Source of the DNA: an uncultured Verrucomicrobiae bacterium
GTDB lineage: Bacteria; Verrucomicrobiota; Verrucomicrobiia; Chthoniobacterales; UBA10450
Reading direction: 5' to 3'
DNA length: 64,000 bases
Assembly (NCBI GenBank): GCA_963726745.1
Contig: CAVSDR010000003.1
Coordinates: forward strand, 224,001-288,000
In this document: positions 1 to 64,000 of the stretch, in pieces
Position numbering within the stretch: position 1 is the first letter of the stretch
Layout of the letters: each line of letters begins with the position of its first letter
Made by a program: the position numbers and the translations under genes
The notes under the pieces: model-generated
What the model was told of the DNA's origin: nothing
Database searches by the model: none
What the model saw: the letters and a program-made list of their open reading frames with translations, nothing else

Positions 1-2
1 CG

Positions 3-299
3 TGGGACCCGACGCTGGCCGAAAAGCTCCTGCGCGGCGTCTTCCTCGATGGCCAGCGGGCCAAGCTCGAGCGGGTGATGTCGATCAATCCCGTGCAGGT
101 GCGCGTGATCCTGCGCCAGGGAATTAACCGGCAAATTCGCCGGATGTTTTACGAGGTCGGCTATGAGGTGAAACGTCTCGTGCGCACGCGCATCGGCACT
201 CTCCGGCTGGGCGATCTCCCGCGCGCGCACTGGCGGCCGCTGACCAAGAGCGAGCTCACCGCGCTCACGCCCAAGCCAGCCGGCGCCGGGAAAAAGTAG
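3..299 (+). CDS. rRNA pseudouridine synthase (RsuA/RluB family), 5'-truncated by window edge
   Basis: Frame open from position 3; C-terminal 'LRQGINRQIRRM...VKRLVRTRIG.L.LGDLP...WRPLT' typical of RsuA/RluB/RluE/RluF. Confidence 0.85.
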   Translation, partial: WDPTLAEKLLRGVFLDGQRAKLERVMSINPVQVRVILRQGINRQIRRMFYEVGYEVKRLVRTRIGTLRLGDLPRAHWRPLTKSELTALTPKPAGAGKK

Positions 300-305
300 C
301 GCGCA

Positions 306-2849
306 CTATTCCGCTTCCTCGCGCAGGATTTGCAACGGCGGTGTGCTTCCAATCCCGCGACTGGTCAGGAGACCCAGCGCCACGGTCAAGGTCGTGACTG
401 CGATCGCCGCGACGCCCACGGGAACGAACGCGACGCTGTATTCCAGCTCAAAGACAAACCGCGCCAGGGCCCAGCTCGAGAGCAGGGCGAGCACGATCCC
501 GGTGCCGCTCGCGAGCAGGCCAAGGAGAAGATATTCCGCGCACAGAATTTTCCAGATCGTCGCGCGGGTTGCGCCAAGCGTGCGCAGGAGGACGCTCTCC
601 TTCAGCCGTTGGTAGCGCCCGCTCCAGATAGTGCTCGCGAGGACCACGACGCCGGCGCCCACGGTAAACAGCGACATCACCCGGATGACCAGCGCGACCT
701 TGGAAAGGATCGAGTCGACCGTCTGGATGACCGCGGTCAGGTCGAGCGCGGAAACGTTGCTGAACTGCGCCACGACCGCGCTCTGGAGGCGCGCGGAAGC
801 AGCTGCATCCGGCACACGGCTGACGATCACGTTGAACGTCGGCGCGGCTTCAAGCACGCCTGCGGGGAAGACGACGAAGAAGTTCGTTTGGAAGCGTTTC
901 CAATCGATCTCGCGCAGGCTGGCGATGCGCGTGCGGATCGGGATGCCCTGCACATCGAAGACCAATTCGTCGCCTATGCCCGCGCGGAAGTCTTTTGCGA
1001 TCTCGCGGTCGAGCGAGATCGGGACGATGTCGCCCGGTTGGTAGTTCTCGACGCGCCCGATCCAGCTCCCAGCGACGACTTTCTCGGTCTCGGCTAATTC
1101 CGCGCGATAGGTCGAGCGATACTCGCGCTGCAGTTCCCACTCGGGAATCTTGCGCTCGGGATCGGCCAGGATCTCGCTGACTGCGCGGCCTTTAATCTCA
1201 GTGAGCCGCATGGTCACGATCGCGGCTTCCTCGATGACCGGGAAACCGGAGGAGCGCACGAGCTCCGCCACGGCCGCAGTTTGATCCGGCTGGATGTCGA
1301 AGAGGAAAATATTCGGCTGGTTCTGCGCATCGAGCGCGCGGAACTGCGAGAGCAGCACCCCGCGCGTGAGGTAAAGATTGAGCAGCAGAAAAGTGCCGAG
1401 GCCTAACGAGACTGTGAGCAGAAGGGTGCGATTGTTCGGCCGGTAGAGATTGGCCAGTCCCTGACGCGCGGCGAAGCTCCAGCGTTGCGGAAAAAATCTC
1501 CGCACCAGCCACATGAGCAGCCGCGCCATTCCAGCGAAGATCGCGATCGCCAGCCCGAGCGCGCCGGCAAAGATCACGCCGGCGAGCCAGCGATCGGATT
1601 GCGCTATGGCAAAGGCGATCACGCTGCCGGCGATGAGCAGGTAAACCAGCGCCACCGCCCAATCGACGGGACGCTTCCGCGTTTCCTCCGTCGCGCCCGC
1701 GCGCAAGATGAGCAATGGCGAAAGCCGGCGAAAACGCAGCAGCGCCGGGAGCGCAAAGAGAATGCAGATGGCAAAGCCAAGCAGCATCCCGCGCAGCACC
1801 GGCCCCCACGCGAGCGTGCTCTCGATCGGGAACGGCAGAAAGCTTTGCAGGATGGCCGGGAAGACGCGCTGGAGCGCAACGCCCAGGACCGCGCCCGCGG
1901 TCGCGCCAAACAATCCCATGGCCGCGGCTTGCAGGAGATAAATCACCACCGTCCCCCGGCCGGACGCGCCGAGACAGCGAAGGATTGCGCCGGTCTGGTG
2001 CTTCTGCTGGAGGTGCGCCTGGATCGCGCTGGCCACGCCAACCGCTCCCAGCAAGAGCGCGATGAAGCCGACGAGATTGAGGAAGCGGTAGAGATTTGCC
2101 AGCGCTTTCCCGAGATCTTTTTTGCGCTTCTCGACCGTGTCGTATTCCAGGCCGAAACGTTTCAGCTCCGGCTCCAGTGTGGCGATGCGCGCCGCCACGT
2201 CGGTGCCGCGCGGGAACTGCACATAATTCCGGTAGTGCACCACGCTTCCGGGCTTCACCAGATTAGTCTCCGCGAGATGCTGCAACGGGAGGTAAACCCG
2301 CGGCGCGAAGGAGCCGGCCGCGGAGGCTTCGCCCGGCATTTTCTTGAGCGCGCCAGCGACGGTGAATTCGGCGTCGCCGATCCTGATTTTGTCGCCTGTT
2401 TTCGCGCCGAACTGGAGCAGGAGACTTTCTTCGACGACCGCGCCGCGGGTTTCACGGTAGGTTTGGGCCGCATCCGCAGGGACGGTTTCCATTTTGCCAT
2501 AGAAGGGAAAATCCCCGCCAAGCGCGCGCAGGGTCACCAGCCGCGTGCCGCCGGTCGCGGGAAAAACGGCCATCGTGCGAAAGCGCGCCTCACGCGCCTG
2601 CGCCGGGCCTAACGAGCGGAGAAATTGTTCTTCCTCCGCGGTGAAAACGCGCGCGCTTTCCACGATCAAATCCGCGCCGATGAGGGTGCGCGCCTGGTCG
2701 TCGATCGCGCGCCCGAGGCTTTGCCGGAAGGAGCCGATGCCGACGAGCGCGGCGATGCCGAGCGTAATCGAGATCGAAAAAACCAGCAGCCGCCGCCGGC
2801 TCGAGCGGCTGTCCCGCCAGGCCATTTTCCCGAGAAACGACCAGTGCAT
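306..2849 (-). CDS. ABC transporter permease, FtsX/MacB-like (YbbP type)
   Basis: 847 aa with two MacB/FtsX halves ('AWRDSR..RRR', 'ILRCLGAS', 'LLRTLGAT'); ybbA-ybbP-tesA-like context. Confidence 0.9.
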   Translation of the reverse strand: MHWSFLGKMAWRDSRSSRRRLLVFSISITLGIAALVGIGSFRQSLGRAIDDQARTLIGADLIVESARVFTAEEEQFLRSLGPAQAREARFRTMAVFPATGGTRLVTLRALGGDFPFYGKMETVPADAAQTYRETRGAVVEESLLLQFGAKTGDKIRIGDAEFTVAGALKKMPGEASAAGSFAPRVYLPLQHLAETNLVKPGSVVHYRNYVQFPRGTDVAARIATLEPELKRFGLEYDTVEKRKKDLGKALANLYRFLNLVGFIALLLGAVGVASAIQAHLQQKHQTGAILRCLGASGRGTVVIYLLQAAAMGLFGATAGAVLGVALQRVFPAILQSFLPFPIESTLAWGPVLRGMLLGFAICILFALPALLRFRRLSPLLILRAGATEETRKRPVDWAVALVYLLIAGSVIAFAIAQSDRWLAGVIFAGALGLAIAIFAGMARLLMWLVRRFFPQRWSFAARQGLANLYRPNNRTLLLTVSLGLGTFLLLNLYLTRGVLLSQFRALDAQNQPNIFLFDIQPDQTAAVAELVRSSGFPVIEEAAIVTMRLTEIKGRAVSEILADPERKIPEWELQREYRSTYRAELAETEKVVAGSWIGRVENYQPGDIVPISLDREIAKDFRAGIGDELVFDVQGIPIRTRIASLREIDWKRFQTNFFVVFPAGVLEAAPTFNVIVSRVPDAAASARLQSAVVAQFSNVSALDLTAVIQTVDSILSKVALVIRVMSLFTVGAGVVVLASTIWSGRYQRLKESVLLRTLGATRATIWKILCAEYLLLGLLASGTGIVLALLSSWALARFVFELEYSVAFVPVGVAAIAVTTLTVALGLLTSRGIGSTPPLQILREEAE

Positions 2850-3522
2850 CAGACGGCCTCGCCGTTGCGCAGGCGGATGGTGCGCTCGGTGAGTTTGGCC
2901 ACTTCCGGGTCGTGGGTCACGAGGACGAGCGCGGTCCCAGCGTCGCGGTTGAGCTCGAACATGATCTCGATGATCCCACGGCTGGTTTCGGCATCGAGAT
3001 TGCCGGTCGGTTCATCGGCGAAAAGAATCTTTGGGCGATTGATGAACGCCCGCGCCAGGGCCACGCGCTGCTGTTCGCCTCCGGAAAGCTGGGCCGGGAA
3101 GTGATCCACCCGTGCGCCCAGCCCCACCCGGCCTAACAAGTCCTGGGCGAGCGCGCGCGCGCGCTGCGGTCGCCCCGCAGCTCCAGCGGCACGGTCACAT
3201 TTTCCAGCGCGGTGAGCGTGGGGATGAGCTGGAAGTTTTGGAAAACGAAACCGACATGCTGGTTGCGCACGCGGGCGCGCGCGTCCTCGTCCAGTTCGCC
3301 TAACGACTCGCCGTGGAGCCGGATGGAACCCGAGCTCGGGCGGTCAAGCCCGGCGCAGAGACCGAGAAGCGTGCTCTTGCCGCTGCCGGACGGGCCGAGG
3401 ATCGAGCAGGTCGAGCCCTGCGGGAGGCTGAAGGAAATTTCCTTGAGCACGGTGAGCGCGCCCGCGCCGGTTTGGTAGGTCTTGCGCAGGCGCTGGGCTT
3501 CGAGAATCGGGTGGGCGGTCAT
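2849..3522 (-). CDS. ABC transporter ATP-binding protein (YbbA/LolD type), split by a frameshift near 3150-3165
   Basis: Walker A GPSGSGKS in ORF 3133..3522; LSGGEQQR, DEPTGNLD and H-loop in ORF 2849..3139; break falls in a (CG)n run. Confidence 0.88.
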
Positions 3523-3571
3523 TGACGGTGCGGACGGGTGCGATTTGCTTACGCGAATCTATTCGCTGCGC

Positions 3572-4207
3572 ATGGGAAAATTGTTGCTCCGCATTTCCGG
3601 CTACCTCTTTACGCTCGCGCTCTGCGCCGGGCCGCTGGAGGCGCGCGTGGCCAGGAGCGTGGTCTTTTTAGGCGACAGTTTGAGCGCCGGGTTCGGGGTC
3701 AAGCCAACGGAAGCTTTCCCGGCATTAATCGAGGAAAAAATCCGCAGCGCCGGCCTGCCTTACGAAGTGGAAAACGCCGGCTTAAGCGGCGACACCAGCG
3801 CCGGCGGCCTCCGCCGAATCGATTGGCTGCTGCAGCGCCCGATCGATGTTCTGGTGATTGAGCTGGGCGGAAACGACGGCTTGCGCGGCCTGCCGGTGGC
3901 CGCGCTCAAGACCAACTTGCAGGCAATCATCGACAAGGCGCGCGCGAAAAATCCCCAGGTGAAAATCGTCCTCGCCGGGATGCAAATTCCGCCAAACCTC
4001 GGGCCGGACTACGCGCGCACTTTCCAAGCGACCTACCGCGAGGTCGCCGAGAAAAATAACGCCACGCTGATCCCCTTTCTGCTCGAAGGTGTGGGCGGCA
4101 TCCGCGAGCTCAACCAGCCGGACATGATCCACCCGACCGCGAAGGGCCACGCGCTCGTGGCCGAGGTCGTCTGGCGGGTGCTCGAGCCGGTGCTGCGCGC
4201 GGACTAA
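3572..4207 (+). CDS. tesA: Arylesterase/acyl-CoA thioesterase I (GDSL/SGNH, TesA-like)
   Basis: GDSLSAG, SGDTSAGG, ELGGND and DMIHP motifs; signal peptide; divergent from ybbA-like gene. Confidence 0.88.
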   Translation: MGKLLLRISGYLFTLALCAGPLEARVARSVVFLGDSLSAGFGVKPTEAFPALIEEKIRSAGLPYEVENAGLSGDTSAGGLRRIDWLLQRPIDVLVIELGGNDGLRGLPVAALKTNLQAIIDKARAKNPQVKIVLAGMQIPPNLGPDYARTFQATYREVAEKNNATLIPFLLEGVGGIRELNQPDMIHPTAKGHALVAEVVWRVLEPVLRAD

Positions 4208-4210
4208 CGA

Positions 4211-5020
4211 ATGAAGCTTCAAGATTGCACTGCGCTGATCACCGGCGCCTCCTCCGGGATCGGGCGCGAGTGCGCCCGGCAGCTGGCCGACCGTGCGCGC
4301 GTGCTTGTGCTGGTCGCGCGCCGGGGCGATCGCCTGGAGGAACTGGCGCAGGAACTCAGTGCCCGTCGTCCGGCGCTGGCAATTCACCTGCAGGTCGCCG
4401 ATTTGACCAAGCCGGACGCGGTCGCGGAACTCTGTCACTCGTTAGACCAATCCGGAATCGCGATCGATCTGCTGGTTAATAACGCCGGCGTGGGTGACCA
4501 GGGGAACGTCGCCGGCATCGAGGAAGCGAGATTAGCCGACATCATCCGCCTGAACGTCCTCGCCCTGACCGCGCTCACGCGGCGCTTGCTGCCAGGGATG
4601 CTCGCGCGGCGCCGCGGCGGGATCTTGAACGTGAGTTCGAGCGCCTCTTTCATGCCGATTCCCGGGATGGGGATTTACTCCGCGAGCAAGGCTTACGTGA
4701 CCAGTTTCTCCGAGGCGCTGCGCGCGGAAGTGCGCGGGCAAGGCGTGAGCGTGAGCGCGCTCTGCCCCGGGCCGGTGCACACGGAATTCAGCGAGGTGGC
4801 GCATCGGCCGGGGGAAAGCGGGAAGCTCGGGCCAGACTTCGCCTACGTCTCGGTCGAGGAGGTGGCGCGGGCGGGCCTGCGCGGGATCGAGCACAACCGC
4901 GCGCTGGTCGTCCCCGGGATGGCGATGAAACTGGCGATGCTGCTGGTGCGCCTGACGCCAATGCCGTTGATGCGGCTGGCGTTTTCCCTTTCCCCGGCCA
5001 GCGAAAAAATAGCCGACGAG
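4211..5020 (+). CDS. Classical short-chain dehydrogenase/reductase (N-terminal part of the 599-aa ORF 4211..6010)
   Basis: TGASSGIG, NNAG, catalytic S and YSASK, CPGPVHT. Confidence 0.88.
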
Positions 5021-6010
5021 ATGCAGGAAAATTTCTTCCAGACCGAGCTCGATCAGCCACACCCGGAGCGGACGCGCGCAATCTTACAGGCGCATCCGCA
5101 GGTGCGGGAACTGATCGGCCGGAATCCATGGACCGCGGTGATCATGCTCGCGGTGCTCTCGGCGCAGACCGCGCTGGCTTACTCGTTAGGCAAACTCGGC
5201 GGCGGCTATTGGTGGCTCAGCCTGCTGGTCGCGCTCGGCTTCGGCGCGTTCATGAATCACTGCATGTATGTGATCATCCACGACGCCACGCATAATCTGA
5301 TCCTGAAGCGCAAGACGGCGAACAAGTGGATCGCCGTCCTGGCCGATTTGCCGAATCTCGTGCCCGGCGCGATTGGCTTCGGCGTTTACCATCTGCAACA
5401 TCACGCGCACCAGGGCGACTACGATTACGACGCGGACATCGCCAGCCGCTGGGAGGCGCGCCTGATCGGCGACAAGTGGTATCGCAAGGCGCTTTGGCTG
5501 CTCTTCTTTCCCTTCTTCCAGCTGACCCGGCCGCCGCGCTTGAAAGCGATCACGATGTGGAGCCGATGGAGCTTCGTGAATCTAGCCAGCGCGATCACCT
5601 ACGACGCGTTGATCGTTTATTTTTGCGGCTGGGCCGGCTTGCTCTATCTGGTCTTCTCGTTCGCATTTTCCATCGGCCTGCACCCGGTGGGCGCGCGCTG
5701 GATCCAGGAGCATTACACCTACGACGCCGACCAGGAGACGGCGAGCTACTACGGCCCGATCAATTTCCTCGCGCTCAACGTCGGCTACCACAACGAGCAC
5801 CACGACTTCCCCTCGATCGCTTGGAATCGCCTCCCGCGGCTGCGCGCGCTGGCGCCGGAATTTTACGACACTTTGCGTTACCACACTTCGTGGACGCGGC
5901 TGCTGATCGAGTTCATTTTCGATCCGCGCTACACGCTCTTCTCGCGAGTGGAACGGATCGAAGCAGGCAAAGTGGCGCACGACCGCGCGCGGCGCGAAGC
6001 GGTCGCCTAA
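5021..6010 (+). CDS. Membrane fatty-acid desaturase resembling sphingolipid delta-4 desaturase/C4-hydroxylase (DES1/DEGS type); in frame with the upstream SDR
   Basis: N-terminal 'F..TELDQPH..R...IL..HP.V..L' like the DEGS1 N-terminus; His boxes HDATH, HLQHH, HNEHHDFP; 'ETASYYGPIN...NVGYH'. Confidence 0.85.
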   Translation: MQENFFQTELDQPHPERTRAILQAHPQVRELIGRNPWTAVIMLAVLSAQTALAYSLGKLGGGYWWLSLLVALGFGAFMNHCMYVIIHDATHNLILKRKTANKWIAVLADLPNLVPGAIGFGVYHLQHHAHQGDYDYDADIASRWEARLIGDKWYRKALWLLFFPFFQLTRPPRLKAITMWSRWSFVNLASAITYDALIVYFCGWAGLLYLVFSFAFSIGLHPVGARWIQEHYTYDADQETASYYGPINFLALNVGYHNEHHDFPSIAWNRLPRLRALAPEFYDTLRYHTSWTRLLIEFIFDPRYTLFSRVERIEAGKVAHDRARREAVA

Positions 6011-6032
6011 AGCGAATCGCGTCGGCTGGGCG

Positions 6033-6611
6033 CTAGACCGCCGCGCGACGACGAGCCACGCCCCAGATCAAGCCGAGACCGCCCATGGCGAGTAACGCCA
6101 GCGACCCCGGCTCCGGCACCGAGGTACCATTAAGCGACACGCGGTTGCCGTTGTCGTCGACCAAGAAAGTGGTGAAGGTGCCGCTGGCTGGCGGGGGCTG
6201 CGCGAAGCTGCTGTCGGTCGTAAGCGAGCCAGCGGTGACGACGACGGTATCGCCCGACGTGACGCCGGGTCGGTTCCCGTAGAAGTAGAGATCATTCGCG
6301 GTAAGCGCGCCGCCCACGAAGCCGGAATTGGCGACCGTCAGGGTCGTGGCGGGACCACCGTTCACCGAGAAGGTGATCGTGCCGGAAACGGCCGGATAGC
6401 TGTTCCCGAAAATGTTGCCCACGTTCGCGAAAACCGGGAGGGGCGCGAGCGGCGTAGTCGCGGTAACCGTGTAGGTGACGGCCTGCGCCAGCGTAAAGGT
6501 AAACGGCGAGCCGTTGCCGCCGGTGATCGTGAGGTTAGCCTGACCGTGGGCCGAGCCCACGAGAAACGCGGAGACGGCTAGGAGACAGAGGAAAGGGCGG
6601 AGGAAAGTCAT
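6033..6611 (-). CDS. PEP-CTERM sorted surface protein
   Basis: Signal peptide, Thr/Gly-rich body, C-terminal VPEPGS + TM helix + RRR; start at ATG 6611 inferred. Confidence 0.88.
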   Translation of the reverse strand: MTFLRPFLCLLAVSAFLVGSAHGQANLTITGGNGSPFTFTLAQAVTYTVTATTPLAPLPVFANVGNIFGNSYPAVSGTITFSVNGGPATTLTVANSGFVGGALTANDLYFYGNRPGVTSGDTVVVTAGSLTTDSSFAQPPPASGTFTTFLVDDNGNRVSLNGTSVPEPGSLALLAMGGLGLIWGVARRRAAV

Positions 6612-6668
6612 CAGTTCAGTCGGTTGAGTGGTCGTGGTGTCCCGGAAAGGGTCTGCACGGTAAACGGA

Positions 6669-6684
6669 AGCGGTAATCATGCCA
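6669..6684 (-). promoter_or_regulatory. Candidate sigma-54 (-24/-12) promoter for the PEP-CTERM gene
   Basis: Minus strand TGGCATGATTACCGCT: GG-N10-GC spacing, ~60 nt upstream of start. Confidence 0.4.
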
Positions 6685-6765
6685 CCGGAAACGGCGGAAA
6701 AAAACGGAGGGACACGCGGTCGCATCCCTCCGTTGAGTTTCGCGAAATCCGGAACGTCTACGCGC

Positions 6766-7371
6766 TCAATACTTCACCGAACAGCCGTATGGCTTGGTGT
6801 TGGGATTGGAGACTGGCTTACCGGCGAGCGACTCTTCCAGGGCGACCTTCACGTAATTGGTCGCGCCGTCGATATCGGCCGGATTAGCGCTCGGTTTGCT
6901 GTCGATCGCGCCCTCGTAGATCACTTTGCCCTCGGGATTGATGATGAACATGTGCGGCGTGTTCTTGGCGCCGTAGACCTGGCCGGTCTTGCCGTCCGGA
7001 TCGAGCAGGATGCTGGTGTTTTTCATCTTCCACTCTTCCTTTTGCTTGGCCGCCTGCTCGGGCGTGAGGTGGCCTTGCTTCCCGGGCGCGGAGGAATCGA
7101 CCGAATACCAGACGACGTTTTTGCCGGCAAATTGATCCTGCAATTTCTGCATGTTGCCGCTGCCGTAATGCTTCTTCACAAACGGGCACTCGGGGTTGAA
7201 CCATTCGAGCACGACGTATTTGCCCTTGCTCTCGGCTAACGAGTGCTGCTTCCCGGTGCTGTCGGCTAACGAGAAGTCGGGCGCGGCGCTGCCCACCTTG
7301 GGCGACTCGGCCGCGATCATGCTGCCGGCGGTGAGGCTCGCGAGGAGCGTGAGGAGGATTTTGTTCTTCAT
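6766..7371 (-). CDS. Exported thioredoxin-fold redoxin (AhpC/TSA-like)
   Basis: Signal peptide; 'APDFSL', 'WFNPECPFV', C-terminal 'YGCSVKY'. Confidence 0.88.
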   Translation of the reverse strand: MKNKILLTLLASLTAGSMIAAESPKVGSAAPDFSLADSTGKQHSLAESKGKYVVLEWFNPECPFVKKHYGSGNMQKLQDQFAGKNVVWYSVDSSAPGKQGHLTPEQAAKQKEEWKMKNTSILLDPDGKTGQVYGAKNTPHMFIINPEGKVIYEGAIDSKPSANPADIDGATNYVKVALEESLAGKPVSNPNTKPYGCSVKY

Positions 7372-7377
7372 AACGAT

Positions 7378-9493
7378 TTATTCTACGGCCACCTGCGGGG
7401 CCACGGTTTCAAGTTTCTCGAGCACGAGGCTCTGGGTGAGCAATTCCGGGAAGACGATCGGCGCGGCCGCGTTCCCCGCCGGATAGAGCACATAGAGTGG
7501 GACACCGGGCCGGCCGAAGTGTTGCAACATTTTCGTGATCGCGGGATCGGCGTTGGTCCAATCGGCCTTGAATTTCACGATTCCGCGGCGGGCAAACGCT
7601 TCCCGCACCGCGCTCGCTTCCAGGACGGTGCGCTCGTTGAATTTGCAGGTAATGCACCAGGCGGCGGTGAAATCGACGAAGACTGGGCCGCCCTTCGCCA
7701 GCTCGGTCTCGAGCGCCGCTGGGGTGAAGTTGCGCCAGCCGTCGACCGCCGGCGCGGTTGCCGCGAGTGTGGTGCTGGCAAACTTCTCGCGGATGAAATA
7801 AGCGCCGCCGCCGAGCAGGAGCGCGAGCAGGAGCACGAGGACGAGGACACGCTGGCGGCCGGAGGCGAGCGGCGTGGCAAACGCGCCCCACATCCAGCAG
7901 GCGATGCTGACCACCGTAAGAAAAGCAGCCGCCCAGATGATCGCATCGACCCCGCGTTGCGCCCCGAGCACCGAGAGCAGAAAGAGCAACGTGGCGATGA
8001 GGAGGAAGCCCATGAATTGCTTCACCCGCTCCATCCACGCCCCGGGCTTCGGAATGAAGCGCATCCAAGCCGGCTGCGCCGAAAGCAAAATATACGGCGC
8101 GCTCATCCCCGCGGCGATGCTCAGGAACATGAGCAGGATGACCCACGACGGCTGAGTAAACGCAAACCCCAGGGCCGTCCCAAGAAACGGCGCGGTGCAA
8201 GGCGTTGCCAAAACCGTCGCGAAAATTCCCTGGAAAAACGAGCCCGCATCCCCTTCCCGCGAGGTCCAGCCAAGCAGGCCGCGGCTGGCGCTTTGCGGCA
8301 GCGTAATCTCGAAAACGCCGAAGAGATTGAGCGCGAAGACAAGCACGAAGACGCTCATCCCAAGGACGAAATAAGGGTTGGTAAACTGGAGCGCCCAGGT
8401 GATTTCGCGGCCGGCACTTTTCAGCGCGATCAAGACCGCCGCCAGCCCGATGAACCAGACGAAAATGCCAGCGACGAACGAGAGCCCACTGCGCAGGATG
8501 CGGCGGCGGTCGGCGCCAGCGTGCTGGATAAATCCGAAGATCTTGAGCGAGATCACCGGGAGGACGCAGGGCATGAGATTGAGGATGAACCCGCCGATGA
8601 AGCCGAAGAGCAGAAAGGTGAGCAACCCGCGGGCGGGCCCGTCTGTCGCGCGCGCGGCTACGGGCGCAACCGCGGGCGACAAAGTGCCGGCTAAACTCCA
8701 GGCGGTGCGCCCGGCCCCCTCGCCGAAGACGACCAACCCCGGCAGCGCCTGCACGCTGGCATCCGCGCCCTCCAGCGGAATGCGCACGGTCATGCCACTC
8801 AGCGGTGCGCTCCGCGCTGACGTGGCCCACGACCACCTCCGCGCCCGGAAGCGGGAAAAAATCGACCACGGAAGCCTGCGCGAGCGCGGGATGCTGCACC
8901 TTGAGCGTGAGCCCGGTCGCATCGCGGCTCCAGGCGGTCTTGGTGTCGTTAGGCAGCGGCTGCGGCAATTGCCGCTCGAAGCGCTGGAAAAGTTCTTCGT
9001 TGGCCGGCGCGGCTTGCGGTGCGACCGGCAATTCCAGCGCGACCGACGCCCCGCCGGGGATGCAAATTTTCTCGCAAACGAGCCAGTTCGCCTCTGCGGT
9101 CAGCTTCACCATGTTGCTGTCTATTTTTGCCGGCGGGGTGATCTCCTGCAGTAGCAGGACCTCATCGTGATAACCGAAAATGCGGATGTCGCCCGGCTCC
9201 TCCAACCGCAGCGGCACCGGCCAGGAAAGATCGCCCGCCTTCCAATCCGGCGGCAGGCTCCACTTCAGCTCCGTAGGAATGCCGGCATCGCCCGGAAATT
9301 TCCAGTAGGTGTGCCAGCCGCGCTCCATGTGCAGCAGCAGGCCGACCTGAAACGGCTGGCCGGGGACGATCGCGGAAGTATTCGCAACCAGCTGCGCCTT
9401 GACCAACTCCCGGCCCTGGTAGGTCTGCGCCGGCACTTCGCCTAACGAGAGCAAGAGCGCGGCGGCGAGGAGGAGAAAGCGCAGTTTCATCAT
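7378..9493 (-). CDS. dsbD: Protein-disulfide reductase DsbD-like (N-terminal DsbD/DsbC domain, TM domain, thioredoxin domain), frameshift near 8790-8830
   Basis: 'GWHTYWKFPGDAGIP' and 'WLVCEKICIP' in one frame; 'LNLMPCVLPV', 'ATPCTAPF', 'DFTAAWCITCK' in another; ATGA overlap with upstream stop at 9490-9493. Confidence 0.85.
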
Positions 9494-10941
9494 GGGCTCA
9501 CGTCGTAGACCTCGACCAGGCCGATGCCGTTCATTCCCGTGGGGCTGCGCAGAATCGCGGTAAAATTTCCGGGCACGAGACGCTGGATAATCGCGGACTC
9601 CGCCGGGTCGCTCGGGGCGAGGCCGGCGTAGTCGGGCGAGCCGGCGCAACCCGGGCAGCCGCTCGCGGCAGTGAGCAGGTCGCCGTTGCCGTTGCGCAGT
9701 TCCAGCGCGGTATCGCCGAGCGCGGAGGGCAGCGCCGACCGGAGCGAAGGACCGAGCGCGCGCACGACCACGGTTTTCGATTGCGGGCCGACGATGATGA
9801 AGCCGGCAATCATGACGTTGTTGCCCGTGTCCACGTGGCCGCGGGTGGAGATGTTTGCCAGGCGACCGCTCCCCGGCGTGAGATCGTAGATCTCCACCAA
9901 GCCCAGGCCGGAGGTCTCGTGGTTGCCGGAGACGATCGCGGTGTAAGCGCCGGGTGCGAGCGTGACCACGAGCGCAGCTTCGGCGTCGTTCGATGGCGGG
10001 AGAGTGCTGTCGCGAATCTCCTGCGCCTGCGTTTCGCGCCAATCGTTATTCGCGGCCACGATCGCGCCACGATCATCGTGCAGTTCGATCACCGGATCGC
10101 GCAAGGTGTCGGCTAAAGGCAGCGACGGCCCGAGCGCGCGCAGGAGCAATTTCTTGGGCGCATCGCGAATGATGAAGCCGCCGATCATGACCCGCTCGGC
10201 CGTGCCTACGCGCACGCGCGTGGAGATGTTCGCGAGGCGGCCATTCCCGCTCGCGGGCGGCGGCGTGGCCGGCGCGCCGTAGAGCGAGCGGAGGCCATCG
10301 ATGTCGTCCTGTTGCAGTTCGAAAACGTCACTCACACGCGAGTTCATAATCGCGGAAAGGATCTGGCCATATTGGTCCGGATGATCGAGGCCGAGCGCGT
10401 GTCCGAGTTCATGCAAGGCCACGCGGTGCAGGTCCTCGGATTTCTGGCCATCAAGCGTGCCGACAAAGGAGTCCCATTTTCGCCGGCTGTTGAAAGCGAT
10501 GTCTGTTTCCTGCATTCGCGCGCCGGAATTGCGAATGAGCGTAATCGCGAGGGTGCTCGCACCCAGGTCCTGGCCGTAAATCGCGGTCTCGAAGGAAAGC
10601 GTGGTCACGCCATCGCGTTCCGGCGGGCCGGTGCGGGCGCTTTCCGTCCAGGTGAATTGCGCCGCGCCCATCTGTTGGTTCCAAAGCGCGAGCGCGCGCT
10701 CGACCGTGCGATCGTAGTTCGCGCTCCCATCCTGCAAAACGATCGGCGCCGCTCCCAGCTGCACGACCACCGGGATGGTCGGGCCCGGCCAGCGCGCAGC
10801 GTCGCGCGTGTCGTAGACAAACGCGGAGGCGAGCGGCGCGGCGAAACTGCAGAAGAGCGCGCAGAGCAGCGCGCCGCAGGCCTTACGGCTGCGCTTGGTC
10901 AGCCAGCTTGCCGCGGATGGCCGACTTGAAGGCATCGACAT
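9490..10941 (-). CDS. Secreted matrixin-like (M10) zinc metalloprotease with two C-terminal 'RLANISTR' repeat domains; start uncertain
   Basis: HELGHALGLDH and Met-turn 'SAIMNS'; two ~120-aa repeats 'RLANISTR...IGGFII...RALGPSL...GLVE(I/V)YD'. Confidence 0.85.
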   Translation of the reverse strand: MSMPSSRPSAASWLTKRSRKACGALLCALFCSFAAPLASAFVYDTRDAARWPGPTIPVVVQLGAAPIVLQDGSANYDRTVERALALWNQQMGAAQFTWTESARTGPPERDGVTTLSFETAIYGQDLGASTLAITLIRNSGARMQETDIAFNSRRKWDSFVGTLDGQKSEDLHRVALHELGHALGLDHPDQYGQILSAIMNSRVSDVFELQQDDIDGLRSLYGAPATPPPASGNGRLANISTRVRVGTAERVMIGGFIIRDAPKKLLLRALGPSLPLADTLRDPVIELHDDRGAIVAANNDWRETQAQEIRDSTLPPSNDAEAALVVTLAPGAYTAIVSGNHETSGLGLVEIYDLTPGSGRLANISTRGHVDTGNNVMIAGFIIVGPQSKTVVVRALGPSLRSALPSALGDTALELRNGNGDLLTAASGCPGCAGSPDYAGLAPSDPAESAIIQRLVPGNFTAILRSPTGMNGIGLVEVYDVSP

Positions 10942-11485
10942 CAAGCGGCGCGGAATCGGCCGAGACGGCGCCGCCTTTGCGCGCGACCGAGGTCGCACTC
11001 TCGGTATGGCCGAGCTGTTCGAGATTGGTAACCGGGTCGCCATTGTCCGCTTTCACCATACGTGCGCCGCTGGCCTTGTCCTGCTCGACGTGGAAACGCC
11101 CGTGCATGATCCCGACGAGCGGGATGAACTGCTGGCCGTTGTGTTCCACGAACAAAATATCGCGATCGCCGACGGCGAACTTCGGCGCATCGCTCACTTC
11201 CATGCGGTCCTCGCCGACGGTGCCGCCGAGCATGCGCAGGGTATAGCTCGCGCCGGGCTGGCCCTTGAGCGCCTCTTCCACTTTCACGGTCACGTAGGTC
11301 ACGATGTGGCGCTGGGCGCCTTCGCCGGTCCACTCGGATTTCACCTCCGTCACGGTGGCGTCCATGATCACTTCGGCCTGGCCCACGAGTTCGTCGAACG
11401 TCGGCGGGATAACGGTGGTGGCGCGGGCGGAAGTGGCGGCCAGGGTGGCGCCGAGGACAAGGGCGAGGAGCGGTAATTTTTTCAT
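10883..11485 (-). CDS. Secreted hypothetical protein ('TTVIPPTFDELVGQAEVI.DATV' type, possibly OB/NTR-like fold)
   Basis: Signal peptide; beta-rich; lies between two matrixin genes. Confidence 0.75.
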   Translation of the reverse strand: MKKLPLLALVLGATLAATSARATTVIPPTFDELVGQAEVIMDATVTEVKSEWTGEGAQRHIVTYVTVKVEEALKGQPGASYTLRMLGGTVGEDRMEVSDAPKFAVGDRDILFVEHNGQQFIPLVGIMHGRFHVEQDKASGARMVKADNGDPVTNLEQLGHTESATSVARKGGAVSADSAPLDVDAFKSAIRGKLADQAQP

Positions 11486-11541
11486 AACAAAGTGCCGGCT
11501 AAATTTTCTCACGTTTCGGGCGGAAATCCATCGGAGGCTGC

Positions 11542-13002
11542 TTACGGCTCGAGATCGTAGACTTCGATCAAGCCGATGCCGACGCCGCCATTTACCCCGC
11601 GCACGATCGCGGTGTAGTTCCCCGGCGCGAGCGTGGCCACGACGGCGCTTTCCGCAGCATTCGACGGCGCGACGGTGCTGGCGATGATCTCGGCCGCTTG
11701 CGGGCTGGTCTGCCAGTTGTCGTTCGAGGAAACGAGCGCGCCGGCGCTGTTGTAAAGCTCGAGCGTGGGGTCGGCCAGGGCGCCATCGATCGCGGCCGCG
11801 AGCGAAGGGCCGACCGCGCGGATGAGGACTCGTTTGCCGCCGTTGCCGGAGACAATCAAACCGCCGATGAGCACCTGATCGCCCACGCCGATGCGGCCGC
11901 GGGTCGAGAGATTGACCATGCGCGTGCTCGGCGTGTCGAGCTCGTAGCCTTCGACCAAGGCCACGCCCTGGGTGCCGCCAACGCCGCGGACCATCGCGGT
12001 GTAGCTGCCGGGAGCGAGGGTGGCGATGAGCGCGGCCTCCGCGGGATTCGACGGAGCGACGCCGGTGGCGGAAATCGCGGCCGCCTGTCCCCCAGCCTGC
12101 CAGTTGTCGTTCTGCGCGATGATCGCGCCGCTGCTGTTGTAAAGTTCGAGCGCGGGATCGGCCAAGGCGCCGCTCACGCCGCCAGCGGCGAGCGACGGGC
12201 CGGTGGCGCGCAGGAGGAGCTGCTTCGGTTGCGAGCCCTTGATGATGAAGCCGCCGATGAGCACTTCCGCACCGACACCCACTTTCATGCGCGTGGAAAT
12301 ATTTGCCAGCCGCGCGCCGAGGATGGGAGTCGGGGTCGGCACTGGGAGCCCCACGCCATACATCGCCTGTGCGCCGGCGATGTCGTCGGCCGCCAGGACT
12401 TCGCGGTCGCTCGTGATCGCGTTCATGACCACATCGCCTTGCGAGTGATTCATGCCCAAGGCGTGTCCGAGTTCGTGCAGGAAAACGCGGCGGATATCCG
12501 CCAACGCGAAGCCGCTCGACTGGAACTTCAGCGGCCCACGGTAGGAATCGAAGTTCTGCGCATTATTAAAAAGAATGTCCGCCTCCACCATGTTGGAGCC
12601 TTGCGTGATGTAATAAGTGACCGCGAGAGTGCCGTTGCCAAACGACTGTCCAAAGACCGTGCTCGACCAGACGACGCAGTTGACCCGATCGCCTGAGGAA
12701 GCGGGTGCCGACGAGTTCATCACGCTGCCAAACTGCACCCGGCCCATGACCTGGTTCCACGCGTCGAGCGCCGGCGCCACGGCGGTATTGTAAGAGGAGT
12801 TTCCGTCGGTGAGCGCAGGGTTGGCATTGCCGAGACCGAGCTGCATCGTGACCGTCCCGCTGGCCCAGCTCTTGCCGTTCAAGGCGTATGCCTGCGCCGA
12901 GCGGATGGGACCCGAAAGCGAGGCGGCGGCGACGACCAAAGCGATGGCTAAAAGTGAGGCGCGTCGCGTCGGCAAGACACTCCGCAGGGCGCGTGGAATC
13001 AT
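11542..13002 (-). CDS. Second matrixin-like metalloprotease with two 'RLANISTR/RMVNLSTR' repeat domains
   Basis: HELGHALGMNH, 'VVMNA'; same architecture as 9490..10941. Confidence 0.87.
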   Translation of the reverse strand: MIPRALRSVLPTRRASLLAIALVVAAASLSGPIRSAQAYALNGKSWASGTVTMQLGLGNANPALTDGNSSYNTAVAPALDAWNQVMGRVQFGSVMNSSAPASSGDRVNCVVWSSTVFGQSFGNGTLAVTYYITQGSNMVEADILFNNAQNFDSYRGPLKFQSSGFALADIRRVFLHELGHALGMNHSQGDVVMNAITSDREVLAADDIAGAQAMYGVGLPVPTPTPILGARLANISTRMKVGVGAEVLIGGFIIKGSQPKQLLLRATGPSLAAGGVSGALADPALELYNSSGAIIAQNDNWQAGGQAAAISATGVAPSNPAEAALIATLAPGSYTAMVRGVGGTQGVALVEGYELDTPSTRMVNLSTRGRIGVGDQVLIGGLIVSGNGGKRVLIRAVGPSLAAAIDGALADPTLELYNSAGALVSSNDNWQTSPQAAEIIASTVAPSNAAESAVVATLAPGNYTAIVRGVNGGVGIGLIEVYDLEP

Positions 13003-13205
13003 GTAATTACTGGAAAGCAGGATGCGTGCGCGGGCCGTGACGCGCTCGAGCTCTCCCTCGTGGAGATCTTTTGCGCGCGCCGCGAGGAGGCGGCGCAAAC
13101 AGGCGAAAGTCTCAAGACTGCGACTCGCAGGAGTCGTCAGACGCAGCCGGGACTAATTCATGAGGCCGGAGACCGAGGCCGCCGCGGCGCTGGGCCGCGT
13201 CGTCC

Positions 13206-13739
13206 TCAAGGAACGATGAAAATTTGTTTGGTGTAAGGGTCGCGCGCCTTATCGCCAGACTTGTAGCCGGTGACGTCGACCATGCCGCCATTGGGGTCGA
13301 GGCTGAAGACGTAACCGGGCTTGCCGGGCACCGGCTTGGCGACGGGAAATTGCGTGGGGCTGCTCGTGGCCGCGGCGGGGCGCGGCGTCGGCGTCGGGGT
13401 CAGTTTCCGCGGAGTGGCGCTGGCTTGCGGGCGCGGCGTCGTCCGGGGCGCGGGCGAAGCCGTCCGGCGCGGCGGCGTAGCGGTGGCCCGCGGGCGCGAG
13501 GTGGCCGTGGGCGCGACGATCGGATGCCCCGGAGCGCTCACATCGGAAGGCGAATTCGTGACTGTGGTCGTCGAAGTGGTCGTGGTGGTGCGCGGTTGGT
13601 CGACCGCATCCACGCGTTCGCGCATGTAGCGCGCGGGCGCATCGACGACGCGAAAGGAAGTCACCGCGACACGCTTCGCGGTTTCGCAACCAGCCAAAAG
13701 CAGGAGTCCCAAAACGCAGAAGCGTGCGGCCGTGATCAT
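13206..13739 (-). CDS. Pro/Thr-rich lipoprotein with small C-terminal 'PVPGKPGYV...DVTG...DPYT..IF.VP' domain
   Basis: Lipobox LLAGC; low-complexity linker; compact C-terminal domain. Confidence 0.75.
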   Translation of the reverse strand: MITAARFCVLGLLLLAGCETAKRVAVTSFRVVDAPARYMRERVDAVDQPRTTTTTSTTTVTNSPSDVSAPGHPIVAPTATSRPRATATPPRRTASPAPRTTPRPQASATPRKLTPTPTPRPAAATSSPTQFPVAKPVPGKPGYVFSLDPNGGMVDVTGYKSGDKARDPYTKQIFIVP

Positions 13740-13805
13740 ATCGGCGCCTTTTTAAGACCTTTCGCCCGCGAACGCCAGCGGTATTCAGCGCCGGAAAACT
13801 TTCCC

Positions 13806-15176
13806 TCAGCGCAGCGGCGTCGGATACACCGCCGGGCTCACATTCCCATCGCGATCGACCGCGGCCACGCCGAAGAGGAAGTTATCCTTCGAGATCTTCG
13901 GCAGGGTAAAATCGGTCCCGCTGCCGGCCGGGAGAGAGTGCTGCCAAAACGGCGCCGTGGTTTCGCGCCAATAGATCCGGTAGCCAGCAAGATCAGGCTC
14001 CGTGTTCGCGCGCCATTGCAGGGTGGTGTCGTTGGTTAATTCCTTCGTTCGCACCTGCACTTCCTCCGGCGCCGCCGGCGCAAGCGCGAGCGCACCGAGT
14101 GCCGCCGCGTTGATCCGCGCGACGTTCGCGATGTAATCAAATCGCAGAACTCCGGGAGGTCGCCGAATTGCACCGCGCCTTCCTTCCGCAGGTCCTGGTG
14201 CTGATGGCGGAAGTCCTCGTTCGGCTCGGTGAATCGAACCGCCGCATAGCCGGCATCGAGGAAGGGCGAATGATCGCCGCCGCGCAGGTAGCGATCGCGC
14301 CGGTAGATCACGTTCACCTGCATCGCGGGCACGTATTGCTCGCCGGTAGTCTTGATGAAGCGCGCCAGCTCGCGCGTGCTGCTGTCGTTCTCGCCGCCGG
14401 TCTGGAGGCGCGTGCGCAAGGCTTCGTCCACTTCCTTCATCGCGGGCACGCCTTCGGCAAACAGCCGCACTTGCTTGTCCTCCACTTTGCCATCCTCGGA
14501 GCGCGAGCTGCCGATGATGTCGTTCGTGAACATGCCGGCAATATTCCAGTTCTTCGCCTTGGCGGCTTGCGCCCAGTGCGCCGCGCCCAGCAAGCCTTGC
14601 TCCTCGCCGGCCACGGCCATGAAAACGATCGTCGCATCCCACTTCCGCTTCGACATCACGCGCGCTAACTCCAGAACCGCGGCCACGCCGGAAGCATCGT
14701 CGTTGGCCCCGGGCGCGTCGGCGGTGGCGTTCATCACGTCGGTCACGCGCGAGTCGTAGTGTCCGCTAACCACGTAGATCCGATCGCGCGCTTCCGACTG
14801 CGCGCCCGGGAAGTGTCGCGACTACGTTCACCACCTGCACCGGCTCCGGGTTGCGCTTGCCCGCGGGCTCGGTGAACTCGTCCATCGTGACCTCGAGGCG
14901 GCCGTCGGACTCCTGCGCGTAACGCTCGAACTCGCTCTGGAGCCAGCGGCGCGCGGCGCCGATTCCACGGGTTTCGCTGGTCGCATCCGAGAGCGTGTGG
15001 CGCGTGCCAAAGCTGACCAGCTTGCGGATCGTGGCCTCGATGTTTTGCGGTGAAATCTCGCGCACGCACTCGGCGATCTGCGCGTTCGGCTTATTCTCGG
15101 GCACATTCGGCGGCGCCGCCGTGGCCCTCGTTAGTCCAATCGCCGCCACCGCCGCTGCCAGGAGAGTCGCTCGCAT
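13806..15176 (-). CDS. Secreted M28 family metallopeptidase with C-terminal FN3-like domain; frameshifts near 14775 and 14140
   Basis: '[12 protein letters not shown]', 'SGHYDSR', 'PGANDDASG', 'GEEQGLLG', 'RGGDH' spread over ORFs 14766..15470, 14036..14773 and 13806..14642. Confidence 0.85.
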
Positions 15177-15184
15177 GGAAGCAC

Positions 15185-16240
15185 CTAAACCTGATTCCCG
15201 CGGCTGGCGAGTTCCCGCACGTCGGCCGTGAACTCTTCGATCGTCTCCTCGGTCGTGGCCCAGGAGCACATCAGCCGATAGACGTCCGGCTCGACAAACT
15301 TGTAGAAATGCCAGCCACGCGCGTGCAAAGCGCTGACTAACGACTCCGGGAGCTGCAGGAAAACGGCGTTGGCTTCCCGCGGAAAAGCCAGCTCCAGGCC
15401 GAGAATCGCCCGCAAGTTGTCGGCTAATTTCTGCGCCGATCGGTTTGCCCGCGCGGCGTTGCGCAGCCACACGTCGTCCTGGAGAAGACCGAGCCAGGGC
15501 GCGGAGAGGAAGCGCATCTTGGAAGCGAGTTGCCCGGCCTGTTTCGCGCGGTAATCGAATTCCTCCGCCAGTTCCTTCCGGAAAAAGACGACGAGTTCAC
15601 CGCCAGGGGCGCCGTTCTTGGTCCCGCCGAAACAGAGCGCGTCGACTCCCAGCTCCCAGGTAATTTCCCGGGGCGCGCAGCCTAACGAGACCAAGGCGTG
15701 CGCAAAGCGCGCCCCGTCCAGGTGCAGAAAGAGCGAGCGCGCGCGCGCAAATTCCGCCAACCGCTCGAGTTCGCCGCGGCTGTAGGCGGTGCCGAATTCC
15801 GTCGTCTGCGTCAGGCTGAGCGCGCGCGGCTTGGGGGAATGCAGATCGCGCTGCCGCACGAGTGTTTCTTCGATCGCCGCGAGCTCGAGCTTGCCATTTT
15901 GGCCCGGCGTGGTGAGCAACTTCGCGCCGCCGGAAAAGAACTCCGGGCCGCCGCATTCATCGGTCGCGATGTGCGCATACTCGTGGCAAACGACGCTGTG
16001 AAAGGGCCGGCAAATTTGCGCCAGCGCGAGACTGTTCGCGGCCGTCCCATTGAAGACCATGAAGACCTCGCAATCGGTCTCGAAGATTTCGCGCACGCGC
16101 TCGGCCAGCCGCTCAGTCCAGCGATCGCCGCCATAGGAAGCATCGGTCGCGCGGTTCGCCTCCTCCAGCGCCTGCCAGGCCTCGGGGCAAATGCCCGCGG
16201 TGTTGTCGCTCGCGAAATCGTAACGGTGCCGCTCTTGCAT
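15185..16240 (-). CDS. ltaE: Low-specificity L-threonine aldolase
   Basis: 'FASDN', 'FNGTAAN', 'HLDGARF', PLP lysine 'FGGTKNG', 'QLASKMRF'. Confidence 0.9.
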   Translation of the reverse strand: MQERHRYDFASDNTAGICPEAWQALEEANRATDASYGGDRWTERLAERVREIFETDCEVFMVFNGTAANSLALAQICRPFHSVVCHEYAHIATDECGGPEFFSGGAKLLTTPGQNGKLELAAIEETLVRQRDLHSPKPRALSLTQTTEFGTAYSRGELERLAEFARARSLFLHLDGARFAHALVSLGCAPREITWELGVDALCFGGTKNGAPGGELVVFFRKELAEEFDYRAKQAGQLASKMRFLSAPWLGLLQDDVWLRNAARANRSAQKLADNLRAILGLELAFPREANAVFLQLPESLVSALHARGWHFYKFVEPDVYRLMCSWATTEETIEEFTADVRELASRGNQV

Positions 16241-16264
16241 CCGCGGACTTTAGAAGCGTCTCCC

Positions 16265-16321
16265 GAAAAAGAAATCGCCTGGCGAAGTGCTCGCGGATGA
16301 ACCCGCGAAATCGCCAGGCGA
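16265..16321 (-). terminator. Intrinsic terminator downstream of the small membrane-peptide gene
   Basis: TCGCCTGGCGA (16275-16285) pairs with TCGCCAGGCGA (16311-16321); inner stem TCGCGG/CCGCGA; followed on the minus strand by TTTCTTTTT. Confidence 0.65.
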
Positions 16322-16347
16322 ACTACCCCTTACTTACCCCCAAAAGT

Positions 16348-16464
16348 CTAGGTGCAACCGCGCAGCAAGAAGAAGAGCAGCAGCACCGGGATTGGCACTC
16401 CGAGCAGCCACAAAAGCATGTATCCGGCCGCGCCCTTTTCTCCGTTTTCGTCCGTTTGTTTCAT
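16348..16464 (-). CDS. Small (38 aa) single-TM membrane peptide
   Basis: MKQTDENGEKGAAGYMLLWLLGVPIPVLLLFFLLRGCT; 'LLWLLGVPIP' small-protein pattern; purine-rich RBS upstream. Confidence 0.7.
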   Translation of the reverse strand: MKQTDENGEKGAAGYMLLWLLGVPIPVLLLFFLLRGCT

Positions 16465-16625
16465 GTTGTTTTTTCCTTCACCATTGCTTCGCATGCGAAC
16501 TCCGGCGCGAGCGTGTCGACCGCATTTTTTTTGGAAGATTTTTTCGTCGCTTTCCGATCGATGAAACGAGCCTGGACGCACGCGCCGCTTTGCCGAGTTG
16601 CAGCGCACGCGCTAGGCTCCGCGCC

Positions 16626-19600
16626 ATGAGTCCTCTGCAGGCGGAAACGGAGCAGCGCGGTCTGGAAATTTTCGAACTGGTCGACCGGCACCCGGAATCG
16701 ATCTTCACCAAGGCTGGCTTCTACCAGCGGATGATGGCGATCTCGATGAAGGACGAGGCCTTCAAGGTGCAGATGTTTCGCTTCGTCGACGTGCTCGCTT
16801 CGCTCCGCCGCTCGGACGATATCGTGCAGCATCTCGACGAGTATTTTACCGGGATGACCGAGGGCTTCGGCCCGCTGATCCAGCCAGGGATCAAGCTGGC
16901 GAAAATCTTCCCGTGGCTGACTGCGCCGATCCTGCGTTGGAACGTCTCGGGGATGGCGCGCCAGTTCATCAGCGGGCGCGATCCGCAGGATGCGATGAAG
17001 ACGCTGCGCAAGGCGCGCAAGCGGAACATCGGCTTCACCGTCGACTTGTTAGGCGAAGCGGTCGTGAGCGAGCAGGAAGCCGACGAATACGGCGAGCGTT
17101 GCCTGGCGTTGCTCGAGGGCCTGGCCGCGGAAACGCGCGGCTGGACCGATCCGCTGGGCCGCGACAGCGAGCTTTTCCCGGTAGTGAATGTGTCGGTTAA
17201 AATTTCCGCGCTCTACTCGCAGATGAACCCGGCCGACCCGGCGGACGCGATCGCGCACCTCGCGCCGAAGCTGCGGCCGATCATCCGCCGCGCCCGGGAG
17301 CTGGGCGCCTTCATCAATTTCGACATGGAGAGCTACGCGCATAAAAACAGCACGCTCGAGCTTTTCAAAACGCTCTTCACCGAGCCGGAGTTCCGCGATT
17401 GGCCGCATGCCGGCATCGTCATCCAGGCCTACCTGCGCGACGCCGAGCGCGACTTGCGCGACCTGATCCAGTGGGGCCGCCGGCGCGGCACGCGTTTCAC
17501 CGTGCGCCTGGTCAAAGGGGCCTATTGGGATTACGAGCGGATCAAGGCCGCACAGAACGGCTGGCGCGTGCCCGTGTGGCAGCAGAAGCCGGAGAGCGAC
17601 GCCAATTTCGAAACCTGCACGCGTGTCCTCCTGGAGAACGAAGACATCGTCACCGCGGCCTTCGGTTCGCATAACGTCCGCAGCATCGCGCACGCGCAGG
17701 CGCTGGCCGAGCAGATGGGAATCGCGAAGAGCCGCTTCGAGTTCCAGCTCCTTTATGGAATGGCGAATCCGATCAAGCGCGCGCTCGTCGAGATGGGTTA
17801 TCGCGTGCGTGAATATTGCCCCGTGGGCGAACTCCTGCCCGGGATGGCTTACCTCGTTAGGCGACTACTTGAGAACACTTCCAACGAAGGCTTCCTGAAG
17901 GCGAAATTTACCGACAACGCCTCCGCCGCGAAGCTCCTGCGCGATCCAGCATCACTCGTTAGCCAGCGCGTTCGTGAGGTCGATGAGGTCGAGCCAGATG
18001 GCTCGTTAGACTTCGGTTATGAGCGCAACGGCCAGTCGCGCGAGACGCCTCCGGGCGACAGCTACGAGAACGCGCCGCTGGTCAACTTCGTGCATGAGGA
18101 AGCGCAGGAGGAGATGCGTGCCGCCCTTGGCGCAGCGCGCAGCCGCTTCGGGAAGCAATACCCGATGGTGATCAACAACCAGCCGGTCAGCACCGGGAAG
18201 TGGATGCCGTCGGTGAACCCGAGCAACCCCACGGAAGTCGTCGGCTCCGTGGCCGAGGGCGGCATCGCGGAAGCGGAAGCGGCGGTCAAAGCCGCGCGCG
18301 ATGCTTTCGGGCACTGGTGCCGCGTGAGCGTGGAGCATCGCGCGCAGCTGCTCGAGCGCGTGGCCGAGATCATGGATCGCCGGCGTTTCGAGCTCTCCGC
18401 GGTGGAAGTCTATCGAAGTCGGCAAACCGTGGGCCGAAGCCGATGGCGACATCCGCGAGGCGATCGATTTCCTCCTCTTTTACGCGCAGCAAATGCGCAT
18501 CCTCGGCCGCCCGAAGCTGACCCAGCACATCCTCGGCGAGGAAAGTTACCAGCATCATTGGCCGCGCGGCGTCGCGCTGGTGATCGCGCCCTGGAATTTC
18601 CCGATCGCGATCCTCTGCGGGATGGTCTCGGCCGCGCTCGTGACCGGCAACACCGTGGTCATGAAACCGGCGGAACAGTCAGCGATATGTGGCGCGCTCC
18701 TGATGGAAATGTTCCAGGAAGCGGGCGTGCCCGCGGGCGTGCTGAATCTCCTCACGGGCGACGGCGCCGTCGTGGGCAAGCACCTGGTCGAGCACAAGGA
18801 CGTCGACCTGATTGCCTTCACCGGCTCGCGCGAAGTCGGCCTCAATATCTGGAAAGCCGCCGGCGTGACTTTGCCCGGCCAGCGCGAGCTCAAGAAGGTC
18901 ATCTGCGAGATGGGCGGGAAGAACGGGGTCATCGTCGACAGCGACGCCGACCTCGATGAGGCGATCGTGGACACGATCTACAGCGCTTTCGGTTACCAAG
19001 GGCAAAAATGCTCGGCCTGCTCGCGCTTGATCGTGCTCGAGGAAAACTACGACCGCGTGGTCAAGCGCCTGCTCGAAGCGGCCGCGAGCTTGCGCGTGGG
19101 CGACCCGCAAGAACCTGGAATGACAGTCGGCCCGGTGATCGACGAGGACGCTTACCGGCGGATTCTCCAGCGGATCGAAGAAGGCAAAACAGAAGCGACT
19201 CTGGCCTATCAAGCGCCGAAGATTCCTGGCAACGGCTACTTCATCCCGCCGACTATTTTCACCAATGTGTCGGCTAATTCACGCCTGGCGCAGGAGGAGA
19301 TTTTTGGGCCCGTCTTGAGCGTGATCAAAGTGCGCGATCTCGACGAAGCGATCGCAGTCGCGAACGGCACGCAATACGCCCTCACCGCTGGCTTCTTTAC
19401 GCGCAGCCCGGCGAACAGCGAGCGCGTGAAAGCGGAACTGGAAGCGGGCAACGTTTACATCAACCGCTCCTGCACCGGCGCGGTCGTGGGGCGGCATCCG
19501 TTTGGCGGCTTCAAGATGAGCGGCGGCGGGACCAAGGCCGGCAGCGCGGATTACCTGCTGCAATTCCTCGTCCCGCGCGTGGTCACGGAAAACATCATGC

Positions 19601-19671
19601 GCCACGGCTTCGCTCCCGACACCACGCCGATGTATCGCGAGGAATTCGTCGGCGGCCGCGGGAACGCCTAG
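16626..19671 (+). CDS. putA: Bifunctional proline dehydrogenase/P5C dehydrogenase, frameshift near 18414
   Basis: PRODH motifs 'DLLGE', 'DME', 'RLVKGAYW', 'YLVRRLLEN'; ALDH motifs 'PWNFP', 'FTGS', 'EMGGKN', 'GQKCSA', 'EEIFGP'; removing one base at ~18414 restores EVYEVGKPW. Confidence 0.92.
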
Positions 19672-20228
19672 ACCTTTCGTTTTTCCTGTAAGCGCCGCCA
19701 CTTCTGCGCCATCCGCCGGAGGCCGCCATCGAGCGGCAGGCGTTCCATCTCGTCGGCAGTGAACCAGCGGAGCTCGTGGCTTTCCGCGCTGGTCACGTGC
19801 GCCGCATTTTCCGGCGCGATCAGGACATAGCGCACGTCGTAATGCCAATGCGTCGGCTCGTCCTTGTGCGCAGGAATTTCATGCAGATCGAGATCGAACG
19901 GGCGCGCGGAAGCGACGATCAAACCTTCAATCCCCGATTCCTCGAGCGCTTCGCGCTGCGCCACGCGCAAGACGTCTTCATCGCCATCGCAATGGCCGCC
20001 GAATTGCAGCCAGCGGTCGAGCTTGCGATGATGGTGGAGGAGCGCGCGGCTCCCATCGGCGCTCACGACCAGGGCGCTCCCGGTGAAATGCGCCGGAAAA
20101 GCAGTGCGCTCAAAACAGCCAGCCACTTCATCGAGGAGCGCAAGCATCTGCGTGCGCGCCGTCTCTTCGTCTGGCCGGTTCGTCAGGTCGAGCGCGGCCA
20201 GTTGCGCTCGGAATTCGGCGCGCCTCAT
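19668..20228 (-). CDS. NUDIX hydrolase
   Basis: Nudix box 'GGHCDGDE..LRVAQREALEESG'; 'HFTGS', 'HYDVRY'. Confidence 0.88.
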   Translation of the reverse strand: MRRAEFRAQLAALDLTNRPDEETARTQMLALLDEVAGCFERTAFPAHFTGSALVVSADGSRALLHHHRKLDRWLQFGGHCDGDEDVLRVAQREALEESGIEGLIVASARPFDLDLHEIPAHKDEPTHWHYDVRYVLIAPENAAHVTSAESHELRWFTADEMERLPLDGGLRRMAQKWRRLQEKRKV

Positions 20229-21907
20229 CATTTGAGTTGCGCGCGCAGCTTGGCGGCATGCTCGCCGCGGGTCGTGTTGGAAGGCTGCAAAGCGAGCCAG
20301 TCAAGAAAGCGCAGGAACTCCGTCTGCTCGTTTGGTGTGAGCGCATCGAAGCAGGCCCGGAGCGGATTCGGAATTTCGAGCTCGCGATAAGTGGAAGCCT
20401 CGACAATCGCGGAGAGCTTCAGCTTCGTGAGCGGGTCCTTCTCCTGCCACGCGCTCAGGATATGACGCGCCTGGTGGAAGCGCCCTGACGCAAAGACGCC
20501 GTCCGACGAAGAACCGGAGTTACGTTTGCTCGCGATTTCCATGGGCGAAGCGGTCGCGAGCTTTTGCAGCGCCGGGGTCAGCTCGGTGAAGTGGCCCGTC
20601 CAAATCGCTCCGAAAAGCGCATCCACGGAGATCGATGAAGTGCCGATCTTCTCCAGTTGCGCGCGCAGATAAGCGAGCAGGCGCGTGCGCACCTCGGGAT
20701 CGTGCAGCGCGACGAGCGAAGCACCTTCCAGCGGCACTTCCGGACCGCAGGCCCAAGCGCTCGGTTGCGGCTTTTCGAGTAGTTGCAGGAGGAGCGGCCC
20801 GCTCTCTGGATGGCCGCGTTCGGCCAGGGCGTGGGCAGCGTAATTGGCATCGCGAAAGTGCGTGTCCGGTCCCTGCTCGCGCGGGACATTGGCGGTGCCG
20901 GCGTGCGCGATTTGCAAAAGCGTTTCGTCGATGCGCGCGTCGTGATAGCGCAGCGGCTCGGAGTGCGGAACCAGGCGCTCGATCGCGTAGGAGTGGAAGT
21001 CTTGCGCTCTCGGATCGGCAATGACGCCGAGCAACGCGGAGATCCACGTGCGCGTCTGCTTTTCGTCGGCTGGATCGGGCGGCGTTGATTCATGCACGAG
21101 CTCCCGCTCCGGCCGGACCTCGCGCTTTCCCACTTTCGGCGCGTCCGCGTCGTCCGATGCGAGGCCGAGCTTTTCCTCCATGAGCCGCTGGAGAATGAAC
21201 CAAGCAAAGTTTGCGCGCAGGCTGCTGTTGTATTCATCGGTCCAGCGCTCGGCGATTTCGCTCGGGAACAATCCCGTCTGCTCTGGCCTCCCCGGCGGCG
21301 GCGCGATCCAGAACTTTGCCGACCCATCCGCCGTGCTCACGATGTCCACGCCCTCTTCGTTCATCGGGATGCGGCCAAGCCACCAGATCGTGTCGTAGAT
21401 CTGCCGCGCCAGCGCCGCTGGCACCGGCACGGCGCGGGTCTTCTGCGTCGCTGCGCGCAGTTCCTCCTCCGCTACCGGGCCGACGATCTGCACTCTTGAA
21501 AAAGTGAGCTCTCCGCCCGCCGGCGAAGCGCGCAGCACCGTCACGCCGGCAGCGGGATGGAAGACATCACCGCGGAATTCCCATTCGAAACCCACCTCGC
21601 CGCTTGCGGGCGGCAGCGCCTTTTCCGAAGAGCGAAAGTTGATACGAGTGGCCGCGCGATTTTTCGGAGAATGATTCGCGCGGAGAAGAGCGATCGCGGC
21701 TTCTTTCGCTGGCAGTTCCCAAAAGCCTTCCGGTAAATGCGTCGCGCTCCGCGCCTCGACTTCGCGTTGAATCGCATCCTTCCCGCTGCTCAGGAGCGCG
21801 AGCAACTCCGCGTCGCTTTTCCCTTTCAACGAAATGGGCTGCCAATCCGCAGCGACCGCCGCGAGGCCAAGCAACAGGAGGCACGGAGCGCAGAAGCGGC
21901 GCAGCAT
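20228..21907 (-). CDS. Secreted hypothetical protein
   Basis: 559-aa ORF with signal peptide; no recognisable family. Confidence 0.6.
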   Translation of the reverse strand: MLRRFCAPCLLLLGLAAVAADWQPISLKGKSDAELLALLSSGKDAIQREVEARSATHLPEGFWELPAKEAAIALLRANHSPKNRAATRINFRSSEKALPPASGEVGFEWEFRGDVFHPAAGVTVLRASPAGGELTFSRVQIVGPVAEEELRAATQKTRAVPVPAALARQIYDTIWWLGRIPMNEEGVDIVSTADGSAKFWIAPPPGRPEQTGLFPSEIAERWTDEYNSSLRANFAWFILQRLMEEKLGLASDDADAPKVGKREVRPERELVHESTPPDPADEKQTRTWISALLGVIADPRAQDFHSYAIERLVPHSEPLRYHDARIDETLLQIAHAGTANVPREQGPDTHFRDANYAAHALAERGHPESGPLLLQLLEKPQPSAWACGPEVPLEGASLVALHDPEVRTRLLAYLRAQLEKIGTSSISVDALFGAIWTGHFTELTPALQKLATASPMEIASKRNSGSSSDGVFASGRFHQARHILSAWQEKDPLTKLKLSAIVEASTYRELEIPNPLRACFDALTPNEQTEFLRFLDWLALQPSNTTRGEHAAKLRAQLK

Positions 21908-21941
21908 TGAGCGAACTTAGCCGCACGCGTTAGAGTGCGCG

Positions 21942-22610
21942 ATGCTTTACGTGGTCGCGACACCGATCGGCAACCTCGACGACATTACCCTGCGTGCGCT
22001 CGCGGTGTTGAAGTCGGTCGACTTGATCGCGGCCGAGGACACGCGGCACTCGGGAAACTTGCTGCGGCATTTCGAAATCCGGAAGCCGCTTGTGAGCTAC
22101 CACGAGCACAACGAAGCCATGCGCACGGCCGAGCTTTCCGAGCGGCTGGCCGCAGGCGAGAACATCGCGCTGATTACGGACGCGGGCCTGCCGGGCGTTT
22201 CCGATCCCGGCACGCGCCTCCTCCGCGCCTGTATCGAGCGGGGATTAGCCTACACCATCATCCCGGGGCCCTCAGCCTTGCTCACGGGCCTGCTCGGCTC
22301 GGGATTCTCCACCGAGCGCTTCTACTGGGGCGGATTTTTACCCCCAAAGAGCGGCGGCCGCGAACGCGAGCTCCGCGCCGCGGCTGAGCGCGCGGAGACG
22401 AGCGTTTTCTTCGAGTCGCCGCACAAGATCGCGAAGACGCTCGCGGCGGCGGTCGGGATCATGCCGGAGCGCATGCTCTGCGTCGCCCGGGAATTGACGA
22501 AAAAATTCGAGGAATTCCGCCGGGGGACCGCGGCGGAATTACTGGCGCACTATGAGGCGCACCCGGCCAAAGGGGAGATCACGCTGGTGATCGCCGGGCA
22601 GGGCAAATAG
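21942..22610 (+). CDS. rsmI: 16S rRNA (cytidine-2'-O)-methyltransferase
   Basis: 'LYVVATPIGNL.DIT.RA', 'AEDTR', 'DAG.PGVSDPG', 'RELTKKFEE'. Confidence 0.95.
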   Translation: MLYVVATPIGNLDDITLRALAVLKSVDLIAAEDTRHSGNLLRHFEIRKPLVSYHEHNEAMRTAELSERLAAGENIALITDAGLPGVSDPGTRLLRACIERGLAYTIIPGPSALLTGLLGSGFSTERFYWGGFLPPKSGGRERELRAAAERAETSVFFESPHKIAKTLAAAVGIMPERMLCVARELTKKFEEFRRGTAAELLAHYEAHPAKGEITLVIAGQGK

Positions 22611-22672
22611 GCCGGATTTCCACTTGCCAGCTCCGCACCGCCGTGTGACCTTTCGCCTCTTTTTCCAAGGCC

Positions 22673-23002
22673 ATGGCTTACGCAATTATCAAAACCGGCG
22701 GACGACAGCATCGTGTGGCGCCTGGTGATATCATCGATGTGGATTTTCTCGACGCGGAGGTCGGCAAGGAAGGCATTTTTGCCGACGTGCTCTTCATCGG
22801 CGACGGGGATCAATTGACCCACGGCAGCCCGCTGATCGAAGGCGCGACCGTCCATGGCGAAGTGCTCGAGCAGCGCAAGGACAAGAAGGTAATCGCCTTC
22901 AAGTATCGCCGCCGGAAAGGCTACCACCGCACCGTCGGCCATCGCCGCAAACTCACCCGCATCAAGATTACCGACATCGATCTCGGCTCTTCCAAGAAGT
23001 AA
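22673..23002 (+). CDS. rplU: 50S ribosomal protein L21
   Basis: '[11 protein letters not shown]', '[15 protein letters not shown]'. Confidence 0.97.
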
Positions 23003-23007
23003 CTCTC

Positions 23008-23271
23008 ATGGCTCATAAAAAAGGACAGGGCAGCGTTAAAAACGGCCGCGACAGCGTCAGCAAGCGGTTGGGCGTGAAGAAATTTGGCAGCGAAGTCGTG
23101 GTTGCCGGCAACATCATTATCCGGCAGCGCGGGACGAAGTTCCTCCCGGGCAAAAACGTCGGCCTGGGACGGGATTACACCATCTTCGCATTGGTCGACG
23201 GCCGGGTGAAGTTCGACCGTGCTGGTCGCCGGGTGAACGTCGAGCCGCAAGCTGCGGTCGCCGCTTCCTAA
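23008..23271 (+). CDS. rpmA: 50S ribosomal protein L27
   Basis: '[20 protein letters not shown]', 'RQRGTK'. Confidence 0.97.
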
Positions 23272-23358
23272 CGAGCCTCTTTTCACAGTGAAGGCTCGCA
23301 GTCCGGCAGGAGCGGATTGCCGTGCGCGGGCCGTTTGTCGTATAAAACGGAGACGCGC

Positions 23359-23973
23359 ATGAAATACAAAACTCACCTTCTTTTCGGCCCTCCGGGCAGC
23401 GGCAAAGGCACCCAGGGAAAAATCCTCGGGAACATCCCGCGCTTCTTTCATTGCGCCTGCGGCGATGTCTTCCGCTCGATCGACACCCGCACGGAGATCG
23501 GCCGCGCCTTCCTGGAATACTCCAGCAAGGGCCACCTCGTGCCGGACGAGATCACGGTGAAACTTTGGAAAGCGCGGATCGATGCCGCGGTCGACGCTCA
23601 CAGTTTCAAGCCGGATATTGACGTCCTTGTCCTCGACGGCATTCCGCGGAACGTCGGCCAGGCAAAGATCATGGATGAACTGATCGACGTGGAGAACGTT
23701 TTCCACCTCTCCTGCCCGAACCGCGAGGCGCTCTTCGCTCGCTTAAAGAAGCGCGCGCTCAAGGACAATCGCCTGGACGACGCCAACGAGGAAGTGATCA
23801 AGCGCCGCCTCGCGACCTACGAAACCGAGTCGAAACCGGTCCTGAACTACTACGGCAAGGATCGCATCACCTGCATCGACGCGACCGAACCGCCGGCGAA
23901 AGTCTTGCTGCACATCCTGGAGTGCCTTAATGGCGTAAACGCAGAGCATGAGCCAGTCGCCGCAGCAGTTTGA
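23359..23973 (+). CDS. adk: Adenylate kinase family nucleoside monophosphate kinase (short LID)
   Basis: 'GPPGSGKGTQ', 'LVPD', 'LDGIPR', 'RLDD...RL..Y'. Confidence 0.85.
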   Translation: MKYKTHLLFGPPGSGKGTQGKILGNIPRFFHCACGDVFRSIDTRTEIGRAFLEYSSKGHLVPDEITVKLWKARIDAAVDAHSFKPDIDVLVLDGIPRNVGQAKIMDELIDVENVFHLSCPNREALFARLKKRALKDNRLDDANEEVIKRRLATYETESKPVLNYYGKDRITCIDATEPPAKVLLHILECLNGVNAEHEPVAAAV

Positions 23974-24205
23974 AAATTTCACCGCCTCGAGCCTCTATTG
24001 CGAGAAGTGCAAGGCGGCGATGCCGGTGCGTGAGCGCCTCCTCCTCGTCCTCCCGGACAAGGAAGTTTACGACTATCTCTGCACTGGGTGCGCCTCTTCG
24101 GTTGGCTCACGCGAAGTAACCGCCGGGGAGAAATTAATGGCGCAAGGCATGGCTGCGCGCCGTCCGCGCCGCGCGCCGGCGGCCGTTCCGCGACTGCGGA
24201 TTTAA
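23948..24205 (+). CDS. Small zinc-ribbon protein
   Basis: CEKC...CTGC; fills the gap between adk and fmt. Confidence 0.75.
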   Translation: MSQSPQQFENFTASSLYCEKCKAAMPVRERLLLVLPDKEVYDYLCTGCASSVGSREVTAGEKLMAQGMAARRPRRAPAAVPRLRI

Positions 24206-24211
24206 CGCGCG

Positions 24212-25126
24212 ATGCGCGTCGTTTTCATCGGCACGGGCGAGATCGGCCTGCCGACGCTGCGCTGGCTCCTGGCTTCAACAGAGCACGAATTAGCCGGCGT
24301 AATCACGCAGCCGGACAAGCCGGTCGGCCGCGCACAGACGATCACTGCCCCGCCGATCAAGGCTGCGCTCTCCGGCCTCGCCATTCCCATCCTGCAGCCG
24401 GTGCGGATCAAGCGCGAGGAAGCCATCGCCGAGATCCGCGCGCTCGCACCGGAGGTGATCGTGGTCATGGCTTACGGCCAAATTCTGCCGCCGGCGTTGC
24501 TCGAGATTCCGCCGGTCGCCTGCCTGAATCTCCACGCCTCGCTCCTCCCGAAATACCGTGGCGCTGCGCCCATCCAGGCGGCGATCGTCGAAGGCGAAAG
24601 CGAGACCGGGATCACGGTGATGTATATGGATGCAGGGCTCGACACCGGCGACATCCTCCTCAAGACAATGCTCGCGATCGCGCCTGATGAAACCGGCGGC
24701 TCGCTGCACGATCGGCTCGCGGAGATCGCGCCCAATTCGCTGGCTAATGCCCTCAAGCTCCTCGCCGCCGGAAAGGCGCCGCGCACCCCGCAAGATTCCG
24801 CCGAGGCGACCTATGCGCCCAAGCTCGAGCGCGAGCATGGCCGGATCGATTGGTCGCAATCCGCCGCTGCGATCGAGCGGAAAATCCGCGCCTACGATCC
24901 CTGGCCGGGGAGCTACGCGCTCCTGCGGACGGAGTCCGGCCGCGAAAGCAAGCTCAAGGTCTTCCGCGCGGAGATCCTGCCGGCTAACGAGTCGTCGCCC
25001 GGCGAACTCATCTTCGCGGCCGCCGACGGCGCGCTCCGTTTCCTCGAGGTGCAACCGGAAGGGAAAAAGCGGATGTCCGCGGCCGATTTCCTCCGCGGCC
25101 GGCCGCAGATCTTGCTGGCAGTTTAG
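24212..25126 (+). CDS. fmt: Methionyl-tRNA formyltransferase
   Basis: 'TQPDKPVGR', '[16 protein letters not shown]', 'DAGLDTGD'. Confidence 0.95.
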
Positions 25127-25176
25127 CCGGCAACCTTTCGCTTCCCAAGCGCGCGACCTTGTTTGATCTTCCGGCC

Positions 25177-25905
25177 ATGCAAGCCGCCGCCGCCCCCGTT
25201 TACAAACGCGTTGTGATCAAGCTGAGCGGCGAGGCCCTGCGCGAGGCCGGCTCCCGGGAAAACATCTCGCCGCAGATCGTGCGCGACATCGCCACCTGCA
25301 TCAAGTCGGTGAAAGACCTCGGCGTGCAGACCTGCGTGGTCATCGGCGGCGGCAACATCTGGCGCGGTCTTTCCGCGAGCCATCGCGGGATGGACCGCAC
25401 GACCGCCGATTACATGGGCATGCTTGCGACCGTGATCAACGGCCTGGCCCTGAAAAGCGCGCTCGACGAACTCGGGGTGGAGACGCGCGTGCAGACGGCG
25501 ATCGAGATGCAGAATGTCGCGGAGCCGTTCATTCTCGGCCGCGCCATTCGTCATCTCGAAGTCGGGCGCGTGGTCATCTTCGTTGCCGGCACCGGCAATC
25601 CCTATTTCTCCACCGACACCACCGCGGCCCTGCGCGCAAGCGAGGTGCGCGCGGACGTGATCCTGAAAGCGACAAAGGTCGATGGGATCTACGATTCCGA
25701 CCCGAAGAAGAATCCCGACGCGAAACGCTTCGAGCGCCTGACCTACAACGACGCGCTCGGGCAGCGGCTGCAGGTGATGGATTCCACCGCTTTCAGCCTC
25801 TGCATGGACAACAAGATTCCGATCATCGTTTTCGACATGAACCTGCCGTCAAACTTCACCGACGTCGTCCTTGGGAAGAAAATCGGCACGACCGTTTCCG
25901 AGTGA
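25177..25905 (+). CDS. pyrH: UMP kinase
   Basis: 'KLSGEAL', 'GGGNIWRG', 'DYMGMLAT', 'GNPYFSTDT'. Confidence 0.96.
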
Positions 25906-25947
25906 GCGGATTGCGAACCGGAGATTGCTGACTAAAACTGCCCCTGC

Positions 25948-26508
25948 ATGAGCGCCGAAGATATTTTGTTCGAAGCCGAGGAAACGATGGAGAAGAGCGT
26001 GGACTACATGATCCACGAATTTTCCGCGGTGCGGACCGGGAAAGCCTCCCCTGCCCTGGTGGAAAACGTGGACGTGGAAGCCTACGGCTCGGCGATGAAA
26101 TTGAAGCAGCTCGCGCTCATCACCACGCCGGAGCCGCGGCTGCTGGTGGTGCAGCCATTCGACGCGGCCACGATCAAGGACATCGAGCGCGCGCTCAAGG
26201 AATCCAAGATCGGCATCCAGCCGCTGGTTGACGGCAAGATCATCCGCCTGCCGGTGCCGGAGCTGTCGGAGGAACGCCGCAAGGACCTGGTGAAATCGCT
26301 CAAGCAAATGGCCGAGGAAGCGCGCGTGCGCGTGCGGACCAATCGCCGGCACGCGATCGACGAAGCGAAGAAGCTGCAAAAAGGCGGCGACCTGACCGAG
26401 GACGGCCTGCGCGACCTGGAAGCGGACGTGCAGAAATTAACCGACCGCTTCGTCAAATCGATCGACGACCACTTCGAGCGCAAAGAAGCCGAAGTGATGA
26501 AGGTTTAG
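25948..26508 (+). CDS. frr: Ribosome recycling factor
   Basis: 'RTGKASP', 'LSEERRK.L.K', follows pyrH. Confidence 0.96.
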   Translation: MSAEDILFEAEETMEKSVDYMIHEFSAVRTGKASPALVENVDVEAYGSAMKLKQLALITTPEPRLLVVQPFDAATIKDIERALKESKIGIQPLVDGKIIRLPVPELSEERRKDLVKSLKQMAEEARVRVRTNRRHAIDEAKKLQKGGDLTEDGLRDLEADVQKLTDRFVKSIDDHFERKEAEVMKV

Positions 26509-26522
26509 GCTGCTTCGAACGA

Positions 26523-26628
26523 GACAGGATTTGCGGGATTATCAGGATGCACAGGATTCCGGAGGGCCGTGTTGGCCATCTCATCCTCTCGGCTACATGG
26601 GAATCCTGTTAATCCAAGAAATCCTGTC
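26523..26628. repeat. Inverted-repeat element built of 9-bp (A)CAGGATT-like units between convergent genes
   Basis: Left arm GACAGGATT TGCGGGATT ATCAGGATG CACAGGATTCC; right arm GGAATCCTGTT AATCCAAGA AATCCTGTC. Confidence 0.75.
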
Positions 26629-26637
26629 TAGTTCGCT

Positions 26638-27453
26638 TCAGAGCCGAACCAGATCGAGCAGGAATTGGCACCAGAGGTAGACCATCCCGCGGAAGGAATA
26701 CTTCACTTCCCGCTCGTCCACCGGCTTGAGCACGCCGGCATCGATGTTGTGCTGGATCTGCTGGCGCAAGTCATTCTCGATCTCCGCCTGGATGCGCTCC
26801 TCGTCCATCGCGTCGATCACGCTCGTCTCCACCTGGTTCTGCCGGAGGAATTGCTTGTGGCTTTGGTAGAGCTGCCAAAACGATTGGTCCGGCCGCTGGC
26901 GGTTGATCTTGAACTGCGGCGTGAGTTTTAGCCCGTAGGAGAGCGGGTAGTTCCAGGTCGTCCAGATGATCCCGTCGCGTGCCCGCGAAGAAATGCGCAG
27001 GTAGTAAAACGAAAGATCGTTCTGCTCGTTCAGGCAGATAGTGGCCTGCGCGCGGTCCTCGTCCTTGTAGAACAAGCGGAAGAATTGCTTGTAGTCCTCC
27101 CATTCCCAGCCGGCGTCGCTGATGTGCGCGAAGCTCTCGTTCTCGATCTCGCGCGTGATCTCATCGAGCGTCGGGAAGACGTCCTGCGAAGGCGGCGTCT
27201 TCGGACGGAGCGATTTCTCCTTCGGCAAACGGAGCGCGCGAATGCGCGTGAGGATTTCCAGCCACGGAAGGAAGAGCCAGAGGAGCGCCGCGATCGTGCC
27301 GATGATCCAGCTGCCAGTGATGAAATAGACCGCGAGAAAGGTGCAGACGAGAATGCCGACGGCGCCAGCTTTTTGCGCCAGCGAATGTTGATAGCTGCGC
27401 AGGGCCACGCTGAGGACGGCGACCCCCAGCGTCAGTAACAGGCCGAAAAGCAT
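26638..27453 (-). CDS. Hypothetical membrane protein
   Basis: Three N-terminal hydrophobic helices plus a soluble domain. Confidence 0.75.
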   Translation of the reverse strand: MLFGLLLTLGVAVLSVALRSYQHSLAQKAGAVGILVCTFLAVYFITGSWIIGTIAALLWLFLPWLEILTRIRALRLPKEKSLRPKTPPSQDVFPTLDEITREIENESFAHISDAGWEWEDYKQFFRLFYKDEDRAQATICLNEQNDLSFYYLRISSRARDGIIWTTWNYPLSYGLKLTPQFKINRQRPDQSFWQLYQSHKQFLRQNQVETSVIDAMDEERIQAEIENDLRQQIQHNIDAGVLKPVDEREVKYSFRGMVYLWCQFLLDLVRL

Positions 27454-27693
27454 CTAGGGCTTGATCTGGTGCTCGCTCAGGAACTTCTCCAACTGATCGG
27501 TGTCGAAATTCGCCAGCACATGATCGCCCGCGACCAGCGTAGGCACGTAGGTCTGCTCGGAAAGCTCCACCATTTCCTTATACGCCTCGCGATCTTCGCC
27601 CACGTCGATCTCGTCAAACTGGAAGCCGCGCTCGGAGAGGAATTCCTTCGCGTCGATGCACCAGGAACACCATTCACGACTGTAGAGTTTCAT
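27454..27693 (-). CDS. Glutaredoxin/NrdH-like protein
   Basis: 'WCSWC', 'QTYVPT', 'FD...L'. Confidence 0.88.
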   Translation of the reverse strand: MKLYSREWCSWCIDAKEFLSERGFQFDEIDVGEDREAYKEMVELSEQTYVPTLVAGDHVLANFDTDQLEKFLSEHQIKP

Positions 27694-27765
27694 TGCGGTA
27701 GCCACGGCGGGAATAAACGCGCCGCGCCGGAAGGCGTCAACCTGCGAGGCGCGCCGCGCCTGCGC

Positions 27766-30534
27766 CTAACGAGCGAAATTCCCGGTCCGCTGGCGCACGT
27801 TCAGGACGTCGCCGGCGTTAATCACGCCGTCGCCGTTAATGTCGGCCCGGAAAGTCTGCGCGCTCGCCGCTTCGCCCGACCACTGGCGGCTGCGGAGAGT
27901 GTCGCCGGCGTTGACCACGCCATCGCCGGTGACGTCACCGACGAGGATCACCACCTGCAGGAAGACGTCGTCGGTACACCGGCCGTCGTTCACGCCATGC
28001 AGGACGAGCTGCAGGCGTTGTTGGTCGGCCACGCCGGAAAGGCCGATCACGAGGGTGTCGCTGCCGCTTCCGGTCTGCGTCCGAATTTGTCCGTTGCTAC
28101 CCTCGAGCGTGGTGCCGCTGTAGCTGACCGGCGCGGGGAAGCGCACTATGAGATCGTAGTCTCCCGCGCTCCCGCCGTTCCGCGGCTCCACCCCCGGCAC
28201 ACCCCCGAGCGGCAAGGCGACCGAGAAAATGCCGGCTGCGCCGTGATTCCGCTGGGAAAGAAACTGGCTGGGCACGATTTGGCGGAGACGCGCAGCGCCG
28301 AGGCGCGATTGCCCGTCGATGCGGGTAAAGAGACCGCCCAGCCAGATGCTCCCGTCGTTAGCCGGCAAGATCACATGCACCGTGCTGTTGGCGGTGACCT
28401 GGAATGTCGGATCAACCGTGCCATCGTTCTGCAGACGGGCGAGGCGTTGCCGCGGCACTCCGCCGATGCTGGTGAACTCGCCGCCCACGAGAATTCGCCC
28501 GTCGGCCTGCAACGCCAGCGCTTCGATGAAATCATTCACCGGCACCGCGAAGCCGTCGGCTGTTCCATCGGGATTCACGCGCAGGAGCGAGCCGAACCTC
28601 CCGCCGAAAATCACTTTTCCATCCGGCTGCACCTCGAGTTCCGAGACGCCGTTCGACGGCGTGACCGGCCGGAAGCTGGGGTCCGGCAGGCCGCTCGCAC
28701 TGACGCGCGCGAGGTAGTGATAAGAGGCGTCACCGTTGACGTTGGTAAAGTCGCCGCCGAGCACCACCTGACCATCGGGCTGCAGGGCGATGTCGTTCAC
28801 GAAGTAGACCCCACCGCGTGCGGCCACGATCTGGAAAGTGGAATCGAGCTGCCCATCCGGCAGCAGGCGCACCAACCCGGAAAGCACCGGTGAAGTCGCA
28901 CTGCCGGTGATCAATTTCCCGGCCACCAGGATGCGACCGTCCGGTTGCAACAGAATCTTGCGAATGACCGTGCGTTGCTGAATCGAGGAAGAGAAAGAAA
29001 CAAACGGCGACATGAAGGTGAAGTCGACCGTGCCGTCAGGATGCAACCGTTGCAGGAGGATGCTTGCACCCCCGTTGGCCGCGAGAACTTTTCCATCGCC
29101 CTGCACGGCCAGGCTGTAGACCGGGCCAAGATTCCGGCGCGGGTCAAAGGTCGGGTCGAGCGCGCCGCTACCGGAATAACGCGCGGCTCCCCGGCGAGCC
29201 GCCTGCTCAGCGTAGAAAAAATCGCCGCCGAGCACAACCTTCCCGTCTGGCTGAAGCGCGATGTCCTCCACAATGCCCTGGCGCGTGACGTTGAAGGTGC
29301 CACGCACGCTTTCGTCGATCGTCCCATCGGTGCGCACGAGCGCGAGATTTTCGTAGAAGTTGGTCCCGTCGGGCAGATTGATCACCGAAAAGGATCCGCC
29401 AAGGACCGCGCTTTCATCGGGCAGCAGAGTCACCGCGAGCACCAGGCCGGCCAGCTGACGGTCGATGTTGAAGCTGGGATCGCGCGCGCCACTGTTCGTT
29501 AGGCGGACCACCCGAAACTGCGTCACGCTTCCGTCGTAAAGGTAGAAGTCGCCGCCGACGGTGATCCGCCCGGCGGCATCGAGCGCGAAGTCGTAGACCG
29601 TGCCGTTGAGGATCTCTCCGCCATGGAAAGCCGGGTCGATCGTTCCATCCGGCAGCAAGCGCGCGAGCGGCCCGACCAGGCGACCGGCGATCTGGGTGAA
29701 CGCCCCACCCAGCAGGATCTTGCCGTCCGGCTGCAAGACGAGCTCCTCGATTCCGAAATTTAGTTCCGCAAGGATGGCCTCGAGCGCGCCGTTAGCCGAA
29801 TAGCGGCGCAGCTGGGGCGGAGTGATGGTGCCCAGGCTGGTGCCGACGAGGATGCGACCATCTGGTTGCAGCGCGAGGGTGTCGCTCGACTCGGAGGCGT
29901 TCCCGGTGAAACTGAAATCCACGCTCCCATCCGGCTGCAGGCGCGCGAGATTTTTCGCGATGTAGGCGCTGCCGGTCGATGGATTGGTCGCGGAGAGCGT
30001 GAAGGTGCCCCCGACGATGATCTTGCCGTCTGTTTGCAGGACGATCCCGCCAACGCGGCCGTCAATCGTGGGCGACTGGTTCTGCAGGAAAGCGGGATCG
30101 CGCGAGCCGTCGGCATTCAAGCGCTCCAGCGCGACGACCTGGCCGGTCTCGTCGCGCCGATAACGGCCGCCGACGAGAATTTTGCCATCCGGTTGCACTT
30201 GAAGCGCACGGACCGTCCCGCCAGTGCTCAGGATCGAAACGCCCACTTCGCCGACGCTGATGTCGCCGGCGTCAAAGGAAGGATCGATGGTTTTGTCCGG
30301 GAGGAAACGCGCCACGCCGCTGCGCGCCAGTCCGCCGGCGGTGAGGAAATTTCCACCCGCGAGGATTTTTCCGTCGGTCTGCAAGGCGGTCACATAGACG
30401 GTCGCGTTGCCCGCGGTGCTCGAGGAAAACTGCCGCAGCGTCGGCTTGAATTCCGGGTCCACCTCCGTGGCCGGGAGCGGCCGGGAGAACAACGACAAGC
30501 CGAACAGGACGCAACCAAGCAACCGCCAATGCAT
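27766..30534 (-). CDS. Secreted delta-60-repeat beta-propeller protein with C-terminal Ig-like and dockerin-like module
   Basis: More than ten repeats of 'LQPDG(K/R)ILVGG.F...LARL.PDG..DP.F'; C-terminal 'GDVTGDGVVNAGD...ADINGDGVINAGD'. Confidence 0.88.
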   Translation of the reverse strand: MHWRLLGCVLFGLSLFSRPLPATEVDPEFKPTLRQFSSSTAGNATVYVTALQTDGKILAGGNFLTAGGLARSGVARFLPDKTIDPSFDAGDISVGEVGVSILSTGGTVRALQVQPDGKILVGGRYRRDETGQVVALERLNADGSRDPAFLQNQSPTIDGRVGGIVLQTDGKIIVGGTFTLSATNPSTGSAYIAKNLARLQPDGSVDFSFTGNASESSDTLALQPDGRILVGTSLGTITPPQLRRYSANGALEAILAELNFGIEELVLQPDGKILLGGAFTQIAGRLVGPLARLLPDGTIDPAFHGGEILNGTVYDFALDAAGRITVGGDFYLYDGSVTQFRVVRLTNSGARDPSFNIDRQLAGLVLAVTLLPDESAVLGGSFSVINLPDGTNFYENLALVRTDGTIDESVRGTFNVTRQGIVEDIALQPDGKVVLGGDFFYAEQAARRGAARYSGSGALDPTFDPRRNLGPVYSLAVQGDGKVLAANGGASILLQRLHPDGTVDFTFMSPFVSFSSSIQQRTVIRKILLQPDGRILVAGKLITGSATSPVLSGLVRLLPDGQLDSTFQIVAARGGVYFVNDIALQPDGQVVLGGDFTNVNGDASYHYLARVSASGLPDPSFRPVTPSNGVSELEVQPDGKVIFGGRFGSLLRVNPDGTADGFAVPVNDFIEALALQADGRILVGGEFTSIGGVPRQRLARLQNDGTVDPTFQVTANSTVHVILPANDGSIWLGGLFTRIDGQSRLGAARLRQIVPSQFLSQRNHGAAGIFSVALPLGGVPGVEPRNGGSAGDYDLIVRFPAPVSYSGTTLEGSNGQIRTQTGSGSDTLVIGLSGVADQQRLQLVLHGVNDGRCTDDVFLQVVILVGDVTGDGVVNAGDTLRSRQWSGEAASAQTFRADINGDGVINAGDVLNVRQRTGNFAR

Positions 30535-30621
30535 GGGAAAAGACTTGGACGCGTCCGACAGCCGCGCGAGCTAATCCTTCGAGGATTAGGTAACTTTTTT
30601 GTTACCTAACCAGCGAAATCA

Positions 30622-32151
30622 TTAGTAGCTCTTCGCCCAGACCACGCGCTGCTTGCTCGGCTCGCCGGTAAAAATGCAGGTGCCGGCTTCGCCGCTTTCG
30701 AAAGGGATGCAGCGGATGGTGACTTTGAGGTCGGCTTTGATCTGCTCCTCGACCGCGCGGCTGCCGTTCCAATGGGCCAGGGCGAAGCCGCCGTGGATCT
30801 CCGGTTTGCCGGCATTCTTCGGAGTGAAGAAGGCGTAGAACTCCTCCTTGGAATTGATCTCGCGCGTGTGCGCTTCGCGAAAATCGAGCGCGCGTTGCAA
30901 CAAGGTTTGCTGGATCGAATCAAGCATCCCAGCGGCTTGCGCGACGAAGTCAGCACTGGCGACGAACTCCTTGGCCTTCACGCCCTGGTCGCGGCGGCTG
31001 ACGGCCACCTTGCCCGACTCGAGATCGCGCGGCCCAAGCTCCACGCGGATGGGCACGCCTTTCTTGATCCATTCCCAGCTCTTCACTCCGCCACCGAGAT
31101 CGCGGGTGTCGACGTCCACTTCGATCGGCGCCCCGGCATAAGTTTGCGCGCGCAAATCGCTGGCTAATTTCTGCGCCGCTTCCAACACCGCGGCGCGCGT
31201 CTCTTCCTTCGGCGTGATCGGGAGGATGACGATATGCGTGGGCGCGATGCGCGGCGGGAGAACAAGGCCATCGTCATCCGCGTGGGCCATGATCAAGGTG
31301 CCGATCATGCGCGTGCTCATGCCCCAGCTCGTCGTCCAGCCGAACTCCTGCTTGCCATCGCGTGTCTGGAATTGAATGCCGCTGGCCTTCGAGAAATTTT
31401 GCCCGAGGAAATGCGACGTGCCGGCCTGGATGGCTTTGCGGTCCTGGACCATCGCCTCGATGCAAAGCGTCTGATCGGCGCCGGGAAAGCGCTCGCTTTC
31501 CGACTTCTCGCCGGTGAAGACAGGGACGGCCACGTGGTCGCGCACGAACTTCTCGTAGACGTCGAGCATGCGTTTAGTTTCCTCGCGCGCTTCGGCTTCG
31601 GTTTCGTGCACCGTGTGGCCTTCCTGCCAGAGAAATTCAGTCGTGCGCAGGAAGATTCGCGGCCGCATTTCCCAGCGGACGACGTTGGCCCATTGGTTGA
31701 TCAAAATCGGCAGGTCGCGATAGCTTTGAACCCACTTGGCATAGCTCGCGCCGATGATCGTCTCGGAAGTCGGCCGGACGACCAGTGGCTCGCTCAGCGG
31801 GCTCGCAGGCACGAGCTTGCCCTCGGCATTCGCTTCCAGCCGGCTGTGCGTGACGACGGCGCATTCCTTGGCGAAGCCCTCCACGTGCGCGGCTTCTTTT
31901 TCGAGATAACTCAGCGGGATGAAGAGCGGGAAGTAGGCGTTCCGATGGCCGGTGGCCTTGAACATGGCGTCGAGCTGGCGCTGCATGTTTTCCCAGATGC
32001 CGTAGCCCCACGGGCGAATGACCATGCAGCCGCGGACGTCCGAGCCTTCGGCCAATTCCGCCGCGCGGATGACCTGCTGATACCACTCGGGAAAATCGTC
32101 TTCGCGCCGCGGGGTGATCGCGGTTTTTGCTGCCTTGGCCTGGTCGCTCAT
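30622..32151 (-). CDS. proS: Proline--tRNA ligase (eukaryote/archaea type)
   Basis: 'RPTSET', 'QWANVVRWE.R..FLRTTEFLWQEGHT', 'QAGTSH.LGQNF', C-terminal 'AKSY'. Confidence 0.96.
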   Translation of the reverse strand: MSDQAKAAKTAITPRREDDFPEWYQQVIRAAELAEGSDVRGCMVIRPWGYGIWENMQRQLDAMFKATGHRNAYFPLFIPLSYLEKEAAHVEGFAKECAVVTHSRLEANAEGKLVPASPLSEPLVVRPTSETIIGASYAKWVQSYRDLPILINQWANVVRWEMRPRIFLRTTEFLWQEGHTVHETEAEAREETKRMLDVYEKFVRDHVAVPVFTGEKSESERFPGADQTLCIEAMVQDRKAIQAGTSHFLGQNFSKASGIQFQTRDGKQEFGWTTSWGMSTRMIGTLIMAHADDDGLVLPPRIAPTHIVILPITPKEETRAAVLEAAQKLASDLRAQTYAGAPIEVDVDTRDLGGGVKSWEWIKKGVPIRVELGPRDLESGKVAVSRRDQGVKAKEFVASADFVAQAAGMLDSIQQTLLQRALDFREAHTREINSKEEFYAFFTPKNAGKPEIHGGFALAHWNGSRAVEEQIKADLKVTIRCIPFESGEAGTCIFTGEPSKQRVVWAKSY

Positions 32152-32237
32152 GTGAGCGCGATACTTAACCGCTGCCGGGGGAAACGCCAGCGGGCTTTCC
32201 CCTGCGAGCACCGCGCGAGGTGTGATAGCGTAGGCGT

Positions 32238-32576
32238 ATGAAATTCACTTTTTGCCTGCTGGCCCTGGCCGCCGCGATTGCCCCGCTGCGCGCCGACGAA
32301 GTCGACGGGAGCGATGTTCGCCGCGAGCTCCTCGAACGCGACGCGCGCGTCGCCAAGCTCTCGTTAGACGACCAGCTCAAGCTCCGCGCAGCCTCGCAAA
32401 AAGCGGTCGACGATCCGGCGGTGAAAGCTGCTCTGGAGAAACGCAACGAAGCCATCCGCGTTTACCGCGAAGCGGTGCGCGCAGCGATGATCCAAGCCGA
32501 TCCGAGCGTGGCCCCGCTTCTCGAGCGGATCGCAATCCCCGAGCGGCCGGCTGCGGCTGCGGCGGAAAAGCCGTAG
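32238..32576 (+). CDS. Small secreted helical protein
   Basis: Signal peptide; 'KLRAA.QK..DP.V.AA...QADPS..P.L'. Confidence 0.75.
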   Translation: MKFTFCLLALAAAIAPLRADEVDGSDVRRELLERDARVAKLSLDDQLKLRAASQKAVDDPAVKAALEKRNEAIRVYREAVRAAMIQADPSVAPLLERIAIPERPAAAAAEKP

Positions 32577-32618
32577 CGCGCAACTTTTCCCACCGGCAGG
32601 GTTTTCATCCGCACACAC

Positions 32619-32960
32619 ATGAAAACACTACTTATCGTTACCGCGCTCGGAGCCAGCATGCTCGCTCCCCTGGCGCAGGCAGGAAATCGCGAAGGCGGCG
32701 GCCATTGGCGCCACGGCCGGCGCGCGGAGATGATGGAAAAATTCACCCCGGAAGAACGGACGAAGTTACGCGCCGCGAATCAAAAAGTGATGGCCGACCC
32801 CGTGGTGCAAGCGGCCAAGGAGCGCGTGAAGCAGGCGCAGAAGGATTTCCGCGATCTCAAGCGCGCGAAGCTGCTGCAGGCCGATCCTTCGCTCCAGCCG
32901 GTGCTCGACAAGATGCAGCAAGGGCGCGGCGGGGATAAAGCCGACCGACAGGATTCCTAA
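32619..32960 (+). CDS. Small secreted helical protein, paralog of the preceding gene
   Basis: Signal peptide; same 'KLRAA.QK..DP.V.AA...QADPS..P.L' motif. Confidence 0.78.
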   Translation: MKTLLIVTALGASMLAPLAQAGNREGGGHWRHGRRAEMMEKFTPEERTKLRAANQKVMADPVVQAAKERVKQAQKDFRDLKRAKLLQADPSLQPVLDKMQQGRGGDKADRQDS

Positions 32961-32978
32961 CGAGTCCTCCGGCGCGCG

Positions 32979-33638
32979 CTAGTCGCCGCGCGCGACGAGC
33001 GTCCCGTTTGCGGGCGAGCCGCCTTCAGCGTAGCCGCCCGCAAACTCGATGCTGCAGATGCTCCCGTAGGTCGCATGTGGCCCAACGGCCGCGCCGGCAA
33101 AGTTGTACGCCGGGTTAAAGATATTGGCGCGATGCTTCCGCGAGCGCAGGCCGTCGTCGATGATCAAAGCGATCACGATTTCCCGCGCGGAGGTGCGACC
33201 GCAGGCGAGGTTTTCGCCCCAGGTGCCGGTCCAGGAGCCGTAGCGATTGATCCGCGTGCCGGTGTCGCTCCCGTCGCGGCCTCGGTGATTCATCCCGCCG
33301 CCTATCTGCTCCGCGCAATGGTCCCAGGCGGCGCGCGACATTCCGGGCGAAAACGCCAGTGGCTCGCGGGGGGCGGCGCGGCGGAGGAATTGGATCGCCT
33401 CGTCGAGGCCACGCGTTCCCTCTTTCGTCCGCAGCGGGGTGCGGCCGGGCGCGAGATACAACGTGCCTTGAAAGCGGCCGCGCATTTCCTCGAGGAAATC
33501 GGCGTAGAGCATGGGGTTCTGGCGCGCGAGATTCATTTCGTGCACGATCGCCGCAGCCGGGACCTCCAGCGACGCCGCGGAAACCGGGAAAACGCTCGCA
33601 AAAACAGCCAGCAAGATGAGCAGCGAAGCGCGCGACAT
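32979..33638 (-). CDS. CAP (SCP/PR-1) domain protein
   Basis: 'N.AR', 'HRGRDGS', 'GENL', 'LIIDDG..SRKHR.NI'. Confidence 0.88.
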   Translation of the reverse strand: MSRASLLILLAVFASVFPVSAASLEVPAAAIVHEMNLARQNPMLYADFLEEMRGRFQGTLYLAPGRTPLRTKEGTRGLDEAIQFLRRAAPREPLAFSPGMSRAAWDHCAEQIGGGMNHRGRDGSDTGTRINRYGSWTGTWGENLACGRTSAREIVIALIIDDGLRSRKHRANIFNPAYNFAGAAVGPHATYGSICSIEFAGGYAEGGSPANGTLVARGD

Positions 33639-33652
33639 ATGCGCGGTTTACA

Positions 33653-33668
33653 AGCAGGCCCGGTGCCA
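33653..33668 (-). promoter_or_regulatory. Candidate sigma-54 promoter for the CAP gene
   Basis: Minus strand TGGCACCGGGCCTGCT, close to the TGGCAC-N5-TTGCW consensus, just upstream of ATG. Confidence 0.5.
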
Positions 33669-33702
33669 GCATTTCGCCCGGCACACGAGGGCGAATCGCT
33701 AT

Positions 33703-33731
33703 TTGACACTCCGCGGCATCACTCCTACTTT
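33703..33731 (+). promoter_or_regulatory. Sigma-70 promoter of rplM-rpsI
   Basis: TTGACA-17 nt-TACTTT, 20 nt upstream of the rplM ATG. Confidence 0.7.
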
Positions 33732-33750
33732 GCGGGCCCTTTCCCAGCCG

Positions 33751-34182
33751 ATGAAGACGTTTTCTGCCAAAGCCAACGAGGTCCCACGCAAGTGGTGGAT
33801 CATCGACGCCAATAATCAAATCCTCGGCCGCGTAGCCGTGAAAGCCGCCAATCTCCTCCGGGGAAAAGAAAAGGCGATCTACACCACGCACGTCGACACG
33901 GGCGACTTCGTCGTCGTGATCAACGCCGAGAAGGTTCGCCTGACCGGCAAGAAAGAGGACCAGAAAACCTACATGAGCTACTCCGGCTTTGTCGGCGGCC
34001 ATAAGTCGGAAAACGCCAAGGCCCGTCGCGAGCGCCATCCGGAGTTGATGGTTGAGCGCGCGATCCGCGGGATGATTCCGCACAATAAACTGGGCCGTCA
34101 GGTTTATCGCAAGCTCAAGGTCTACAAGGGCGACCTCCATCCGCATGTCGCCCAGGCGCCCGCCCCGGTCGCTCTCGCCTAA
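33751..34182 (+). CDS. rplM: 50S ribosomal protein L13
   Basis: 'W.IIDA....LGR.A...A..LRGK', 'DTGDFVVVINAEK'. Confidence 0.97.
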   Translation: MKTFSAKANEVPRKWWIIDANNQILGRVAVKAANLLRGKEKAIYTTHVDTGDFVVVINAEKVRLTGKKEDQKTYMSYSGFVGGHKSENAKARRERHPELMVERAIRGMIPHNKLGRQVYRKLKVYKGDLHPHVAQAPAPVALA

Positions 34183-34197
34183 TCTCTCTTTCCTCTC

Positions 34198-34593
34198 ATG
34201 GCTACCACTGAAGAATTCATCGCCACCGGCCGCCGCAAAACCTCCGTCGCGCGCATTCGCATGTCCGCCGGAAGCGGCAAACTCGACGTCAACGGCAAGG
34301 CGTTTGAAGAATATTTCCCGACCATTCCGCTGCAGAACACCGTCCTCCAGCCGCTCCAGGCCGTGAAGCTCGCGACCTCTTACGATGTCTCGATCAACGC
34401 TGCCGGCGGCGGTCCCACCGGCCAGGCCGGGGCGGCGCGTTTGGCGATCGCCCGCGCTTTGCTCCAAGTGGACGCAAATCTTCGCGGCACGCTTAAGGCC
34501 GAGGGTCTCCTTCGCCGTGACCCACGGATGAAGGAGCGGAAGAAATCCGGCCAGCCGGGTGCGCGGAAGCGCTTCCAGTTCTCGAAGCGCTAA
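34198..34593 (+). CDS. rpsI: 30S ribosomal protein S9
   Basis: 'TGRRKTSVAR', 'GGG..GQAGA', 'ERKK.G...ARKRFQFSKR'. Confidence 0.97.
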   Translation: MATTEEFIATGRRKTSVARIRMSAGSGKLDVNGKAFEEYFPTIPLQNTVLQPLQAVKLATSYDVSINAAGGGPTGQAGAARLAIARALLQVDANLRGTLKAEGLLRRDPRMKERKKSGQPGARKRFQFSKR

Positions 34594-34616
34594 GAGCGAT
34601 TTTCAGAGTTCCCGGG

Positions 34617-34647
34617 AAGGCGCGCTGCGGCGCGCCTTTTCATTTTT
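34617..34647 (+). terminator. Rho-independent terminator after rpsI
   Basis: AAGGCGCGC-TGCG-GCGCGCCTT followed by TTCATTTTT. Confidence 0.8.
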
Positions 34648-34668
34648 AGCCGGCAACTTCAGCACGCC

Positions 34669-35361
34669 TTACGGCTGCGTGGGCGCCGGAGAAGCAACCG
34701 CTCCCGGGGAAGCCGCCGGGGCGGCGCTCGCGGCCGGTGCCGGCGCTTTCAGCGTGCGTAAAGATTGGGATGCCTCGTTGGCCACGGCGCTGTCGCGGTA
34801 TTGCGTCAGGATCGTTTCCGCGACCTGGCGCGCCTGCTCGATCTGGCCTTTTTGTTTCAAGAGCGCGACCTGCGCGAGAAGGGCCAGCGGAGCGTTGAAA
34901 TCGCGCGGGTGCTCCGAGGCAACGCGGCGATAGGCGTCGAAGGCTTCGTCGGTTTTGCCGAGCGAATCGAGATTGGCCGCTTGCGCCATTTTCGCGGTAG
35001 TCACGAACTCGTGTTTCGGATGCTGCGCGACAAATTTCTCCAGGGTCGCGTTGGCTTCGGCGAATTTTTTCTCCTTCCGCTGCTCCGCGGCGAGCAAGAG
35101 ATACGCGGTCGAGCCGGCGCCGGCGCTGCTGTATTGCGCAATCACTTTCTGGAAGTCGTCGGCTGTTTTCGCCTGGGCCAACATCGCCGCGGCGGCATCT
35201 TCCCGGCGCTGGTTATAAAGATGGAACGCGCCCCAGGCGATCGCACCGAGGATGATCGCGAGCAGGCCCGCGAGGATGGGCGTCTTATAGCGCATCCAGA
35301 CAATTTGCGAGTCGAGGACGGGATCGGGCGTGGACGTGGCGGTGGAAGGGAGAGCAGTCAT
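34669..35361 (-). CDS. Membrane-anchored TPR protein (YfgM-like)
   Basis: Single N-terminal TM helix followed by TPR-like helices. Confidence 0.8.
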   Translation of the reverse strand: MTALPSTATSTPDPVLDSQIVWMRYKTPILAGLLAIILGAIAWGAFHLYNQRREDAAAAMLAQAKTADDFQKVIAQYSSAGAGSTAYLLLAAEQRKEKKFAEANATLEKFVAQHPKHEFVTTAKMAQAANLDSLGKTDEAFDAYRRVASEHPRDFNAPLALLAQVALLKQKGQIEQARQVAETILTQYRDSAVANEASQSLRTLKAPAPAASAAPAASPGAVASPAPTQP

Positions 35362-35465
35362 TGGCAAAGCACGCGCCGGTGCGGCGCGGAGTCGTGATAT
35401 GCCACGCGCGGCTTTCCCGCGCAAGAGCACAGGGCCGGGCGGCGCATCCCCCGCGAATTCCTCAG

Positions 35466-35981
35466 ATGGGCCGCAACATCTGGCTGACTGCAATGGGTCT
35501 GGGCGTCGCCGCGAGTCTGCTGGCTGCGGCATGCTCCGAAAAGGCGGCCCCGGCGCGCCCAGGAGCGCTCCGCGAGGAGAGCGACGCCGACCGGCCCGAG
35601 GAAGACCAGATTGCGGAAGATTGCGTGGCCTTCGTCCGCGCTACGAAAGTGGTTCCCGCGCGCGCCCCCCGGGCGGACTGTCCGGAGTGTCCCGCTGCCG
35701 GGGCAGAGGCGTTAAAGTTTCAACATATGGAAATGGAGGCGATCTCCTGCTCGGAAGAAACGTGCACGGTGAAGGTGACGCTTCACGCGGTCTTCCAACC
35801 AGCCACGGGCGACGCCATCGCCGGCGGATTAACCGCGTGGATTCCTCCGGAGCAACGCGCAGGCTATTTGCATGGACAGCCGCCCGCGGGCGAAAAGGTT
35901 TTTCCCGTCGTCATCACTTACCAGCGGCGCGCGGAAGGATGGCGGGCGATCGAATTCGATCGACCTTCGCCATCGAAGTAG
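35466..35981 (+). CDS. Hypothetical lipoprotein
   Basis: Lipobox-like 'LAAAC'; several Cys. Confidence 0.55.
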   Translation: MGRNIWLTAMGLGVAASLLAAACSEKAAPARPGALREESDADRPEEDQIAEDCVAFVRATKVVPARAPRADCPECPAAGAEALKFQHMEMEAISCSEETCTVKVTLHAVFQPATGDAIAGGLTAWIPPEQRAGYLHGQPPAGEKVFPVVITYQRRAEGWRAIEFDRPSPSK

Positions 35982-36108
35982 CGCCCTTCGCTTCCATCGC
36001 TTCGCGGCATACACCCAATCGGCTGCGCGAAGACGAAATATCTGCATTCGGTGTCCCACAGCGCCCAACGACCGCTGTGCGTGCCCCGTCCGGAGGTTTC
36101 CCCATCCT

Positions 36109-39100
36109 ATGAAAATTCGTTTCCCTCGCCACGCAGCGTTGCTGCGCCCTGTCCTTGCCTTCTCCCTCTGCTTCGCGGCCGCGATGCTTCTCCTGCTCGC
36201 CTTGGCCAAGGCGCAACTGACCGAGACCTCGCCGCCTTGGCTGAAGCGATTCGCCTCCGCCTTCGGCGTCGACTCAACCTTCCATCGTCCTGCCGGCGGT
36301 GGAGGGGCCTCCGTTAAACTGGACAAGAATCCACCGGAAGCGCCGGCAGTGCTCCCGCAAGGAACACGCGCGGCCCGCTCCAGTCAGGCGACCCGCGATC
36401 AAGGCCCGGTGACGCCGGTTCGCAGTGGGAAATTGCGCGCCCTGCCGCCAATCGATCCCGAGACGGTGACCAAGCATTATCACGTCGAGCCCGTTTATCC
36501 CGAACCGCCGACGCGCAGCGGTGCGCCCGATGGCCCCATCCAAACGGAAGCCGGGGCCGTGACCTCAGCCCCGAGTCCCGCAGGCATCAGCTTCGACGGT
36601 GTTGGCGTGGGCCTGGGGACCTACAGTCCTTCGAGCAATCCGCCGGACGTGAATGGCCGAGTCGGCGCCACGCAGTATGTGCAGTGGAACAACACCAGCT
36701 TCGCGGTTTTCAACAAAACGACCGGCGCGCTCGAATACGGTCCTGCTGCCGGGAACACGCTCTTCCAAGCGCTCGGCGGTGTCTGCGCCTCGCACAATGA
36801 TGGCGACCCGGTGGTCTCCTACGACATTCTCGCAGGACGCTGGGTGCTTTCGCAATTTGTCGTCGGCGGCCCGGCGGGCGGCTACTCGCACCAATGCTTT
36901 GCGGTCTCCACCACCTCCGATGCCACCGGCGAGTATTACCTCTACGACTTCATTACCGACCCGGTGAATTTCGTCGATTATCCGCACCAGGGCGTCTGGC
37001 CGGATGGTTACTACATGGCTGCACACGTCTTCAGCGCCGGGCCGATTGAAGTGCCGGTGGCGGTGCCCGGGGCTTTCATCGAGGGACGCACGTATGTCTT
37101 CGAACGGGAGAAAATGATCAAAGGGCTTCCGGCGCGACAAGTAAGCGTCGAGATGGGACGCCAGATCGGCCATCTGCCGGGCGATCTGGATAGCTTAACG
37201 CCGCCGCCCGTGGGCGAGGCGGCATTTGTCCTGGGACCGAACGAAGCCCTGACGAATATCACGAACTCGTATCGCTTGCAGGTGACGTGGGATCCGACCC
37301 CGGCGGTGGCCGTCACCCGCGGACAGATTCTCTTCGGCACCGGCACGCCGCCCTGCGTGAACGGGCAGGCCTCCCCCGCGCGCGATTGCGTCCCGCAGCC
37401 TGCGCCGGCCACAGGTCTCGATTATCTCGACCGCCTTTCGGGCCGCTACATGTATCGCCTGGCTTACCGCAACCAGGGCACGCCAGCGGTGGCTGATGAG
37501 TCGCTCGTGGTTAGCGCGCCCACCTCGGGCAGCACGAGCACCCCGGCGCACGGGGCAGTGCGCTGGCTGGAGTTCCGCAACGCCGGCGATTCCCTCGCGA
37601 CGCCGACTCTTTTCCAGTCCGGCACTTTCGATCCGGACATTAGTTATCGTTGGATGCCTTCAGTCGCGATGGATAAGGATCGCAACATTGCGCTCGGCTA
37701 CAGCAAGTCGAGCCTCACGATCAAGCCGGGCATTTATCTCACCGGCCGGCTGGCGGGCGATCCCGTCGGCCTCATGGGCGCGGAGGCGGAAATACAGCCA
37801 GGCTTGGGCGTGCAACTGGGTGCCGGAAATCGCTGGGGCGATTACACCGCGATGACCTTGGACCCGATCGACCAGTGCACCTTCTACTACACCAACGAAT
37901 ATCTGAAAACGACCGGCAGCTTCAATTGGTCCACCCGCATCGCCGGCTACCGGTTCCCCACCTGCACCTCGGCAGCGAATCTCTGGGGCACCGTCACCGG
38001 CACCATTACCTCCGCTGAAACCGGAGCGCCGATCTCCGGCGTGCGCGTTTCCTTGAGCAACGATTACGCCGGCGCCAGTAATGCCAGCGGCGTTTACACC
38101 ATCCTCGTGCCCGCAGGGACCTACACCGCGATGGCGGCCGACGCTGCCCGCAATTGCGCCTCGGCCTCGCCGGCGTCGGTCACGGTCTCCCCGCCCGGCG
38201 GCGGGTCGGTCGTCCAGAATTTTGTCATGAGCGGCGTCTCCAAGCTGGAAGCGAGCGGAGCCACAATCGATGACTCGTTAGGCAACGGCAATGGCATCGT
38301 CAATCGCGGCGAATGCGTCCGGGTGAACCTGGGAGTGAAGAACAATGGCTGCGCCAAAGCGTCGGCTATTTCCGCGCAGCTCACCACCACCACGCCCGGC
38401 GTGACCGTGGTCGACGGTGCTTCCAGCTACTCCGACAAAGCGATCGATGAAAGCGGCAACAACCAGACGCCCTTCAAGATCTCGGTGTCCGATTCCTTCG
38501 GCTGCGGCACCGAGATCGCGCTCGCGCTCAACCTCACCTACGCGAATGGCACCAAGACGATCAACTATTCCATTCCCACCTGCGCCGGCGGCCCCGATCA
38601 GGCGATCCCCTCGAGCCAGTTGACCACCAGTGATGCCACCCAGCAGGATCGCCTGGGCCGCAACGGCCGGCCGAGCACCTGTGCGGGCAAGGCCAGCCCT
38701 GGCGGCGGCTTCGCGGGCACGAAGTACTACAAGACCTTTACCTTCACCAACACCGCGGGCGCGCCGCGCTGCTACACGGTCACGATCAATGCCGGCCTCA
38801 ACGGCCCCGGCGATATCGAAAGCGCGGCCTACGACCAGGTCTACGATCCGGCCAACCTGAGCACGAATTACCTCGGCGACACCGGCATTAGCGGCCTCGG
38901 CACCACCGTCGATACCGCCAGCTACGCCTTCACCGTTCCGGCAGGGCATAACTTCGTCATCGTGGTCAACACCACCGGCTCGAACACTTCCGGCAACATC
39001 GCCTCCTCGCCCTTCAGCGGCACGGTTTCCGGATTCATCAACAACGCCGCCGGGCCCGGCGACTGCGCATCCCTTCCGCCGATTCCCGCGCTGCTCAGCG

Positions 39101-39591
39101 GCGCCTCGCGCCTGACCCATGGTTCCGCCGGGACCTTCGACGCGCCCTTGCCGCTGGATGGCAGCGGGATCGAGCCGCGCCGCGGGAACGGCAATTACCT
39201 GGTCGTCCTGCATTTCGACCGCGCCGTGCAAAGCGGCAGCGCCACCGTTTCCTCGGGCACCGGGATGGCGGCGCCGCCGACCTTTAGCGGCAATGACATG
39301 CTCGTGCCCTTGAGCGGCGTCGCCGATCAGCAGCGCCTCACGCTCACGGCTACGAACGTCTCCGGCGCGGGTGGACCGGTCCTGGCCTCGGTGAATCTGC
39401 AGATGACCTTCTTGATTGGCGACACGAATACGGACCGCACCGTCAATGCAGGCGATGCCTTGCAGACCCGCGATCGCTCCGGCCAACTCAGCGACATGAC
39501 GAACTTCCTCACGGACGTGAACCATGACGGCACGATCAATGGCGGCGACGCCATCATCGTGCGCGGGCAGTCCGGGAAAACGGTCCCGTGA
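36109..39591 (+). CDS. Large secreted multidomain protein (propeller-like N-domain, carboxypeptidase-regulatory-like domain, C-terminal Ig-like and dockerin-like module)
   Basis: 'PPD.NG.VG..QYVQW.N', 'GDPVVSYD', 'DYP', 'RWGDY'; 'GTVTGTIT...GAPISGV.V'; C-terminal 'GDTNTDRTVNAGD...DVNHDGTINGGD'. Confidence 0.85.
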   Translation: MKIRFPRHAALLRPVLAFSLCFAAAMLLLLALAKAQLTETSPPWLKRFASAFGVDSTFHRPAGGGGASVKLDKNPPEAPAVLPQGTRAARSSQATRDQGPVTPVRSGKLRALPPIDPETVTKHYHVEPVYPEPPTRSGAPDGPIQTEAGAVTSAPSPAGISFDGVGVGLGTYSPSSNPPDVNGRVGATQYVQWNNTSFAVFNKTTGALEYGPAAGNTLFQALGGVCASHNDGDPVVSYDILAGRWVLSQFVVGGPAGGYSHQCFAVSTTSDATGEYYLYDFITDPVNFVDYPHQGVWPDGYYMAAHVFSAGPIEVPVAVPGAFIEGRTYVFEREKMIKGLPARQVSVEMGRQIGHLPGDLDSLTPPPVGEAAFVLGPNEALTNITNSYRLQVTWDPTPAVAVTRGQILFGTGTPPCVNGQASPARDCVPQPAPATGLDYLDRLSGRYMYRLAYRNQGTPAVADESLVVSAPTSGSTSTPAHGAVRWLEFRNAGDSLATPTLFQSGTFDPDISYRWMPSVAMDKDRNIALGYSKSSLTIKPGIYLTGRLAGDPVGLMGAEAEIQPGLGVQLGAGNRWGDYTAMTLDPIDQCTFYYTNEYLKTTGSFNWSTRIAGYRFPTCTSAANLWGTVTGTITSAETGAPISGVRVSLSNDYAGASNASGVYTILVPAGTYTAMAADAARNCASASPASVTVSPPGGGSVVQNFVMSGVSKLEASGATIDDSLGNGNGIVNRGECVRVNLGVKNNGCAKASAISAQLTTTTPGVTVVDGASSYSDKAIDESGNNQTPFKISVSDSFGCGTEIALALNLTYANGTKTINYSIPTCAGGPDQAIPSSQLTTSDATQQDRLGRNGRPSTCAGKASPGGGFAGTKYYKTFTFTNTAGAPRCYTVTINAGLNGPGDIESAAYDQVYDPANLSTNYLGDTGISGLGTTVDTASYAFTVPAGHNFVIVVNTTGSNTSGNIASSPFSGTVSGFINNAAGPGDCASLPPIPALLSGASRLTHGSAGTFDAPLPLDGSGIEPRRGNGNYLVVLHFDRAVQSGSATVSSGTGMAAPPTFSGNDMLVPLSGVADQQRLTLTATNVSGAGGPVLASVNLQMTFLIGDTNTDRTVNAGDALQTRDRSGQLSDMTNFLTDVNHDGTINGGDAIIVRGQSGKTVP

Positions 39592-39595
39592 GCGC

Positions 39596-40207
39596 TTAAC
39601 TCGCGGACTTCCGGCCGGCTTTTCGCAGCGCGATTTGGTCCGAGGGACGCGTGTCGGCTTTGAGAAACTTTCGCATCAAGGCCAGCGCCTCGTCATTTTC
39701 ACGCGGCGTGTTTGAGGCGCAGCAATCCTCCGGGATGAGCAGGTCGTAGTCGCGCATGTAAGCGTCGTTCGCGGTGAAGAGGACGCAGAAGTTGCCGGCT
39801 AATCCCGTGAGGATGAGCCGGCGCGATCCGAGGTAACGCAGGAGCGTTTCCAAAGTGGTCGCGAAAAACCCGGAGTGCTTCGGCTTGAGCACAAAGTAAT
39901 CGTCCTTCGCCGGGCGCAGCATTTCGGCGATCTTGCGGCCGCGCACTCGCTGCGCGAGGCAGTGCCGGATGGTGCGCTGGAAGTCGGATTGCCAGCGCCC
40001 GAAGTTGTCGTTCACGTAGATCACCGGCACGCCGGCCTGGCGCGCCCGGCGTTTCAGGCGGCGGAGGTTTTTCGCCATCGCGAGCGCCTGCGGCAGCATC
40101 CCCTCGGCCTCGGGGAAATCGAGGTCGTTGATCACGTCGATCAAGAGCAGCGCCGTCTCGCACTTGTCCGGCGCGTTCCCGTGCAGGTCGGAGTTCTTCG
40201 GCGGCAT
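39596..40207 (-). CDS. Isochorismatase-family cysteine hydrolase
   Basis: 'ALLLIDVIND', 'KPKHSGFF.T.L', 'GLAGNFCVLFTA.DAYMR'. Confidence 0.9.
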   Translation of the reverse strand: MPPKNSDLHGNAPDKCETALLLIDVINDLDFPEAEGMLPQALAMAKNLRRLKRRARQAGVPVIYVNDNFGRWQSDFQRTIRHCLAQRVRGRKIAEMLRPAKDDYFVLKPKHSGFFATTLETLLRYLGSRRLILTGLAGNFCVLFTANDAYMRDYDLLIPEDCCASNTPRENDEALALMRKFLKADTRPSDQIALRKAGRKSAS

Positions 40208-40251
40208 GAGGTTTTCACCCAGGCCGGCGAAGGCCGTGAGCGTGGGACGCG

Positions 40252-40530
40252 TCAGCTCTTTTTCCGCGAGCTCTTCTTGGCGCTGCTTTTCTTGGCGCTC
40301 TTCTTTGCGCCACCGCTCTTCTTCCCGCCTTTGCGCGAGCTGACTTTCGAGCTCTTCTTGCCGCGACCGGAGCCGGATTTCTTCCCGCCCTTGTCCTCTT
40401 TGTTGACCGTGGCCCAGGCGCGGCTCTCGGCTTCTTTTTTGGAAACGCCGCGCTTCTCGTAGCCCTCTTCGATATGCTCGGCTTTGCGCTTCTGTTTGTC
40501 GGTGTAAGCCGACTTGTCCCCTTGTGGCAT
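40252..40530 (-). CDS. Small basic protein ('GDKSAYTDKQKR.AEHIEEGYE' family) with Lys/Ser-rich tail
   Basis: MPQGDKSAYTDKQKRKAEHIEEGYEKRGVS..EAE.RAWATVNK; KKSS/KKSA repeats. Confidence 0.85.
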   Translation of the reverse strand: MPQGDKSAYTDKQKRKAEHIEEGYEKRGVSKKEAESRAWATVNKEDKGGKKSGSGRGKKSSKVSSRKGGKKSGGAKKSAKKSSAKKSSRKKS

Positions 40531-40656
40531 ACGTCCTCCTGGTTTTTGCGCGCGACCCTTTCGCACGCTTCAATTTCCGAATCGCAACCGACCTAGCGAC
40601 TGGATTGGTCGCGAAAGATTGGACGCCGCCGCCTCCGCCGTGGAAACTCCGCTCCT

Positions 40657-41727
40657 GTGCCGCACGACAAACTTTTCATTCCCGGCCCGGTCGAGGTCTC
40701 ACCGAAGACTTGGGAAGCTTTCACCCGGCCGATGATTGGTCACCGCTCGGAGGCCTTTCGTGAGCTTTACCGGGCAATCCACCCGCCGCTGCAGGAACTC
40801 TTCGGCACAAAACAGCCGGTCTTCCTCTCCACCTCCTCGGCCTGGGGCGTGATGGAAGCCGCGATCCGCAACGTGGTCCAGGAGCGCGTCCTTTGCTGCA
40901 TGTGCGGCGCCTTCTCCGACAAGTGGCTCGACGTCGCGCGCCGCTGCGGGGTGCAAGCCGAGGGCTTGCAGGTGGAATGGGGCCGGCACATCGACCCCGC
41001 TGCGCTCGACGAGAAATTAGCCAGCGGGATGTTCGACGCGGTTACCCTGATCCACAACGAAACCTCCACCGGTGTAATGAATCCCCTCCCCGAGATTTGC
41101 TGCACCCTCGCCAAGTATCCCGAAGTCGCGCTGATTGTGGACACAGTTTCCTCCTTCTCCACCATGCCGATCCCGATGGACTCGTTAGGCATCGACGTTC
41201 TCCTCACCGGCAGCCAGAAAGCACTCGCGCTCCCGCCGGGCTTCTCGCTCTTCGCGGTCTCGCCGAAGGCGATGGCGCGCGCCGCGGAGGCAGAAAATCG
41301 CGGCTACTACTTCGACTTCCTCGAGTTCGCGAAGAACCAGGAAAACGACATGACGCCCACGACCCCGAGCGTGGCCCACATCCATGCGCTGCAGTCGCAG
41401 CTCGAGATCATGCAAGCCGAAGGCCTGGCGAATCGTTTCGCGCGCCACGCGCGCACGAACGCGCTGGTGCACGACTGGGTGCGAGCGCGCGGCTTCGAGT
41501 TTTTCGCCGAGGAAGGCTACCGCTCCGTCGGCCTCACCTGCGTACGAAACAGCCGACAAATTGATGTGGCCAAATTAGTCAGCGATCTGCGCGCGAAGCA
41601 TCATCTGGTGATCGACGGCGGCTACGGCAAGCTCAAAGGGAAGACCTTTCGCCTCTCCAACATGGGCGACGAAACCGAGGAAACCGTGGCGCATCTCCTG
41701 CGCTGTCTCGACGATTGTCTCTCCTGA
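40657..41727 (+). CDS. Class V PLP aminotransferase (alanine-glyoxylate/serine-pyruvate type)
   Basis: 'LFIPGP', 'HNETSTG', 'VDTVSS', 'GSQKAL.LPPG', 'TP.TP'. Confidence 0.9.
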   Translation: MPHDKLFIPGPVEVSPKTWEAFTRPMIGHRSEAFRELYRAIHPPLQELFGTKQPVFLSTSSAWGVMEAAIRNVVQERVLCCMCGAFSDKWLDVARRCGVQAEGLQVEWGRHIDPAALDEKLASGMFDAVTLIHNETSTGVMNPLPEICCTLAKYPEVALIVDTVSSFSTMPIPMDSLGIDVLLTGSQKALALPPGFSLFAVSPKAMARAAEAENRGYYFDFLEFAKNQENDMTPTTPSVAHIHALQSQLEIMQAEGLANRFARHARTNALVHDWVRARGFEFFAEEGYRSVGLTCVRNSRQIDVAKLVSDLRAKHHLVIDGGYGKLKGKTFRLSNMGDETEETVAHLLRCLDDCLS

Positions 41728-42899
41728 CGCGCCTCCTTCCGCGGGCGAAAAATCGCCGCCCGCCAGTGCCACCGCCGGCGGATGATGCGCGGCGGCTGCG
41801 GGACTTTGCGCGCGCTCTCAGCGAACGCTTTTGCCTCGAAGACGCCAAGGCCATCGAGCGCGCCGTAGCCCGCGAGCGCGGAGTGCAAGTGCGGGTGGCC
41901 TTTGATCCCGCGGCGGTGCAGCACGCGATGAGCTGCGCCTGGTCGCGCGAGGCCGGGCAGCCGGCGCACTTCACCTTTCCCCGCTTCCAACCGGGGCATC
42001 TCCTCGAGACCGTGATCTATCGCTGGCTCGCGTTGCTGGAGCTTTTTCTCTCTCGCGAGCTGTCGACGGAGGTTCGCGGCCGGGTCGTGATCAACTTCAA
42101 CGACGCCGGGATCGAACCCGGCCTGGCCTTCTCCGGGAACCGCCCGGAATACCGGCTGATTCCTGATCCCGATTTCTTCACCACGCGCGGCTACGCGCAG
42201 GCGCGGGATCACTTTGCGCGTGCGCCAGTAGCCTGGCGCGACCGCAGCCCGGCAGTTTTTTGGCGCGGGAGTTCGCTCGGCCGGAAGGAGCACACGGCGC
42301 TCGAGATGCCGCGCGCGCGCCTTTGCCAAGTGGCCCGCGACGCGAGCGCGGCGGAATTCGATGTCGGCCTCAGCGAGGTCGTGGATGTCAGTGCCACAGA
42401 GGCAGCGCAGCTTCGCTCCGCGGGCTTGGTCAAGGATCGGGTCTCGTGGAAACGGCTCGCGCAATTTCGTTATCACATCGACATCGACGGCAACGCCAAC
42501 AGCTTCGCCGGCTTGTTCCGCAAGCTCTTGTCCGGCGGCGTGGTTTTCAAAGTCGCCTCGCCGGACTGCTACGCGCAGTGGTATTACCATCGGCTCAAAC
42601 CCTGGGAAAATTTCGTCCCGGTCCGGTCCGACTTAGGCGATTTGCTGGAAGCGATCGCGCGCTGCCGCGAGCAGGACAAACTCGCGCAACAGATCGCGCA
42701 GAATGGCCGCGCGCTGGCGCTGGCCCTTCGCTTCGAAACCGAATTCGCCGGCGCCGTGGCGACGGTGCGGGAAGCTTTCGCCGCCAGCCGGCCGACGGTT
42801 AAACGCTGGCTTCGGACAGCTCGCGCTTCGGCCCGGGATTGGGCGCATTTGTCAGCGGGCTGCGCCACGTTTCCAGCGGCAACAAGCCAATGCCCATGA
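41715..42899 (+). CDS. Glycosyltransferase family 90 (CAP10/POGLUT-like); ends uncertain
   Basis: 'FWRG', 'Y.IDIDGN.NS', 'QWYY..LKPW..FVPV..DL.DL', 'QIA.NG'; overlaps the 3' end of ccsA by ~100 nt. Confidence 0.75.
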   Translation: MSLLTRLLPRAKNRRPPVPPPADDARRLRDFARALSERFCLEDAKAIERAVARERGVQVRVAFDPAAVQHAMSCAWSREAGQPAHFTFPRFQPGHLLETVIYRWLALLELFLSRELSTEVRGRVVINFNDAGIEPGLAFSGNRPEYRLIPDPDFFTTRGYAQARDHFARAPVAWRDRSPAVFWRGSSLGRKEHTALEMPRARLCQVARDASAAEFDVGLSEVVDVSATEAAQLRSAGLVKDRVSWKRLAQFRYHIDIDGNANSFAGLFRKLLSGGVVFKVASPDCYAQWYYHRLKPWENFVPVRSDLGDLLEAIARCREQDKLAQQIAQNGRALALALRFETEFAGAVATVREAFAASRPTVKRWLRTARASARDWAHLSAGCATFPAATSQCP

Positions 42900-44650
42900 G
42901 CAGCACCTGGCTGAGGCAGAAACCGATCAGCCACGGGAAGGCGCTGTCCATGAAGCCGTAGGAATGCAGGCCGATGCCGAGCATGTTGACGCCAAACCAG
43001 GACCACGCGGTCACGACGTTGCCAAAAACAGCCAGCACCATCAGGCCGCGCTGTTTCACCAATCCGCCCCAGCGCGCGTGCAGGATGATTGCGTTCCAGA
43101 GCACGATCAGGAGCGCGCCGTTTTCCTTCGGGTCCCAGCCCCAAAAACGGCCCCACGATTGATCCGCCCAAATGCCGCCGAGGATCGTCCCGACAAAGCT
43201 GAAGAGCGTCGCGAAACAAACGATCCCGTAGACCATGCGCGCGAGGGATTGCGCGGTGGCGCGATCAAGCGAGGAGGTGAGCGCGCCGCGCACGATGTAG
43301 GTCAACGCCAGAAAGCCGGCCAGGAAAGTGGAAGCGTAGCCGAGAGTCACGCAGACCACGTGAGTCGCGAGCCAGCCATTGGTGTCGAGGACCGCGCGCA
43401 TCATCTCCATGGTGTCGCCGTCCATCGAGAGATGGTGCGCGATCAGGAGGGTGACGAAGCCGAGCATGGCCGCGGTGGCGCTGCCGATGCCGTTGCGGAA
43501 AAAGCGCTCGAGAAAGATGCCGAGGAAGACGCAGCCCCAACCGATGAAAACGGCGCTGGAATAAAGATTCGTCACCGGCGGCCGGCCTTCCAGATACATC
43601 CGGGTCAGCAGGCCTAACGAGTGCGCCACGAAGGTAACAACCAGCAAGATGTAGGCGTAGCGCCCGAGCGCTTCCGGCCGCGTGAGCCAGGAAGCGGCCG
43701 CAAGGATGAAGATGAGAACGTAGAGCACCATCGCGCCGTAGAACGGCTGCAGCTGGTTGAAGACGCTTTCGACGTTCGCCTTCCGGACGCGCCCCGGAAA
43801 ATGCTTCTGCAGCCAGGCGCTGTAATCGCTGACCGTGCGGTTAAACGTCGCCGCGTCTTTCGCCTGGAAAGCGCTCGCCATGGTCGCGTAGGCCGTGACT
43901 GCGGGATGGAGATTTCCCTCGGAGAGGAAGGCCACGATGCTGTCGCCTATTTTCCGCCATTGCAGCGGATCGTCGGCCGGTGGCACTGGCGGAATCGGGA
44001 AAAAATAACCGGTTTCCGCGAGGAAGGCGAAGCTCTGCAGCGCCTCGGTCGAGATGCCGCTCTGCATCGGGACTGGCGACGGCTTGACCGTGCGCGTGAG
44101 CTCCTCGATCTGCGCCGCGAAGTCGTCCGTGCCGGAAACTTGCAGGCTGTTTTTCAGCCGATGGTAAAGCGTCAGGCGATCGAACAAGCTTGATGATGTC
44201 GCGCTGGAACGGCGAGCGCACCTGCGTCTCCACTTTTTGCGCGAGCGCGGCCTGCTGCGCGATCTCCTGCGCATGCGGGAAGAGCTCGCGGAAGCTGTAA
44301 TCCTTCCCGCGATCCGGGGACCAGCCGAGCGCCGAGAGCGTGTCGCCATTCCGGATCACGAAGACCTTCCGCAGGTCGGCCTCGCCCGGCTGGAACATCA
44401 GCTCCGTGAGCCAGGCGATCGGGGTGAGCGTTTCCCCTTCGCCGCGCACGGTCTGCTTTCCGTGGATAATAAGCAGCGAGTTCCGCGCGACGGTGTCGAT
44501 CGGCTTGATCCGCCCGTTCAAGAGCACCGGCAGGCGGCCAAATTTCTCCAGGTCGAAGCCGTTGCGCGTCTTCGTCTCGAAGAGCGGCGAAAGCAGGTAA
44601 ACGATCGCGCCAAGCACGAGCCCCCACGAAATGAGACGTCGAGTTCTCAT
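42799..44650 (-). CDS. ccsA: Cytochrome c biogenesis System II heme-handling protein (CcsA/ResC type), frameshift near 44190
   Basis: WWD motif 'WADQSWGRFWGWDPKEN'; 'RPPVTNLY', 'WLATHV', 'GLHSYG'; N-terminal 'GRIKPIDT.AR'. Confidence 0.9.
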
Positions 44651-45814
44651 CGAGCGCGTTTCCTCACGAAGCCGAAAAGATGCATGGAAAATTGCACCGT
44701 GAGCCCGAGCGCCACCAGTCCGCAGGCAAGGTAAGGGATGAGCATCGCGGGATTGCGCACCACCTGGAGGATGGTGGTCTTGTCGTTATTATCGAAGCCG
44801 GCCTGGTAAAAGGTGAAGCCGCGATAGCGCAGCGGATCATTCATCGAGATCAAGACCTCGCGGTTCTCGTTCCGCTCGGGATCGAGCAGGCGGACGCGGC
44901 TGGAGAAATTTTTCGGGATATCGGTTCCGGCGTAACGGTCGTGCTTAAAGTCGAGCAAGGTGAGCCCGAAGTTTTTCGGGAAACGGCGCTGCCGCATGAT
45001 CAGCTCGAAGGTGCGCTCGCCGACGGTGAAGGCCTGCGCGTCCGGGATGGCGTTCGAGACCAGCCACGTGCCTAACGAGCCCTGCACCCCGCTCACTTCC
45101 ACGTAGGCCGCGGTCAGGTCGCGCTCGTCGTCTTTGACTGTGCGCGGGATTTCTGTGATCGCGACGTTGACCCCGAAACCGGTGGTCGCAAGGGAAGGCG
45201 GCGCGGCCGGTTCCTGCGCGCGCATGGCCACGCGCGCGTTCGGAATGAAGCGCCGGATGTTGAGCGTGAAGGGCAACGCCGGATGCTGGATCGTGCCGCC
45301 ACGCGCGAGCAGCTCGCTCCGGAATCGCTACCACCTGGTCAAAGTCCGGGTTGGTCACATCGATGACTGCGAGCTCGGTTTCGCGCGGCGCTTCCGAGTA
45401 AGCCAGCGTCTGGCCTTCATCCATCCGCATCTGAGTTTCGCGCGCGAAGAGGCCGGTGAGCAGCTGGCCCACGAGCAGAAGGATCACGCCGAGGTGCAGC
45501 AGGATGATGCCGATCTTTTTCTTCGTGAGCTGGAACCGCGTCAGGTGCGCCGCGAGCAAATTAGCCAGCAAGACGGTGCCGAGCAGATAGCCGCCGGGAA
45601 GCACCGGAATCTTCCAGGTGGCGCCGTCCGGTCCCCACCAGACCAAAAGGCTCTGGAAGTAATGCGCCTGGACCGCGTGAATCCCCAGCCGCACTTGCGC
45701 GAGCGTGCCCAGAAAAACCAGGAGCATGCCGATCCCCAGGCAGACGACCGTGAGGCGCAGCGAGGCCAGCGCGCGCCAGGGCGAGCGTTCGAAGCGGACG
45801 GTTTCGCTGCTCAT
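44647..45814 (-). CDS. Cytochrome c biogenesis ResB/CcsB-like protein, frameshift near 45310
   Basis: 'LASLRLTV..L......GTLAQ', 'HLGVILLL', 'PKNFSS.V', 'ISMNDPLRYRGFTFYQ'. Confidence 0.85.
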
Positions 45815-45818
45815 TTTC

Positions 45819-46880
45819 TCAGGGAATCTTCAGGCTGCGCAGGAAGTCGGCAAAGGCGCTTTTCTGCGAGAGCACGGTGGCGTCGTCGCCGGTCATCTTG
45901 ATGAACCAGGCATGATCCTTTTCGTCGAGAATGGCGGCGAGGATGCGTTGCTTCTCCGGGCTCTCGCCGACCGGCCCGGTGCTCACGAGGTCGACCAGGT
46001 GAAAGTCGTGCCCGTTCACTTCGAGATGCTCGATCGTCGGCGCGAGCGCCGCTTCATCGACCGGCGGGAGATTGAGCTGGCCGCGCCAGCGATTGACGTT
46101 CGCCAGTTCGCCGCCAGCCGCGCCGCCTAACGAGACCACGGAAACGTCGGCTGTTTTTCCATCCGGCCCGGTGGCGTTGAAGCTGGCCAGGCGCATCGGC
46201 GTGAGCGGTTTCACCGCCCAATTAGACGGCAGGATGTATTGCACCGCGCCTTCCTCGGTCGGCGCAGTGGACGGCGACGCGGGCGCGTTCGTACTCGCGC
46301 CGGCACCGGCGGGGGCGTGCGCGGAATGGTCGTGCTCGGCCACGTGGATCGACCCGAGGAATTGCTCAAAAGCCGCGCGCTGCGCCTGCACGAGCGCGTC
46401 CGGCCCGGTCATCTTAAAGAACCAGGTCTCGCCCTCGACCGGAAGGATGCCGCCGAGGATGCGCTGGCCTTCATTCGCGAGATCGACCAGGAAAAGCTCA
46501 CGACCATTGACCGGCAGCGGCTTCCCGGCCTCGGCCTCGCTCGCGATCGGCGCAAGCTTCAATTGATTGCGCCAGCGGTTCACGTTCGCGAGCAGGCCGC
46601 CCGCTTCCGCCGGAAAGGAAATCACCGAGACGTCGGCTGCCTGGCCGTCGGCGCCGCGCACCGAAAAGCTGCCTTTGCGGAAGCCGCTGGCGGGTTGTTC
46701 CTCCCAGCCTTCCGGCGCGGTCCAATGCACCACCGCCGCATGTCCCTGCTCCGGTGCGGCGGCCGGCGCGCGCGTTTCCTTGGGCGCGCGGTAGACGGTG
46801 ATCTTGTCGTCTCCAGCATCGCAGGCGGCGAGCGCGAGCGCGGCGAAAGAGAAGACAGCGGTGGGCAAAAACGGCTTCAC
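45819..46880 (-). CDS. Lipoprotein with two repeated domains, co-oriented with the ccs genes
   Basis: Lipobox 'LAAC'; two copies of 'P..W...P....R..SF...GG.LANVNRWR.QL.L...WF.KMTG.D..V..Q..AF..FL.S'. Confidence 0.8.
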   Translation of the reverse strand: MKPFLPTAVFSFAALALAACDAGDDKITVYRAPKETRAPAAAPEQGHAAVVHWTAPEGWEEQPASGFRKGSFSVRGADGQAADVSVISFPAEAGGLLANVNRWRNQLKLAPIASEAEAGKPLPVNGRELFLVDLANEGQRILGGILPVEGETWFFKMTGPDALVQAQRAAFEQFLGSIHVAEHDHSAHAPAGAGASTNAPASPSTAPTEEGAVQYILPSNWAVKPLTPMRLASFNATGPDGKTADVSVVSLGGAAGGELANVNRWRGQLNLPPVDEAALAPTIEHLEVNGHDFHLVDLVSTGPVGESPEKQRILAAILDEKDHAWFIKMTGDDATVLSQKSAFADFLRSLKIP

Positions 46881-46917
46881 AGGAGAGGTGAAACTACCCG
46901 TGCGACCGAAGTCGCTG

Positions 46918-48168
46918 TCAAGCGTCCAGGACCAGATCGCTCTTGGGCGCGCCGATGCAGGTGAGGCGCGTGCCCGGCTCGGTCTCGAAGTCGGATCGCT
47001 CGATGTAATCGACCGTGCCGGAGAACACGGCCACCTGGCAGGTGCCGCAGCTGCCGGCACGGCAACCGCTGGGGATGTTGATTCCGTGCGCCTCGGCCAG
47101 GTCGAGGATGCTGGTGTGTTCGCCGCACCACTTGAGGGTTTGCCCGCTTTTCTTGAATTGCACGGCAAAGCCGGTCGCCTCTCGCGCCTCGGGCGAGATA
47201 ACCGCGGCGACTTTCTTCACGCTCGAGGGACCAAAGGTCTCGTAGTGGATGTGCTTCTCCGGCACACCCCAGGCCTCGAGCCCGGCGGTGACGTCCTGCA
47301 TCATCGGTCCCGGCCCACAGAGGTAGAACTCGAAATTATTCGACGGCAGGAGCTGGCGGAAGAGATCGACGGAAATGCGGCCGTGCACGTGGTAATCGCG
47401 CCCCAGTTCGTAGTCTGTTTCCGGGCGGCTCGCGCAGACGTGCAGGTGCACGTTCGGATGCTCGCGCGCGATCCTCTCGAGGTCCTCTTTCATGATGTGT
47501 TCCGCGCGCCCGCGGACCCCGTAAAAGAACCAAATCTCGCGCCGCGAACTCTTCGCGACGAGCTCGTGAAGCATGCTGAGCATGGGCGTGACGCCGATGC
47601 CGCTGCCGATAAGCACGACCCCGCTGCTCGCGGCCGGGTCGAGGTAAAACTGCCCCGAGGGCGCCTTCACATCGAGGATGTCGCCCTCGTGCAATTGCTC
47701 GTGGAAAAAGCTCGAGACCAAGCCCGGCGGCCCGGCGGGATCGCGCGGCGGGATGCGCTTGATCGTGACGCGATAGTGCTCGCGCCGCGGACAATCGGAG
47801 AGGCTGTAGCAGCGGACGACCTGTTTTCCCTGGCCGGGAATGGTCAGGCCGAAGGTGAGATATTGGCCGGGGAGAAAATCTGGCAGCGGCTTCTGATCGT
47901 GCGGCGCGAGATAGAAGGAGCAGATGTCCGCGCATTCCTGCACTTTTTTGGCGACAAGAAATTTGCGCCAACCGTTCCAGGAAGCACCGGCCGCCGCGCG
48001 TTGCCCTCGGAGGTCGCGCAACATCTGCAGCTCCGTCTCGAGCAGTTGCAAACGGAGATCGGCCTGCCGTTTTTGCCCGGCGAGCCGGCGGAGATTGGCC
48101 GAGGTGACCAGCCCGATCTGGAGCAACCCGCCGCCTACGAGCACGCCGCCGAGCAATTCCGTGATCAT
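46918..48168 (-). CDS. FAD/NAD(P)H-binding oxidoreductase with C-terminal [2Fe-2S] ferredoxin (FNR/PaaE/Hcr-like) and N-terminal hydrophobic segment
   Basis: 'RCYSL', 'GLVSSFFH', 'GSGIGVTP', 'YLCGP', 'CRAGSCGTC...C'. Confidence 0.9.
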   Translation of the reverse strand: MITELLGGVLVGGGLLQIGLVTSANLRRLAGQKRQADLRLQLLETELQMLRDLRGQRAAAGASWNGWRKFLVAKKVQECADICSFYLAPHDQKPLPDFLPGQYLTFGLTIPGQGKQVVRCYSLSDCPRREHYRVTIKRIPPRDPAGPPGLVSSFFHEQLHEGDILDVKAPSGQFYLDPAASSGVVLIGSGIGVTPMLSMLHELVAKSSRREIWFFYGVRGRAEHIMKEDLERIAREHPNVHLHVCASRPETDYELGRDYHVHGRISVDLFRQLLPSNNFEFYLCGPGPMMQDVTAGLEAWGVPEKHIHYETFGPSSVKKVAAVISPEAREATGFAVQFKKSGQTLKWCGEHTSILDLAEAHGINIPSGCRAGSCGTCQVAVFSGTVDYIERSDFETEPGTRLTCIGAPKSDLVLDA

Positions 48169-48171
48169 CCC

Positions 48172-49872
48172 CTAGAATTTCAGGAGCAACTCGGAACGGA
48201 AGCCGTAAGCCGTCGAGCGGTCCTCGGGGAAGCCAACGAAGCTGTCGAAGATAAGCACAGAGTGCTGGTTAAGTTTCATCTGGTAGCGGGCGGCCGCGGC
48301 GAAGTTATCCGGCTGGCTCGCGGCGAAGAAATCGGGGGTCTCCGTGGCGATGCGGCCGCCGATTTCAAGGGTCAACTGGCGGTCGGACGAGCCGAGGAAT
48401 TTCTGATAGCCGATGGCCGCGCCGATGGCGTCGTTTGCGCGGTTGCCCAGCGGCGCGCCATACGACCCGAGGCCCTGCGCGGCGAAGAGAATGCCGGTCT
48501 GCCCGAGCGGTCCGCCGCGATCGTTGCCGCGCGCCGCGGAGGAATAATTGCCGATGCCCCAGAAGGCGTTCAGATAGGCTACATCCTTGCTCGACGGCAG
48601 CGTGGTCGAGAACTGCTGGAAAAGAAGCACGCCCGTACTCACCGCAGGCGTCTCGCGGTCGAGCGCCCAGGAGGCATTGACCCGCGTGGTCGAGTTGATC
48701 AAGCCAAGGCGCTGGGTGTTGCCCACGCCGAGGTAGACGCCGTCGCCGCCCGTCTTGGCCTCGGCATTCACGTAGGCGAAGTCGAGCTCGATAGTGTTGT
48801 TCGCGTAATCCGCGGTGTTGAACAAGCCGTAAAGCTTGGCGCTGCTTTCGCGGATGTTGTTGTTCCGATTGAGTTCGTTCCAGGCAAAGATCCCCGTCGT
48901 CCGCCAGGCAGACGCGCCGAGGAAGAAATTCGACGTCCGCGTGATGCCGACGGCGTCGATCACGTCCTCGTTAATCATGATGCCGTCCTGGAAACTGAGC
49001 GGCTGGCGGCCAATGGCGAAGTAGATGTCGAGTCCGCGCTTGTCGTTCGGGTCGAGCCGCGGGAAGAGTTCGCCGAAGTCGCCCTGGAAGAAGAGCGTGG
49101 TCACGTAACCGTTCAGTTCGTTGATCACTTTCTGCTCTGGCGGATCGAAGCGGTAGCCGGTGTAGCGCAACCCATCGCGATCGAGCGGGCGAAAGCCGAT
49201 AAGCAGCCGCTCCGTGGGCGTGAGATAAAGATTCCCGTAGAGGTCGAGCCGATTGGCCCACTCGGTGATTTGCCCTCGGCCATTGTCGAATGTCTGCAAA
49301 GCGGTGCGAGCAGTGCCGAAGACGAGAAAAACTGGCTGCCAGACCGCGCCCGTGGGCGTGACAAATCCCGGGGCAATCGGACCGCGGCCGAGGAAAGGAT
49401 TTTGCCCGATCTCGATGATCGGTTTCGGCCGATCGGGAAAGCCCTCGAGCTGCAACGGGATGGGCTTTTCGCTCAAGGCGCTGCCATGCCCCGCCGAACT
49501 GCCGAAGAGCTCCGCGAGCAGGCCGCGCTTCCGGTGAATCGTCGTCTGCGTGGCCGTCGCTGTGGTGGTCGTGCTGCCGGGACGCTGCACCACCGTTGTC
49601 GTCGACGCCGCCGCCGTGACCGTTGCCTCCGATGCGTGTCCACTCATGGCGGTGCCTTCGGCATTCACCCGTGGGACGTTCTCGAGGTTCACGCCGCAGT
49701 TGCTGCAGAAATTCGCCTCGCCCGGCATGGAACGGCCGCAGTTCGGGCAAACGATGGCACCGGCCGCGGCCAGGAGAGCCGCGGTGGTAACGAAGAAGAA
49801 AACGCTGGCGAGGAGGAGAGACCGGGCGCGGGGGGCCTTCATTGCAGTGTGCTGGCTAATTGCTTCCGACAC
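48172..49872 (-). CDS. Probable outer-membrane beta-barrel protein with N-terminal Cys4 ribbon
   Basis: Signal peptide; CPNC..CSNC; Thr-rich linker; amphipathic beta strands; C-terminal 'YGFRSELLLKF'. Confidence 0.65.
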   Translation of the reverse strand: MSEAISQHTAMKAPRARSLLLASVFFFVTTAALLAAAGAIVCPNCGRSMPGEANFCSNCGVNLENVPRVNAEGTAMSGHASEATVTAAASTTTVVQRPGSTTTTATATQTTIHRKRGLLAELFGSSAGHGSALSEKPIPLQLEGFPDRPKPIIEIGQNPFLGRGPIAPGFVTPTGAVWQPVFLVFGTARTALQTFDNGRGQITEWANRLDLYGNLYLTPTERLLIGFRPLDRDGLRYTGYRFDPPEQKVINELNGYVTTLFFQGDFGELFPRLDPNDKRGLDIYFAIGRQPLSFQDGIMINEDVIDAVGITRTSNFFLGASAWRTTGIFAWNELNRNNNIRESSAKLYGLFNTADYANNTIELDFAYVNAEAKTGGDGVYLGVGNTQRLGLINSTTRVNASWALDRETPAVSTGVLLFQQFSTTLPSSKDVAYLNAFWGIGNYSSAARGNDRGGPLGQTGILFAAQGLGSYGAPLGNRANDAIGAAIGYQKFLGSSDRQLTLEIGGRIATETPDFFAASQPDNFAAAARYQMKLNQHSVLIFDSFVGFPEDRSTAYGFRSELLLKF

Positions 49873-52000
49873 GCTGCGCGTCCGCGACCGCGGGCGGCTT
49901 GGGCGGCGAGCGGAATTGTTCGATCGATTCCGGGAGGAAAGGCTTGAGCGGGCGGGCCAGGATTTCGCGCTCGGTCGGCTTGAAGCTGGCCGTCAACGGG
50001 CCTGGAGGAAGGACAATGGTGCGGTTCCAGAGCGTTTGGGAGCGCTCGACAACCGCGTTGGCAATCGCTTTCGGCGACATGTTGTAATCGAAACCGAGCT
50101 CTGCGATGTCGCCGATTAAATTGACCGGCACCATCTGCGTGATGAATTTCAGATTCACCTTGTAGGGGGTTTCGCCGGTGAGGCTGGCGCCGGCGACCTT
50201 ATAGGACGCCCAGCGAAAACCTCCGGGCGGCAGGACGATGCTTTGCTTGCGCGCGCCATTTGGTCGGGCCAGAAGCGCGTCGGCATTCGTCGCCGGGCGC
50301 ACATAAGGCAACGGGTCGACGCTTTTGTTCGTCGGCAGAATCTGCACGCGCTCGCCGCCGCGAATCAGCGTGACCAGAAACTTCGACTGCAAGCTGAAGA
50401 GATATTTGTCCAGCGGCAGCTTGCGATCGTGCACGTAGCTCGACTCCTCGTCGCGGTAATCGCCATTGGGATCGCGATCGCCAGAAACAAACAGCACCCT
50501 GCCGCGACGGTCCGAGACCGTGACCTGGAGGAAATTCGCGCGCTCCGCATCGAAGCCGGTGGGCGCGCCGTGGCCGTCGGTGCCGTTCGCGACCTTGACC
50601 CGGAAACGCAGGCCGCGCGCATCGTTTTGCTCGACCACGAAGTCGTGCAACTGGAAGCCGCGCCGCAGGATTTGGTAGCGCTGCAAATTCGCTTCTTCGA
50701 GCTTGGCAAACTGATCATCGAGAATGGCCCGGGCGTCGTAGCGATCGTCGATCGATTGCCAGCGCGGGGGGAACTTTGTATCGGTAGGCGCTTTCTTTTC
50801 GAAGGCGTCCGTGCCCCATCCGGCGCGGTAATCGAACTGCAGCCACTCCCGCATGGTCGCGAGCTGCTGCGCCTTTACGTTGAAGGGGAAAAGGCCTGGA
50901 TGAATGATCGAGTAATCCGGGCCCGCGAAACGGTGATCGGTTAACTTGCGAGCAGGCGTTGGCTTTTCGCCCACGACCGCAGCGGGTCCGAAGGCGTAAC
51001 CGGACTTGATCCCGGGCACATTCCCCATGTGGCAGTCCTGGCAGGTTTCGCCGCGCTTGTTCGCTGGCGAATTCTTGAATTGCGAGAAGGCTTCCTCGAG
51101 GCGGAAACCGTTGAGCAGATTCACATCGTGGCAGGACCCGCAGAAGCCGGATTTCTCGAGCGGATCGAATTTGATCACGTTTGTGTGGATGGCGCGGCCG
51201 ACTTCGCCGCGCTTGGTCACCACCTGGAATTGATCGGGCTGCGCGAGCACACCCTTGAGAATGCGATTGCCCTTCGGTCCGTAGACCGGCTCGAGCAGGT
51301 CGCCTTCCTGGATCGCGGTGCGGCCGCTGACCTTGCCATAGTCATTCTTTACCCGGTGGCAGACGATGCAACTGATGCCTTCCCGCGAGGTCGGGTTGCG
51401 GTCCATGTTGCTGGCAAAAATCGGTTCCTCGATCTGCATTCCCACCTGCGTGTGGCAGCGAATGCAGAAGTCGCCGTTCGTGCCCGAGGTGCGTTTCGCA
51501 ATCGTCGCCTGCATGGTGTTGAAGATCGGGCTGAGCTGCGCGTAGGCGTGCTGCGAGACGGACCATTGGCGGAATTGCGTGGGATGGCAGGTGGCGCAGG
51601 TCGAGGCCGAGGGGAACTTGTTTTCCACGAGTAATTGCGCGTGCGCCGCGGCGGCATTCGTGGTGCCTGCGCCGGTGCGGGCAATCGCGCCCGCGGGCGG
51701 CGGGGTCGCATTCGGCACAAGCAGGAGATCGTCCGGCATCCCGACCGGGGCGTCGTTCCCGCCGGGCAACAAGAGATCGTCATCGGAGGAAGCGGCGGCC
51801 CCGCTCTTGGCCGCCGGCGCCGGAGCCAGGAGATCATCGGCATCTGCGGTCGCCGCCGGAGTCGGCGTGGGCGCGGGTGGAGGCGTCGCCAAATTTGGCA
51901 CCGCGATTTCCGGTTCCTGACCCCGGAGCATGGGCTGTCCAGCCCCAACCAGAAGCACCAGCAGGAACACCGCAGCGAAAGAACTGCGCCGCGCTTTCAT
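49856..52000 (-). CDS. Periplasmic pentaheme c-type cytochrome (c554-like N-domain, large C-terminal domain)
   Basis: Signal peptide; CATCH, CIRCH, CIVCH, CGSCH, CQDCH; 'QWSVSQHA'. Confidence 0.9.
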   Translation of the reverse strand: MKARRSSFAAVFLLVLLVGAGQPMLRGQEPEIAVPNLATPPPAPTPTPAATADADDLLAPAPAAKSGAAASSDDDLLLPGGNDAPVGMPDDLLLVPNATPPPAGAIARTGAGTTNAAAAHAQLLVENKFPSASTCATCHPTQFRQWSVSQHAYAQLSPIFNTMQATIAKRTSGTNGDFCIRCHTQVGMQIEEPIFASNMDRNPTSREGISCIVCHRVKNDYGKVSGRTAIQEGDLLEPVYGPKGNRILKGVLAQPDQFQVVTKRGEVGRAIHTNVIKFDPLEKSGFCGSCHDVNLLNGFRLEEAFSQFKNSPANKRGETCQDCHMGNVPGIKSGYAFGPAAVVGEKPTPARKLTDHRFAGPDYSIIHPGLFPFNVKAQQLATMREWLQFDYRAGWGTDAFEKKAPTDTKFPPRWQSIDDRYDARAILDDQFAKLEEANLQRYQILRRGFQLHDFVVEQNDARGLRFRVKVANGTDGHGAPTGFDAERANFLQVTVSDRRGRVLFVSGDRDPNGDYRDEESSYVHDRKLPLDKYLFSLQSKFLVTLIRGGERVQILPTNKSVDPLPYVRPATNADALLARPNGARKQSIVLPPGGFRWASYKVAGASLTGETPYKVNLKFITQMVPVNLIGDIAELGFDYNMSPKAIANAVVERSQTLWNRTIVLPPGPLTASFKPTEREILARPLKPFLPESIEQFRSPPKPPAVADAQRVGSN

Positions 52001-52145
52001 TTCTCCGAGGCTGCTCCTTTTCGCGGCTGACCGTCAATGCGAAAGGATGCGTGATAATGCTTGCCTCCGCGGAGCGGGCTTGTTCATCCTCAAAAGGTCA
52101 TCGGCGACAAAACAGGCCGGTCGCTGAATCCCAGGGAGATCTTCT

Positions 52146-53141
52146 ATGAATAAGCATCGTCATTGCTTGTGGTTGTCCTTGATTCTCGGAGCGCTGCTTC
52201 CCTTGCCCGCGCACGCCGGCCAGGTGCACGCACTCGACCCGGCCAAGGTCGTAGGCGCACAGAAATGTGGCGAATGCCACAAGTATGAGGCCGAAGCCTG
52301 GAAGACGACGCCGCATTTTAAGACCTTCGACGAGATGCACCGCAGCCCGGCGGGGCAAAAAATCGCCACCGCCCTCGGCATCCGCCGGATCAAATCCGAA
52401 AGCCTTTGCCTCACGTGTCATTACACCATGCAGCAAAAAGGCGGCGAAGCGGAGCCGATCTCCGGCGTCTCCTGCGAGTCCTGCCACGGCGCGGCGCAGG
52501 ATTGGTTGAACGTGCACAACGACAAGAAGCTCTCGCGCGAAGAGCGGCGCACGAAATCCGCCGCCGCCGGCATGATCCGGCCAGACGACATCTATGCTGT
52601 CGCGGCCAACTGCTACCAGTGCCACCTCGTGCCTAACGAGAAGTTGGTCAACGTGGGCGGGCATCCCGCCGGGAGCAAGGATTTCGAGCTCGTCGCCTGG
52701 TCGCAGGGAATGGTGCGGCACAACTTCCTCACGCCCGAGGGCGAAGAGGGCAAAGTGAACAAGGAAGACGACCTGAAGCGCCGCCGCCTGCTCTTCGCTG
52801 CCGGCACCATCCTTGACCTGGAATACAGCCTGCGCGGCGTGGCCAGCGCGACGGAAAAAGCGACCTACGGCATCACCATGGCACAACGCGCCGCAGCTTT
52901 GCGCAAGAAGCTCGAGGAAATCCAAAAGGTCGCGCCCACCGACGAAATGGCCGCGATCATCGCCGCAGCAAATGCCGCCGCCTTGAAGTTAAACAACCAG
53001 GCGCCGCTCGAGGAAACCGCCAACAAAGTGGCGGAACTGGGGAAGAAATTCACGACGTCGGTCGATGGCGACAAGCTGGCCGGGCTCGATCCGATGCTGC
53101 CGAAAGCCGAGCAATATCGCGGCAAGCCCTATCAGCCCTAG
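52146..53141 (+). CDS. Periplasmic tetraheme c-type cytochrome (c554-like)
   Basis: Signal peptide; CGECH, CLTCH, CESCH, CYQCH; 'W..TPH'. Confidence 0.9.
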   Translation: MNKHRHCLWLSLILGALLPLPAHAGQVHALDPAKVVGAQKCGECHKYEAEAWKTTPHFKTFDEMHRSPAGQKIATALGIRRIKSESLCLTCHYTMQQKGGEAEPISGVSCESCHGAAQDWLNVHNDKKLSREERRTKSAAAGMIRPDDIYAVAANCYQCHLVPNEKLVNVGGHPAGSKDFELVAWSQGMVRHNFLTPEGEEGKVNKEDDLKRRRLLFAAGTILDLEYSLRGVASATEKATYGITMAQRAAALRKKLEEIQKVAPTDEMAAIIAAANAAALKLNNQAPLEETANKVAELGKKFTTSVDGDKLAGLDPMLPKAEQYRGKPYQP

Positions 53142-53195
53142 ACCGCGTCGCGCATGATTGCCGGAATGCGCCGCCCGCCGATCTAGCCCTCGGCC

Positions 53196-54920
53196 ATGGC
53201 TGAACTGACCTCTCGCATGTCCCGGCCGCAGCGCTGGGATGTGCCCTTCGGCGCGCAGATGTCGGAGGCCGAGGTGGATCGGCTCTTGAGCGTCGCGCCC
53301 TTCGCCCAAGTCGATCCCACGCGCTTCCCCGAGAGCATTCCGTTACGCGGCATTCTCCTGAACGACGCGCGCGTCTGCCGCTTCCAGCGCGGCGAAATCG
53401 TGGTGCGCGAAGGCGATTACGGCAGTTCCGCCTTCTTCATCCTCGAGGGCGCGGTGCGCGTGCTCCTCGACTCGCTCCCGGCGCAGATGCTCGGCCGGCG
53501 GAGCCCGGAGAAGAAAGGCTTTCTCCGCTCGTTGGCGCAGCTTTGGTCCCGGCCGGCTTATCCGGAGATGCGCGATTACCACGCCGGCCACCTCGCGGAA
53601 GGCGCTTTGCAGAAACAAGCCCGCGAAGGCGAGCCGGTGCCCATTTTCCTGCAGGATGTGCCGGGCGTGCTCGATTCCAGCCACACCGCGCGCCTCGGCG
53701 CGGGCGAACTCTTTGGTGAAATCGCGGCTATCTCGCGCACCCCGCGCACGGCCACGGTGATCGCCGAGGAGCCGGCCGAGTTGCTCGAGATTCGCTGGCA
53801 AGGCCTGCGCGAGATCCGCCGCTATGCCCCGGAGTGGAAACAGCAGATTGACCAGCGCTATCGCGAACGCAGTCTGCAGACGCACCTGGGCGAGACGCCT
53901 CTGCTGCGCGATTTGTCGGAGACGGATCTCGCGACCGTCGCCGCGCAGACACACTTCGAGAGCTACGGCGATTTCGAGTGGAACTCGTCCTATCGCACCG
54001 TGCGCGAGGGCACCCCGCAGGAACGGCTGGCGCGTGAGCCGGTGATCGCGCGCGAGGGCGATTACCCGAATGGGCTCATCCTGATCCGCAGCGGATTCGC
54101 TCGTCTCAGCCGGAGATACAATCACGGCGAGCGCACCATCAGTTACCTTGGGAAGGGCGATGTCTACGGGCTGGGCGCGCTCCTGCACAATGCCCGTTTC
54201 CAAGACACCATCGGGCTGCAGTTTTCCCTGCGCGCGGTCGGCTACGTGGACATCCTCGTTATTCCCGCGCCCATCGTGGAGCGCTTCATCGCGCCACGCT
54301 TCACCGATGCGGAAATCGCCGCGCTGCTCGCCGGAATTAGTCAGCAGACTGAGATCAGCGTCGCCCAGGATGCCGAAGCCCGGTTCGGCCCGGAGATGAT
54401 CGAGTTCCTGGTCGAGGAACGCTACATCAACGGCACCGCCACCATGCTCATCGACCTCGATCGCTGCACGCGCTGCGACGACTGCGTGCGCGCCTGCGCC
54501 GCGAGCCATGACAACAATCCGCGCTTCATCCGGCACGGGCGCACCCAGAACGGCATCATGGTGGCTCACGCCTGCATGCACTGCGTCGATCCCGTCTGCA
54601 TGATCGGCTGCCCCACCGGCGCGATCCACCGCGAGTCGCTTCAAGGCGAGGTGGTGATCAACGACCTGACCTGCATCGGCTGCGCCACCTGCGCGAACAG
54701 TTGCCCCTACGACAACATCCAGATGGTCCACGTGCGCGATGCCGCCGGCGTTTTCCTGGTGGATGAAGGGACGCGCACGCCCATCCTCAAGGCCACGAAG
54801 TGCGACCTGTGCGTCGATCAACTCGGCGGCCCCGCCTGCGTGCGCGCCTGCCCGCACGATGCCCTGGTGCGCGCGGACATGCAGCAGGTGGACCATCTCG
54901 CGAAGTGGTTGAACCGGTGA
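53196..54920 (+). CDS. Two cyclic-nucleotide-binding domains fused to a four-cluster [4Fe-4S] domain (DmsB/NrfC-like)
   Basis: 'IVVREGD...F.ILEG.V', 'FGEIAAISRTPRTATV'; second degenerate cNMP domain; CTRCDDCVRAC, CMHCVDPVCMIGCP, CIGCATCANSCP, CDLC..ACVRACP. Confidence 0.9.
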   Translation: MAELTSRMSRPQRWDVPFGAQMSEAEVDRLLSVAPFAQVDPTRFPESIPLRGILLNDARVCRFQRGEIVVREGDYGSSAFFILEGAVRVLLDSLPAQMLGRRSPEKKGFLRSLAQLWSRPAYPEMRDYHAGHLAEGALQKQAREGEPVPIFLQDVPGVLDSSHTARLGAGELFGEIAAISRTPRTATVIAEEPAELLEIRWQGLREIRRYAPEWKQQIDQRYRERSLQTHLGETPLLRDLSETDLATVAAQTHFESYGDFEWNSSYRTVREGTPQERLAREPVIAREGDYPNGLILIRSGFARLSRRYNHGERTISYLGKGDVYGLGALLHNARFQDTIGLQFSLRAVGYVDILVIPAPIVERFIAPRFTDAEIAALLAGISQQTEISVAQDAEARFGPEMIEFLVEERYINGTATMLIDLDRCTRCDDCVRACAASHDNNPRFIRHGRTQNGIMVAHACMHCVDPVCMIGCPTGAIHRESLQGEVVINDLTCIGCATCANSCPYDNIQMVHVRDAAGVFLVDEGTRTPILKATKCDLCVDQLGGPACVRACPHDALVRADMQQVDHLAKWLNR

Positions 54921-55738
54921 GCCCGCTCCTCCTTCGGCGCCTCGTAGCCAGCAGCTTGCTGGTTATTTTTTGCGTCGCCACCTGGCTGCTCTGGGAAATA
55001 GCCCGGGCCGCGCTCCGTCCCACGGCCATCTACACGGGCGTGCTTCTGCTTGCGCTCGTGCTTGCGCTCACGCTTTTCAACGCCCGCAAAAAGCTTCCCT
55101 TTCTGCCCCTGGCCCGGGCCGCCACCTGGCTCCAGGTGCACATCTATCTCGGCTGGTTCTGCCTCTTCCTTTTCTTTCTCCACCTCCACTTCCGCATTCC
55201 ACAGGGAGCGCTCGAGATCGTGCTCGCGCTCGTCTTCCTCGCGGTCATCTTCAGCGGCGTCTTTGGCCTCGTCCTTAGCCGCAAGCTTCCCGGGCGCATG
55301 GCGCGCTCGGGCGAACCGCTGCTCTACGAGCGCATCCCCGCGTTCCGCCGGCGAATCCAGGACGAGGTCGAGCAATTGGTCCGCTGCGCCGAGCGCGAGA
55401 CCGAGTCCTCCACCCTGGCCGACTTTTACGTGCAATACCTGCGCCGCTTCTTCGTGCGCGTGCCGCACGCCTGGCGCGCGCTCGCCCCGGCAACCCACGG
55501 TCTCCATCCGCTCCTGGCCGAGCTCGACGCGCTCGACCGCTACCTCAACGAGCGCGAAAAAGCCATCGCCCGGGAGCTGCGCGATTGGATCGAAACCAAG
55601 CAAAACCTCGACTTCCAATACGCCAGCCAGCGCCTGCTCAAGCTCTGGCTCTTCGTGCACATTCCGCTGACTTACAGCCTGATTCTCCTTGGGCTGGCAC
55701 ATGGCCTGATCGCGGCGCTCTACGCCTGGAGGTGGTAA
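54917..55738 (+). CDS. Integral membrane protein, putative b-type heme binder
   Basis: GTGA overlap with upstream stop; ~5 TM helices; His in 'WLQVHIYLG', 'HLHFR', 'WLFVHIPL', 'LAHG'. Confidence 0.8.
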   Translation: MSPLLLRRLVASSLLVIFCVATWLLWEIARAALRPTAIYTGVLLLALVLALTLFNARKKLPFLPLARAATWLQVHIYLGWFCLFLFFLHLHFRIPQGALEIVLALVFLAVIFSGVFGLVLSRKLPGRMARSGEPLLYERIPAFRRRIQDEVEQLVRCAERETESSTLADFYVQYLRRFFVRVPHAWRALAPATHGLHPLLAELDALDRYLNEREKAIARELRDWIETKQNLDFQYASQRLLKLWLFVHIPLTYSLILLGLAHGLIAALYAWRW

Positions 55739-55741
55739 AAG

Positions 55742-57991
55742 ATGCAGCGCCCCCTCGATCCTCTCGGCTTCCGGGAAAACCGTTACGAGCGTCCGAATCA
55801 GGATTGGGTTTGCGGCCGGACAGACGAGCAACACCCCTGTCCGCTCGGGCCCGATGCGCGAGGAAATTGCCGGGCCACCGGCGAATGTCTTCCCGCGAAA
55901 CGCGGCGATCGCTGGAGTTGCACCCGCAGCGAGGCCGCCGGTGGGAAGTGCACCGAGGGGCCGCTGCCGGATGGCGCCTGCGCGCACCCCATTCTCCCCT
56001 GCCAGCCCACGCGCTCGCTCCGCCGCTCGCGCGCCCTTGCCGTCTGGCTGGTGGTCGTGCTCACTGGCGGCTTGCTGCTGATTTTCCTGGGGGTCGCGAT
56101 GCGGCGGCCCGTGATCGATGCCGGCACGCTGACTAATGCGCACGCCACCTCTGCGAGCACCTGCCGCGATTGCCACAGCCTCGACCAGACGAATCTCGGC
56201 GCGGCGCTCCTCTCGGGCTCGTTAGGCCAGCGCGCCCTGCGGGACAGCGCCCTTTGCCTCAAGTGTCACGAAGAAGGCGCGCAGCCGCTCAACCCCCACG
56301 GACTCCCGCCCGCCGCCCTGGCCCACATCCGCGCGGAGCAAAGCCCGTCGGCTAAAACTTCCGCGCCGCTTGCCTTGCGCGTGAGCCGGCAGTTCGCGGC
56401 CCACGGCGGCGACGCGGGAGCACTCGCCTGCGCGCTCTGCCATCAGGAGCACCATGGGCGAAATTTCAATCTCGCGCAGATGAGCAATGCCCAATGCCAG
56501 ACCTGCCACGCGGTGCAGTTTGCCAGCTTCGGCCAGGGACATCCGGAATTTGCCGGCTATCCCGCCCAGCGGCGGACCCGCATCTTTTTCGATCACCAAA
56601 GTCACCTGCGAGAGCACTTCCCTGCGACCCGGAGCGGCGCGCCGCAAGGCTGCCAGGATTGTCACACGCCCGGACCTGCGGGCCGCTTCATGCAGGTGAA
56701 AAGCTTCGAGAAAACCTGTGCCAGTTGTCACGCCGCCCAGATCCGCGGCGAGGGCATGACCACGAAAGGCGTGGCCTTTTTTGCCGTGCCAGGAATTGAC
56801 GCCGAAACGCTCGCCGCTCGCGGCCACAGCGTAGGCGAATGGCCGAGGCTGGCCGATGCGCGGCTGACGCCCTTCATGGAATTGCTCCTGTCGCGGCAGC
56901 CGGCGGCACGCGCGGCCCTGGAGCAACTGCGCGGCGTGGACCTGCTCGATCTGCGCACGGCGACGCCGGAACAACTCGCGGCCGCGGAGAGTTATGCCTG
57001 GGAAGTAAAGCGCCTGCTCTTCCACCTGGTGACCGAGGGCCAAAGCTACCTGCTCGCACAGATGGCGCAGGAAGTCTCGCCGATCGGCCTGGAGCTGCCG
57101 CGCGCGACGATTCTCGCCGCGCAAAAGGAGTGGATGCCAAACCTGCTGACCGAGATGGCTGCGTATGAAAAAGGCGTCAAACCCACGCTTGCGCCCACGC
57201 CTGCGCCGTCGCTCACGTCCACTCCGAGCCTGTCGGCTAAAACGGCGCCGCCGGCAGGAGACGGTGATCTGCTTGCGAGCGATGATCTAAGCGCAGCTGC
57301 GGCCACGCCGACGCCCGCACCGGCCGACGATGACCTCACAGGTGGCGACCTCTTGAGCGCATCGCCTGTGGCGGAAGCGACCCCGGCCCCATCGGCCACG
57401 CCTGCACCCGCGATCCCGGCGGAGGAATGGGTCGCCGCCGGCGGTTGGTATCGGCCGCAGGAAAGTTTTACCCTGTATTACCGGCCGGCCGGCCATGCCG
57501 ACCCGTTTCTCGTCGCCTGGCTCGAGGCCGCGCAGCGCTCCACGGTCGACCCGCACATTTTCGATCGCATGGCCGACCGCCAGGCGCCCGGACTCTGCCT
57601 CAAATGTCATACGATCGACCAAACCGCTCCCGGCCAGGTGCAAGTCAACTGGACCTCGGCCCAGCCGGACGGAAAGAGCCATCCCTTCACCACCTTCAGT
57701 CACACAAAACACTTCAGTCTCGTGGGCGACGCCGGCTGCCAGACCTGTCACAAGCTCGACCCGCAATCGACGTATCCGAAGTTCTTCGCAGAAGACGAGG
57801 CCGGCGCGCCGCGGCGCGATCCGCAGAAATTCCAAAGCAACTTCGCGCCCATGCCCAAGCTATTGTGCGCGGAGTGCCATCAGCCGCGCGTCGCAGGCGA
57901 CAACTGCACGCTCTGCCATCGCTACCATGCCGCTCCGGACCGGGCGGGCGAACTCGCCGAAATCGGCCGGTTTCGGCCCGCGCAAAAATAG
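55742..57991 (+). CDS. Membrane-anchored decaheme c-type cytochrome with Cys-rich N-terminal domain
   Basis: 10 CXXCH (CRDCH, CLKCH, CALCH, CQTCH, CQDCH, CASCH, CLKCH, CQTCH, CAECH, CTLCH); 8-Cys N-terminus followed by a TM helix. Confidence 0.9.
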   Translation: MQRPLDPLGFRENRYERPNQDWVCGRTDEQHPCPLGPDARGNCRATGECLPAKRGDRWSCTRSEAAGGKCTEGPLPDGACAHPILPCQPTRSLRRSRALAVWLVVVLTGGLLLIFLGVAMRRPVIDAGTLTNAHATSASTCRDCHSLDQTNLGAALLSGSLGQRALRDSALCLKCHEEGAQPLNPHGLPPAALAHIRAEQSPSAKTSAPLALRVSRQFAAHGGDAGALACALCHQEHHGRNFNLAQMSNAQCQTCHAVQFASFGQGHPEFAGYPAQRRTRIFFDHQSHLREHFPATRSGAPQGCQDCHTPGPAGRFMQVKSFEKTCASCHAAQIRGEGMTTKGVAFFAVPGIDAETLAARGHSVGEWPRLADARLTPFMELLLSRQPAARAALEQLRGVDLLDLRTATPEQLAAAESYAWEVKRLLFHLVTEGQSYLLAQMAQEVSPIGLELPRATILAAQKEWMPNLLTEMAAYEKGVKPTLAPTPAPSLTSTPSLSAKTAPPAGDGDLLASDDLSAAAATPTPAPADDDLTGGDLLSASPVAEATPAPSATPAPAIPAEEWVAAGGWYRPQESFTLYYRPAGHADPFLVAWLEAAQRSTVDPHIFDRMADRQAPGLCLKCHTIDQTAPGQVQVNWTSAQPDGKSHPFTTFSHTKHFSLVGDAGCQTCHKLDPQSTYPKFFAEDEAGAPRRDPQKFQSNFAPMPKLLCAECHQPRVAGDNCTLCHRYHAAPDRAGELAEIGRFRPAQK

Positions 57992-57997
57992 CCGGCC

Positions 57998-59062
57998 TTA
58001 TTTCGCCGAGGCCGGTGCGATCCGAAAAACCTGATAAGGCGTGGTGCGCATGCTTTGGCCATTATTGAACCGCGGCATGTGCTCGATCTGCGACGCGGTC
58101 ACGTAGAGAGAGCCGTCCGGTCCCCATGCGAGCGAGTCCGGCCAGTTCAGGCGTTCGTCCTGCACCACCCGCTCGATCTCGCCGCTCGCTGGACGAAAGC
58201 GCGAGATCCCATTTCCTTCGAGATCGGTCAGGTAGATCGCGCCGTCGGGACCTTCAAGCATGCCGTCGGGCGGCGCGGTTTGCCCGAGCTTCTCCACCTT
58301 GGCCGCGAGTGCTTCGGGCGAAAGTTTGTCATCGATCAAGGCCGCCGTCGGAATGCGATAAAGCGTGCGTCCGGTGAGCGCGTGGTAATAGAGGAAGCCA
58401 CCAGCCGCATCGAGCGCGATGCCATCAGAGTGGATCAGCGGCGTCTTGCCTTCAGGCGTAAGCACCTTCCGGCCTTGCACGGTGAGAGTGACGTCTGTTT
58501 CCGCCTGGGTGGACGGATGGCCCGCGAGCACACGGCGCGCGTTCCCGGTTTTCAAATCCACCACCACGAGCGCGCCCAGACCGGAATCGGTCAGAAACGC
58601 GACGTTCGCTTTCGTGTCCACACGCACATCGTTCAAATAGCTCTTCGCCGGCGCGACCTCACCCAGCGGAATGATGCGGATCGACTTGTTCGTCTGCAGA
58701 TCGATCTCGACCAGCTTCGGGCCATCGGCGACTACGCCGGCCATTTTCGGCGAGGCCGGATCGAGCACCCAGAGCCGATCGAGCGCATCCACGTAGACGC
58801 TTTGCACGCAGACGAAGTGGGTCGAGGCCGGGCCCTCGGCATTCCAGGTCTCGTTAGGGAAGGGCCGCGGCTGGCCGTCCACGATCTCCGCGACCGAGAT
58901 CGTGTGCGTGTCGGACCATTGCGGGAAGTTCACAAAAATGCGGCCGCTCTGCGAAACGGCCACGCCGGTCACCTGCAGCTCCGGGAAGCTCGCGACTTCG
59001 CGCAGATCCCCGGCGGAAAAGGTGGCCGCGACCGCCAGGAGAATTGGGAAGCTCATGCTCAT
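57998..59062 (-). CDS. Major royal jelly/yellow-like (L-dopachrome tautomerase-related) beta-propeller protein
   Basis: 'TGVAVS..GRIFVNFP', 'VQSV.VD..DRLWVLD', 'SYLNDVRVD', 'SDGIAL', 'WPDS'. Confidence 0.88.
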   Translation of the reverse strand: MSMSFPILLAVAATFSAGDLREVASFPELQVTGVAVSQSGRIFVNFPQWSDTHTISVAEIVDGQPRPFPNETWNAEGPASTHFVCVQSVYVDALDRLWVLDPASPKMAGVVADGPKLVEIDLQTNKSIRIIPLGEVAPAKSYLNDVRVDTKANVAFLTDSGLGALVVVDLKTGNARRVLAGHPSTQAETDVTLTVQGRKVLTPEGKTPLIHSDGIALDAAGGFLYYHALTGRTLYRIPTAALIDDKLSPEALAAKVEKLGQTAPPDGMLEGPDGAIYLTDLEGNGISRFRPASGEIERVVQDERLNWPDSLAWGPDGSLYVTASQIEHMPRFNNGQSMRTTPYQVFRIAPASAK

Positions 59063-59113
59063 ACAAGAGAGCATACGAACGCCGCCCAGTCTCCGGCTTC
59101 GCGAACTCGCCGG

Positions 59114-60565
59114 CTAATCACGCCGCGGCTTAAGCAACGGGAAGAGGATCACGTCGCGGATCGATTCCGCCCCGGTGAGCAACATCGTCAACCGATCGAC
59201 TCCGAGCCCAAAGCCGCCCGCCGGCGGCATCCCGTGCTCCAGCGCGAGCAGGAAATCCTCGTCCAGCTTCTGCGTTTCCTCGCCGGCCTGCTCGAGCAGC
59301 CGCTGCCGTTGCACCACCGGATCATTCAGCTCGGTGTAGCCAGGCGATATTTCCTGGCCGTTGATGATCAGCTCGTAGACATCGACTAACGAGTCGTCCT
59401 CCAGGTTTTGCTTGGCCAGCGGCACGAGTTCCTTCGGGCAATGGGTGACGAAAAGCGGGTCGAAAGTTTTCTCCTCGACCAGCTTCTCGAAGATCTGCTG
59501 CGTGACTTCGTAATCGGCCATGCGCGAATTGATCTCGACGCCTAATTCGCCGCAGCGCTGCCGGCGTTCTTCGCTGGTGTAGTCGAACCACTTCGGATCG
59601 ACTTCGCGAATGAGATCGCGATAGCGCGCGCGCCGCCACGGACGCTGGAGATTCAAGGTCCGCGTGACTTCACCCTCGGCGTTGCGGTGCTCGATCTGGG
59701 TCGAGCCGATGACCGTCTCCGCGAGATGACAAACGAGGCTCTCGACCAGGTCGGCGATCTGCTCGAAATCGGCGTAGGCCCAGTAAGCCTCGAGCATGGT
59801 GAACTCGGGATTGTGCCGGCGAGAGATGCCTTCATTGCGGAAGTTGCGGTTGAGTTCGAAGACTCGGGTGAAGCCGCCCACGAGCAGGCGCTTGAGGTAA
59901 AGCTCCGGCGCGATGCGCATGAAAAGATCCATCCCGAGCGCGTTGTGATGCGTGCGGAAAGGTTCCGCCGCGGCGCCGCCGGCCACTGCCTGCAGCATCG
60001 GCGTTTCCACTTCCAGGAAGCCGCGCTCCTCGAGAAAGCGGCGCATCCCGCGCACGATCGCGATCCGCTGCTCAAAGACTTTTTTCGATTGCTCGTTCGT
60101 GATCAGATCAAGGTAGCGCTGGCGGTAGCGCGCCTCCACGTCCTGCAAGCCATGCCATTTTTCCGGGAGCGGCCGGAGCGATTTAGCCAGCACTTTCAGC
60201 TGCGTGACCTTGAGCGTCGGTTCGCCGGTCTTGGTCGTGAAACACGTGCCTACCACGCCGAGGAAATCGCCCAGGTCGAGCAGGCCGAAGGTTTCCATCG
60301 TCTCTGCGCCCAGCTCTTTCGTCTGCAGGTAAATTTGCATCCGCCCGGTGCTGTCGCGCAGGTCGAGGAAGTGGCTCTTGCCCATGTCGCGATGGGCCGT
60401 GATCCGGCCGGCGATACGAAAGGTGGAGCCCTCGGCGAAACGCTCCCGCACTTCGCCGATCGTGCCGTCAGTCGCGAAAGCGCTGCCAAAAGGCGCGACG
60501 CCGCGCGCCTGCAAATCCGCCATTTTCTTCCGCCGGAGCGCGATCAGTTCGTTCTCTTCGTCCAT
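59114..60565 (-). CDS. lysS: Lysine--tRNA ligase (class II)
   Basis: 'YRQRYLDL', 'GGAAA.PF.THHN', '[11 protein letters not shown]', 'FRNEG', 'HNPEFT', 'GMPPAGG.G.G.DRL'. Confidence 0.97.
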
Positions 60566-60676
60566 CGCTCGCGACTGTAGATTGAAACCCGTGAGGGGCG
60601 AGTGGTTTTGCCGCGCCCGCGGATTCGTTAGGCAACTTCGCACAGCCGTCGCTTCGCGGAGGGACGATTTGTTTTG

Positions 60677-60985
60677 ATGAAACCAAGCACCCTACTCAAG
60701 CAAATCGCCCTCGGCCTGGCGGTCTCGACCGCCGCGGTGGCTTTGACCTCCTGCGATTCGAAACAGGAGAACGCCCGCGAGGACAAAGCCGAAGCCGTGC
60801 GTGAAACCGGCGAGAAAAAAGCCGACGCGATCGAGTCGAAGAAGTCGCTCTCGAACGATCACTCCACAAACGCCACCCTCGAAAAGAAGGCCGATGCCAC
60901 GCGCAATGCCGCTGACGCCCAGGCCGACAAGATCGAGCACAACGCCGACGCCCTGCACCAGGCCAGCCCGGCGCCGACGCCTTAG
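60677..60985 (+). CDS. Small helical lipoprotein
   Basis: Lipobox 'LTSC'; repeated 'EKKADA' helices. Confidence 0.8.
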   Translation: MKPSTLLKQIALGLAVSTAAVALTSCDSKQENAREDKAEAVRETGEKKADAIESKKSLSNDHSTNATLEKKADATRNAADAQADKIEHNADALHQASPAPTP

Positions 60986-61173
60986 GCTCCCCGCCGCACC
61001 GGCCGGCGTCCGCGATCTCCCGAGGTCGCGGACGTCGTCTCCGGAGCGCGTTTCCTCACGCGGCCGCCCCCTGTCCGCGGGCGAGATTCCGTTTGCATTG
61101 CCGAAGCCGCGAATGACATAGTGCGCCCCCATCCCGCGACGCCGAGGCCGGCTTCCGCGGACGGGATTTTCTC

Positions 61174-61644
61174 ATGGCTCTCGATCTCCCGGAAACGACT
61201 TCGAAAATGGGTAGCCCGCTGGTGCGGCAGTTCTCGGTTTTCCTGCCAAACAAGGTGGGCGCGATGCTTGAGGTGGTGCGACTACTTAACCAGCACCATG
61301 TCGACGTGGTCGCGCTGAGCATCGCCGAGTCGACTGATTCTTCGATCGCGCGGATCATCGTGAGCGACCCCGACCTGGTGGAGCGGCTCTTCGGCGAACA
61401 CAACGTGCCGCACGGCCATTGCGACATGATGGTGGTGGAGTTGAACGAGGTCGCCGGCCAGCTGGCCAAGCTCTTGAGCGTGCTTCTGATGGCGGAAGTA
61501 AACATCCACTTCACCTACCCGCTGCTCATTCGGCCCCGCGGCTTCTCCGCCCTCGCGCTGCACGTGGACGACAATGAATGCGCCGCCTCCGTCCTGAAGG
61601 GCGAGGGTTTCAAAATGCTGAGCCAGGCAGACATCTCGCGCTAG
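61174..61644 (+). CDS. Tandem ACT-domain protein
   Basis: 'QFSVFLPNKVG', 'R.IVSDPD', 'AEVNIHFTYP'. Confidence 0.85.
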   Translation: MALDLPETTSKMGSPLVRQFSVFLPNKVGAMLEVVRLLNQHHVDVVALSIAESTDSSIARIIVSDPDLVERLFGEHNVPHGHCDMMVVELNEVAGQLAKLLSVLLMAEVNIHFTYPLLIRPRGFSALALHVDDNECAASVLKGEGFKMLSQADISR

Positions 61645-61710
61645 GCGGGAGGCCGCCGCGCGGGCGAGGTTTGACAGCTTTGCGCGCCCTCGTTTACAGG
61701 AAAGGACCCC

Positions 61711-62853
61711 ATGCCCGCGCTCACTTTTTCTTCGCCGCTCCGGCCGGATAAAACCACTGCGATTGCCTTCGCGGCGGTCGGGCTCCTCGGGCTGGCGGAA
61801 CTGGCCGCGGTGGGCATTCACTACCTCGCGCAACGCCGGGCCGCGGCGCCGACTGCGGCCGTGGTCACGGAGGAAAACTCGCCCGCGGCCCCGCCGATCG
61901 CGGCCGATCCCGGCACGGCGGCGCCCAGCACGCCAGTCGCGGCGCCGGCGGCAATCGCCTCCACGCCGAGCAACGCCGCGCTGTCCGTCGCCGACAAGCT
62001 GCTCAAGGAAGCAGCGCAATTGCGCGAACGCGGCGATACTACCAACGCCCTCGCGCGCCTGCAGGACGCGGCCCAGCGCGATGGCAAAAACGCCAACGTG
62101 CTCGCGGAAATGGCGATGATCTACGAGTCCATCGGGCTTTTCGATCGGTCGAGCGAGACCTGGAAAAAGATCTCCGAGATCGGTCCTTCCGCCGGCGCGC
62201 TCTACGAGCTCGCACAGTTGAAACTCAAGGTCGGCGTGGCCCCGGCCAACGTCGCCGCGACCACTGCCGCCGGGCCGGGATTTGCCGGCGTTTCCCCGCT
62301 CGATGCCGGCGCCGCCCGGGTCGATCGCGAGGGCATTCCGGACGGCTCGACCTTTGGGATTACCGAGGCTGCGATCACGGAAAATCCCGACCCGGATGCG
62401 GAGACGAACCTGACCCTGCGGGTGGGCGTGAAAGTGCGCCCGAATACGCTGATCGATCACACGAAGGTGAAGATTCAGGTCTACTTCTACGACGCGCTCG
62501 ATGATAACAAGATGGCGCTGACCGATGCCGAGGTGAGCTACGAATGGATCACGCCGAACCATGACTGGAAGAACACCAACCCCGAGATCCTGGCCGTGAG
62601 TTACCTGCGGATGAAGAACGGCGCGATCTCCTCCGAGGCCGCGCTGGCCGAGGCCGCGGCCGCGGTGCGCCCACCCGTCGGCGGACGCAAGGCCACGAGC
62701 ACAAGGAAGCCATCGGCGGATTCCGCGAACCGCAAATACGCGGGCTACCAGGTGCGGGTTTATTACAACGACCAGCTCCAGGACGTGCGCGCCGAGCCGA
62801 CGAAATTGCTCAATCTTTTCCCGCCACCTCTCACCCTCACCGCCTCGCAGTAA
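61711..62853 (+). CDS. Membrane-anchored TPR-containing hypothetical protein
   Basis: N-terminal TM, Pro/Ala linker, TPR-like helices, beta-rich C-domain. Confidence 0.75.
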   Translation: MPALTFSSPLRPDKTTAIAFAAVGLLGLAELAAVGIHYLAQRRAAAPTAAVVTEENSPAAPPIAADPGTAAPSTPVAAPAAIASTPSNAALSVADKLLKEAAQLRERGDTTNALARLQDAAQRDGKNANVLAEMAMIYESIGLFDRSSETWKKISEIGPSAGALYELAQLKLKVGVAPANVAATTAAGPGFAGVSPLDAGAARVDREGIPDGSTFGITEAAITENPDPDAETNLTLRVGVKVRPNTLIDHTKVKIQVYFYDALDDNKMALTDAEVSYEWITPNHDWKNTNPEILAVSYLRMKNGAISSEAALAEAAAAVRPPVGGRKATSTRKPSADSANRKYAGYQVRVYYNDQLQDVRAEPTKLLNLFPPPLTLTASQ

Positions 62854-63611
62854 TGCAATTGCTCATCGTGCACGACGATCCCGAGGTCGGCGGGCAACTG
62901 CTCCAGATGGTGAAGGATTACACCGAGCACCATTGCGGTTTTGCCGCTTCCGACGCGGCCGCGCTCGACTGGGCCCGCGGGGTCTCGCGCTGCTCGCTCC
63001 TGATCACCCAGCTGCGCGGCGAGAAAGTGGACGGCTTCTCGTTAGGCGGCGCGCTCAGCGAGATGTTTGCCGGTTTGCAGACGATGTTTCTGCCGGCCTA
63101 CGCGAGTGCGGACCGGCGGATCGATCTCTCGCAGAGCAAGGTTTTCCCGGAGCCGATCGACGGCGAGCGGCTCTTGCACGCGATCGCGCGCGCGGAGGAG
63201 CAACGCCAGACCGGACTCGATCTCTACCACGCGGTCGACGTGCTCCAAATGTGCTGCCTAAGCGGACGCGACGGCGCGCTCCAGTTTGTGAAAGGCTCGC
63301 AGACCGCGATGGTTTTCCTCAAGGCCGGCCAGATCGTCCATGCGGAACGCGGAGCCGCGCGCGATGCGGAAGCGTTGTTTGAACTCGCCGGCTGGGAAGC
63401 GGTCGAATTCGCCTATGACCAATACGTGCGCCCGCCTGCAGAGACGATCGCCGGCCGCTGGGACGAATCGCTCCTGCCCGCGGTCGCGCGCCGTAAACCT
63501 ACGGTCGTCGGCGCGGCCCCGGCCAAGCCCGCCCCTGCGCCTGCGCCTGCCGCGCCCCCGGCTCCGGCACCCGCGCCGAAGAGTCGCTGGGGTATTTTCG
63601 GCTCGCGTTAA
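62853..63611 (+). CDS. Atypical receiver domain plus DUF4388/PATAN-like domain
   Basis: 'LLIVHDDP', 'LLITQL', 'VDGF.L'; 'DVLQMCCL..RDG.L.......VFLK.GQIVHA...ALFEL..W....F'. Confidence 0.8.
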   Translation: MQLLIVHDDPEVGGQLLQMVKDYTEHHCGFAASDAAALDWARGVSRCSLLITQLRGEKVDGFSLGGALSEMFAGLQTMFLPAYASADRRIDLSQSKVFPEPIDGERLLHAIARAEEQRQTGLDLYHAVDVLQMCCLSGRDGALQFVKGSQTAMVFLKAGQIVHAERGAARDAEALFELAGWEAVEFAYDQYVRPPAETIAGRWDESLLPAVARRKPTVVGAAPAKPAPAPAPAAPPAPAPAPKSRWGIFGSR

Positions 63612-63704
63612 GCGCGCCGAAAGCGCCGGCTAAAATCGAGCCGGCCAATTCGCCGCGCGGCCCACGCTTTTTTCTCCGGCCAGATGCATTACACTAACGC
63701 CCCG

Positions 63705-64000
63705 ATGAAGTTCCTCCTCGCTTGCACCGCCGCCCTTGTGCTCTGGGCTGCGACTGCGCAGGCGCAAATCCAGGTGGACTTGAAATTCAAGCGCGTGCAA
63801 CACATCGCCTACGAGCCGGTCGTGGCCACGGTCACGATCACCAACTTCGCCGGGCGCGACATCGAGCTGCACGACGACGGCAGCCAGCGTTGGTTCGGCT
63901 TCGAAATTACCGCCGACGAGGGCCGCTTCCTCCCGCAGGACGCGCGCGCTGCGCAGCCGCCCTTGAAGATCGCCGCCGGGCAAACCGTGACCCAGAAGGT
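63705..64000 (+). CDS. Secreted hypothetical protein, 3'-truncated by window edge
   Basis: ATG 63705: MKFLLACTAALVLWAATAQAQIQVDLKFKRVQHIAYEPVVATVTITN..., open to the end; not in the supplied ORF track. Confidence 0.75.
   Translation, partial: MKFLLACTAALVLWAATAQAQIQVDLKFKRVQHIAYEPVVATVTITNFAGRDIELHDDGSQRWFGFEITADEGRFLPQDARAAQPPLKIAAGQTVTQK

Follow-up and report, generated by a model that had tools for sequence, protein, structure and literature searches.

A DNA-level word of 10-11 bases, abundant in part of one family of Verrucomicrobiota, coincides with the family's integron attC arm and attI core

In Neisseriaceae, the DNA uptake sequence (DUS) is recognized by ComP, a minor pilin, and inverted pairs of uptake words of the terminator type are known from Neisseria. 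For the cyanobacterial highly iterated palindromes (HIP1) and for very-short-patch repair, a repair-driven bias has been proposed. Integron recombination sites offer a further comparison: according to PMC5027507, the R' box of attC (consensus RYYYAAC) is cut within its AAC triplet, between A and C, and the spacer is described there as not conserved among known attC sites. Integrases can also use plain double-stranded sites in genomes, called attG, for which 10.1101/2022.09.11.507474 gives a consensus of only three bases, GWT. Here, we describe, in the genome of an uncultured soil verrucomicrobium, a word that shares features with several of these systems.

In the 64-kb stretch of DNA analysed (called the window for simplicity; GC 62-65%), the first-pass annotation had noted the 8-mer CTAACGAG at 27 places and seven 7-mer variants. 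All 27 sites are present (15 on the plus and 12 on the minus strand; Table 1), against an expectation of 0.67 copies in 100 dinucleotide-preserving shuffles (sd 0.77, maximum 3), none of which reached 27. The seven variants are all present as well, and all are last-letter changes (CTAACGAC four times, CTAACGAA three times). Genome-wide (3,406,779 bases), the 8-mer occurs 1,293 times compared to 60 expected under an order-3 Markov model, about equally on both strands (680 and 613), as expected for the non-palindromic word without strand bias that had been proposed. The over-representation of the 8-mer thus stood, but not its extent: it is the centre of a longer word of 10-11 bases, GCCTAACGAG(T/A), whose 10-mer is found in 820 copies versus 6.1 expected (134x). 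The word has 9-11 specified positions, with G preferred at position 1 and C at position 2, and is surrounded by random sequence beyond 11 bases, with a weak A/T preference just outside the core. Counts of one-letter variants revealed a very sharp core, CTAAC-R-A: at positions 3-7 and 9 they total 94 and do not exceed what the Markov model predicts (O/E of 1.6 or less, with the exception of A9>G at 5.7), while changes at positions 1, 2 and 10, and to A at position 8, are 9-56x over expectation. The two CpG variants are asymmetric (G8>A 93 copies, C7>T 0 copies). Word pairs less than 300 nt apart number 107, compared to about 200 for random placement estimated by simple arithmetic, i.e. the spacing is rather even. 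Checks of pair spacing and of inverted pairs among the genome copies showed no inverted pairs of the terminator type, and neither palindromy nor the paired sites typical of binding sites were found around the copies. The same genome carries a second, lineage-specific word, TGYYGGCTAA (516 copies), which is unrelated to the first and not integron-like.

Table 1. Word copies and last-letter variants in the window.
Feature	Sequence	Position	Strand	Context
word	GGCCTAACGAGA	1403..1410	+	antisense in FtsX/MacB permease gene, TCG-TTA-GGC (S-L-G)
word	GCCTAACGAG	2609..2616	+	antisense in same permease gene as 1403, TCG-TTA-GGC
word	GTCTAACGAGT	4438..4445	-	antisense in SDR-desaturase gene, TCG-TTA-GAC
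word	TGCCTAACGAGT	5182..5189	-	antisense in SDR-desaturase gene, TCG-TTA-GGC
word	GGCTAACGAGT	7236..7243	+	antisense in AhpC/redoxin gene, TCG-TTA-GCC
word	GGCTAACGAGA	7266..7273	+	antisense in AhpC/redoxin gene, TCG-TTA-GCC
word	GCCTAACGAGA	9442..9449	+	outside called genes
word	GACTAACGAGG	15127..15134	-	outside called genes
word	GCCTAACGAGA	15682..15689	+	antisense in beta-eliminating lyase gene, TCG-TTA-GGC
word	GCCTAACGAGG	17853..17860	-	antisense in putA, CTC-GTT-AGG (L-V-R)
word	GGCTAACGAGT	17955..17962	-	antisense in putA, CTC-GTT-AGC
word	GTCTAACGAGC	18002..18009	-	antisense in putA, TCG-TTA-GAC
word	TCCTAACGAGC	23268..23275	+	TAA is stop codon of rpmA (L27); absent in 10/10 same-genus relatives aligned
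word	GGCTAACGAGT	24984..24991	+	sense in fmt, GCT-AAC-GAG; absent in 10/10 relatives; inside short-read contig X2 record 12
word	GCCTAACGAGC	27766..27773	+	gives TAG stop of DUF5122/dockerin gene (- strand)
word	GTCTAACGAGA	32360..32367	-	gives TAA stop of small - strand ORF (32364-32618)
word	TCCTAACGAGT	32957..32964	+	gives TAA stop of ORF 32619-32960
word	TGCCTAACGAGT	38274..38281	-	antisense in CarboxypepD_reg protein gene, TCG-TTA-GGC
word	TGCCTAACGAGT	41181..41188	-	antisense in class-V aminotransferase gene, TCG-TTA-GGC
word	GCCTAACGAGT	43614..43621	+	antisense in cytochrome c assembly gene, TCG-TTA-GGC
word	TGCCTAACGAGC	45072..45079	+	antisense in ResB-like piece, TCG-TTA-GGC
word	GCCTAACGAGA	46127..46134	+	gives TAA stop of ORF 45705-46130
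word	TGCCTAACGAGA	52633..52640	+	sense in cytochrome c554-like gene, CCT-AAC-GAG
word	GCCTAACGAGC	56218..56225	-	antisense in multihaem cytochrome gene, TCG-TTA-GGC
word	CCCTAACGAGA	58850..58857	-	sense in MRJP/SGL-like gene, CCT-AAC-GAG
word	GACTAACGAGT	59386..59393	+	antisense in lysS at conserved D-S-L-V-D-V, TCG-TTA; same codons in L001, L002, L023, L021
word	GCCTAACGAGA	63038..63045	-	antisense in DUF4388 gene, TCG-TTA-GGC
last-letter variant	CTAACGAC	3300..3307	+	tolerated position 10
last-letter variant	CTAACGAA	4204..4211	+	
last-letter variant		8945..8952	-	+ strand reads GTCGTTAG(GC)
last-letter variant	CTAACGAC	15337..15344	+	
last-letter variant		28354..28361	-	+ strand reads GTCGTTAG(CC)
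last-letter variant		29495..29502	-	+ strand reads TTCGTTAG(GC)
last-letter variant		60624..60631	-	+ strand reads TTCGTTAG(GC), near 5' end of lysS

The word is a constraint on DNA and not on protein, because it uses all four stop-free frames together with rare codons, and because its enrichment survives shuffling of the coding sequence. Gene calls came from a home-made GC3 caller (2,347 genes, 58-80% of each contig), and the called genes contain 943 copies. Twenty synonymous-codon shuffles gave 11-29 sense and 14-32 antisense copies (about 40 together), and codon-order shuffles (n=10) gave 10-18 and 8-19 (about 27). Nearly a fifth of all TTA codons (484 of 2,623) and 131 of 1,262 CTA codons lie within the word, whose in-gene orientation follows the gene strand (647 antisense versus 291 sense, n=938). 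The codon readings quoted for the window were borne out: 15 of the 27 sites read TCG-TTA (Ser-Leu), two CTC-GTT in putA and three nCT-AAC-GAG; five supply a stop codon and two lie outside called genes.

The proposal of an undescribed, genome-wide signal agrees with our literature search, in which no paper describing the word was found. The word is enriched in every genome of this genus in two genome sets (18/18 and 34/34), and does not exceed control in the single genome searched for each of 12 further families in the order. A survey of 121 genomes of the family, with kin counted as independent, gave 35 word-rich, 19 intermediate and 67 word-poor genomes. Because the reversed-word control used in the genome searches has neither the TA nor the stop triplets found in the word, the enrichment ratios are rough. 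The word's flanks differ between genera, i.e. there are dialects: G occupies position 10 in 0.6-0.7 of the words of this genus, against 0.45-0.5 of those of g16/g27 and 0.2-0.3 of those of g15/g34/g35. The word also turns over by point mutation. Some of the same-genus relatives that lack the sites in rpmA and fmt carry one-off versions, and the lysS Ser-Leu site is common to five genomes. Within the genome, many gene types carry the word, as had been claimed for core and accessory genes alike, but accessory DNA is not covered evenly, since three low-GC islands have none: only three gaps of at least 9 kb are free of both words (GC 58-62%), the longest being an O-antigen/glycosyltransferase cluster of 15.3 kb. 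Orientation is unbiased within segments of constant GC skew (238/192, 234/221, 63/70 and 92/91), and no replichore skew is seen.

The word is identical to the cleaved arm of the family's own attC, i.e. the R' box plus three spacer bases, and to the attI core. This identity is new here and was missing from the analogies listed by the first-pass annotation. In five cassette arrays from four genera and in the array of this genome, attC reads RYCTAAC-GAGAACAA, with the word on the strand opposite most cassette ORFs; the RYCTAAC arm is the bottom strand, given that the extrahelical bases lie in the opposite arm. The attI reads CTAACGAGAA in three of the four arrays examined (L099-L102); a further array, L103, ends before its intI. 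The word fits the R' consensus and the AAC cleavage triplet and extends three bases into a spacer that is conserved here, unlike in the known attC sites covered by PMC5027507. Genomes rich and poor in the word share this identity. The attC-type arms, which 120 of the 121 family genomes contain, do not correlate with word richness (rho 0.11), and two word-poor arrays (L101, L102) have the same arms; integrons alone thus do not cause the word. The genomic copies (about 1,300) are solitary, with no partner arm, L box or hairpin, and are therefore not attC sites. This genome has kept cassette arrays but no working integrase: of intI there is only a relic of about 50 residues, besides two Xer-like genes.

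We tentatively favor a self word of the uptake-sequence type, with a specificity that corresponds to the integron core. Like DUS and the uptake signal sequence (USS) of Pasteurellaceae, the word is a non-palindromic stretch of 9-12 bases that acts at the DNA level and occurs about once per 1-3 kb on both strands. It uses all open frames within genes, is scarce in imported DNA, is limited to a clade with dialects, is rather evenly spaced and shows a weak A/T preference past the core. Parts for uptake are present, since the genome encodes ComEC, DprA, a secretin adjoining a PilB/GspE-type ATPase and a prepilin-type protein; an ORF resembling ComEA is a weak candidate and seems to be frameshifted. 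Competence genes fail to separate word-rich from word-poor genomes, as ComEC is found in 114 of the 121 family genomes, word-poor ones included. The differences are the host phylum (Verrucomicrobiota), the absence of a ComP-family match over the cut-off (best match 21.9 bits, cut-off 27.3), the absence of inverted terminator pairs, the coincidence with the integron core and the second word. We infer the driving step, a bias in uptake or recombination, and the nature of the reader. A sequence-specific reader would favor the word, so that point mutations would bring it into more and more of the organism's own genes, where it would be kept intact; most likely the reader would act on incoming or recombining kin DNA, as for the uptake sequences of Neisseriaceae and Pasteurellaceae. 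Fragments bearing the word would be taken up and recombined more often, so that the word would accumulate where the protein code allows, and recent foreign imports would lack it.

The integron integrase is unlikely to be the present reader of the word, as only its relic is left here and word richness does not clearly follow either the presence of intI or the number of attC sites. An integrase or a related tyrosine recombinase would explain the copies as genome-wide attI- or attG-like core sites, at which cassettes could land or the enzyme could bind, kept by selection or left as by-products of strand exchange. Agreement with the attC arm and attI core at 10 positions, the AAC cleavage triplet among them, fits this reading, as does the lack of enrichment of the other attC arm (CTAACCA 90 copies, CTAACGA 2,025). 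The family is also rich in integrons (82 of the 121 genomes have an intI match with E no worse than 1e-30, and 78 pass the curated cut-off), and intI is somewhat commoner in word-rich (29/35) than in word-poor genomes (39/67; odds ratio 3.5, kinship ignored). However, the words are sharp here despite the intI relic, and six of the 35 word-rich genomes have no intI match, among them three with few contigs (G087, G076, G000). The 39 word-poor genomes with intI and the word-poor arrays with the same arms point the same way. The flanks differ (G then C in the genome, R then Y in attC), dialects vary between genera whereas attC arms do not, and more than 1,000 recombination cores inside essential genes would be a hazard. 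The genome sites that integrases can use have the three-base consensus given in 10.1101/2022.09.11.507474, and TGYYGGCTAA is not integron-like.

An intracellular repair or gene-conversion bias, in which a sequence-specific mismatch nickase or glycosylase, possibly with a modification enzyme, restores or creates the word in all DNA replicating in the cell, is about as improbable. As with HIP1, a short word is hyper-abundant in genes and kept at the DNA level. Core one-off variants behave as if corrected, the CpG variants are asymmetric, mobile modules for modification or repair could account for the two words in one genome and for the rapid shifts in specificity from genus to genus, and one C5 methyltransferase gene is present (C5:212477-213604). 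Against this, no Vsr-family gene was found in the 94.7%-complete genome, and the word is not a palindrome; 9-11 specified non-palindromic positions are more than usual methyltransferase sites have. The low-GC islands are word-free though they replicate in the cell, but they may simply be recent.

A chromosome-handling signal, for example a Chi-like site restraining a recombination nuclease or the site of a nucleoid or segregation protein, is very improbable. Like Chi, KOPS or AIMS, the word is an over-represented 8-mer-scale sequence enriched in native DNA; foreign islands lack it, as they lack Chi, and its spacing is rather even. Its orientation, however, follows the coding constraint and not replication, the palindromy and paired sites typical of binding sites are lacking, and the 134-fold excess is far above that of Chi or polar motifs. 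The analogies proposed at first are thereby narrowed: the uptake-like one stays, the Chi and partition types are disfavored by orientation, and HIP1 and methylation- or repair-driven motifs by the lack of palindromy and of Vsr.

The word is not a long-read artefact, because short-read assemblies of relatives carry it (e.g. L002, L018). A short-read soil contig (X2 record 12) spans 24735-25062 of the window with two other letters; the one listed is at 24823, and among the differences listed none falls inside the word at 24984 (53 more lie beyond those listed). Although several frameshifted genes show that the assembly is not error-free, the absence of any signal, with the excess stemming from chance, from biased codons or peptides, from a dispersed repeat or from errors in assembly or basecalling, is refuted to near certainty by the shuffles, by the random flanks, by the short-read evidence and by the attC repeats holding only 23 of about 2,000 copies.

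Returning to the uptake-like self word, identity of the word with the integron core is not expected under a classical uptake-sequence model, and the link that we offer is a guess: the specificity of the reader may be tuned to, or borrowed from, this core; every gene cassette would then bear the tag, and kin DNA and cassettes would be favored together. The second word would call for another reader or for a shift in specificity. The putative word-reading system may thus link self-recognition of DNA to gene-cassette exchange.

All 27 sites of the 8-mer CTAACGAG and its complement reported by the first-pass annotation are real (15 on the plus strand and 12 on the minus strand), against a mean of 0.67 sites at chance level in the window, and none of 100 dinucleotide-preserving shuffles reached 27. 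The seven reported 7-mer variants were likewise present, every one of them a last-letter variant. The whole genome studied (3,406,779 bases in 7 contigs, 64% GC, completeness 94.7%) contains 1,293 copies of the 8-mer on both strands (680 + 613). Comparison of these copies revealed a conserved stretch that extends past eight bases: a G was found two bases upstream of the 8-mer in 87% of copies, a C one base upstream in 74%, and T or A immediately downstream in 70%, followed by a faint T/A preference three bases further and then no conservation. The resulting 10-mer GCCTAACGAG (called word A for simplicity, positions 1-10) occurs 820 times with 6.1 copies expected under an order-3 Markov model, a 134-fold excess, and CCTAACGAGT occurs 405 times, a 231-fold excess. 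Library searches of the literature on uptake sequences, on integrons, Chthoniobacterales and attC sites and on the over-represented 7-mer returned no description of the word. Two soil sequencing runs contain small shares (0.15 and 0.06) in short contigs and back one word site only.

The first-pass annotation had placed the constraint at the level of DNA and not of protein, and the distribution over genes bears this out. Using a home-made GC3 caller (2,347 genes, calls rough), 938 of the 1,293 copies fell within called genes, 67 across a gene end and 288 outside. Every stop-free frame is used (TCG-TTA-G 484 times, CTC-GTT-AG 111, CTA-ACG-AG 131 and nCT-AAC-GAG 160) and stop codons are supplied as well, with CGT-TAG forming the end of 52 genes and CTCGTTAG of word A the end of 56 of the 2,347 called genes. 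As many as 484 of 2,623 TTA codons and 131 of 1,262 CTA codons lie within the word. The 943 genic copies compare with 11-29 plus 14-32 copies (about 40) in 20 synonymous codon shuffles and with 10-18 plus 8-19 copies in 10 shuffles of codon order, and codon or peptide bias is thereby ruled out as the cause. In lysS the word falls on the conserved peptide Asp-Ser-Leu-Val-Asp-Val, and the rare pair TCG-TTA makes the word in 5 of 13 sequences with this peptide; the closest LysRS proteins in public records show 83-85% identity. As a separate observation on the same set of 2,347 called genes, stop codons were TAG in 851, TGA in 796 and TAA in 698, a share of TAG and TAA that is unusually high for a genome of 64% GC.

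The word has a sharp core and tolerant flanks. Copies with a single changed letter at positions 3-7 (C-T-A-A-C) or 9 (A) total 94, which is not above background (observed/expected at most 1.6, except for A9>G with 5.7), and the tolerated changes G1>C, any at C2, G8>A, G10>A and G10>C are enriched 17- to 56-fold. Since 820 perfect copies under neutral mutation would leave a surplus of one-letter variants of the core, and none is seen, the copies of word A are actively maintained in this genome.

The excess was followed into relatives with the reversed word as control. The 10-mer exceeded the control in all 18 same-genus genomes (51 to 1,404 copies) and was at or below it in 12 other families of Chthoniobacterales, each represented by one genome, and the 9-mer exceeded it 2.4- to ~27-fold in all 34 congeneric genomes. 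Among 121 genomes of the family with a completeness of at least 80%, GCCTAACG reached at least 3 times the control in 35 (word-rich), 1.5-3 times in 19 and less than 1.5 times in 67 (word-poor); these counts take in the unpublished genomes G001, G008, G034 and G050, and because related genomes are not independent, Fisher and rank tests on them overstate. Whole genera were rich (g15, g27, g34 and g35) or poor (g18, g19, g25 and g42), and genus g32 stood at 0.1 times the control. This control is imperfect, since the word's TA and its stop triplets are missing from it, and the word-poor level is therefore probably the natural baseline. The flanks form dialects between genera: AG came next after GCCTAACG in a fraction of 0.59-0.71 of copies in the rich genomes of the genus studied, 0.45-0.52 in g16 and g27 and 0.18-0.33 in g15, g34 and g35. 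DNA identity between species in the collection is ~75%. The window sites at 23268 and 24984 were missing in 10 of 10 aligned relatives (including locus L106 of G001 and locus L115 of G034), some of which carried one-letter-off versions, and other word sites were common to different genera, indicating that point mutation creates words, which are subject to turnover. In the neighbourhood of lysS, for instance, 2/3, 2/5 and 3/5 of the words were conserved versus 8-19% of all 7-mers, numbers too small to support a claim, in pairs that are not independent and have just 1-7 words aligned each.

The match of the word to the integron core emerged from a search for integron integrases. The family is unusually rich in integrons: an integrase (TIGR02249) was found at an E value of 1e-30 or better in 82 of the 121 genomes, in 78 of them above the curated cut-off, with up to 5 per genome. 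We fetched the DNA flanking the integrase gene intI from five genomes, namely G043 (same genus, rich), G066 and G130 (g34, rich), G064 (g32, 0.1 times the control) and G078 (g19, poor), and all five loci contained cassette arrays with attC sites of ~123 nt that read RYCTAAC-GAGAACAA-GATSAGCC ... GGCTGCATCGCATG-GTTAGRY on one strand. Cassette ORFs lie mostly on the strand opposite this reading (17/21, 11/15 and 8/10 in loci L100-L102 and 8/12 in L121, the array of the genome studied), the 5' end of intI borders the arrays, and the two extrahelical bases are on the arm facing the AAC arm; by this sequence logic the strand with RYCTAAC-GAGAACAA is assigned as the recombining bottom strand. In PMC5027507, the R' box of the bottom strand is given as RYYYAAC with cleavage between A and C, and the unpaired spacer adjoining R' as not conserved among known attC sites. 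Under these rules and the strand reading, GCCTAA/CGAG (slash at the cut) is the cleaved R' arm followed by the first three spacer bases. Word A equals the R' arm in the five arrays and in the array of the genome studied itself, and the probable attI beside intI reads CTAACGAGAA in three of four arrays, the fifth locus (L103) ending before its intI. By our own estimate, a 10-mer would match RYYYAAC plus three family-specific bases by chance about once in 10,000. The other attC arm (RYCTAAC-CAWGC) is not enriched in the genome studied, with 90 copies of CTAACCA versus 2,025 of CTAACGA. Whereas attC sites consist of two imperfectly complementary arms (R''-L'' ... L'-R') in a hairpin of 57-141 nt, ~1,270 of the genomic words have no partner arm. 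All but one of the 121 family genomes contained arms of the attC type, with a maximum of 155 in a genome, and the arrays L101 and L102 of word-poor genomes have the same arms, which makes integrons of this type a family-wide property and the hyper-abundance of the core an added trait at the level of genera.

The k-mers that rank behind word A in enrichment form a second family in the genome studied, approximately A-W-n-T-T-G-Y-Y-G-G-C-T-A-W-T-T. GYYGGCTAA is present in 1,139 copies (564/575 on the two strands) within genes and in several frames, and TGYYGGCTAA (word B) in 516 copies versus 23 of its control; the window holds 30 copies, e.g. at 156, 7261, 8686, 24979 and 59109. A surplus of word B was found in only 3 of 120 other family genomes (G015, 144/27; G038, 68/19; the unpublished G050, 97/24). 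Word B is not integron-like; the lineage thus generates words in great excess whose specificity changes. As the origin of word A, a dispersed repeat or MITE is ruled out, as the information ends at ~11 bases and the two words have no fixed spacing. Enriched 12-mers also include tandem hexamers or short coding repeats such as GTTGGCGTTGGC (146 copies) and GGAGTCGGAGTC (56 copies), which probably encode repeat proteins.

Word A is spread at a density of 0.2-0.6 per kb across nearly all 50-kb bins. The lack of strand bias noted in the window extends to the replichores: stretches of constant GC skew gave plus/minus counts of 238/192, 234/221, 63/70 and 92/91. Orientation instead tracks the gene strand, with 647 antisense versus 291 sense copies, a surplus expected if coding tolerance sets where the word can sit. 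Pairs less than 300 nt apart number 107 versus ~200 expected at random by our own arithmetic, and close inverted pairs show no surplus in this genome. Our search for paired sites of the dif/Xer type (inverted words with a short spacer) returned one odd locus only, C3:1052249-1052290, which is the sole place with words at most 30 nt apart and where ~40 bases contain two copies in direct and one in inverted orientation. With words A and B pooled, the mean distance between sites is 942 bases, and only three gaps of at least 9 kb lack both words (58-62% GC; ~0.1 expected by chance, again by our own arithmetic). The O-antigen-type gap on contig C7 encodes glycosyltransferases, a Wzt/Wzm ABC transporter, a Wzy-like protein, epimerases and methyltransferases; as neither word is present in this low-GC cluster, it was probably imported recently.

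Positions of word-free gaps, integron remains and split genes in the genome studied (contig before the colon; entries marked "window" are window positions)
Feature	Position	Remarks
Word-free gap	C7:66391-81659	15.3 kb, 57.6% GC; O-antigen-type cluster
Word-free gap	C7:28027-40148	
Word-free gap	C6:822804-833064	
attC arms, main array	C6:736330-744900	17 attC sites
attC arm pair	C4:150074/150945	region C4:150074-151067
attC arm pair	C3:633883/635385	
attC single arms	C2:58981 and C4:25419	
ABC ATPase, split	window 2849-3139 + 3133-3522	beside (GC)7 run 3150-3164
putA, split	window 16287-18959 + 18493-19671	break not at a word
ResB-like, short piece	window 44647-45276	
metH, split	C7:27010-30307	

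The split genes listed are explained either by indel errors of the long reads or by decay into pseudogenes. Frameshifts as a mark of modification at the word were considered and rejected, since the break in the ABC ATPase gene adjoins the (GC)7 run, that in putA lies off the word and no link was seen. At 46918-57991 the window further contains multihaem and c554-like cytochromes clustered with a FAD/NAD/2Fe-2S oxidoreductase and a cNMP-binding 4Fe-4S protein.

Among described systems, the signature of word A appears closest to the uptake sequences of the Neisseriaceae and Pasteurellaceae (DUS/USS), with which it shares a non-palindromic word that is hyper-abundant on both strands, a frame-free constraint at the DNA level with sharp core and tolerant flanks, scarcity in imported DNA, even spacing and restriction to a clade with dialects. 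The frequent inverted terminator pairs of Neisseria DUS have no counterpart in such a surplus here. This match leads us to rank first, tentatively and short of an even chance, a drive of the uptake or recombination type. Its specificity, we infer, was matched to the integron core, the attC arms being the commonest family-specific repeat. PMC12614218 reports the recruitment of cassettes by chromosomal integrons from transforming single-stranded DNA, and a tag common to cassettes and chromosome would favour both. Parts of an import machinery are present in the genome studied: ComEC and DprA are encoded, as are a prepilin-like protein and a secretin that neighbours a PilB/GspE-type ATPase, while the ComEA-like ORF looks frameshifted. 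These parts are shared with word-poor genomes, however: ComEC was found in 114 of 121 family genomes, rich and poor alike, and this nearly universal gene does not discriminate between them. The receptor ComP (Pfam PF16732) was not found in the genome studied, the best match scoring 21.9 bits against a cut-off of 27.3 and covering the N-terminal pilin part only.

A more far-reaching reading, to which we give about one chance in four, is that word A may be a kin tag coupled to integrons, a reader in some genera having taken over the exact core that the integrase cuts in attC and attI. The reader would be either an uptake receptor or a DNA-binding protein derived from a recombinase, and one short sequence would mark 'own chromosome' and 'gene cassette' alike.

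It is rather improbable that the integrase, or a relative of it, reads the genomic words as attI/attG-like sites. Word A does agree with the integrase-cleaved core RYYYAAC of such sites (cut within AAC), but these need a cognate integrase, which the genome studied does not have: the best TIGR02249 matches were two Xer-like genes (80 bits against a cut-off of 265), and tblastn with a relative's integrase gave as sole match an intI relic at C2:58698-58894 that spans ~50 residues and neighbours an attC arm. This genome thus keeps integron cassette arrays (23 attC arms in total, all in small arrays; cassette ORFs without a Pfam match) in the absence of an integrase, and its words are sharp although intI is a relic. 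Across the family, intI matches were found in 29 of 35 word-rich versus 39 of 67 word-poor genomes, a weak difference in a set composed mostly of incomplete bins from which integrons are easily lost; the six rich genomes with no match include the few-contig assemblies G087 and G076. The number of attC arms did not correlate with word richness in the 121 genomes (Spearman rho 0.11, p 0.24; medians 23 and 19). Nor does attC follow the dialects seen in the genomic word: the arrays of g34 read GAG, yet at position 10 the genomic word of this genus does not favour G. The integrase is therefore probably not the reader of word A, at least now.

An intracellular drive by repair or conversion seems just as doubtful. 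A CpG asymmetry among the one-letter variants (93 copies of G8>A and 0 of C7>T) speaks for it, and the failure to find a Vsr gene in the genome speaks against it; words of the HIP1 or methylation-repair type are moreover palindromes at a methyltransferase site with a mismatch-repair partner, unlike the non-palindromic word A. The single C5 DNA methyltransferase gene of the genome (C5:212477-213604, in a 542-residue frame) lies in a stretch of lower GC close to the end of its contig. Distinctly improbable is a Chi-like or architectural signal, since the orientation counts are not skewed with the direction of replication as in Chi and the polar motifs KOPS and AIMS. Artefact or chance can be dismissed almost outright, and the remaining probability belongs to something not yet imagined.

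The host group is among the most abundant soil bacteria, and a long-standing question is by what means cassettes are produced, exchanged and targeted. To our knowledge, genome-wide self tags are firmly known in two proteobacterial families only, and a third case would widen the biology of such sequence tags. The unexpected part is the identity of the word with the integron core, by which one short sequence connects attC and attI with the chromosome; in this family, 82 of 121 genomes have an integron integrase. The word and its dialects tell native from imported DNA, and possible uses are contig binning, the assignment of cassettes and phages to hosts and the dating of gene transfer in these uncultured lineages. 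If the kin tag is true, DNA self-recognition would be tied to cassette exchange, and in integrase-bearing genomes the chromosome could be a field of attI-like landing or excision points.

Follow-up and report, generated by a model that had tools for sequence, protein, structure and literature searches.

The ten-gene multihaem cytochrome locus in the 64,000-nucleotide stretch analysed here (the window), from contig CAVSDR010000003.1 of an uncultured Verrucomicrobiae soil bacterium, is almost certainly a Verrucomicrobiota (Chthoniobacterales-type) copy of the Ptd/PCC4 cluster. Seven of its ten genes map one-to-one onto a widespread seven-gene cluster named PCC4 subgroup II in 2017 (PMC5566968) and ptdABCDEFG in 2023-24 (bioRxiv 10.1101/2023.11.21.568154), which is described purely bioinformatically in the available text of both papers. 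We base the identification on domain content, which matches PtdA-G item by item and likewise PCC4 subgroup II, including the two W-x3-H-x13-H motifs and the S-G-x-x-G motif that define the PCC4 inner-membrane protein (PMC5566968). The first-pass annotation knew of no existing description of this architecture, a view that is not supported, given the gene-for-gene match; the match leads, however, to a cluster that is described and not to a complex that is characterized, as far as the available text of these sources goes. This kind of cluster is already in print under two names, and what is new are the features of the present copy. As for its action, we lean towards NAD(P)H-driven, quinone-independent export of electrons from the cytoplasm, including an outer-membrane step and possible tuning by cyclic nucleotides.

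Table 1. Features of the locus, in window coordinates.
Feature	Position	Strand	Details
Long-form CcsA (System II haem lyase/haem channel)	42799..44650	-	PF01578, 85.5 bits
ResB/CcsB-like System II cytochrome c biogenesis gene	44647..45814	-	PF05140, 55 bits on the C-terminal piece
Tandem-repeat lipoprotein	~45819..46880	-	353 aa from GTG at 46880; two repeats; lipobox LAAC
ptdC, membrane-anchored NAD(P)H flavoprotein	46918..48168	-	416 aa; Pfam
ptdB, outer-membrane beta-barrel (predicted)	48172..49872	-	566 aa; AlphaFold model and Foldseek
ptdA, secreted pentahaem cytochrome c	49856..52000	-	714 aa; 5 CXXCH; signal peptide
Divergent intergenic region ptdA/ptdD	52001..52145	.	145 bp; two short blocks CGTCAA..., ...ATGCTTGC
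ptdD, periplasmic tetrahaem cytochrome	52146..53141	+	331 aa; signal peptide; PF13435, 62 bits
ptdE, cytoplasmic cNMP-binding/[4Fe-4S] protein	53196..54920	+	574 aa; no signal peptide; Pfam
ptdF, inner-membrane protein	54905..55738	+	277 aa; five TM helices predicted, plus a helical insert on the cytoplasmic side
ptdG, decahaem cytochrome	55742..57991	+	749 aa; 10 CXXCH; Cytochrome_C7 and Paired_CXXCH matches

The open reading frame (ORF) list, the translations and scans with Pfam and NCBIfam confirmed the ten genes (Table 1), and the 19 CXXCH motifs counted earlier were recovered as 5+4+10 in PtdA, PtdD and PtdG. The Pfam and NCBIfam scans matched none of the locus proteins to a catalytic family of the molybdopterin, nitrite-reductase or oxidase type, bearing out the earlier claim that such a subunit is absent. 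The left (minus) and right (plus) arms diverge from the 145-bp spacer, within which no sigma-70 consensus promoter was found. When spacers were compared by eye, both short blocks recurred among Chthoniobacterales-type relatives, CGTCAA in all six sequences and ATGCTTG in five of the six (ATACTTG in L001).

PtdC opens with a TM helix at its N terminus, after which come FAD_binding_6 (PF00970, 36 bits), NAD_binding_1 (PF00175, 71 bits) and a C-terminal plant-type 2Fe-2S Fer2 domain (PF00111, 47 bits), and its best NCBIfam match was the reductase part of the flavohaemoprotein (Hmp) model (266 bits; cut-off, 432). In PtdE, two cyclic-nucleotide-binding domains (PF00027, cNMP_binding, 98 bits) are joined to a DmsB/NrfC-type module (Fer4_11, 41 bits) for four [4Fe-4S] clusters, with 16 Cys in four ferredoxin-type motifs. 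Across 17 sequences these Cys are unchanged or almost unchanged, as is the phosphate-binding cassette (G170, F173, G174, E175, A177, R181, P183, R184 and T187), and PtdE aligns with the cNMP-binding domains of PKG and PKA. PtdF, predicted to carry electrons across the membrane through two haems b, has the motifs W75-x3-H79-x13-H93 (TM3), S117-G-x-x-G121 (TM4) and W248-x3-H252-x13-H266 (TM5), whose four His, W75, W248, G118 and G121 were invariant in 29 of 29 sequences. Its start is most likely the GTG at 54905 and not position 54800, giving a length of 277 aa like that of its relatives. Structure searches with the PtdF model (pLDDT 92.8) brought up no NOX, no ferric-reductase domain and no other dihaem membrane protein; the best Foldseek match had an E value of 0.33, and VIA-align returned generic helical bundles only (Z <=11). 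PtdG starts with an eight-Cys domain, predicted to be cytoplasmic, in which each Cys is kept in 67-68 of 68 sequences; basic residues precede a single TM helix (~98-120), which is followed by a periplasmic domain with ten CXXCH, a number shared by 66 of 68 homologous ORFs. PtdD combines a c554-like haem domain with a helical C-terminal half and has four CXXCH, as do 54 of its 69 homologous ORFs. The cofactor chain drawn in the first-pass annotation, from NAD(P)H, FAD and [2Fe-2S] through four [4Fe-4S] clusters and two haems b to the decahaem, is consistent with these conserved motifs.

The remaining two proteins make up the outer-membrane module. In PtdA, the signal peptide is followed by a Pro/Ala-rich linker, five CXXCH (residues 135 to 324) and a haem-free C-terminal domain, and no lipobox Cys was seen in the translation. 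Five CXXCH are present in 26 of the 28 homologous ORFs and all are invariant in an alignment of 26 sequences, together with the non-motif H151, H272, H356 and H477; H120 and H367 are nearly so. Its PDB match was cytochrome c552 (5ze8, E 3.2e-6), a low-potential cytochrome of unknown function according to a title cited in a cable-bacteria paper (PMC11976967). The same paper links the pentahaem family that includes PtdA to Geobacter ExtKL and to an archaeal cytochrome nanowire (PMC11976967), but PtdA scored only 27.9 bits against the ExtKL NCBIfam model (cut-off, 250). PtdB begins with a lineage-specific zinc-ribbon motif, whose matches fall below the Pfam cut-offs, and a Thr-rich linker; its relatives align only from residue ~120-150 on. 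The AlphaFold model (mean pLDDT 78.2; barrel blocks mostly 80-97) forms a beta-barrel of 18 strands over residues ~181-566, ending in ...LLLKF, in agreement with the original call of a probable outer-membrane barrel. Foldseek matched it to AlgE (3rbh_C, E 5.2e-11), MOMP (5ldv) and OprD/Occ porins, pointing to an AlgE/OprD-like barrel.

The genes ptdA and ptdB overlap by 17 nt, and a complex of PtdA(120-685) with PtdB(145-566) was predicted with ipSAE values of 0.89, 0.89 and 0.90, compared with a best value of 0.00 for three controls; the ipSAE mark used is attained by 116 of 157 solved complexes versus 2 of 215 mismatched pairs. At least 90% of the contacts agreed among the three runs and partner pLDDT was at least 88. 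The prediction supports, but does not show, binding of PtdA to PtdB. Of the 113 contact residues on PtdB, 101 belong to the N-terminal segment, to the turns on the periplasmic side or to the strand halves nearest the periplasm, and the remaining 12 to the outer half or to extracellular loops; PtdA segment 545-596 is predicted to enter the lower half of the PtdB lumen. PtdA is thus predicted to cap the periplasmic mouth of PtdB, with its haem domain beneath the pore, a geometry based on one predicted complex and on the usual periplasmic placement of barrel termini.

A relative of PtdE was encoded by 575 of 599 pattern matches (species genomes), and PtdE was found in 11 of 401 sampled genomes of the phylum. 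ORF-level matches in 80 fetched loci numbered 79 for PtdE, 76 for PtdF, 69 for PtdD, 68 for PtdG, 67 for PtdC, 28 for PtdA and 27 for PtdB. In 37 loci the flanks were full, reaching at least 7 kb upstream and 5.5 kb downstream; of these loci, 33 had a complete ptdCDEFG, 24 lacked ptdAB in the flanks and 13 had all seven core genes together, which upholds the earlier expectation that the two arms are co-conserved. In the 25 loci holding both ptdA and ptdB, the arrangement was colinear on one strand in 12, divergent in 9, where ptdABC is inverted as in the present copy, and otherwise in 4; the order A-B-C-D-E-F-G recurs across phyla. In five genomes with ptdAB-less loci that were searched genome-wide, a strong ptdA (E about 1e-241) lay elsewhere in three and none was found in two. 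The core therefore does not depend on the outer-membrane step.

Class III cyclase genes of one cluster (PF00211, some with CHASE2) were found within the fetched flanks of 18 of the 80 loci, at three different positions and in two phyla. No cyclase adjoins the cluster in the present window; the five cyclase-domain matches in the source genome are all elsewhere and resemble the linked cyclases in the catalytic domain only. Since the canonical phosphate-binding cassette of PtdE is conserved and class III cyclases lie beside some of these loci, the two cNMP-binding domains probably let cAMP or cGMP tune the NAD(P)H-consuming flow.

The lipoprotein, ResB and CcsA adjoin the cluster only in Chthoniobacterales-type relatives, so the suggestion that the cluster carries its own maturation machinery does not hold beyond such loci; in this lineage, the three genes would serve as a paralogous System II set for haem attachment. 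The lipoprotein matched no Pfam or NCBIfam family and had tblastn matches in 5 of the 80 loci (L002-L006). Among Atlas clusters, those nearest to it hold unnamed Verrucomicrobiota proteins (0.97-0.98), with PsbP_2 and DcrB clusters only at 0.88-0.89, and its fold is possibly PsbP/DcrB-like, which we treat as a lead only. CcsA, whose ATG overlaps the ResB stop (ATGA), scored 131.8 bits against TIGR03144, below the cut-off of 187.6. Both genes are split over two frames with a net +1, ResB near 45312-45317 and CcsA near 44186. ResB of L002 is a single intact 390-aa ORF, 78-80% identical to both window pieces. The sole contig covering the ResB break (run X1) lacks one base at 45316, and all four contigs covering the CcsA break (two from X1, one each from X2 and X3) lack one base at 44185-44188. 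Because every covering short-read contig lacks the extra base, the frameshifts are likely assembly errors.

What the analysis shows is the gene content, its conservation, the motifs, the modelled barrel fold and, as the one contact modelled, a predicted PtdA-PtdB interface. In the proposed route, where each transfer of electrons, its direction, the gating and the acceptor are all inferred, NAD(P)H would reduce the FAD of membrane-anchored PtdC, whose [2Fe-2S] cluster would pass single electrons to the four [4Fe-4S] clusters of PtdE, which lacks a signal peptide. The electrons would then cross the inner membrane via two bis-His haems b of PtdF and pass through the ten haems of membrane-anchored PtdG to soluble PtdD and, where ptdAB is present, to PtdA, both of which have signal peptides. 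We favour the outward direction because NAD(P)H is a low-potential donor and outward electron movement goes with the membrane potential, inward movement running against it. As PtdA would cap the periplasmic mouth of PtdB with its C-terminal segment in the lower lumen, a small soluble acceptor meeting the haems through or at the pore would be likelier than a haem chain through the membrane; candidates are chelated metals and other small oxidants. The cluster is also present in iron oxidisers, for which the 2017 paper proposed inward flow (PMC5566968).

In that 2017 model, electrons from extracellular or periplasmic Fe(II) or Mn(II) would run inward from the porin-cytochrome part through multihaem proteins and an inner-membrane b-type cytochrome to the quinone pool (PMC5566968), which we regard as quite unlikely here. 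The PCC4 carriers speak for it, namely four iron-oxidising marine Zetaproteobacteria, a Hyphomicrobium that came from a pyrite-oxidising culture, and genomes from drinking-water filters (PMC5566968), as do the Zetaproteobacteria and Mariprofundus contigs among our loci (L044, L078), and a haem protein placed at the mouth of a narrow barrel would be well suited to oxidising dissolved metal ions. However, quinone reduction needs neither the NAD(P)H/FAD/[2Fe-2S] protein nor the cytoplasmic four-cluster ferredoxin, which are near-constant in the set, as the counts for ptdC and for complete ptdCDEFG indicate; a quinone site in PtdF would be putative only, and the flow would probably oppose the membrane potential. 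Moreover, most labelled carriers are Verrucomicrobiota and Planctomycetota, groups that are not known to oxidise metals. The same cap-under-pore geometry would fit PtdA as a catalytic periplasmic haem enzyme for a small N or S oxyanion, NO or hydroxylamine, with PtdB as substrate porin and PtdCDEFG as NAD(P)H-fed supply, a reading we hold to be improbable. It is favoured by high ptdAB transcription in nod-transcribing Alphaproteobacteria of oxygen-deficient zones, by the presence of the cluster in nitrite oxidisers, by the placing of PtdA in the NrfA COG and by the likeness of PtdC to flavohaemoprotein reductase (bioRxiv 10.1101/2023.11.21.568154), the last confirmed by our Hmp match. Yet all five sites are CXXCH with no CXXCK, the four invariant and two near-invariant non-motif His provide enough ligands for all five haems to be bis-His, the solved relative 5ze8 is titled a low-potential cytochrome of unknown function (cited in PMC11976967), and NrfA, Hao and octahaem families all scored below their NCBIfam cut-offs. 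We give similarly little credence to separable modules, in which ptdCDEFG would be a general shunt from NAD(P)H to periplasmic cytochromes (redox overflow, or oxidase or peroxidase feed) and ptdAB an optional add-on with its own role. The ptdAB-less loci, the five genomes with ptdA either elsewhere (three) or not found (two) and the patchy, accessory-like occurrence of PtdE in the phylum argue for it, but the modules are usually adjacent where both occur and their gene order is recurrent across phyla.

Compared with export to a soluble acceptor, a Mtr/Pcc-type trans-envelope wire would take electrons across the outer membrane by a haem chain inside the barrel, reducing insoluble Fe/Mn oxides or humics. 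Both papers on the cluster compare it with porin-cytochrome complexes (PMC5566968; bioRxiv 10.1101/2023.11.21.568154), and the translationally coupled barrel and multihaem cytochrome genes, the confidently predicted PtdA-PtdB interface and the family tie of PtdA to ExtKL and the archaeal nanowire (PMC11976967) are consistent with such a wire. We nevertheless consider it unlikely: the locus encodes no extracellular or lipoprotein cytochrome, the DmsE/MtrA and OmcA/MtrC families reached only 27.9 bits (cut-off, 192) and 20.3 bits (cut-off, 209), respectively, and the labels of many carriers point to aerobic lineages of soil and water. The continuous wire across the outer membrane suggested in the first-pass annotation is likewise not supported, as the PtdA haem domain is predicted to sit under the periplasmic mouth of the barrel, with few contacts in its outer half. 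In strand number, too, PtdB, with a predicted 18, differs from MtrB, which has 26 strands, and in the Foldseek comparison it resembles AlgE and OprD.

The locus at 42799-57991 of the window is a copy of the Ptd cluster (PCC4 subgroup II) that stands out for its inversion and for haem-attachment genes specific to the lineage. ORF lists, translations and scans against Pfam and NCBIfam revealed ten genes in two arms around a 145-bp spacer (52001-52145), confirming the parts list of the first-pass annotation, that is, ten genes, two divergent arms and 19 CXXCH motifs in total. These motifs belong to PtdA (5), PtdD (4) and PtdG (10). The Pfam and NCBIfam scans gave no match to molybdopterin, nitrite-reductase or oxidase catalytic families among the locus proteins. 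The packing is tight, with a 17-nt overlap between ptdA and ptdB, a 16-nt overlap between ptdE and ptdF and an ATGA overlap between the ResB and CcsA genes.

Genes of the divergent locus, with arm or window coordinates, strand and product
Gene	Arm or coordinates	Strand	Product
ptdA	left arm	-	secreted cytochrome, 714 aa, five CXXCH
ptdB	left arm, 48172-49872	-	566 aa, zinc-ribbon motif near N-terminus, C-terminal ...LLLKF
ptdC	left arm	-	416 aa: TM helix, FAD and NAD(P) domains, [2Fe-2S] domain
two-repeat lipoprotein gene	45819-46880, start GTG 46880	-	lipobox LAAC
ResB gene	left arm	-	PF05140 match
CcsA gene, long form	left arm	-	PF01578 match
ptdD	right arm	+	tetrahaem cytochrome of c554 type, 331 aa
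ptdE	right arm	+	574 aa, cNMP-binding domains, 16 Cys in four ferredoxin motifs
ptdF	right arm, start most likely GTG 54905	+	membrane protein, 277 aa
ptdG	right arm	+	decahaem cytochrome, 749 aa

In our literature search, the name ptdABCDEFG was found only in one preprint (bioRxiv 10.1101/2023.11.21.568154), which in its available text states that the function "remains completely unknown". There, PtdA is described as a pentahaem cytochrome with a beta-rich C-terminal domain, PtdB as a porin, PtdC as an FAD/NAD(P) oxidoreductase, PtdD as a periplasmic tetrahaem cytochrome, PtdE as a cNMP-binding protein with 4Fe-4S clusters (two stated), PtdF as ferric-reductase-like and PtdG as a decahaem cytochrome. 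The content of our locus matches this operon gene for gene as far as the available text describes it, but here ptdABC is inverted, the host is a soil member of the Verrucomicrobiota, and the locus also carries genes for a lipoprotein, ResB and CcsA. The hosts named in that text are Alpha- and Gammaproteobacteria, Nitrospirales and Planctomycetes from saline sites, and the string "Verrucomicrobi" occurs in it 0 times.

PCC4, searched with related terms, was found only in PMC5566968 (Front Microbiol 2017) and, once, in PMC13264449. As described in the available text of PMC5566968, subgroup II combines a porin with multihaem cytochromes of 4, 5 and 10 sites and a five-helix inner-membrane protein carrying two W-x3-H-x13-H motifs and S-G-x-x-G, and PCC4 has a pfam13247 Fe-S gene upstream of the membrane protein, a redox gene upstream of the tetrahaem gene and no extracellular cytochrome; the taxa given are Zeta-, Gamma- and Alphaproteobacteria and Planctomycetes. 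Against this description the window matches item by item, including the lack of an extracellular cytochrome. The first-pass annotation had matched the architecture to none of MtrCAB, PioAB, Nrf and Hao and knew of no functional description; the genes do map onto ptdABCDEFG/PCC4 subgroup II, a cluster that is, in the text available, described but uncharacterised, and no experimental follow-up of it was found in the search.

Because ptdABC is inverted relative to ptdDEFG, the one-strand order A-B-C-D-E-F-G is not found in the window, where ptdC lies inside the cluster on the arm opposite the tetrahaem gene. Related loci were compared, taking the best 80 matches of a pattern scan with up to 10 kb on either side, many of them ending at contig ends. 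Record titles assign them to Verrucomicrobiota (Chthoniobacterales, Opitutaceae, Limisphaerales and others), Planctomycetota, Nitrospinota, Zetaproteobacteria including Mariprofundus, and marine Alphaproteobacteria. By blastp on their ORFs (E of 1e-8 or better), PtdE was matched in 79 of the 80 loci, PtdF in 76, PtdD in 69, PtdG in 68, PtdC in 67, PtdA in 28 and PtdB in 27. CXXCH numbers were also kept in the homologous ORFs (five in 26/28 PtdA, four in 54/69 PtdD and ten in 66/68 PtdG). Thirty-seven loci extend at least 7 kb upstream and at least 5.5 kb downstream; in 33 of these ptdCDEFG was complete and in 13 all seven genes were present, so that the two arms joined in the first-pass annotation are co-conserved in other genomes. 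Where ptdA and ptdB were both present (25 loci), 12 loci were colinear in the order A-B-C-D-E-F-G, nine were divergent like the window and four had another layout; furthermore, in 17 of 66 loci scored for both strands, ptdC and ptdE lay on opposite strands. Since gene order varies within the family, the divergent layout was not taken as excluding membership.

More widely, an E of 0.001 or better to the PtdE family was reached by 5355 of 8000 scored candidates. The best 120 PtdE matches, the first being the window's own protein, shared 57-100% identity with it, and many were labelled Chthoniobacterales. A pattern scan with one genome per species gave at least 599 matches, at least 575 of which encode a PtdE relative. 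Within the window's phylum, the distribution of PtdE is patchy: it was matched at E of 1e-80 or better in 11 of 401 sampled genomes, the window's genome counted, and at that threshold in neither of the two other sampled genomes of the window's family.

In the divergent spacer, two short blocks at 52030-52075 are shared with the spacers of five related loci (L001, L002, L004, L005 and L006): CGTCAA (TTGACG on the opposite strand) is present in all six spacers and ATGCTTG in five of the six. These blocks could be promoter or regulator sites. A promoter and terminator scan of 42000-58500 gave one sigma-70-like site against 1.5 expected, lying outside the divergent spacer, and inspection of the spacer by eye revealed no convincing Fur or CRP box. 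Elsewhere in the window, a single 599-aa ORF (4211-6010, + strand) fuses a short-chain dehydrogenase to a fatty-acid/sphingolipid desaturase domain, and a 922-aa protein (27766-30534, - strand) carries nine DUF5122 beta-propeller repeats and a C-terminal dockerin type I, unusual for the phylum.

Of the predicted inner-membrane components, PtdC had its best NCBIfam match, at a sub-cut-off 266 bits, in the flavohaemoprotein reductase part. PtdE, encoded directly upstream of ptdF, matched PF13247 with 40.9 bits (cut-off 26.2) and PF00027 with 98 bits. Its C-terminal 160 residues also matched the DmsB, HydN, DsrO, HybA and NrfC models, all below their cut-offs. In an alignment of 17 sequences, twelve cysteines of PtdE (C424 through C503) are invariant and four more (C536, C539, C548 and C552) are at least 90% conserved. 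With 16 conserved cluster cysteines, PtdE should hold four [4Fe-4S] clusters rather than the two stated in the available preprint text. In the same alignment, G170, F173, G174, E175, A177, R181, P183, R184 and T187 of the first cNMP domain are invariant; this domain keeps the F-G-E...R-T-A phosphate-binding cassette and aligns with the cassettes of PKG and PKA. In the second domain G321, G325, L345, R346 and A347 are invariant, and its cassette is less canonical than that of the first. From these residues PtdE is predicted to bind cyclic nucleotides; such domains are not reported for PCC4 in the available text of PMC5566968. Four PtdE relatives of 691-693 aa (P0023, P0028, P0032 and P0036) have an extra FHA domain in precomputed Pfam lists.

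All-against-all clustering of the ORFs of the 80 loci uncovered a single additional conserved neighbour, a gene family found in 18 loci (L025, L030, L035, L040, L041, L045, L046, L047, L049, L051, L052, L059, L061, L064, L067, L069, L071 and L074). This family is a class III adenylate/guanylate cyclase, with the cyclase domain in 3/3 members scanned and CHASE2 in 2/3. The cyclase gene stands divergent upstream of ptdC (Pirellulales-type), directly after ptdC (L035) or downstream of ptdG (several Verrucomicrobiia). Judged from gene neighbourhood, the linked cyclases independently support the view that PtdE does receive cyclic-nucleotide signals. The window contains no cyclase neighbour, and the five PF00211 hits of its genome all lie outside it. 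The two best of these share 27-33% identity with the ptd-linked cyclases over the catalytic domain only, which does not support a genome cyclase as their orthologue.

For PtdF, H79, H93, H252, H266, W75, W248, G118 and G121 are invariant in all 29 sequences aligned and S117 is at least 90% conserved. The PtdF model (pLDDT 92.8) has five helices, with W-x3-H-x13-H on TM3 and TM5 and S-G-x-x-G on TM4. PtdF gave no hit to PF01794 at E 0.01 or better, and its only Pfam match was DUF4405 (18.5 bits against a 26.7-bit cut-off, E 0.003). Foldseek with the model returned nothing from the PDB at E 0.001 or better, the top match being the McpS sensor domain (E 0.33), and VIA-align over 48,161 chains returned generic helical bundles only (best Z 11.1); the designed two-haem four-helix bundle 7ah0 scored Z 8.1, within the tool's stated noise for helical proteins. 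As no dihaem membrane protein was matched by the model, it is the motifs that would place PtdF in the ferric-reductase-domain superfamily.

The decahaem protein PtdG has eight N-terminal cysteines, each conserved in 67-68 of 68 relatives. They lie within residues 1-95 (55742-56030, + strand), spaced about every 5-10 residues. Since these cysteines precede a TM helix that is itself preceded by a basic cluster, the 8-Cys domain should be cytoplasmic. An Atlas search with residues 1-125 gave no usable match, and the 8-Cys domain matched no family. It could hold a metal or an Fe-S cluster and serve as a docking point for PtdE or PtdF.

At the outer membrane, the probable beta-barrel of the first-pass annotation gained support from structure prediction. 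The AlphaFold model of PtdB, built from a 27-sequence alignment, has a mean pLDDT of 78.2; confidence is low in the first 140 residues alone, and the model contains 18 long strands when two interrupted strands are merged. Its best Foldseek matches in the PDB are AlgE (E 5.2e-11), Campylobacter MOMP and OprD/Occ porins, which are 18-strand barrels. In residues 1-65 of PtdB (49680-49872, - strand), a signal-like helix is followed by a CPNC...CSNC zinc-ribbon motif (pLDDT about 78-86) and then by a Thr-rich linker; this N-terminal part is found in the window and close relatives and is absent from more distant PtdB. PtdA is distantly related to cytochrome c552 (PDB 5ze8, E 3.2e-6), reproducing the relation to the T. 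tepidum protein given in the available preprint text, and a cable-bacteria paper (PMC11976967) groups, in the part available, this cytochrome with Geobacter ExtKL in one pentahaem family.

We then predicted a complex of PtdA residues 120-685 and PtdB residues 145-566, with a separate alignment for each. The runs gave ipSAE values of 0.89, 0.89 and 0.90 with 274-278 contacts, and the best of three controls gave 0.00; the mark that the pair reaches was attained by 116 of 157 solved complexes and 2 of 215 mismatched pairs. Contact agreement between runs was at least 90%, and partner pLDDT was at least 88. We know of no solved complex resembling this pair, so a high score through model memory seems unlikely. 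The prediction thus supports binding of PtdA to PtdB. PtdB contributes 113 contact residues, 21 of them from the N-terminal segment, 25 from periplasmic turns, 55 from periplasmic strand halves, seven from the outer half and five from extracellular loops, and all 18 strands are touched. On PtdA (92 contact residues), 46 are in the haem domain and 36 in residues 545-596. Barrel termini usually face the periplasm, which together with the contact map indicates that PtdA caps the periplasmic mouth of PtdB. In the model, the C-terminal segment of PtdA would enter the lower lumen, with no haem chain across the membrane.

The first-pass annotation also credited the locus with its own maturation machinery. 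ResB (PF05140, 55.4 bits) and CcsA (PF01578, 85.5 bits) were both found by Pfam, each gene split by a frameshift in the window. Alignment to the intact genes of locus L002 (ResB 390 aa, CcsA about 615 aa; the relatives are single ORFs) placed the breaks near 45312-45317 in ResB and near 44186 in CcsA, each a net +1. Over 42700-46000, the window was compared with Logan contigs of four runs that belong to a single soil-metagenome study. At 44185-44188 one base was absent in every covering contig (two from run X1, one each from runs X2 and X3), and at 45316 one base was absent in the single covering contig (X1); the contigs differ from the window elsewhere by 3 to 14 letters each and so are close relatives, not certainly the same strain. 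A bifunctional proline dehydrogenase/P5C dehydrogenase gene, putA (16287-19671, + strand), also appears split between two overlapping frames, with PutA_N, Pro_dh and Aldedh positions 8-83 in 16287-18959 and Aldedh positions 117-457 in 18493-19671. This third apparent frameshift in 64 kb fits indel errors of the assembly. From these comparisons, the ResB and CcsA frameshifts are probably such errors, and the genes are to be taken as intact.

By tblastn among the 80 loci, the lipoprotein was matched in five (L002-L006), ResB in three and CcsA in two (about 80% identity), all of them Chthoniobacterales-type contigs; in L002 the genes lie downstream of ptdG. The haem-attachment genes are attached to the locus as annotated, and the link is specific to Chthoniobacterales-type loci. 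Outside the locus, two more CcsA-family genes are encoded in the source genome (3.41 Mb, 7 contigs, 94.7% complete), which makes the ResB/CcsA set here a paralogue. An unusual haem motif as the reason for a dedicated CcsA paralogue was dropped, as all haem-domain cysteines lie in CXXCH. The tandem-repeat lipoprotein gene occurs only beside ResB and CcsA in these loci. The lipoprotein matched no Pfam or NCBIfam family, and the Atlas search returned unnamed Verrucomicrobiota clusters, with sub-threshold PsbP and DcrB leads at 0.88-0.89.

Based on the cofactors, we propose that electrons from NAD(P)H would enter at the FAD and [2Fe-2S] centres of PtdC, pass to the four [4Fe-4S] clusters of PtdE and from there to two putative haems b of PtdF, which would carry them across the inner membrane; PtdG, PtdD and finally PtdA at the PtdB pore would follow. 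Such an export path fits the cofactor order and the topology. We infer its outward direction from NAD(P)H being a strong reductant and from outward electron movement following the membrane potential, against which electrons moving inward to NAD(P)+ or quinone would have to work. A less likely rival is inward flow from metal oxidation, as proposed in the available text of PMC5566968, in which an external donor would feed quinone, as opposed to the outward flow from NAD(P)H favoured here.

At the cell edge, a wire through the barrel would be the counterpart of an Mtr conduit, with PtdA as the multihaem partner of the barrel; the modelled PtdA-PtdB geometry argues against a simple wire of this kind, and the small barrel with its cap favours a soluble acceptor over a mineral surface. 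As another less likely reading, PtdA might be catalytic in its own right. A further rival has ptdAB and the core as independent modules, a reading to be set beside the more frequent completeness of ptdCDEFG than of all seven genes, and beside five genomes lacking ptdA next to the core: a strong ptdA (E about 1e-241) was found elsewhere in three of them and nowhere in the other two. Returning to export from NAD(P)H, it is conceivable, though we would wager against it, that PtdC, PtdE, PtdF and PtdG form a multi-subunit, quinone-free counterpart of NOX, an electron valve switched directly by cAMP or cGMP bound to PtdE, and that PtdA-PtdB is a new kind of module at the outer membrane, the pentahaem cytochrome closing a small substrate pore at its periplasmic end rather than running through it as a wire.

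PtdE relatives are encoded in at least 575 species genomes of Verrucomicrobiota, Planctomycetota, Nitrospinota and Proteobacteria, and a bench study was found for none of them. If the outward, NAD(P)H-fed reading is true, the cluster would be a bypass of the respiratory chain that may be under direct cyclic-nucleotide control, and through it low-potential electrons would reach the periplasm and cell edge of many bacteria of soil and water. This would bear on the cycling of iron and manganese, on redox balance and possibly on the chemistry of nitrogen oxides. To this the window adds little more than a soil Verrucomicrobiota example, a lineage-specific haem-attachment link, a modelled PtdA-PtdB geometry and a caution about two frameshifts that probably stem from the assembly.

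Like MtrCAB, MtoAB and PioAB, the Ptd system pairs a barrel gene with a periplasmic multihaem partner, here predicted to bind, and uses other multihaem cytochromes to bridge the periplasm. Different from them, PtdB has 18 strands, compared with about 26 in the Mtr-type barrel, and its partner has five haems and is predicted to cap the barrel, whereas the Mtr-type partner has ten and is threaded through it. The Ptd locus lacks an MtrC-type surface cytochrome, and electrons would enter at the inner membrane through NAD(P)H, Fe-S clusters and haem b rather than through the quinol-oxidising CymA. The models of MtrAB/PioAB-type proteins scored far below their cut-offs (TIGR03508, 27.9 against 192.2 bits; TIGR03507, 20.3 against 209.3).

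The inner-membrane part resembles NOX/FRD and bacterial Fre-MsrQ, in which an FNR-type NAD(P)H flavoprotein likewise feeds a membrane protein with two H-x13-H pairs. In PtdF these pairs lie on helices three and five, where they should bind a stack of two haems b as in NOX/FRD, and the flow would be outward and quinone-free. In contrast to NOX/FRD, the Ptd subunits are separate, with one [2Fe-2S] and four [4Fe-4S] clusters interposed, and the output would be a decahaem cytochrome instead of O2, Fe(III) or MsrP. PtdE also resembles NarH, the partner of the five-helix dihaem protein NarI, in that its expected place is the cytoplasmic side of such a protein. It differs from the DmsB, NrfC and NarH types in having no molybdopterin catalytic partner and in carrying two cNMP-binding domains fused in front, and the proposed flow from Fe-S clusters to haem b in PtdE/PtdF would be the reverse of that in NarHI.

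Follow-up and report, generated by a model that had tools for sequence, protein, structure and literature searches.

What would a pair of cyclic-nucleotide-binding (CNB) domains do on a protein that carries electrons over iron-sulfur clusters? Bacterial cyclic nucleotides act mainly via transcription factors, channels and enzymes, and the literature searched yielded no report of an electron-transfer chain under the control of a CNB domain. The gene that raises this question (53196..54920, + strand) lies in a 64-kb window, the whole stretch of DNA analysed here, and its six neighbours match a cluster already in print, ptdABCDEFG, so that its product can be named PtdE. The best explanation of the whole, which we give about an even chance, is that PtdE is the cytoplasmic Fe-S subunit of an inner-membrane electron-export module and is controlled through its first CNB domain, CNB-A. 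If a CNB domain did set the flux of an electron chain, this would be a new kind of cyclic-nucleotide target and would mean a direct tie between signalling and the export of energy in Verrucomicrobia, Planctomycetes, and Proteobacteria that are widespread and mostly uncultured.

Domain architecture of PtdE

The ptdE gene starts with ATG and encodes 574 amino acids, in which CNB-A, a degenerate second CNB domain (CNB-B), and a domain for four [4Fe-4S] clusters follow one another. Pfam detected cNMP_binding (E 3e-28, in three stretches) and Fer4 families. Among 8000 candidates scored, 5705 were relatives at E<=0.001 (640 clusters at E<=1e-30), and the AlphaFold model has a mean pLDDT of 89.4, which together argue that the open reading frame is not a chance one. 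The model resembles tandem CNB proteins, and its residues 412-570 resemble HycB3.

CNB-A spans residues ~15-232 (53238..53891, + strand) and aligns with the CNB domain of MloK1 (2k0g; VIA-align Z 15.8, rmsd 2.8, 138 residues aligned). It is split by an insert of ~70 residues (~91-163; 53466..53684, + strand), because of which the match in a profile search of the genome is broken into profile positions 3-31 and 42-85. The insert contains a conserved basic amphipathic helix (residues 107-118), present at residues 109-117 in the model, with a hydrophobic moment of 0.62 (mean 0.56 over 93 of 98 aligned rows); we regard this helix as a candidate membrane or partner contact. The phosphate-binding cassette (residues 173-188; 53712..53759, + strand) reads FGEIAAISRTPRTATV, aligns with the cassettes of PKA RI-alpha, and holds Gly174, Glu175, Arg184, and Thr185 together with a family-specific Arg181. 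The CNB-B core (residues 277-365; 54024..54290, + strand) matches the CNB-B domain of PKG II in fold (5bv6; VIA-align Z 17.1, rmsd 2.7, 143 residues aligned), has Leu326 in place of the cassette Glu, and lacks the cassette Arg. We propose that CNB-B is structural.

The remainder is a HydN/DmsB-type Fe-S domain (54429..54905, + strand). PtdE has 17 Cys, of which 16 fall in four motifs (starting at residues 424, 460, 493, and 536) and the other is Cys61. Top matches of this part are HydN, DmsB, and DsrO in NCBIfam and HycB3 in structure comparison (7qv7_G against residues 412-570, Z 11.9), while the whole-protein NCBIfam scores stay under the family cut-offs (best 65.8 bits). The earlier note had read from the sequence alone a canonical cassette with a large insertion in the first domain, a degenerate second domain, and four [4Fe-4S] motifs, and each of these readings holds. 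It had also placed the protein in the cytoplasm and denied it the role of a CRP-type regulator. A sequence scan found no hydrophobic segment in PtdE, in agreement with the first point. On the second, Pfam and NCBIfam matched no helix-turn-helix family and the C-terminus is the Fe-S domain, so a CRP/FNR transcription factor, which would carry a C-terminal helix-turn-helix, is ruled out.

The ptd gene cluster

A preprint by Elbon, Stewart, and Glass (bioRxiv 10.1101/2023.11.21.568154) names ptdABCDEFG and states that its function is unknown. The available text of that preprint describes haem counts of 5, 4, and 10, a porin, and an oxidoreductase; PtdA as homologous to pentahaem cytochrome c552; PtdE as a CNB protein with 4Fe-4S clusters; PtdF as a ferric-reductase-like membrane protein; and PtdG as a periplasmic decahaem protein, nothing more. 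All seven genes can be recognised here, with the same haem counts (5/4/10), the order D-E-F-G, a CNB and 4Fe-4S PtdE, and a PtdA related to cytochrome c552. As in that description of PtdE, the gene for the CNB and 4Fe-4S protein has a tetrahaem gene on one side and a membrane-protein gene on the other. The protein is thus, as judged by its architecture and gene context, a further member of the named but uncharacterised PtdE family, an assignment that rests on the preprint's description and the gene context rather than on the preprint's own sequences.

There are also differences. The preprint, as far as its text is available, counts two clusters in PtdE, whereas the 16 Cys found here, all kept in 114 of the 117 rows of a divergent alignment, imply four. 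In the window, ptdABC is divergent from ptdDEFG and resB/ccsA is attached, and the host is Chthoniobacterales-like, in contrast to the saline examples of the preprint. The main text of the preprint, in its available form, contains none of the terms 'Verrucomicrob', 'soil', 'cyclase', or 'cGMP', and the part of PMC9900912 that was accessible gives no description of the ptd cluster.

On the minus strand, ptdC (46918..48168) encodes a FAD/NAD(P)-binding reductase with a C-terminal 2Fe-2S domain and an N-terminal hydrophobic helix (PF00970, PF00175, PF00111). The next gene, ptdB (48172..49872, - strand), encodes a probable outer-membrane porin, as suggested by its C-terminal Phe and its neighbourhood, since ptdB always adjoins ptdA in related loci; there was no Pfam porin match, and the Atlas gave a weak lead to Alginate_exp, on 31% of one cluster. 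The start of ptdB is uncertain, and residues 40-63 of its reading frame show a possible zinc ribbon that scores below the Pfam cut-off. The pentahaem cytochrome gene ptdA (49856..52000, - strand; 5 CxxCH), whose only PDB match is cytochrome c552 (5ze8_A, E 3.2e-6), is divergent from ptdD (52146..53141, + strand), which encodes a tetrahaem c554-like cytochrome (4 CxxCH; PF13435, E 8.6e-17). The gap between these two genes (51990-52150) contains CGTCAAT followed by TGCTTG, common to the five closest relatives, and these may be promoter elements. After ptdE come ptdF (54917..55738, + strand), encoding 273 amino acids with five predicted membrane helices and a ~120-residue cytoplasmic helical stalk, and ptdG (55742..57991, + strand), encoding a membrane-anchored decahaem cytochrome c (10 CxxCH; helix 98-116).

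An 8-Cys domain precedes the anchor of PtdG (55742-56030). It has no Pfam match, and all 8 Cys are kept in 69 of 74 homologues; this domain should be on the cytoplasmic side and may hold zinc or an Fe-S cluster. Downstream of ptdC and co-oriented with it are the system II cytochrome c maturation genes resB and ccsA (42799..45814, - strand). Compared with its relatives, each of the two is broken into two reading frames, probably by sequencing indels. Between ptdC and resB, a protein of ~340 amino acids with two internal repeats (45819-46850, - strand) has no Pfam or NCBIfam match and also occurs in two related loci (L003 and L005).

A proposed route for electrons out of the cytoplasm

The cluster suggests a continuous path. 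PtdC would draw electrons from NAD(P)H via FAD and its 2Fe-2S centre and hand them to PtdE, whose four [4Fe-4S] clusters would lead to a pair of b haems in PtdF. The next carrier would be PtdG, with its ten haems in the periplasm, followed in clusters that have them by PtdD, PtdA, and the porin PtdB. The cluster encodes 19 c haems, and outward flow is the downhill direction by the usual potentials. We consider the cofactor content, the order, and the outward direction of this chain very probable.

Gene order agrees with such a path. In 39 loci with full flanks, where ptd genes were sought within 10 kb, ptdC was found in 39, ptdF and ptdG in 38 each, ptdD in 25, and ptdA and ptdB in 16 each. 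The tie between ptdE and ptdF is close: in 74 of 77 loci the gene right after ptdE is ptdF, and among 270 proteins there are two full-length PtdE-PtdF fusions (P0127 and P0161) and three partial ones. In the window the ptdE stop lies on the ptdF start, in the GTGA overlap (54917-54920) pointed out in the earlier note, and such a four-base overlap is possible in 42 of 77 related loci. The donor is less fixed, as one E-F-G set (G098) has no PtdC match and another locus (L090) has a different FAD/NAD reductase nearby; the donor can therefore change, and PtdC is not universal.

The membrane protein had been called His-rich, a label that does not fit the 8 His among its 273 residues. What matters are four of these, His75, His89, His248, and His262, which are invariant in 74 of 74 rows and form two His-x13-His pairs, His75/His89 and His248/His262, on helices 3 and 5; loops 2-3 and 4-5 are cytoplasmic by charge distribution. 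The haem domains of NOX and MsrQ have His-x12/14-His pairs, also on helices 3 and 5, as far as the available part of PMC5676040 describes them. The pairs of PtdF and the placement of its loops would allow one haem near each membrane face, as in NOX/MsrQ, and PtdF is a probable dihaem cytochrome b. A Ferric_reduct match was seen on one of 74 members (E 0.0016), and the automatic Atlas name is also ferric-reductase-like. The haems can only be inferred, because fold searches gave no confirmation: Foldseek returned nothing at E<=0.001, VIA-align placed chemoreceptor helical bundles on top with 4gd3 (Z 7.8), 4o6y (Z 7.5), and the designed dihaem protein 7ah0 (Z 8.3) within the noise range, and a profile search against PDB sequences gave no match below E 0.46.

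Known systems offer parallels for each part. The Fe-S domain shares its 16-Cys pattern and its fold, at the domain level, with the HydN/DmsB/NrfC subunits, such as HycB3 of HDCR (7qv7), but PtdE has a 400-residue CNB head, and its cluster is without a molybdoenzyme or hydrogenase. As in Fre/MsrQ and NOX (PMC5676040, available part), NAD(P)H electrons would be exported by an FNR-type reductase together with a membrane protein whose helices 3 and 5 bear His pairs. However, PtdF has five predicted helices and a long cytoplasmic stalk and no significant sequence or fold match, the reductase is separate and carries 2Fe-2S, an Fe-S/CNB subunit is interposed, and the acceptor is a decahaem protein. 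By analogy, PtdE is like a respiratory four-cluster subunit placed in a Fre/MsrQ-like exporter and given a PKA-like sensor head. A single-chain bacterial NOX, judged against the same partly available source, is ruled out, as PtdF has five rather than six predicted helices and no fused FAD/NADPH reductase.

It is possible, though rather unlikely in our judgement, that the chain ends at a periplasmic enzyme or repair system (nitrogen-oxide reduction, MsrQ-like reductive repair, or oxygen reduction) and not at an extracellular acceptor. Such an end would suit the presence of ptdA and ptdB within 10 kb in only 16 of the 39 full-flank loci, the top NCBIfam match of PtdC, a flavohaemoprotein below the cut-off, and the nitrogen-cycling role that the preprint offers for the cluster in its available text. 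However, the porin and pentahaem genes are present in the cluster of the window and in those of its five closest relatives. In several Planctomycete loci, ptdA/ptdB lie just past ptdG, so that the 10 kb flank undercounts them.

Conservation of the CNB-A cassette

Whether the export chain is under nucleotide control depends on CNB-A. The earlier note had named conservation of the Glu/Arg cassette in homologs as a check on nucleotide binding, and the result does not speak against its proposal: Gly174, Glu175, and Arg184 are intact in all 79 loci that cover the cassette among the best 80 genome loci (the protein of L024 ends before the cassette and was left out), a sample that favours conservation because the 80 loci are the best matches to the query. 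In a divergent alignment of 117 rows (the query and 116 of 150 representatives, leaving out 34 that do not cover all regions), all three residues are kept in 86. CNB-B has lost both Glu and Arg in the same proteins whose CNB-A cassette is intact. CNB-A probably binds a nucleotide.

The other 31 rows have lost Gly174, Glu175, or Arg184 and kept the domain and mostly Arg181, which indicates that the domain has a job even where the cassette is incomplete. PtdE could then be an ordinary Fe-S relay whose CNB pair is a docking scaffold for PtdC, PtdF, or the membrane, with the nucleotide at most stabilising the protein or its assembly. This is the direction in which the conserved amphipathic helix of the insert and the retention of CNB-B despite its degeneration would point, and in the 117 rows Gly203 (111), Arg181 (110), and Trp201 (103) are as conserved as Arg184 (101) and Glu175 (97). 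We nevertheless think a mere scaffold improbable. Against it stand the decay of CNB-B beside an intact CNB-A within one protein in 79 of 79 loci and the recurrent linkage to cyclases described below. In addition, the family includes a second type, an E-F-G set in which both CNB domains carry a cassette; the two match in five of the seven loci of this type examined.

Cyclases linked to ptd clusters and the ligand of CNB-A

A class III nucleotidyl cyclase is the commonest non-ptd neighbour, found in 22 of the 80 best loci; 20 of the 22 were scanned, and all 20 match PF00211. In the 50 of the 80 loci for which genomes were counted, 12 have a cyclase beside ptd against 1.22 expected, a comparison that includes kin. 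On the PtdE tree the linked cyclases are spread over six separate positions, counted by eye, with differing layouts; the 14 label changes given by the tree itself were discarded, being inflated by short contigs. In 13 Planctomycete loci the cyclase is divergent from ptdC, in five Verrucomicrobia it lies behind ptdG and carries CHASE2, and four are single cases. One genome (G191) has two cyclases in its ptd cluster, one of them between ptdA and ptdD.

The 64-kb window contains no cyclase, and neither do the corresponding loci of the five closest relatives. The host genome (G000) encodes two CHASE2 cyclases away from the ptd cluster, both with the adenylyl-type Lys/Thr pair, and 49 of the 50 PtdE genomes have a cyclase. 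By genome, cyclases occur in 6 of 6 ptdE carriers against 83 of 201 genomes of the phylum, and in 14 of 17 and 15 of 15 genomes of two host families, a co-occurrence that is weak because it is confounded by family structure. On contig C3 of the host (L102, 6554-19978), two FecR genes accompany a CHASE2 cyclase, and a CNB histidine kinase and a CNB protein that stands alone are close by; the CHASE2/FecR set adjoins ptd in several Limisphaerales loci.

An atypical linked cyclase might supply CNB-A with a ligand other than cAMP, either cGMP or a further nucleotide. In the accessible part of PMC6005667, Lys/Thr is the adenylyl pair and Glu/Gly the pair of the bacterial guanylyl cyclase Cya2. The specificity residues of the 22 linked cyclases include 14 Asp/Gly, 5 His/Gly, and 1 Ala/Ser, so that 20 of 22 are without the adenylyl Lys, and the Asp/Gly and His/Gly pairs are nearer to the Cya2 pair than to the adenylyl one. 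Position 185 of CNB-A is occupied by Thr in 61 of 82 rows and by Ser in 12, and Arg181 is an extra, family-specific Arg. In some CNB proteins a Thr at the equivalent of position 185 shifts the preference towards cGMP, but in many the residue is not what decides selectivity (PMC4076524, as partly available), and the residue rules for cyclases are likewise imperfect according to what is available of PMC4215837. Moreover, the two best cyclases of the host genome are Lys/Thr. With Lys/Thr cyclases in the host and Asp/Gly or His/Gly in its relatives, cAMP is likelier here and cGMP possible in the relatives; for the CNB-A of this family, we hold a ligand other than cAMP to be unlikely, and such a ligand would be compatible with gating.

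Gating of electron flow by a nucleotide

We propose that the ligand of CNB-A is a 3',5'-cyclic nucleotide (cAMP, probably, in the host genome and possibly cGMP in some relatives), and that a change of shape on binding would set how the electron donor docks or how fast electrons are transferred. Direct control of electron flux by the nucleotide seems to us the most likely use of domain A, at slightly less than an even chance as read from sequence comparison. The fuller picture, to be held a little more tentatively, is that of an electron valve: a cyclic nucleotide might switch a quinone-independent conduit from NAD(P)H to the outside. Many Planctomycetes and Verrucomicrobia have a cyclase within the cluster itself, in most cases with specificity residues that are not of the adenylyl type, and there the messenger may be cGMP. 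PtdE shares the tandem CNB fold and the cassette with PKA and PKG and with the channels MloK1 and SthK. However, its effector would be an Fe-S wire, its domain A carries the 70-residue insert, and its domains are placed differently (rmsd 13-19 over both). The PtdE family lends itself to direct tests through its cassette, its linked cyclases, and its E-F fusions.

As a second option, the earlier note had suggested that redox state could modulate a nucleotide signal, and this found no specific support. Information would then flow in reverse, with reduction of the clusters altering nucleotide affinity or a linked cyclase and the chain serving signalling over energy; cyclase adjacency is compatible with either direction, and the linked cyclases carry CHASE2 or FHA domains, some near FecR genes, but this reading is very unlikely, because PtdE lacks an output domain of either kind, catalytic or DNA-binding, the 19 c haems, the porin, and the dedicated reductase suggest bulk flux, and ptdAB is highly transcribed in the preprint's genomes, according to its available text.

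Distribution and types of the PtdE family

The best 80 genome loci come from Verrucomicrobiota, Planctomycetota, Pseudomonadota, and Nitrospinota. The closest relatives of PtdE are labelled Chthoniobacterales, and the same cluster occurs in marine Alphaproteobacteria and Nitrospinota, with a PtdE identity of about 53%. Cultured bacteria that carry it include Hwanghaeella grinnelliae (L034) and Ferruginivarius sediminum (L068). Among listed sequencing runs, two of soil DNA matched at a small share and none of RNA did. Distribution is patchy: ptdE was found in 6 of 201 genomes of the phylum, and the family in 48 of 81 genomes of the host family, 11 of which score as the type found in the window.

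FHA domains have been added to PtdE at different positions in its relatives, as would be expected for a regulated subunit. One of 19 longer relatives (P0286), a single protein only, has a fused pyridine-nucleotide oxidoreductase annotation. A third type of the family joins an N-terminal 2Fe-2S/4Fe-4S module, a CNB pair, and a four-cluster domain in proteins of ~770-890 amino acids with 32-33 Cys (L088 8473-11058, L090 7801-10461, L089, L091, and L092). As Fe-S modules flank the CNB pair in this type, a hinge there could gate the flow. In one of these loci (L088), a convergent cyclase directly follows the PtdE-like gene.

The host genome has an E-F-G set of the second type on contig C6 (locus L001, 10868-15000), with cassettes in both CNB domains and no ptdA-D nearby. 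Its neighbours include an MscS channel that carries a CNB domain, and a receiver/metallo-beta-lactamase protein. Finally, three loci labelled Klebsiella or Proteobacteria (L057, L043, and L044) fall inside a Verrucomicrobia clade on the PtdE tree and have the same layout, and their labels may be wrong.
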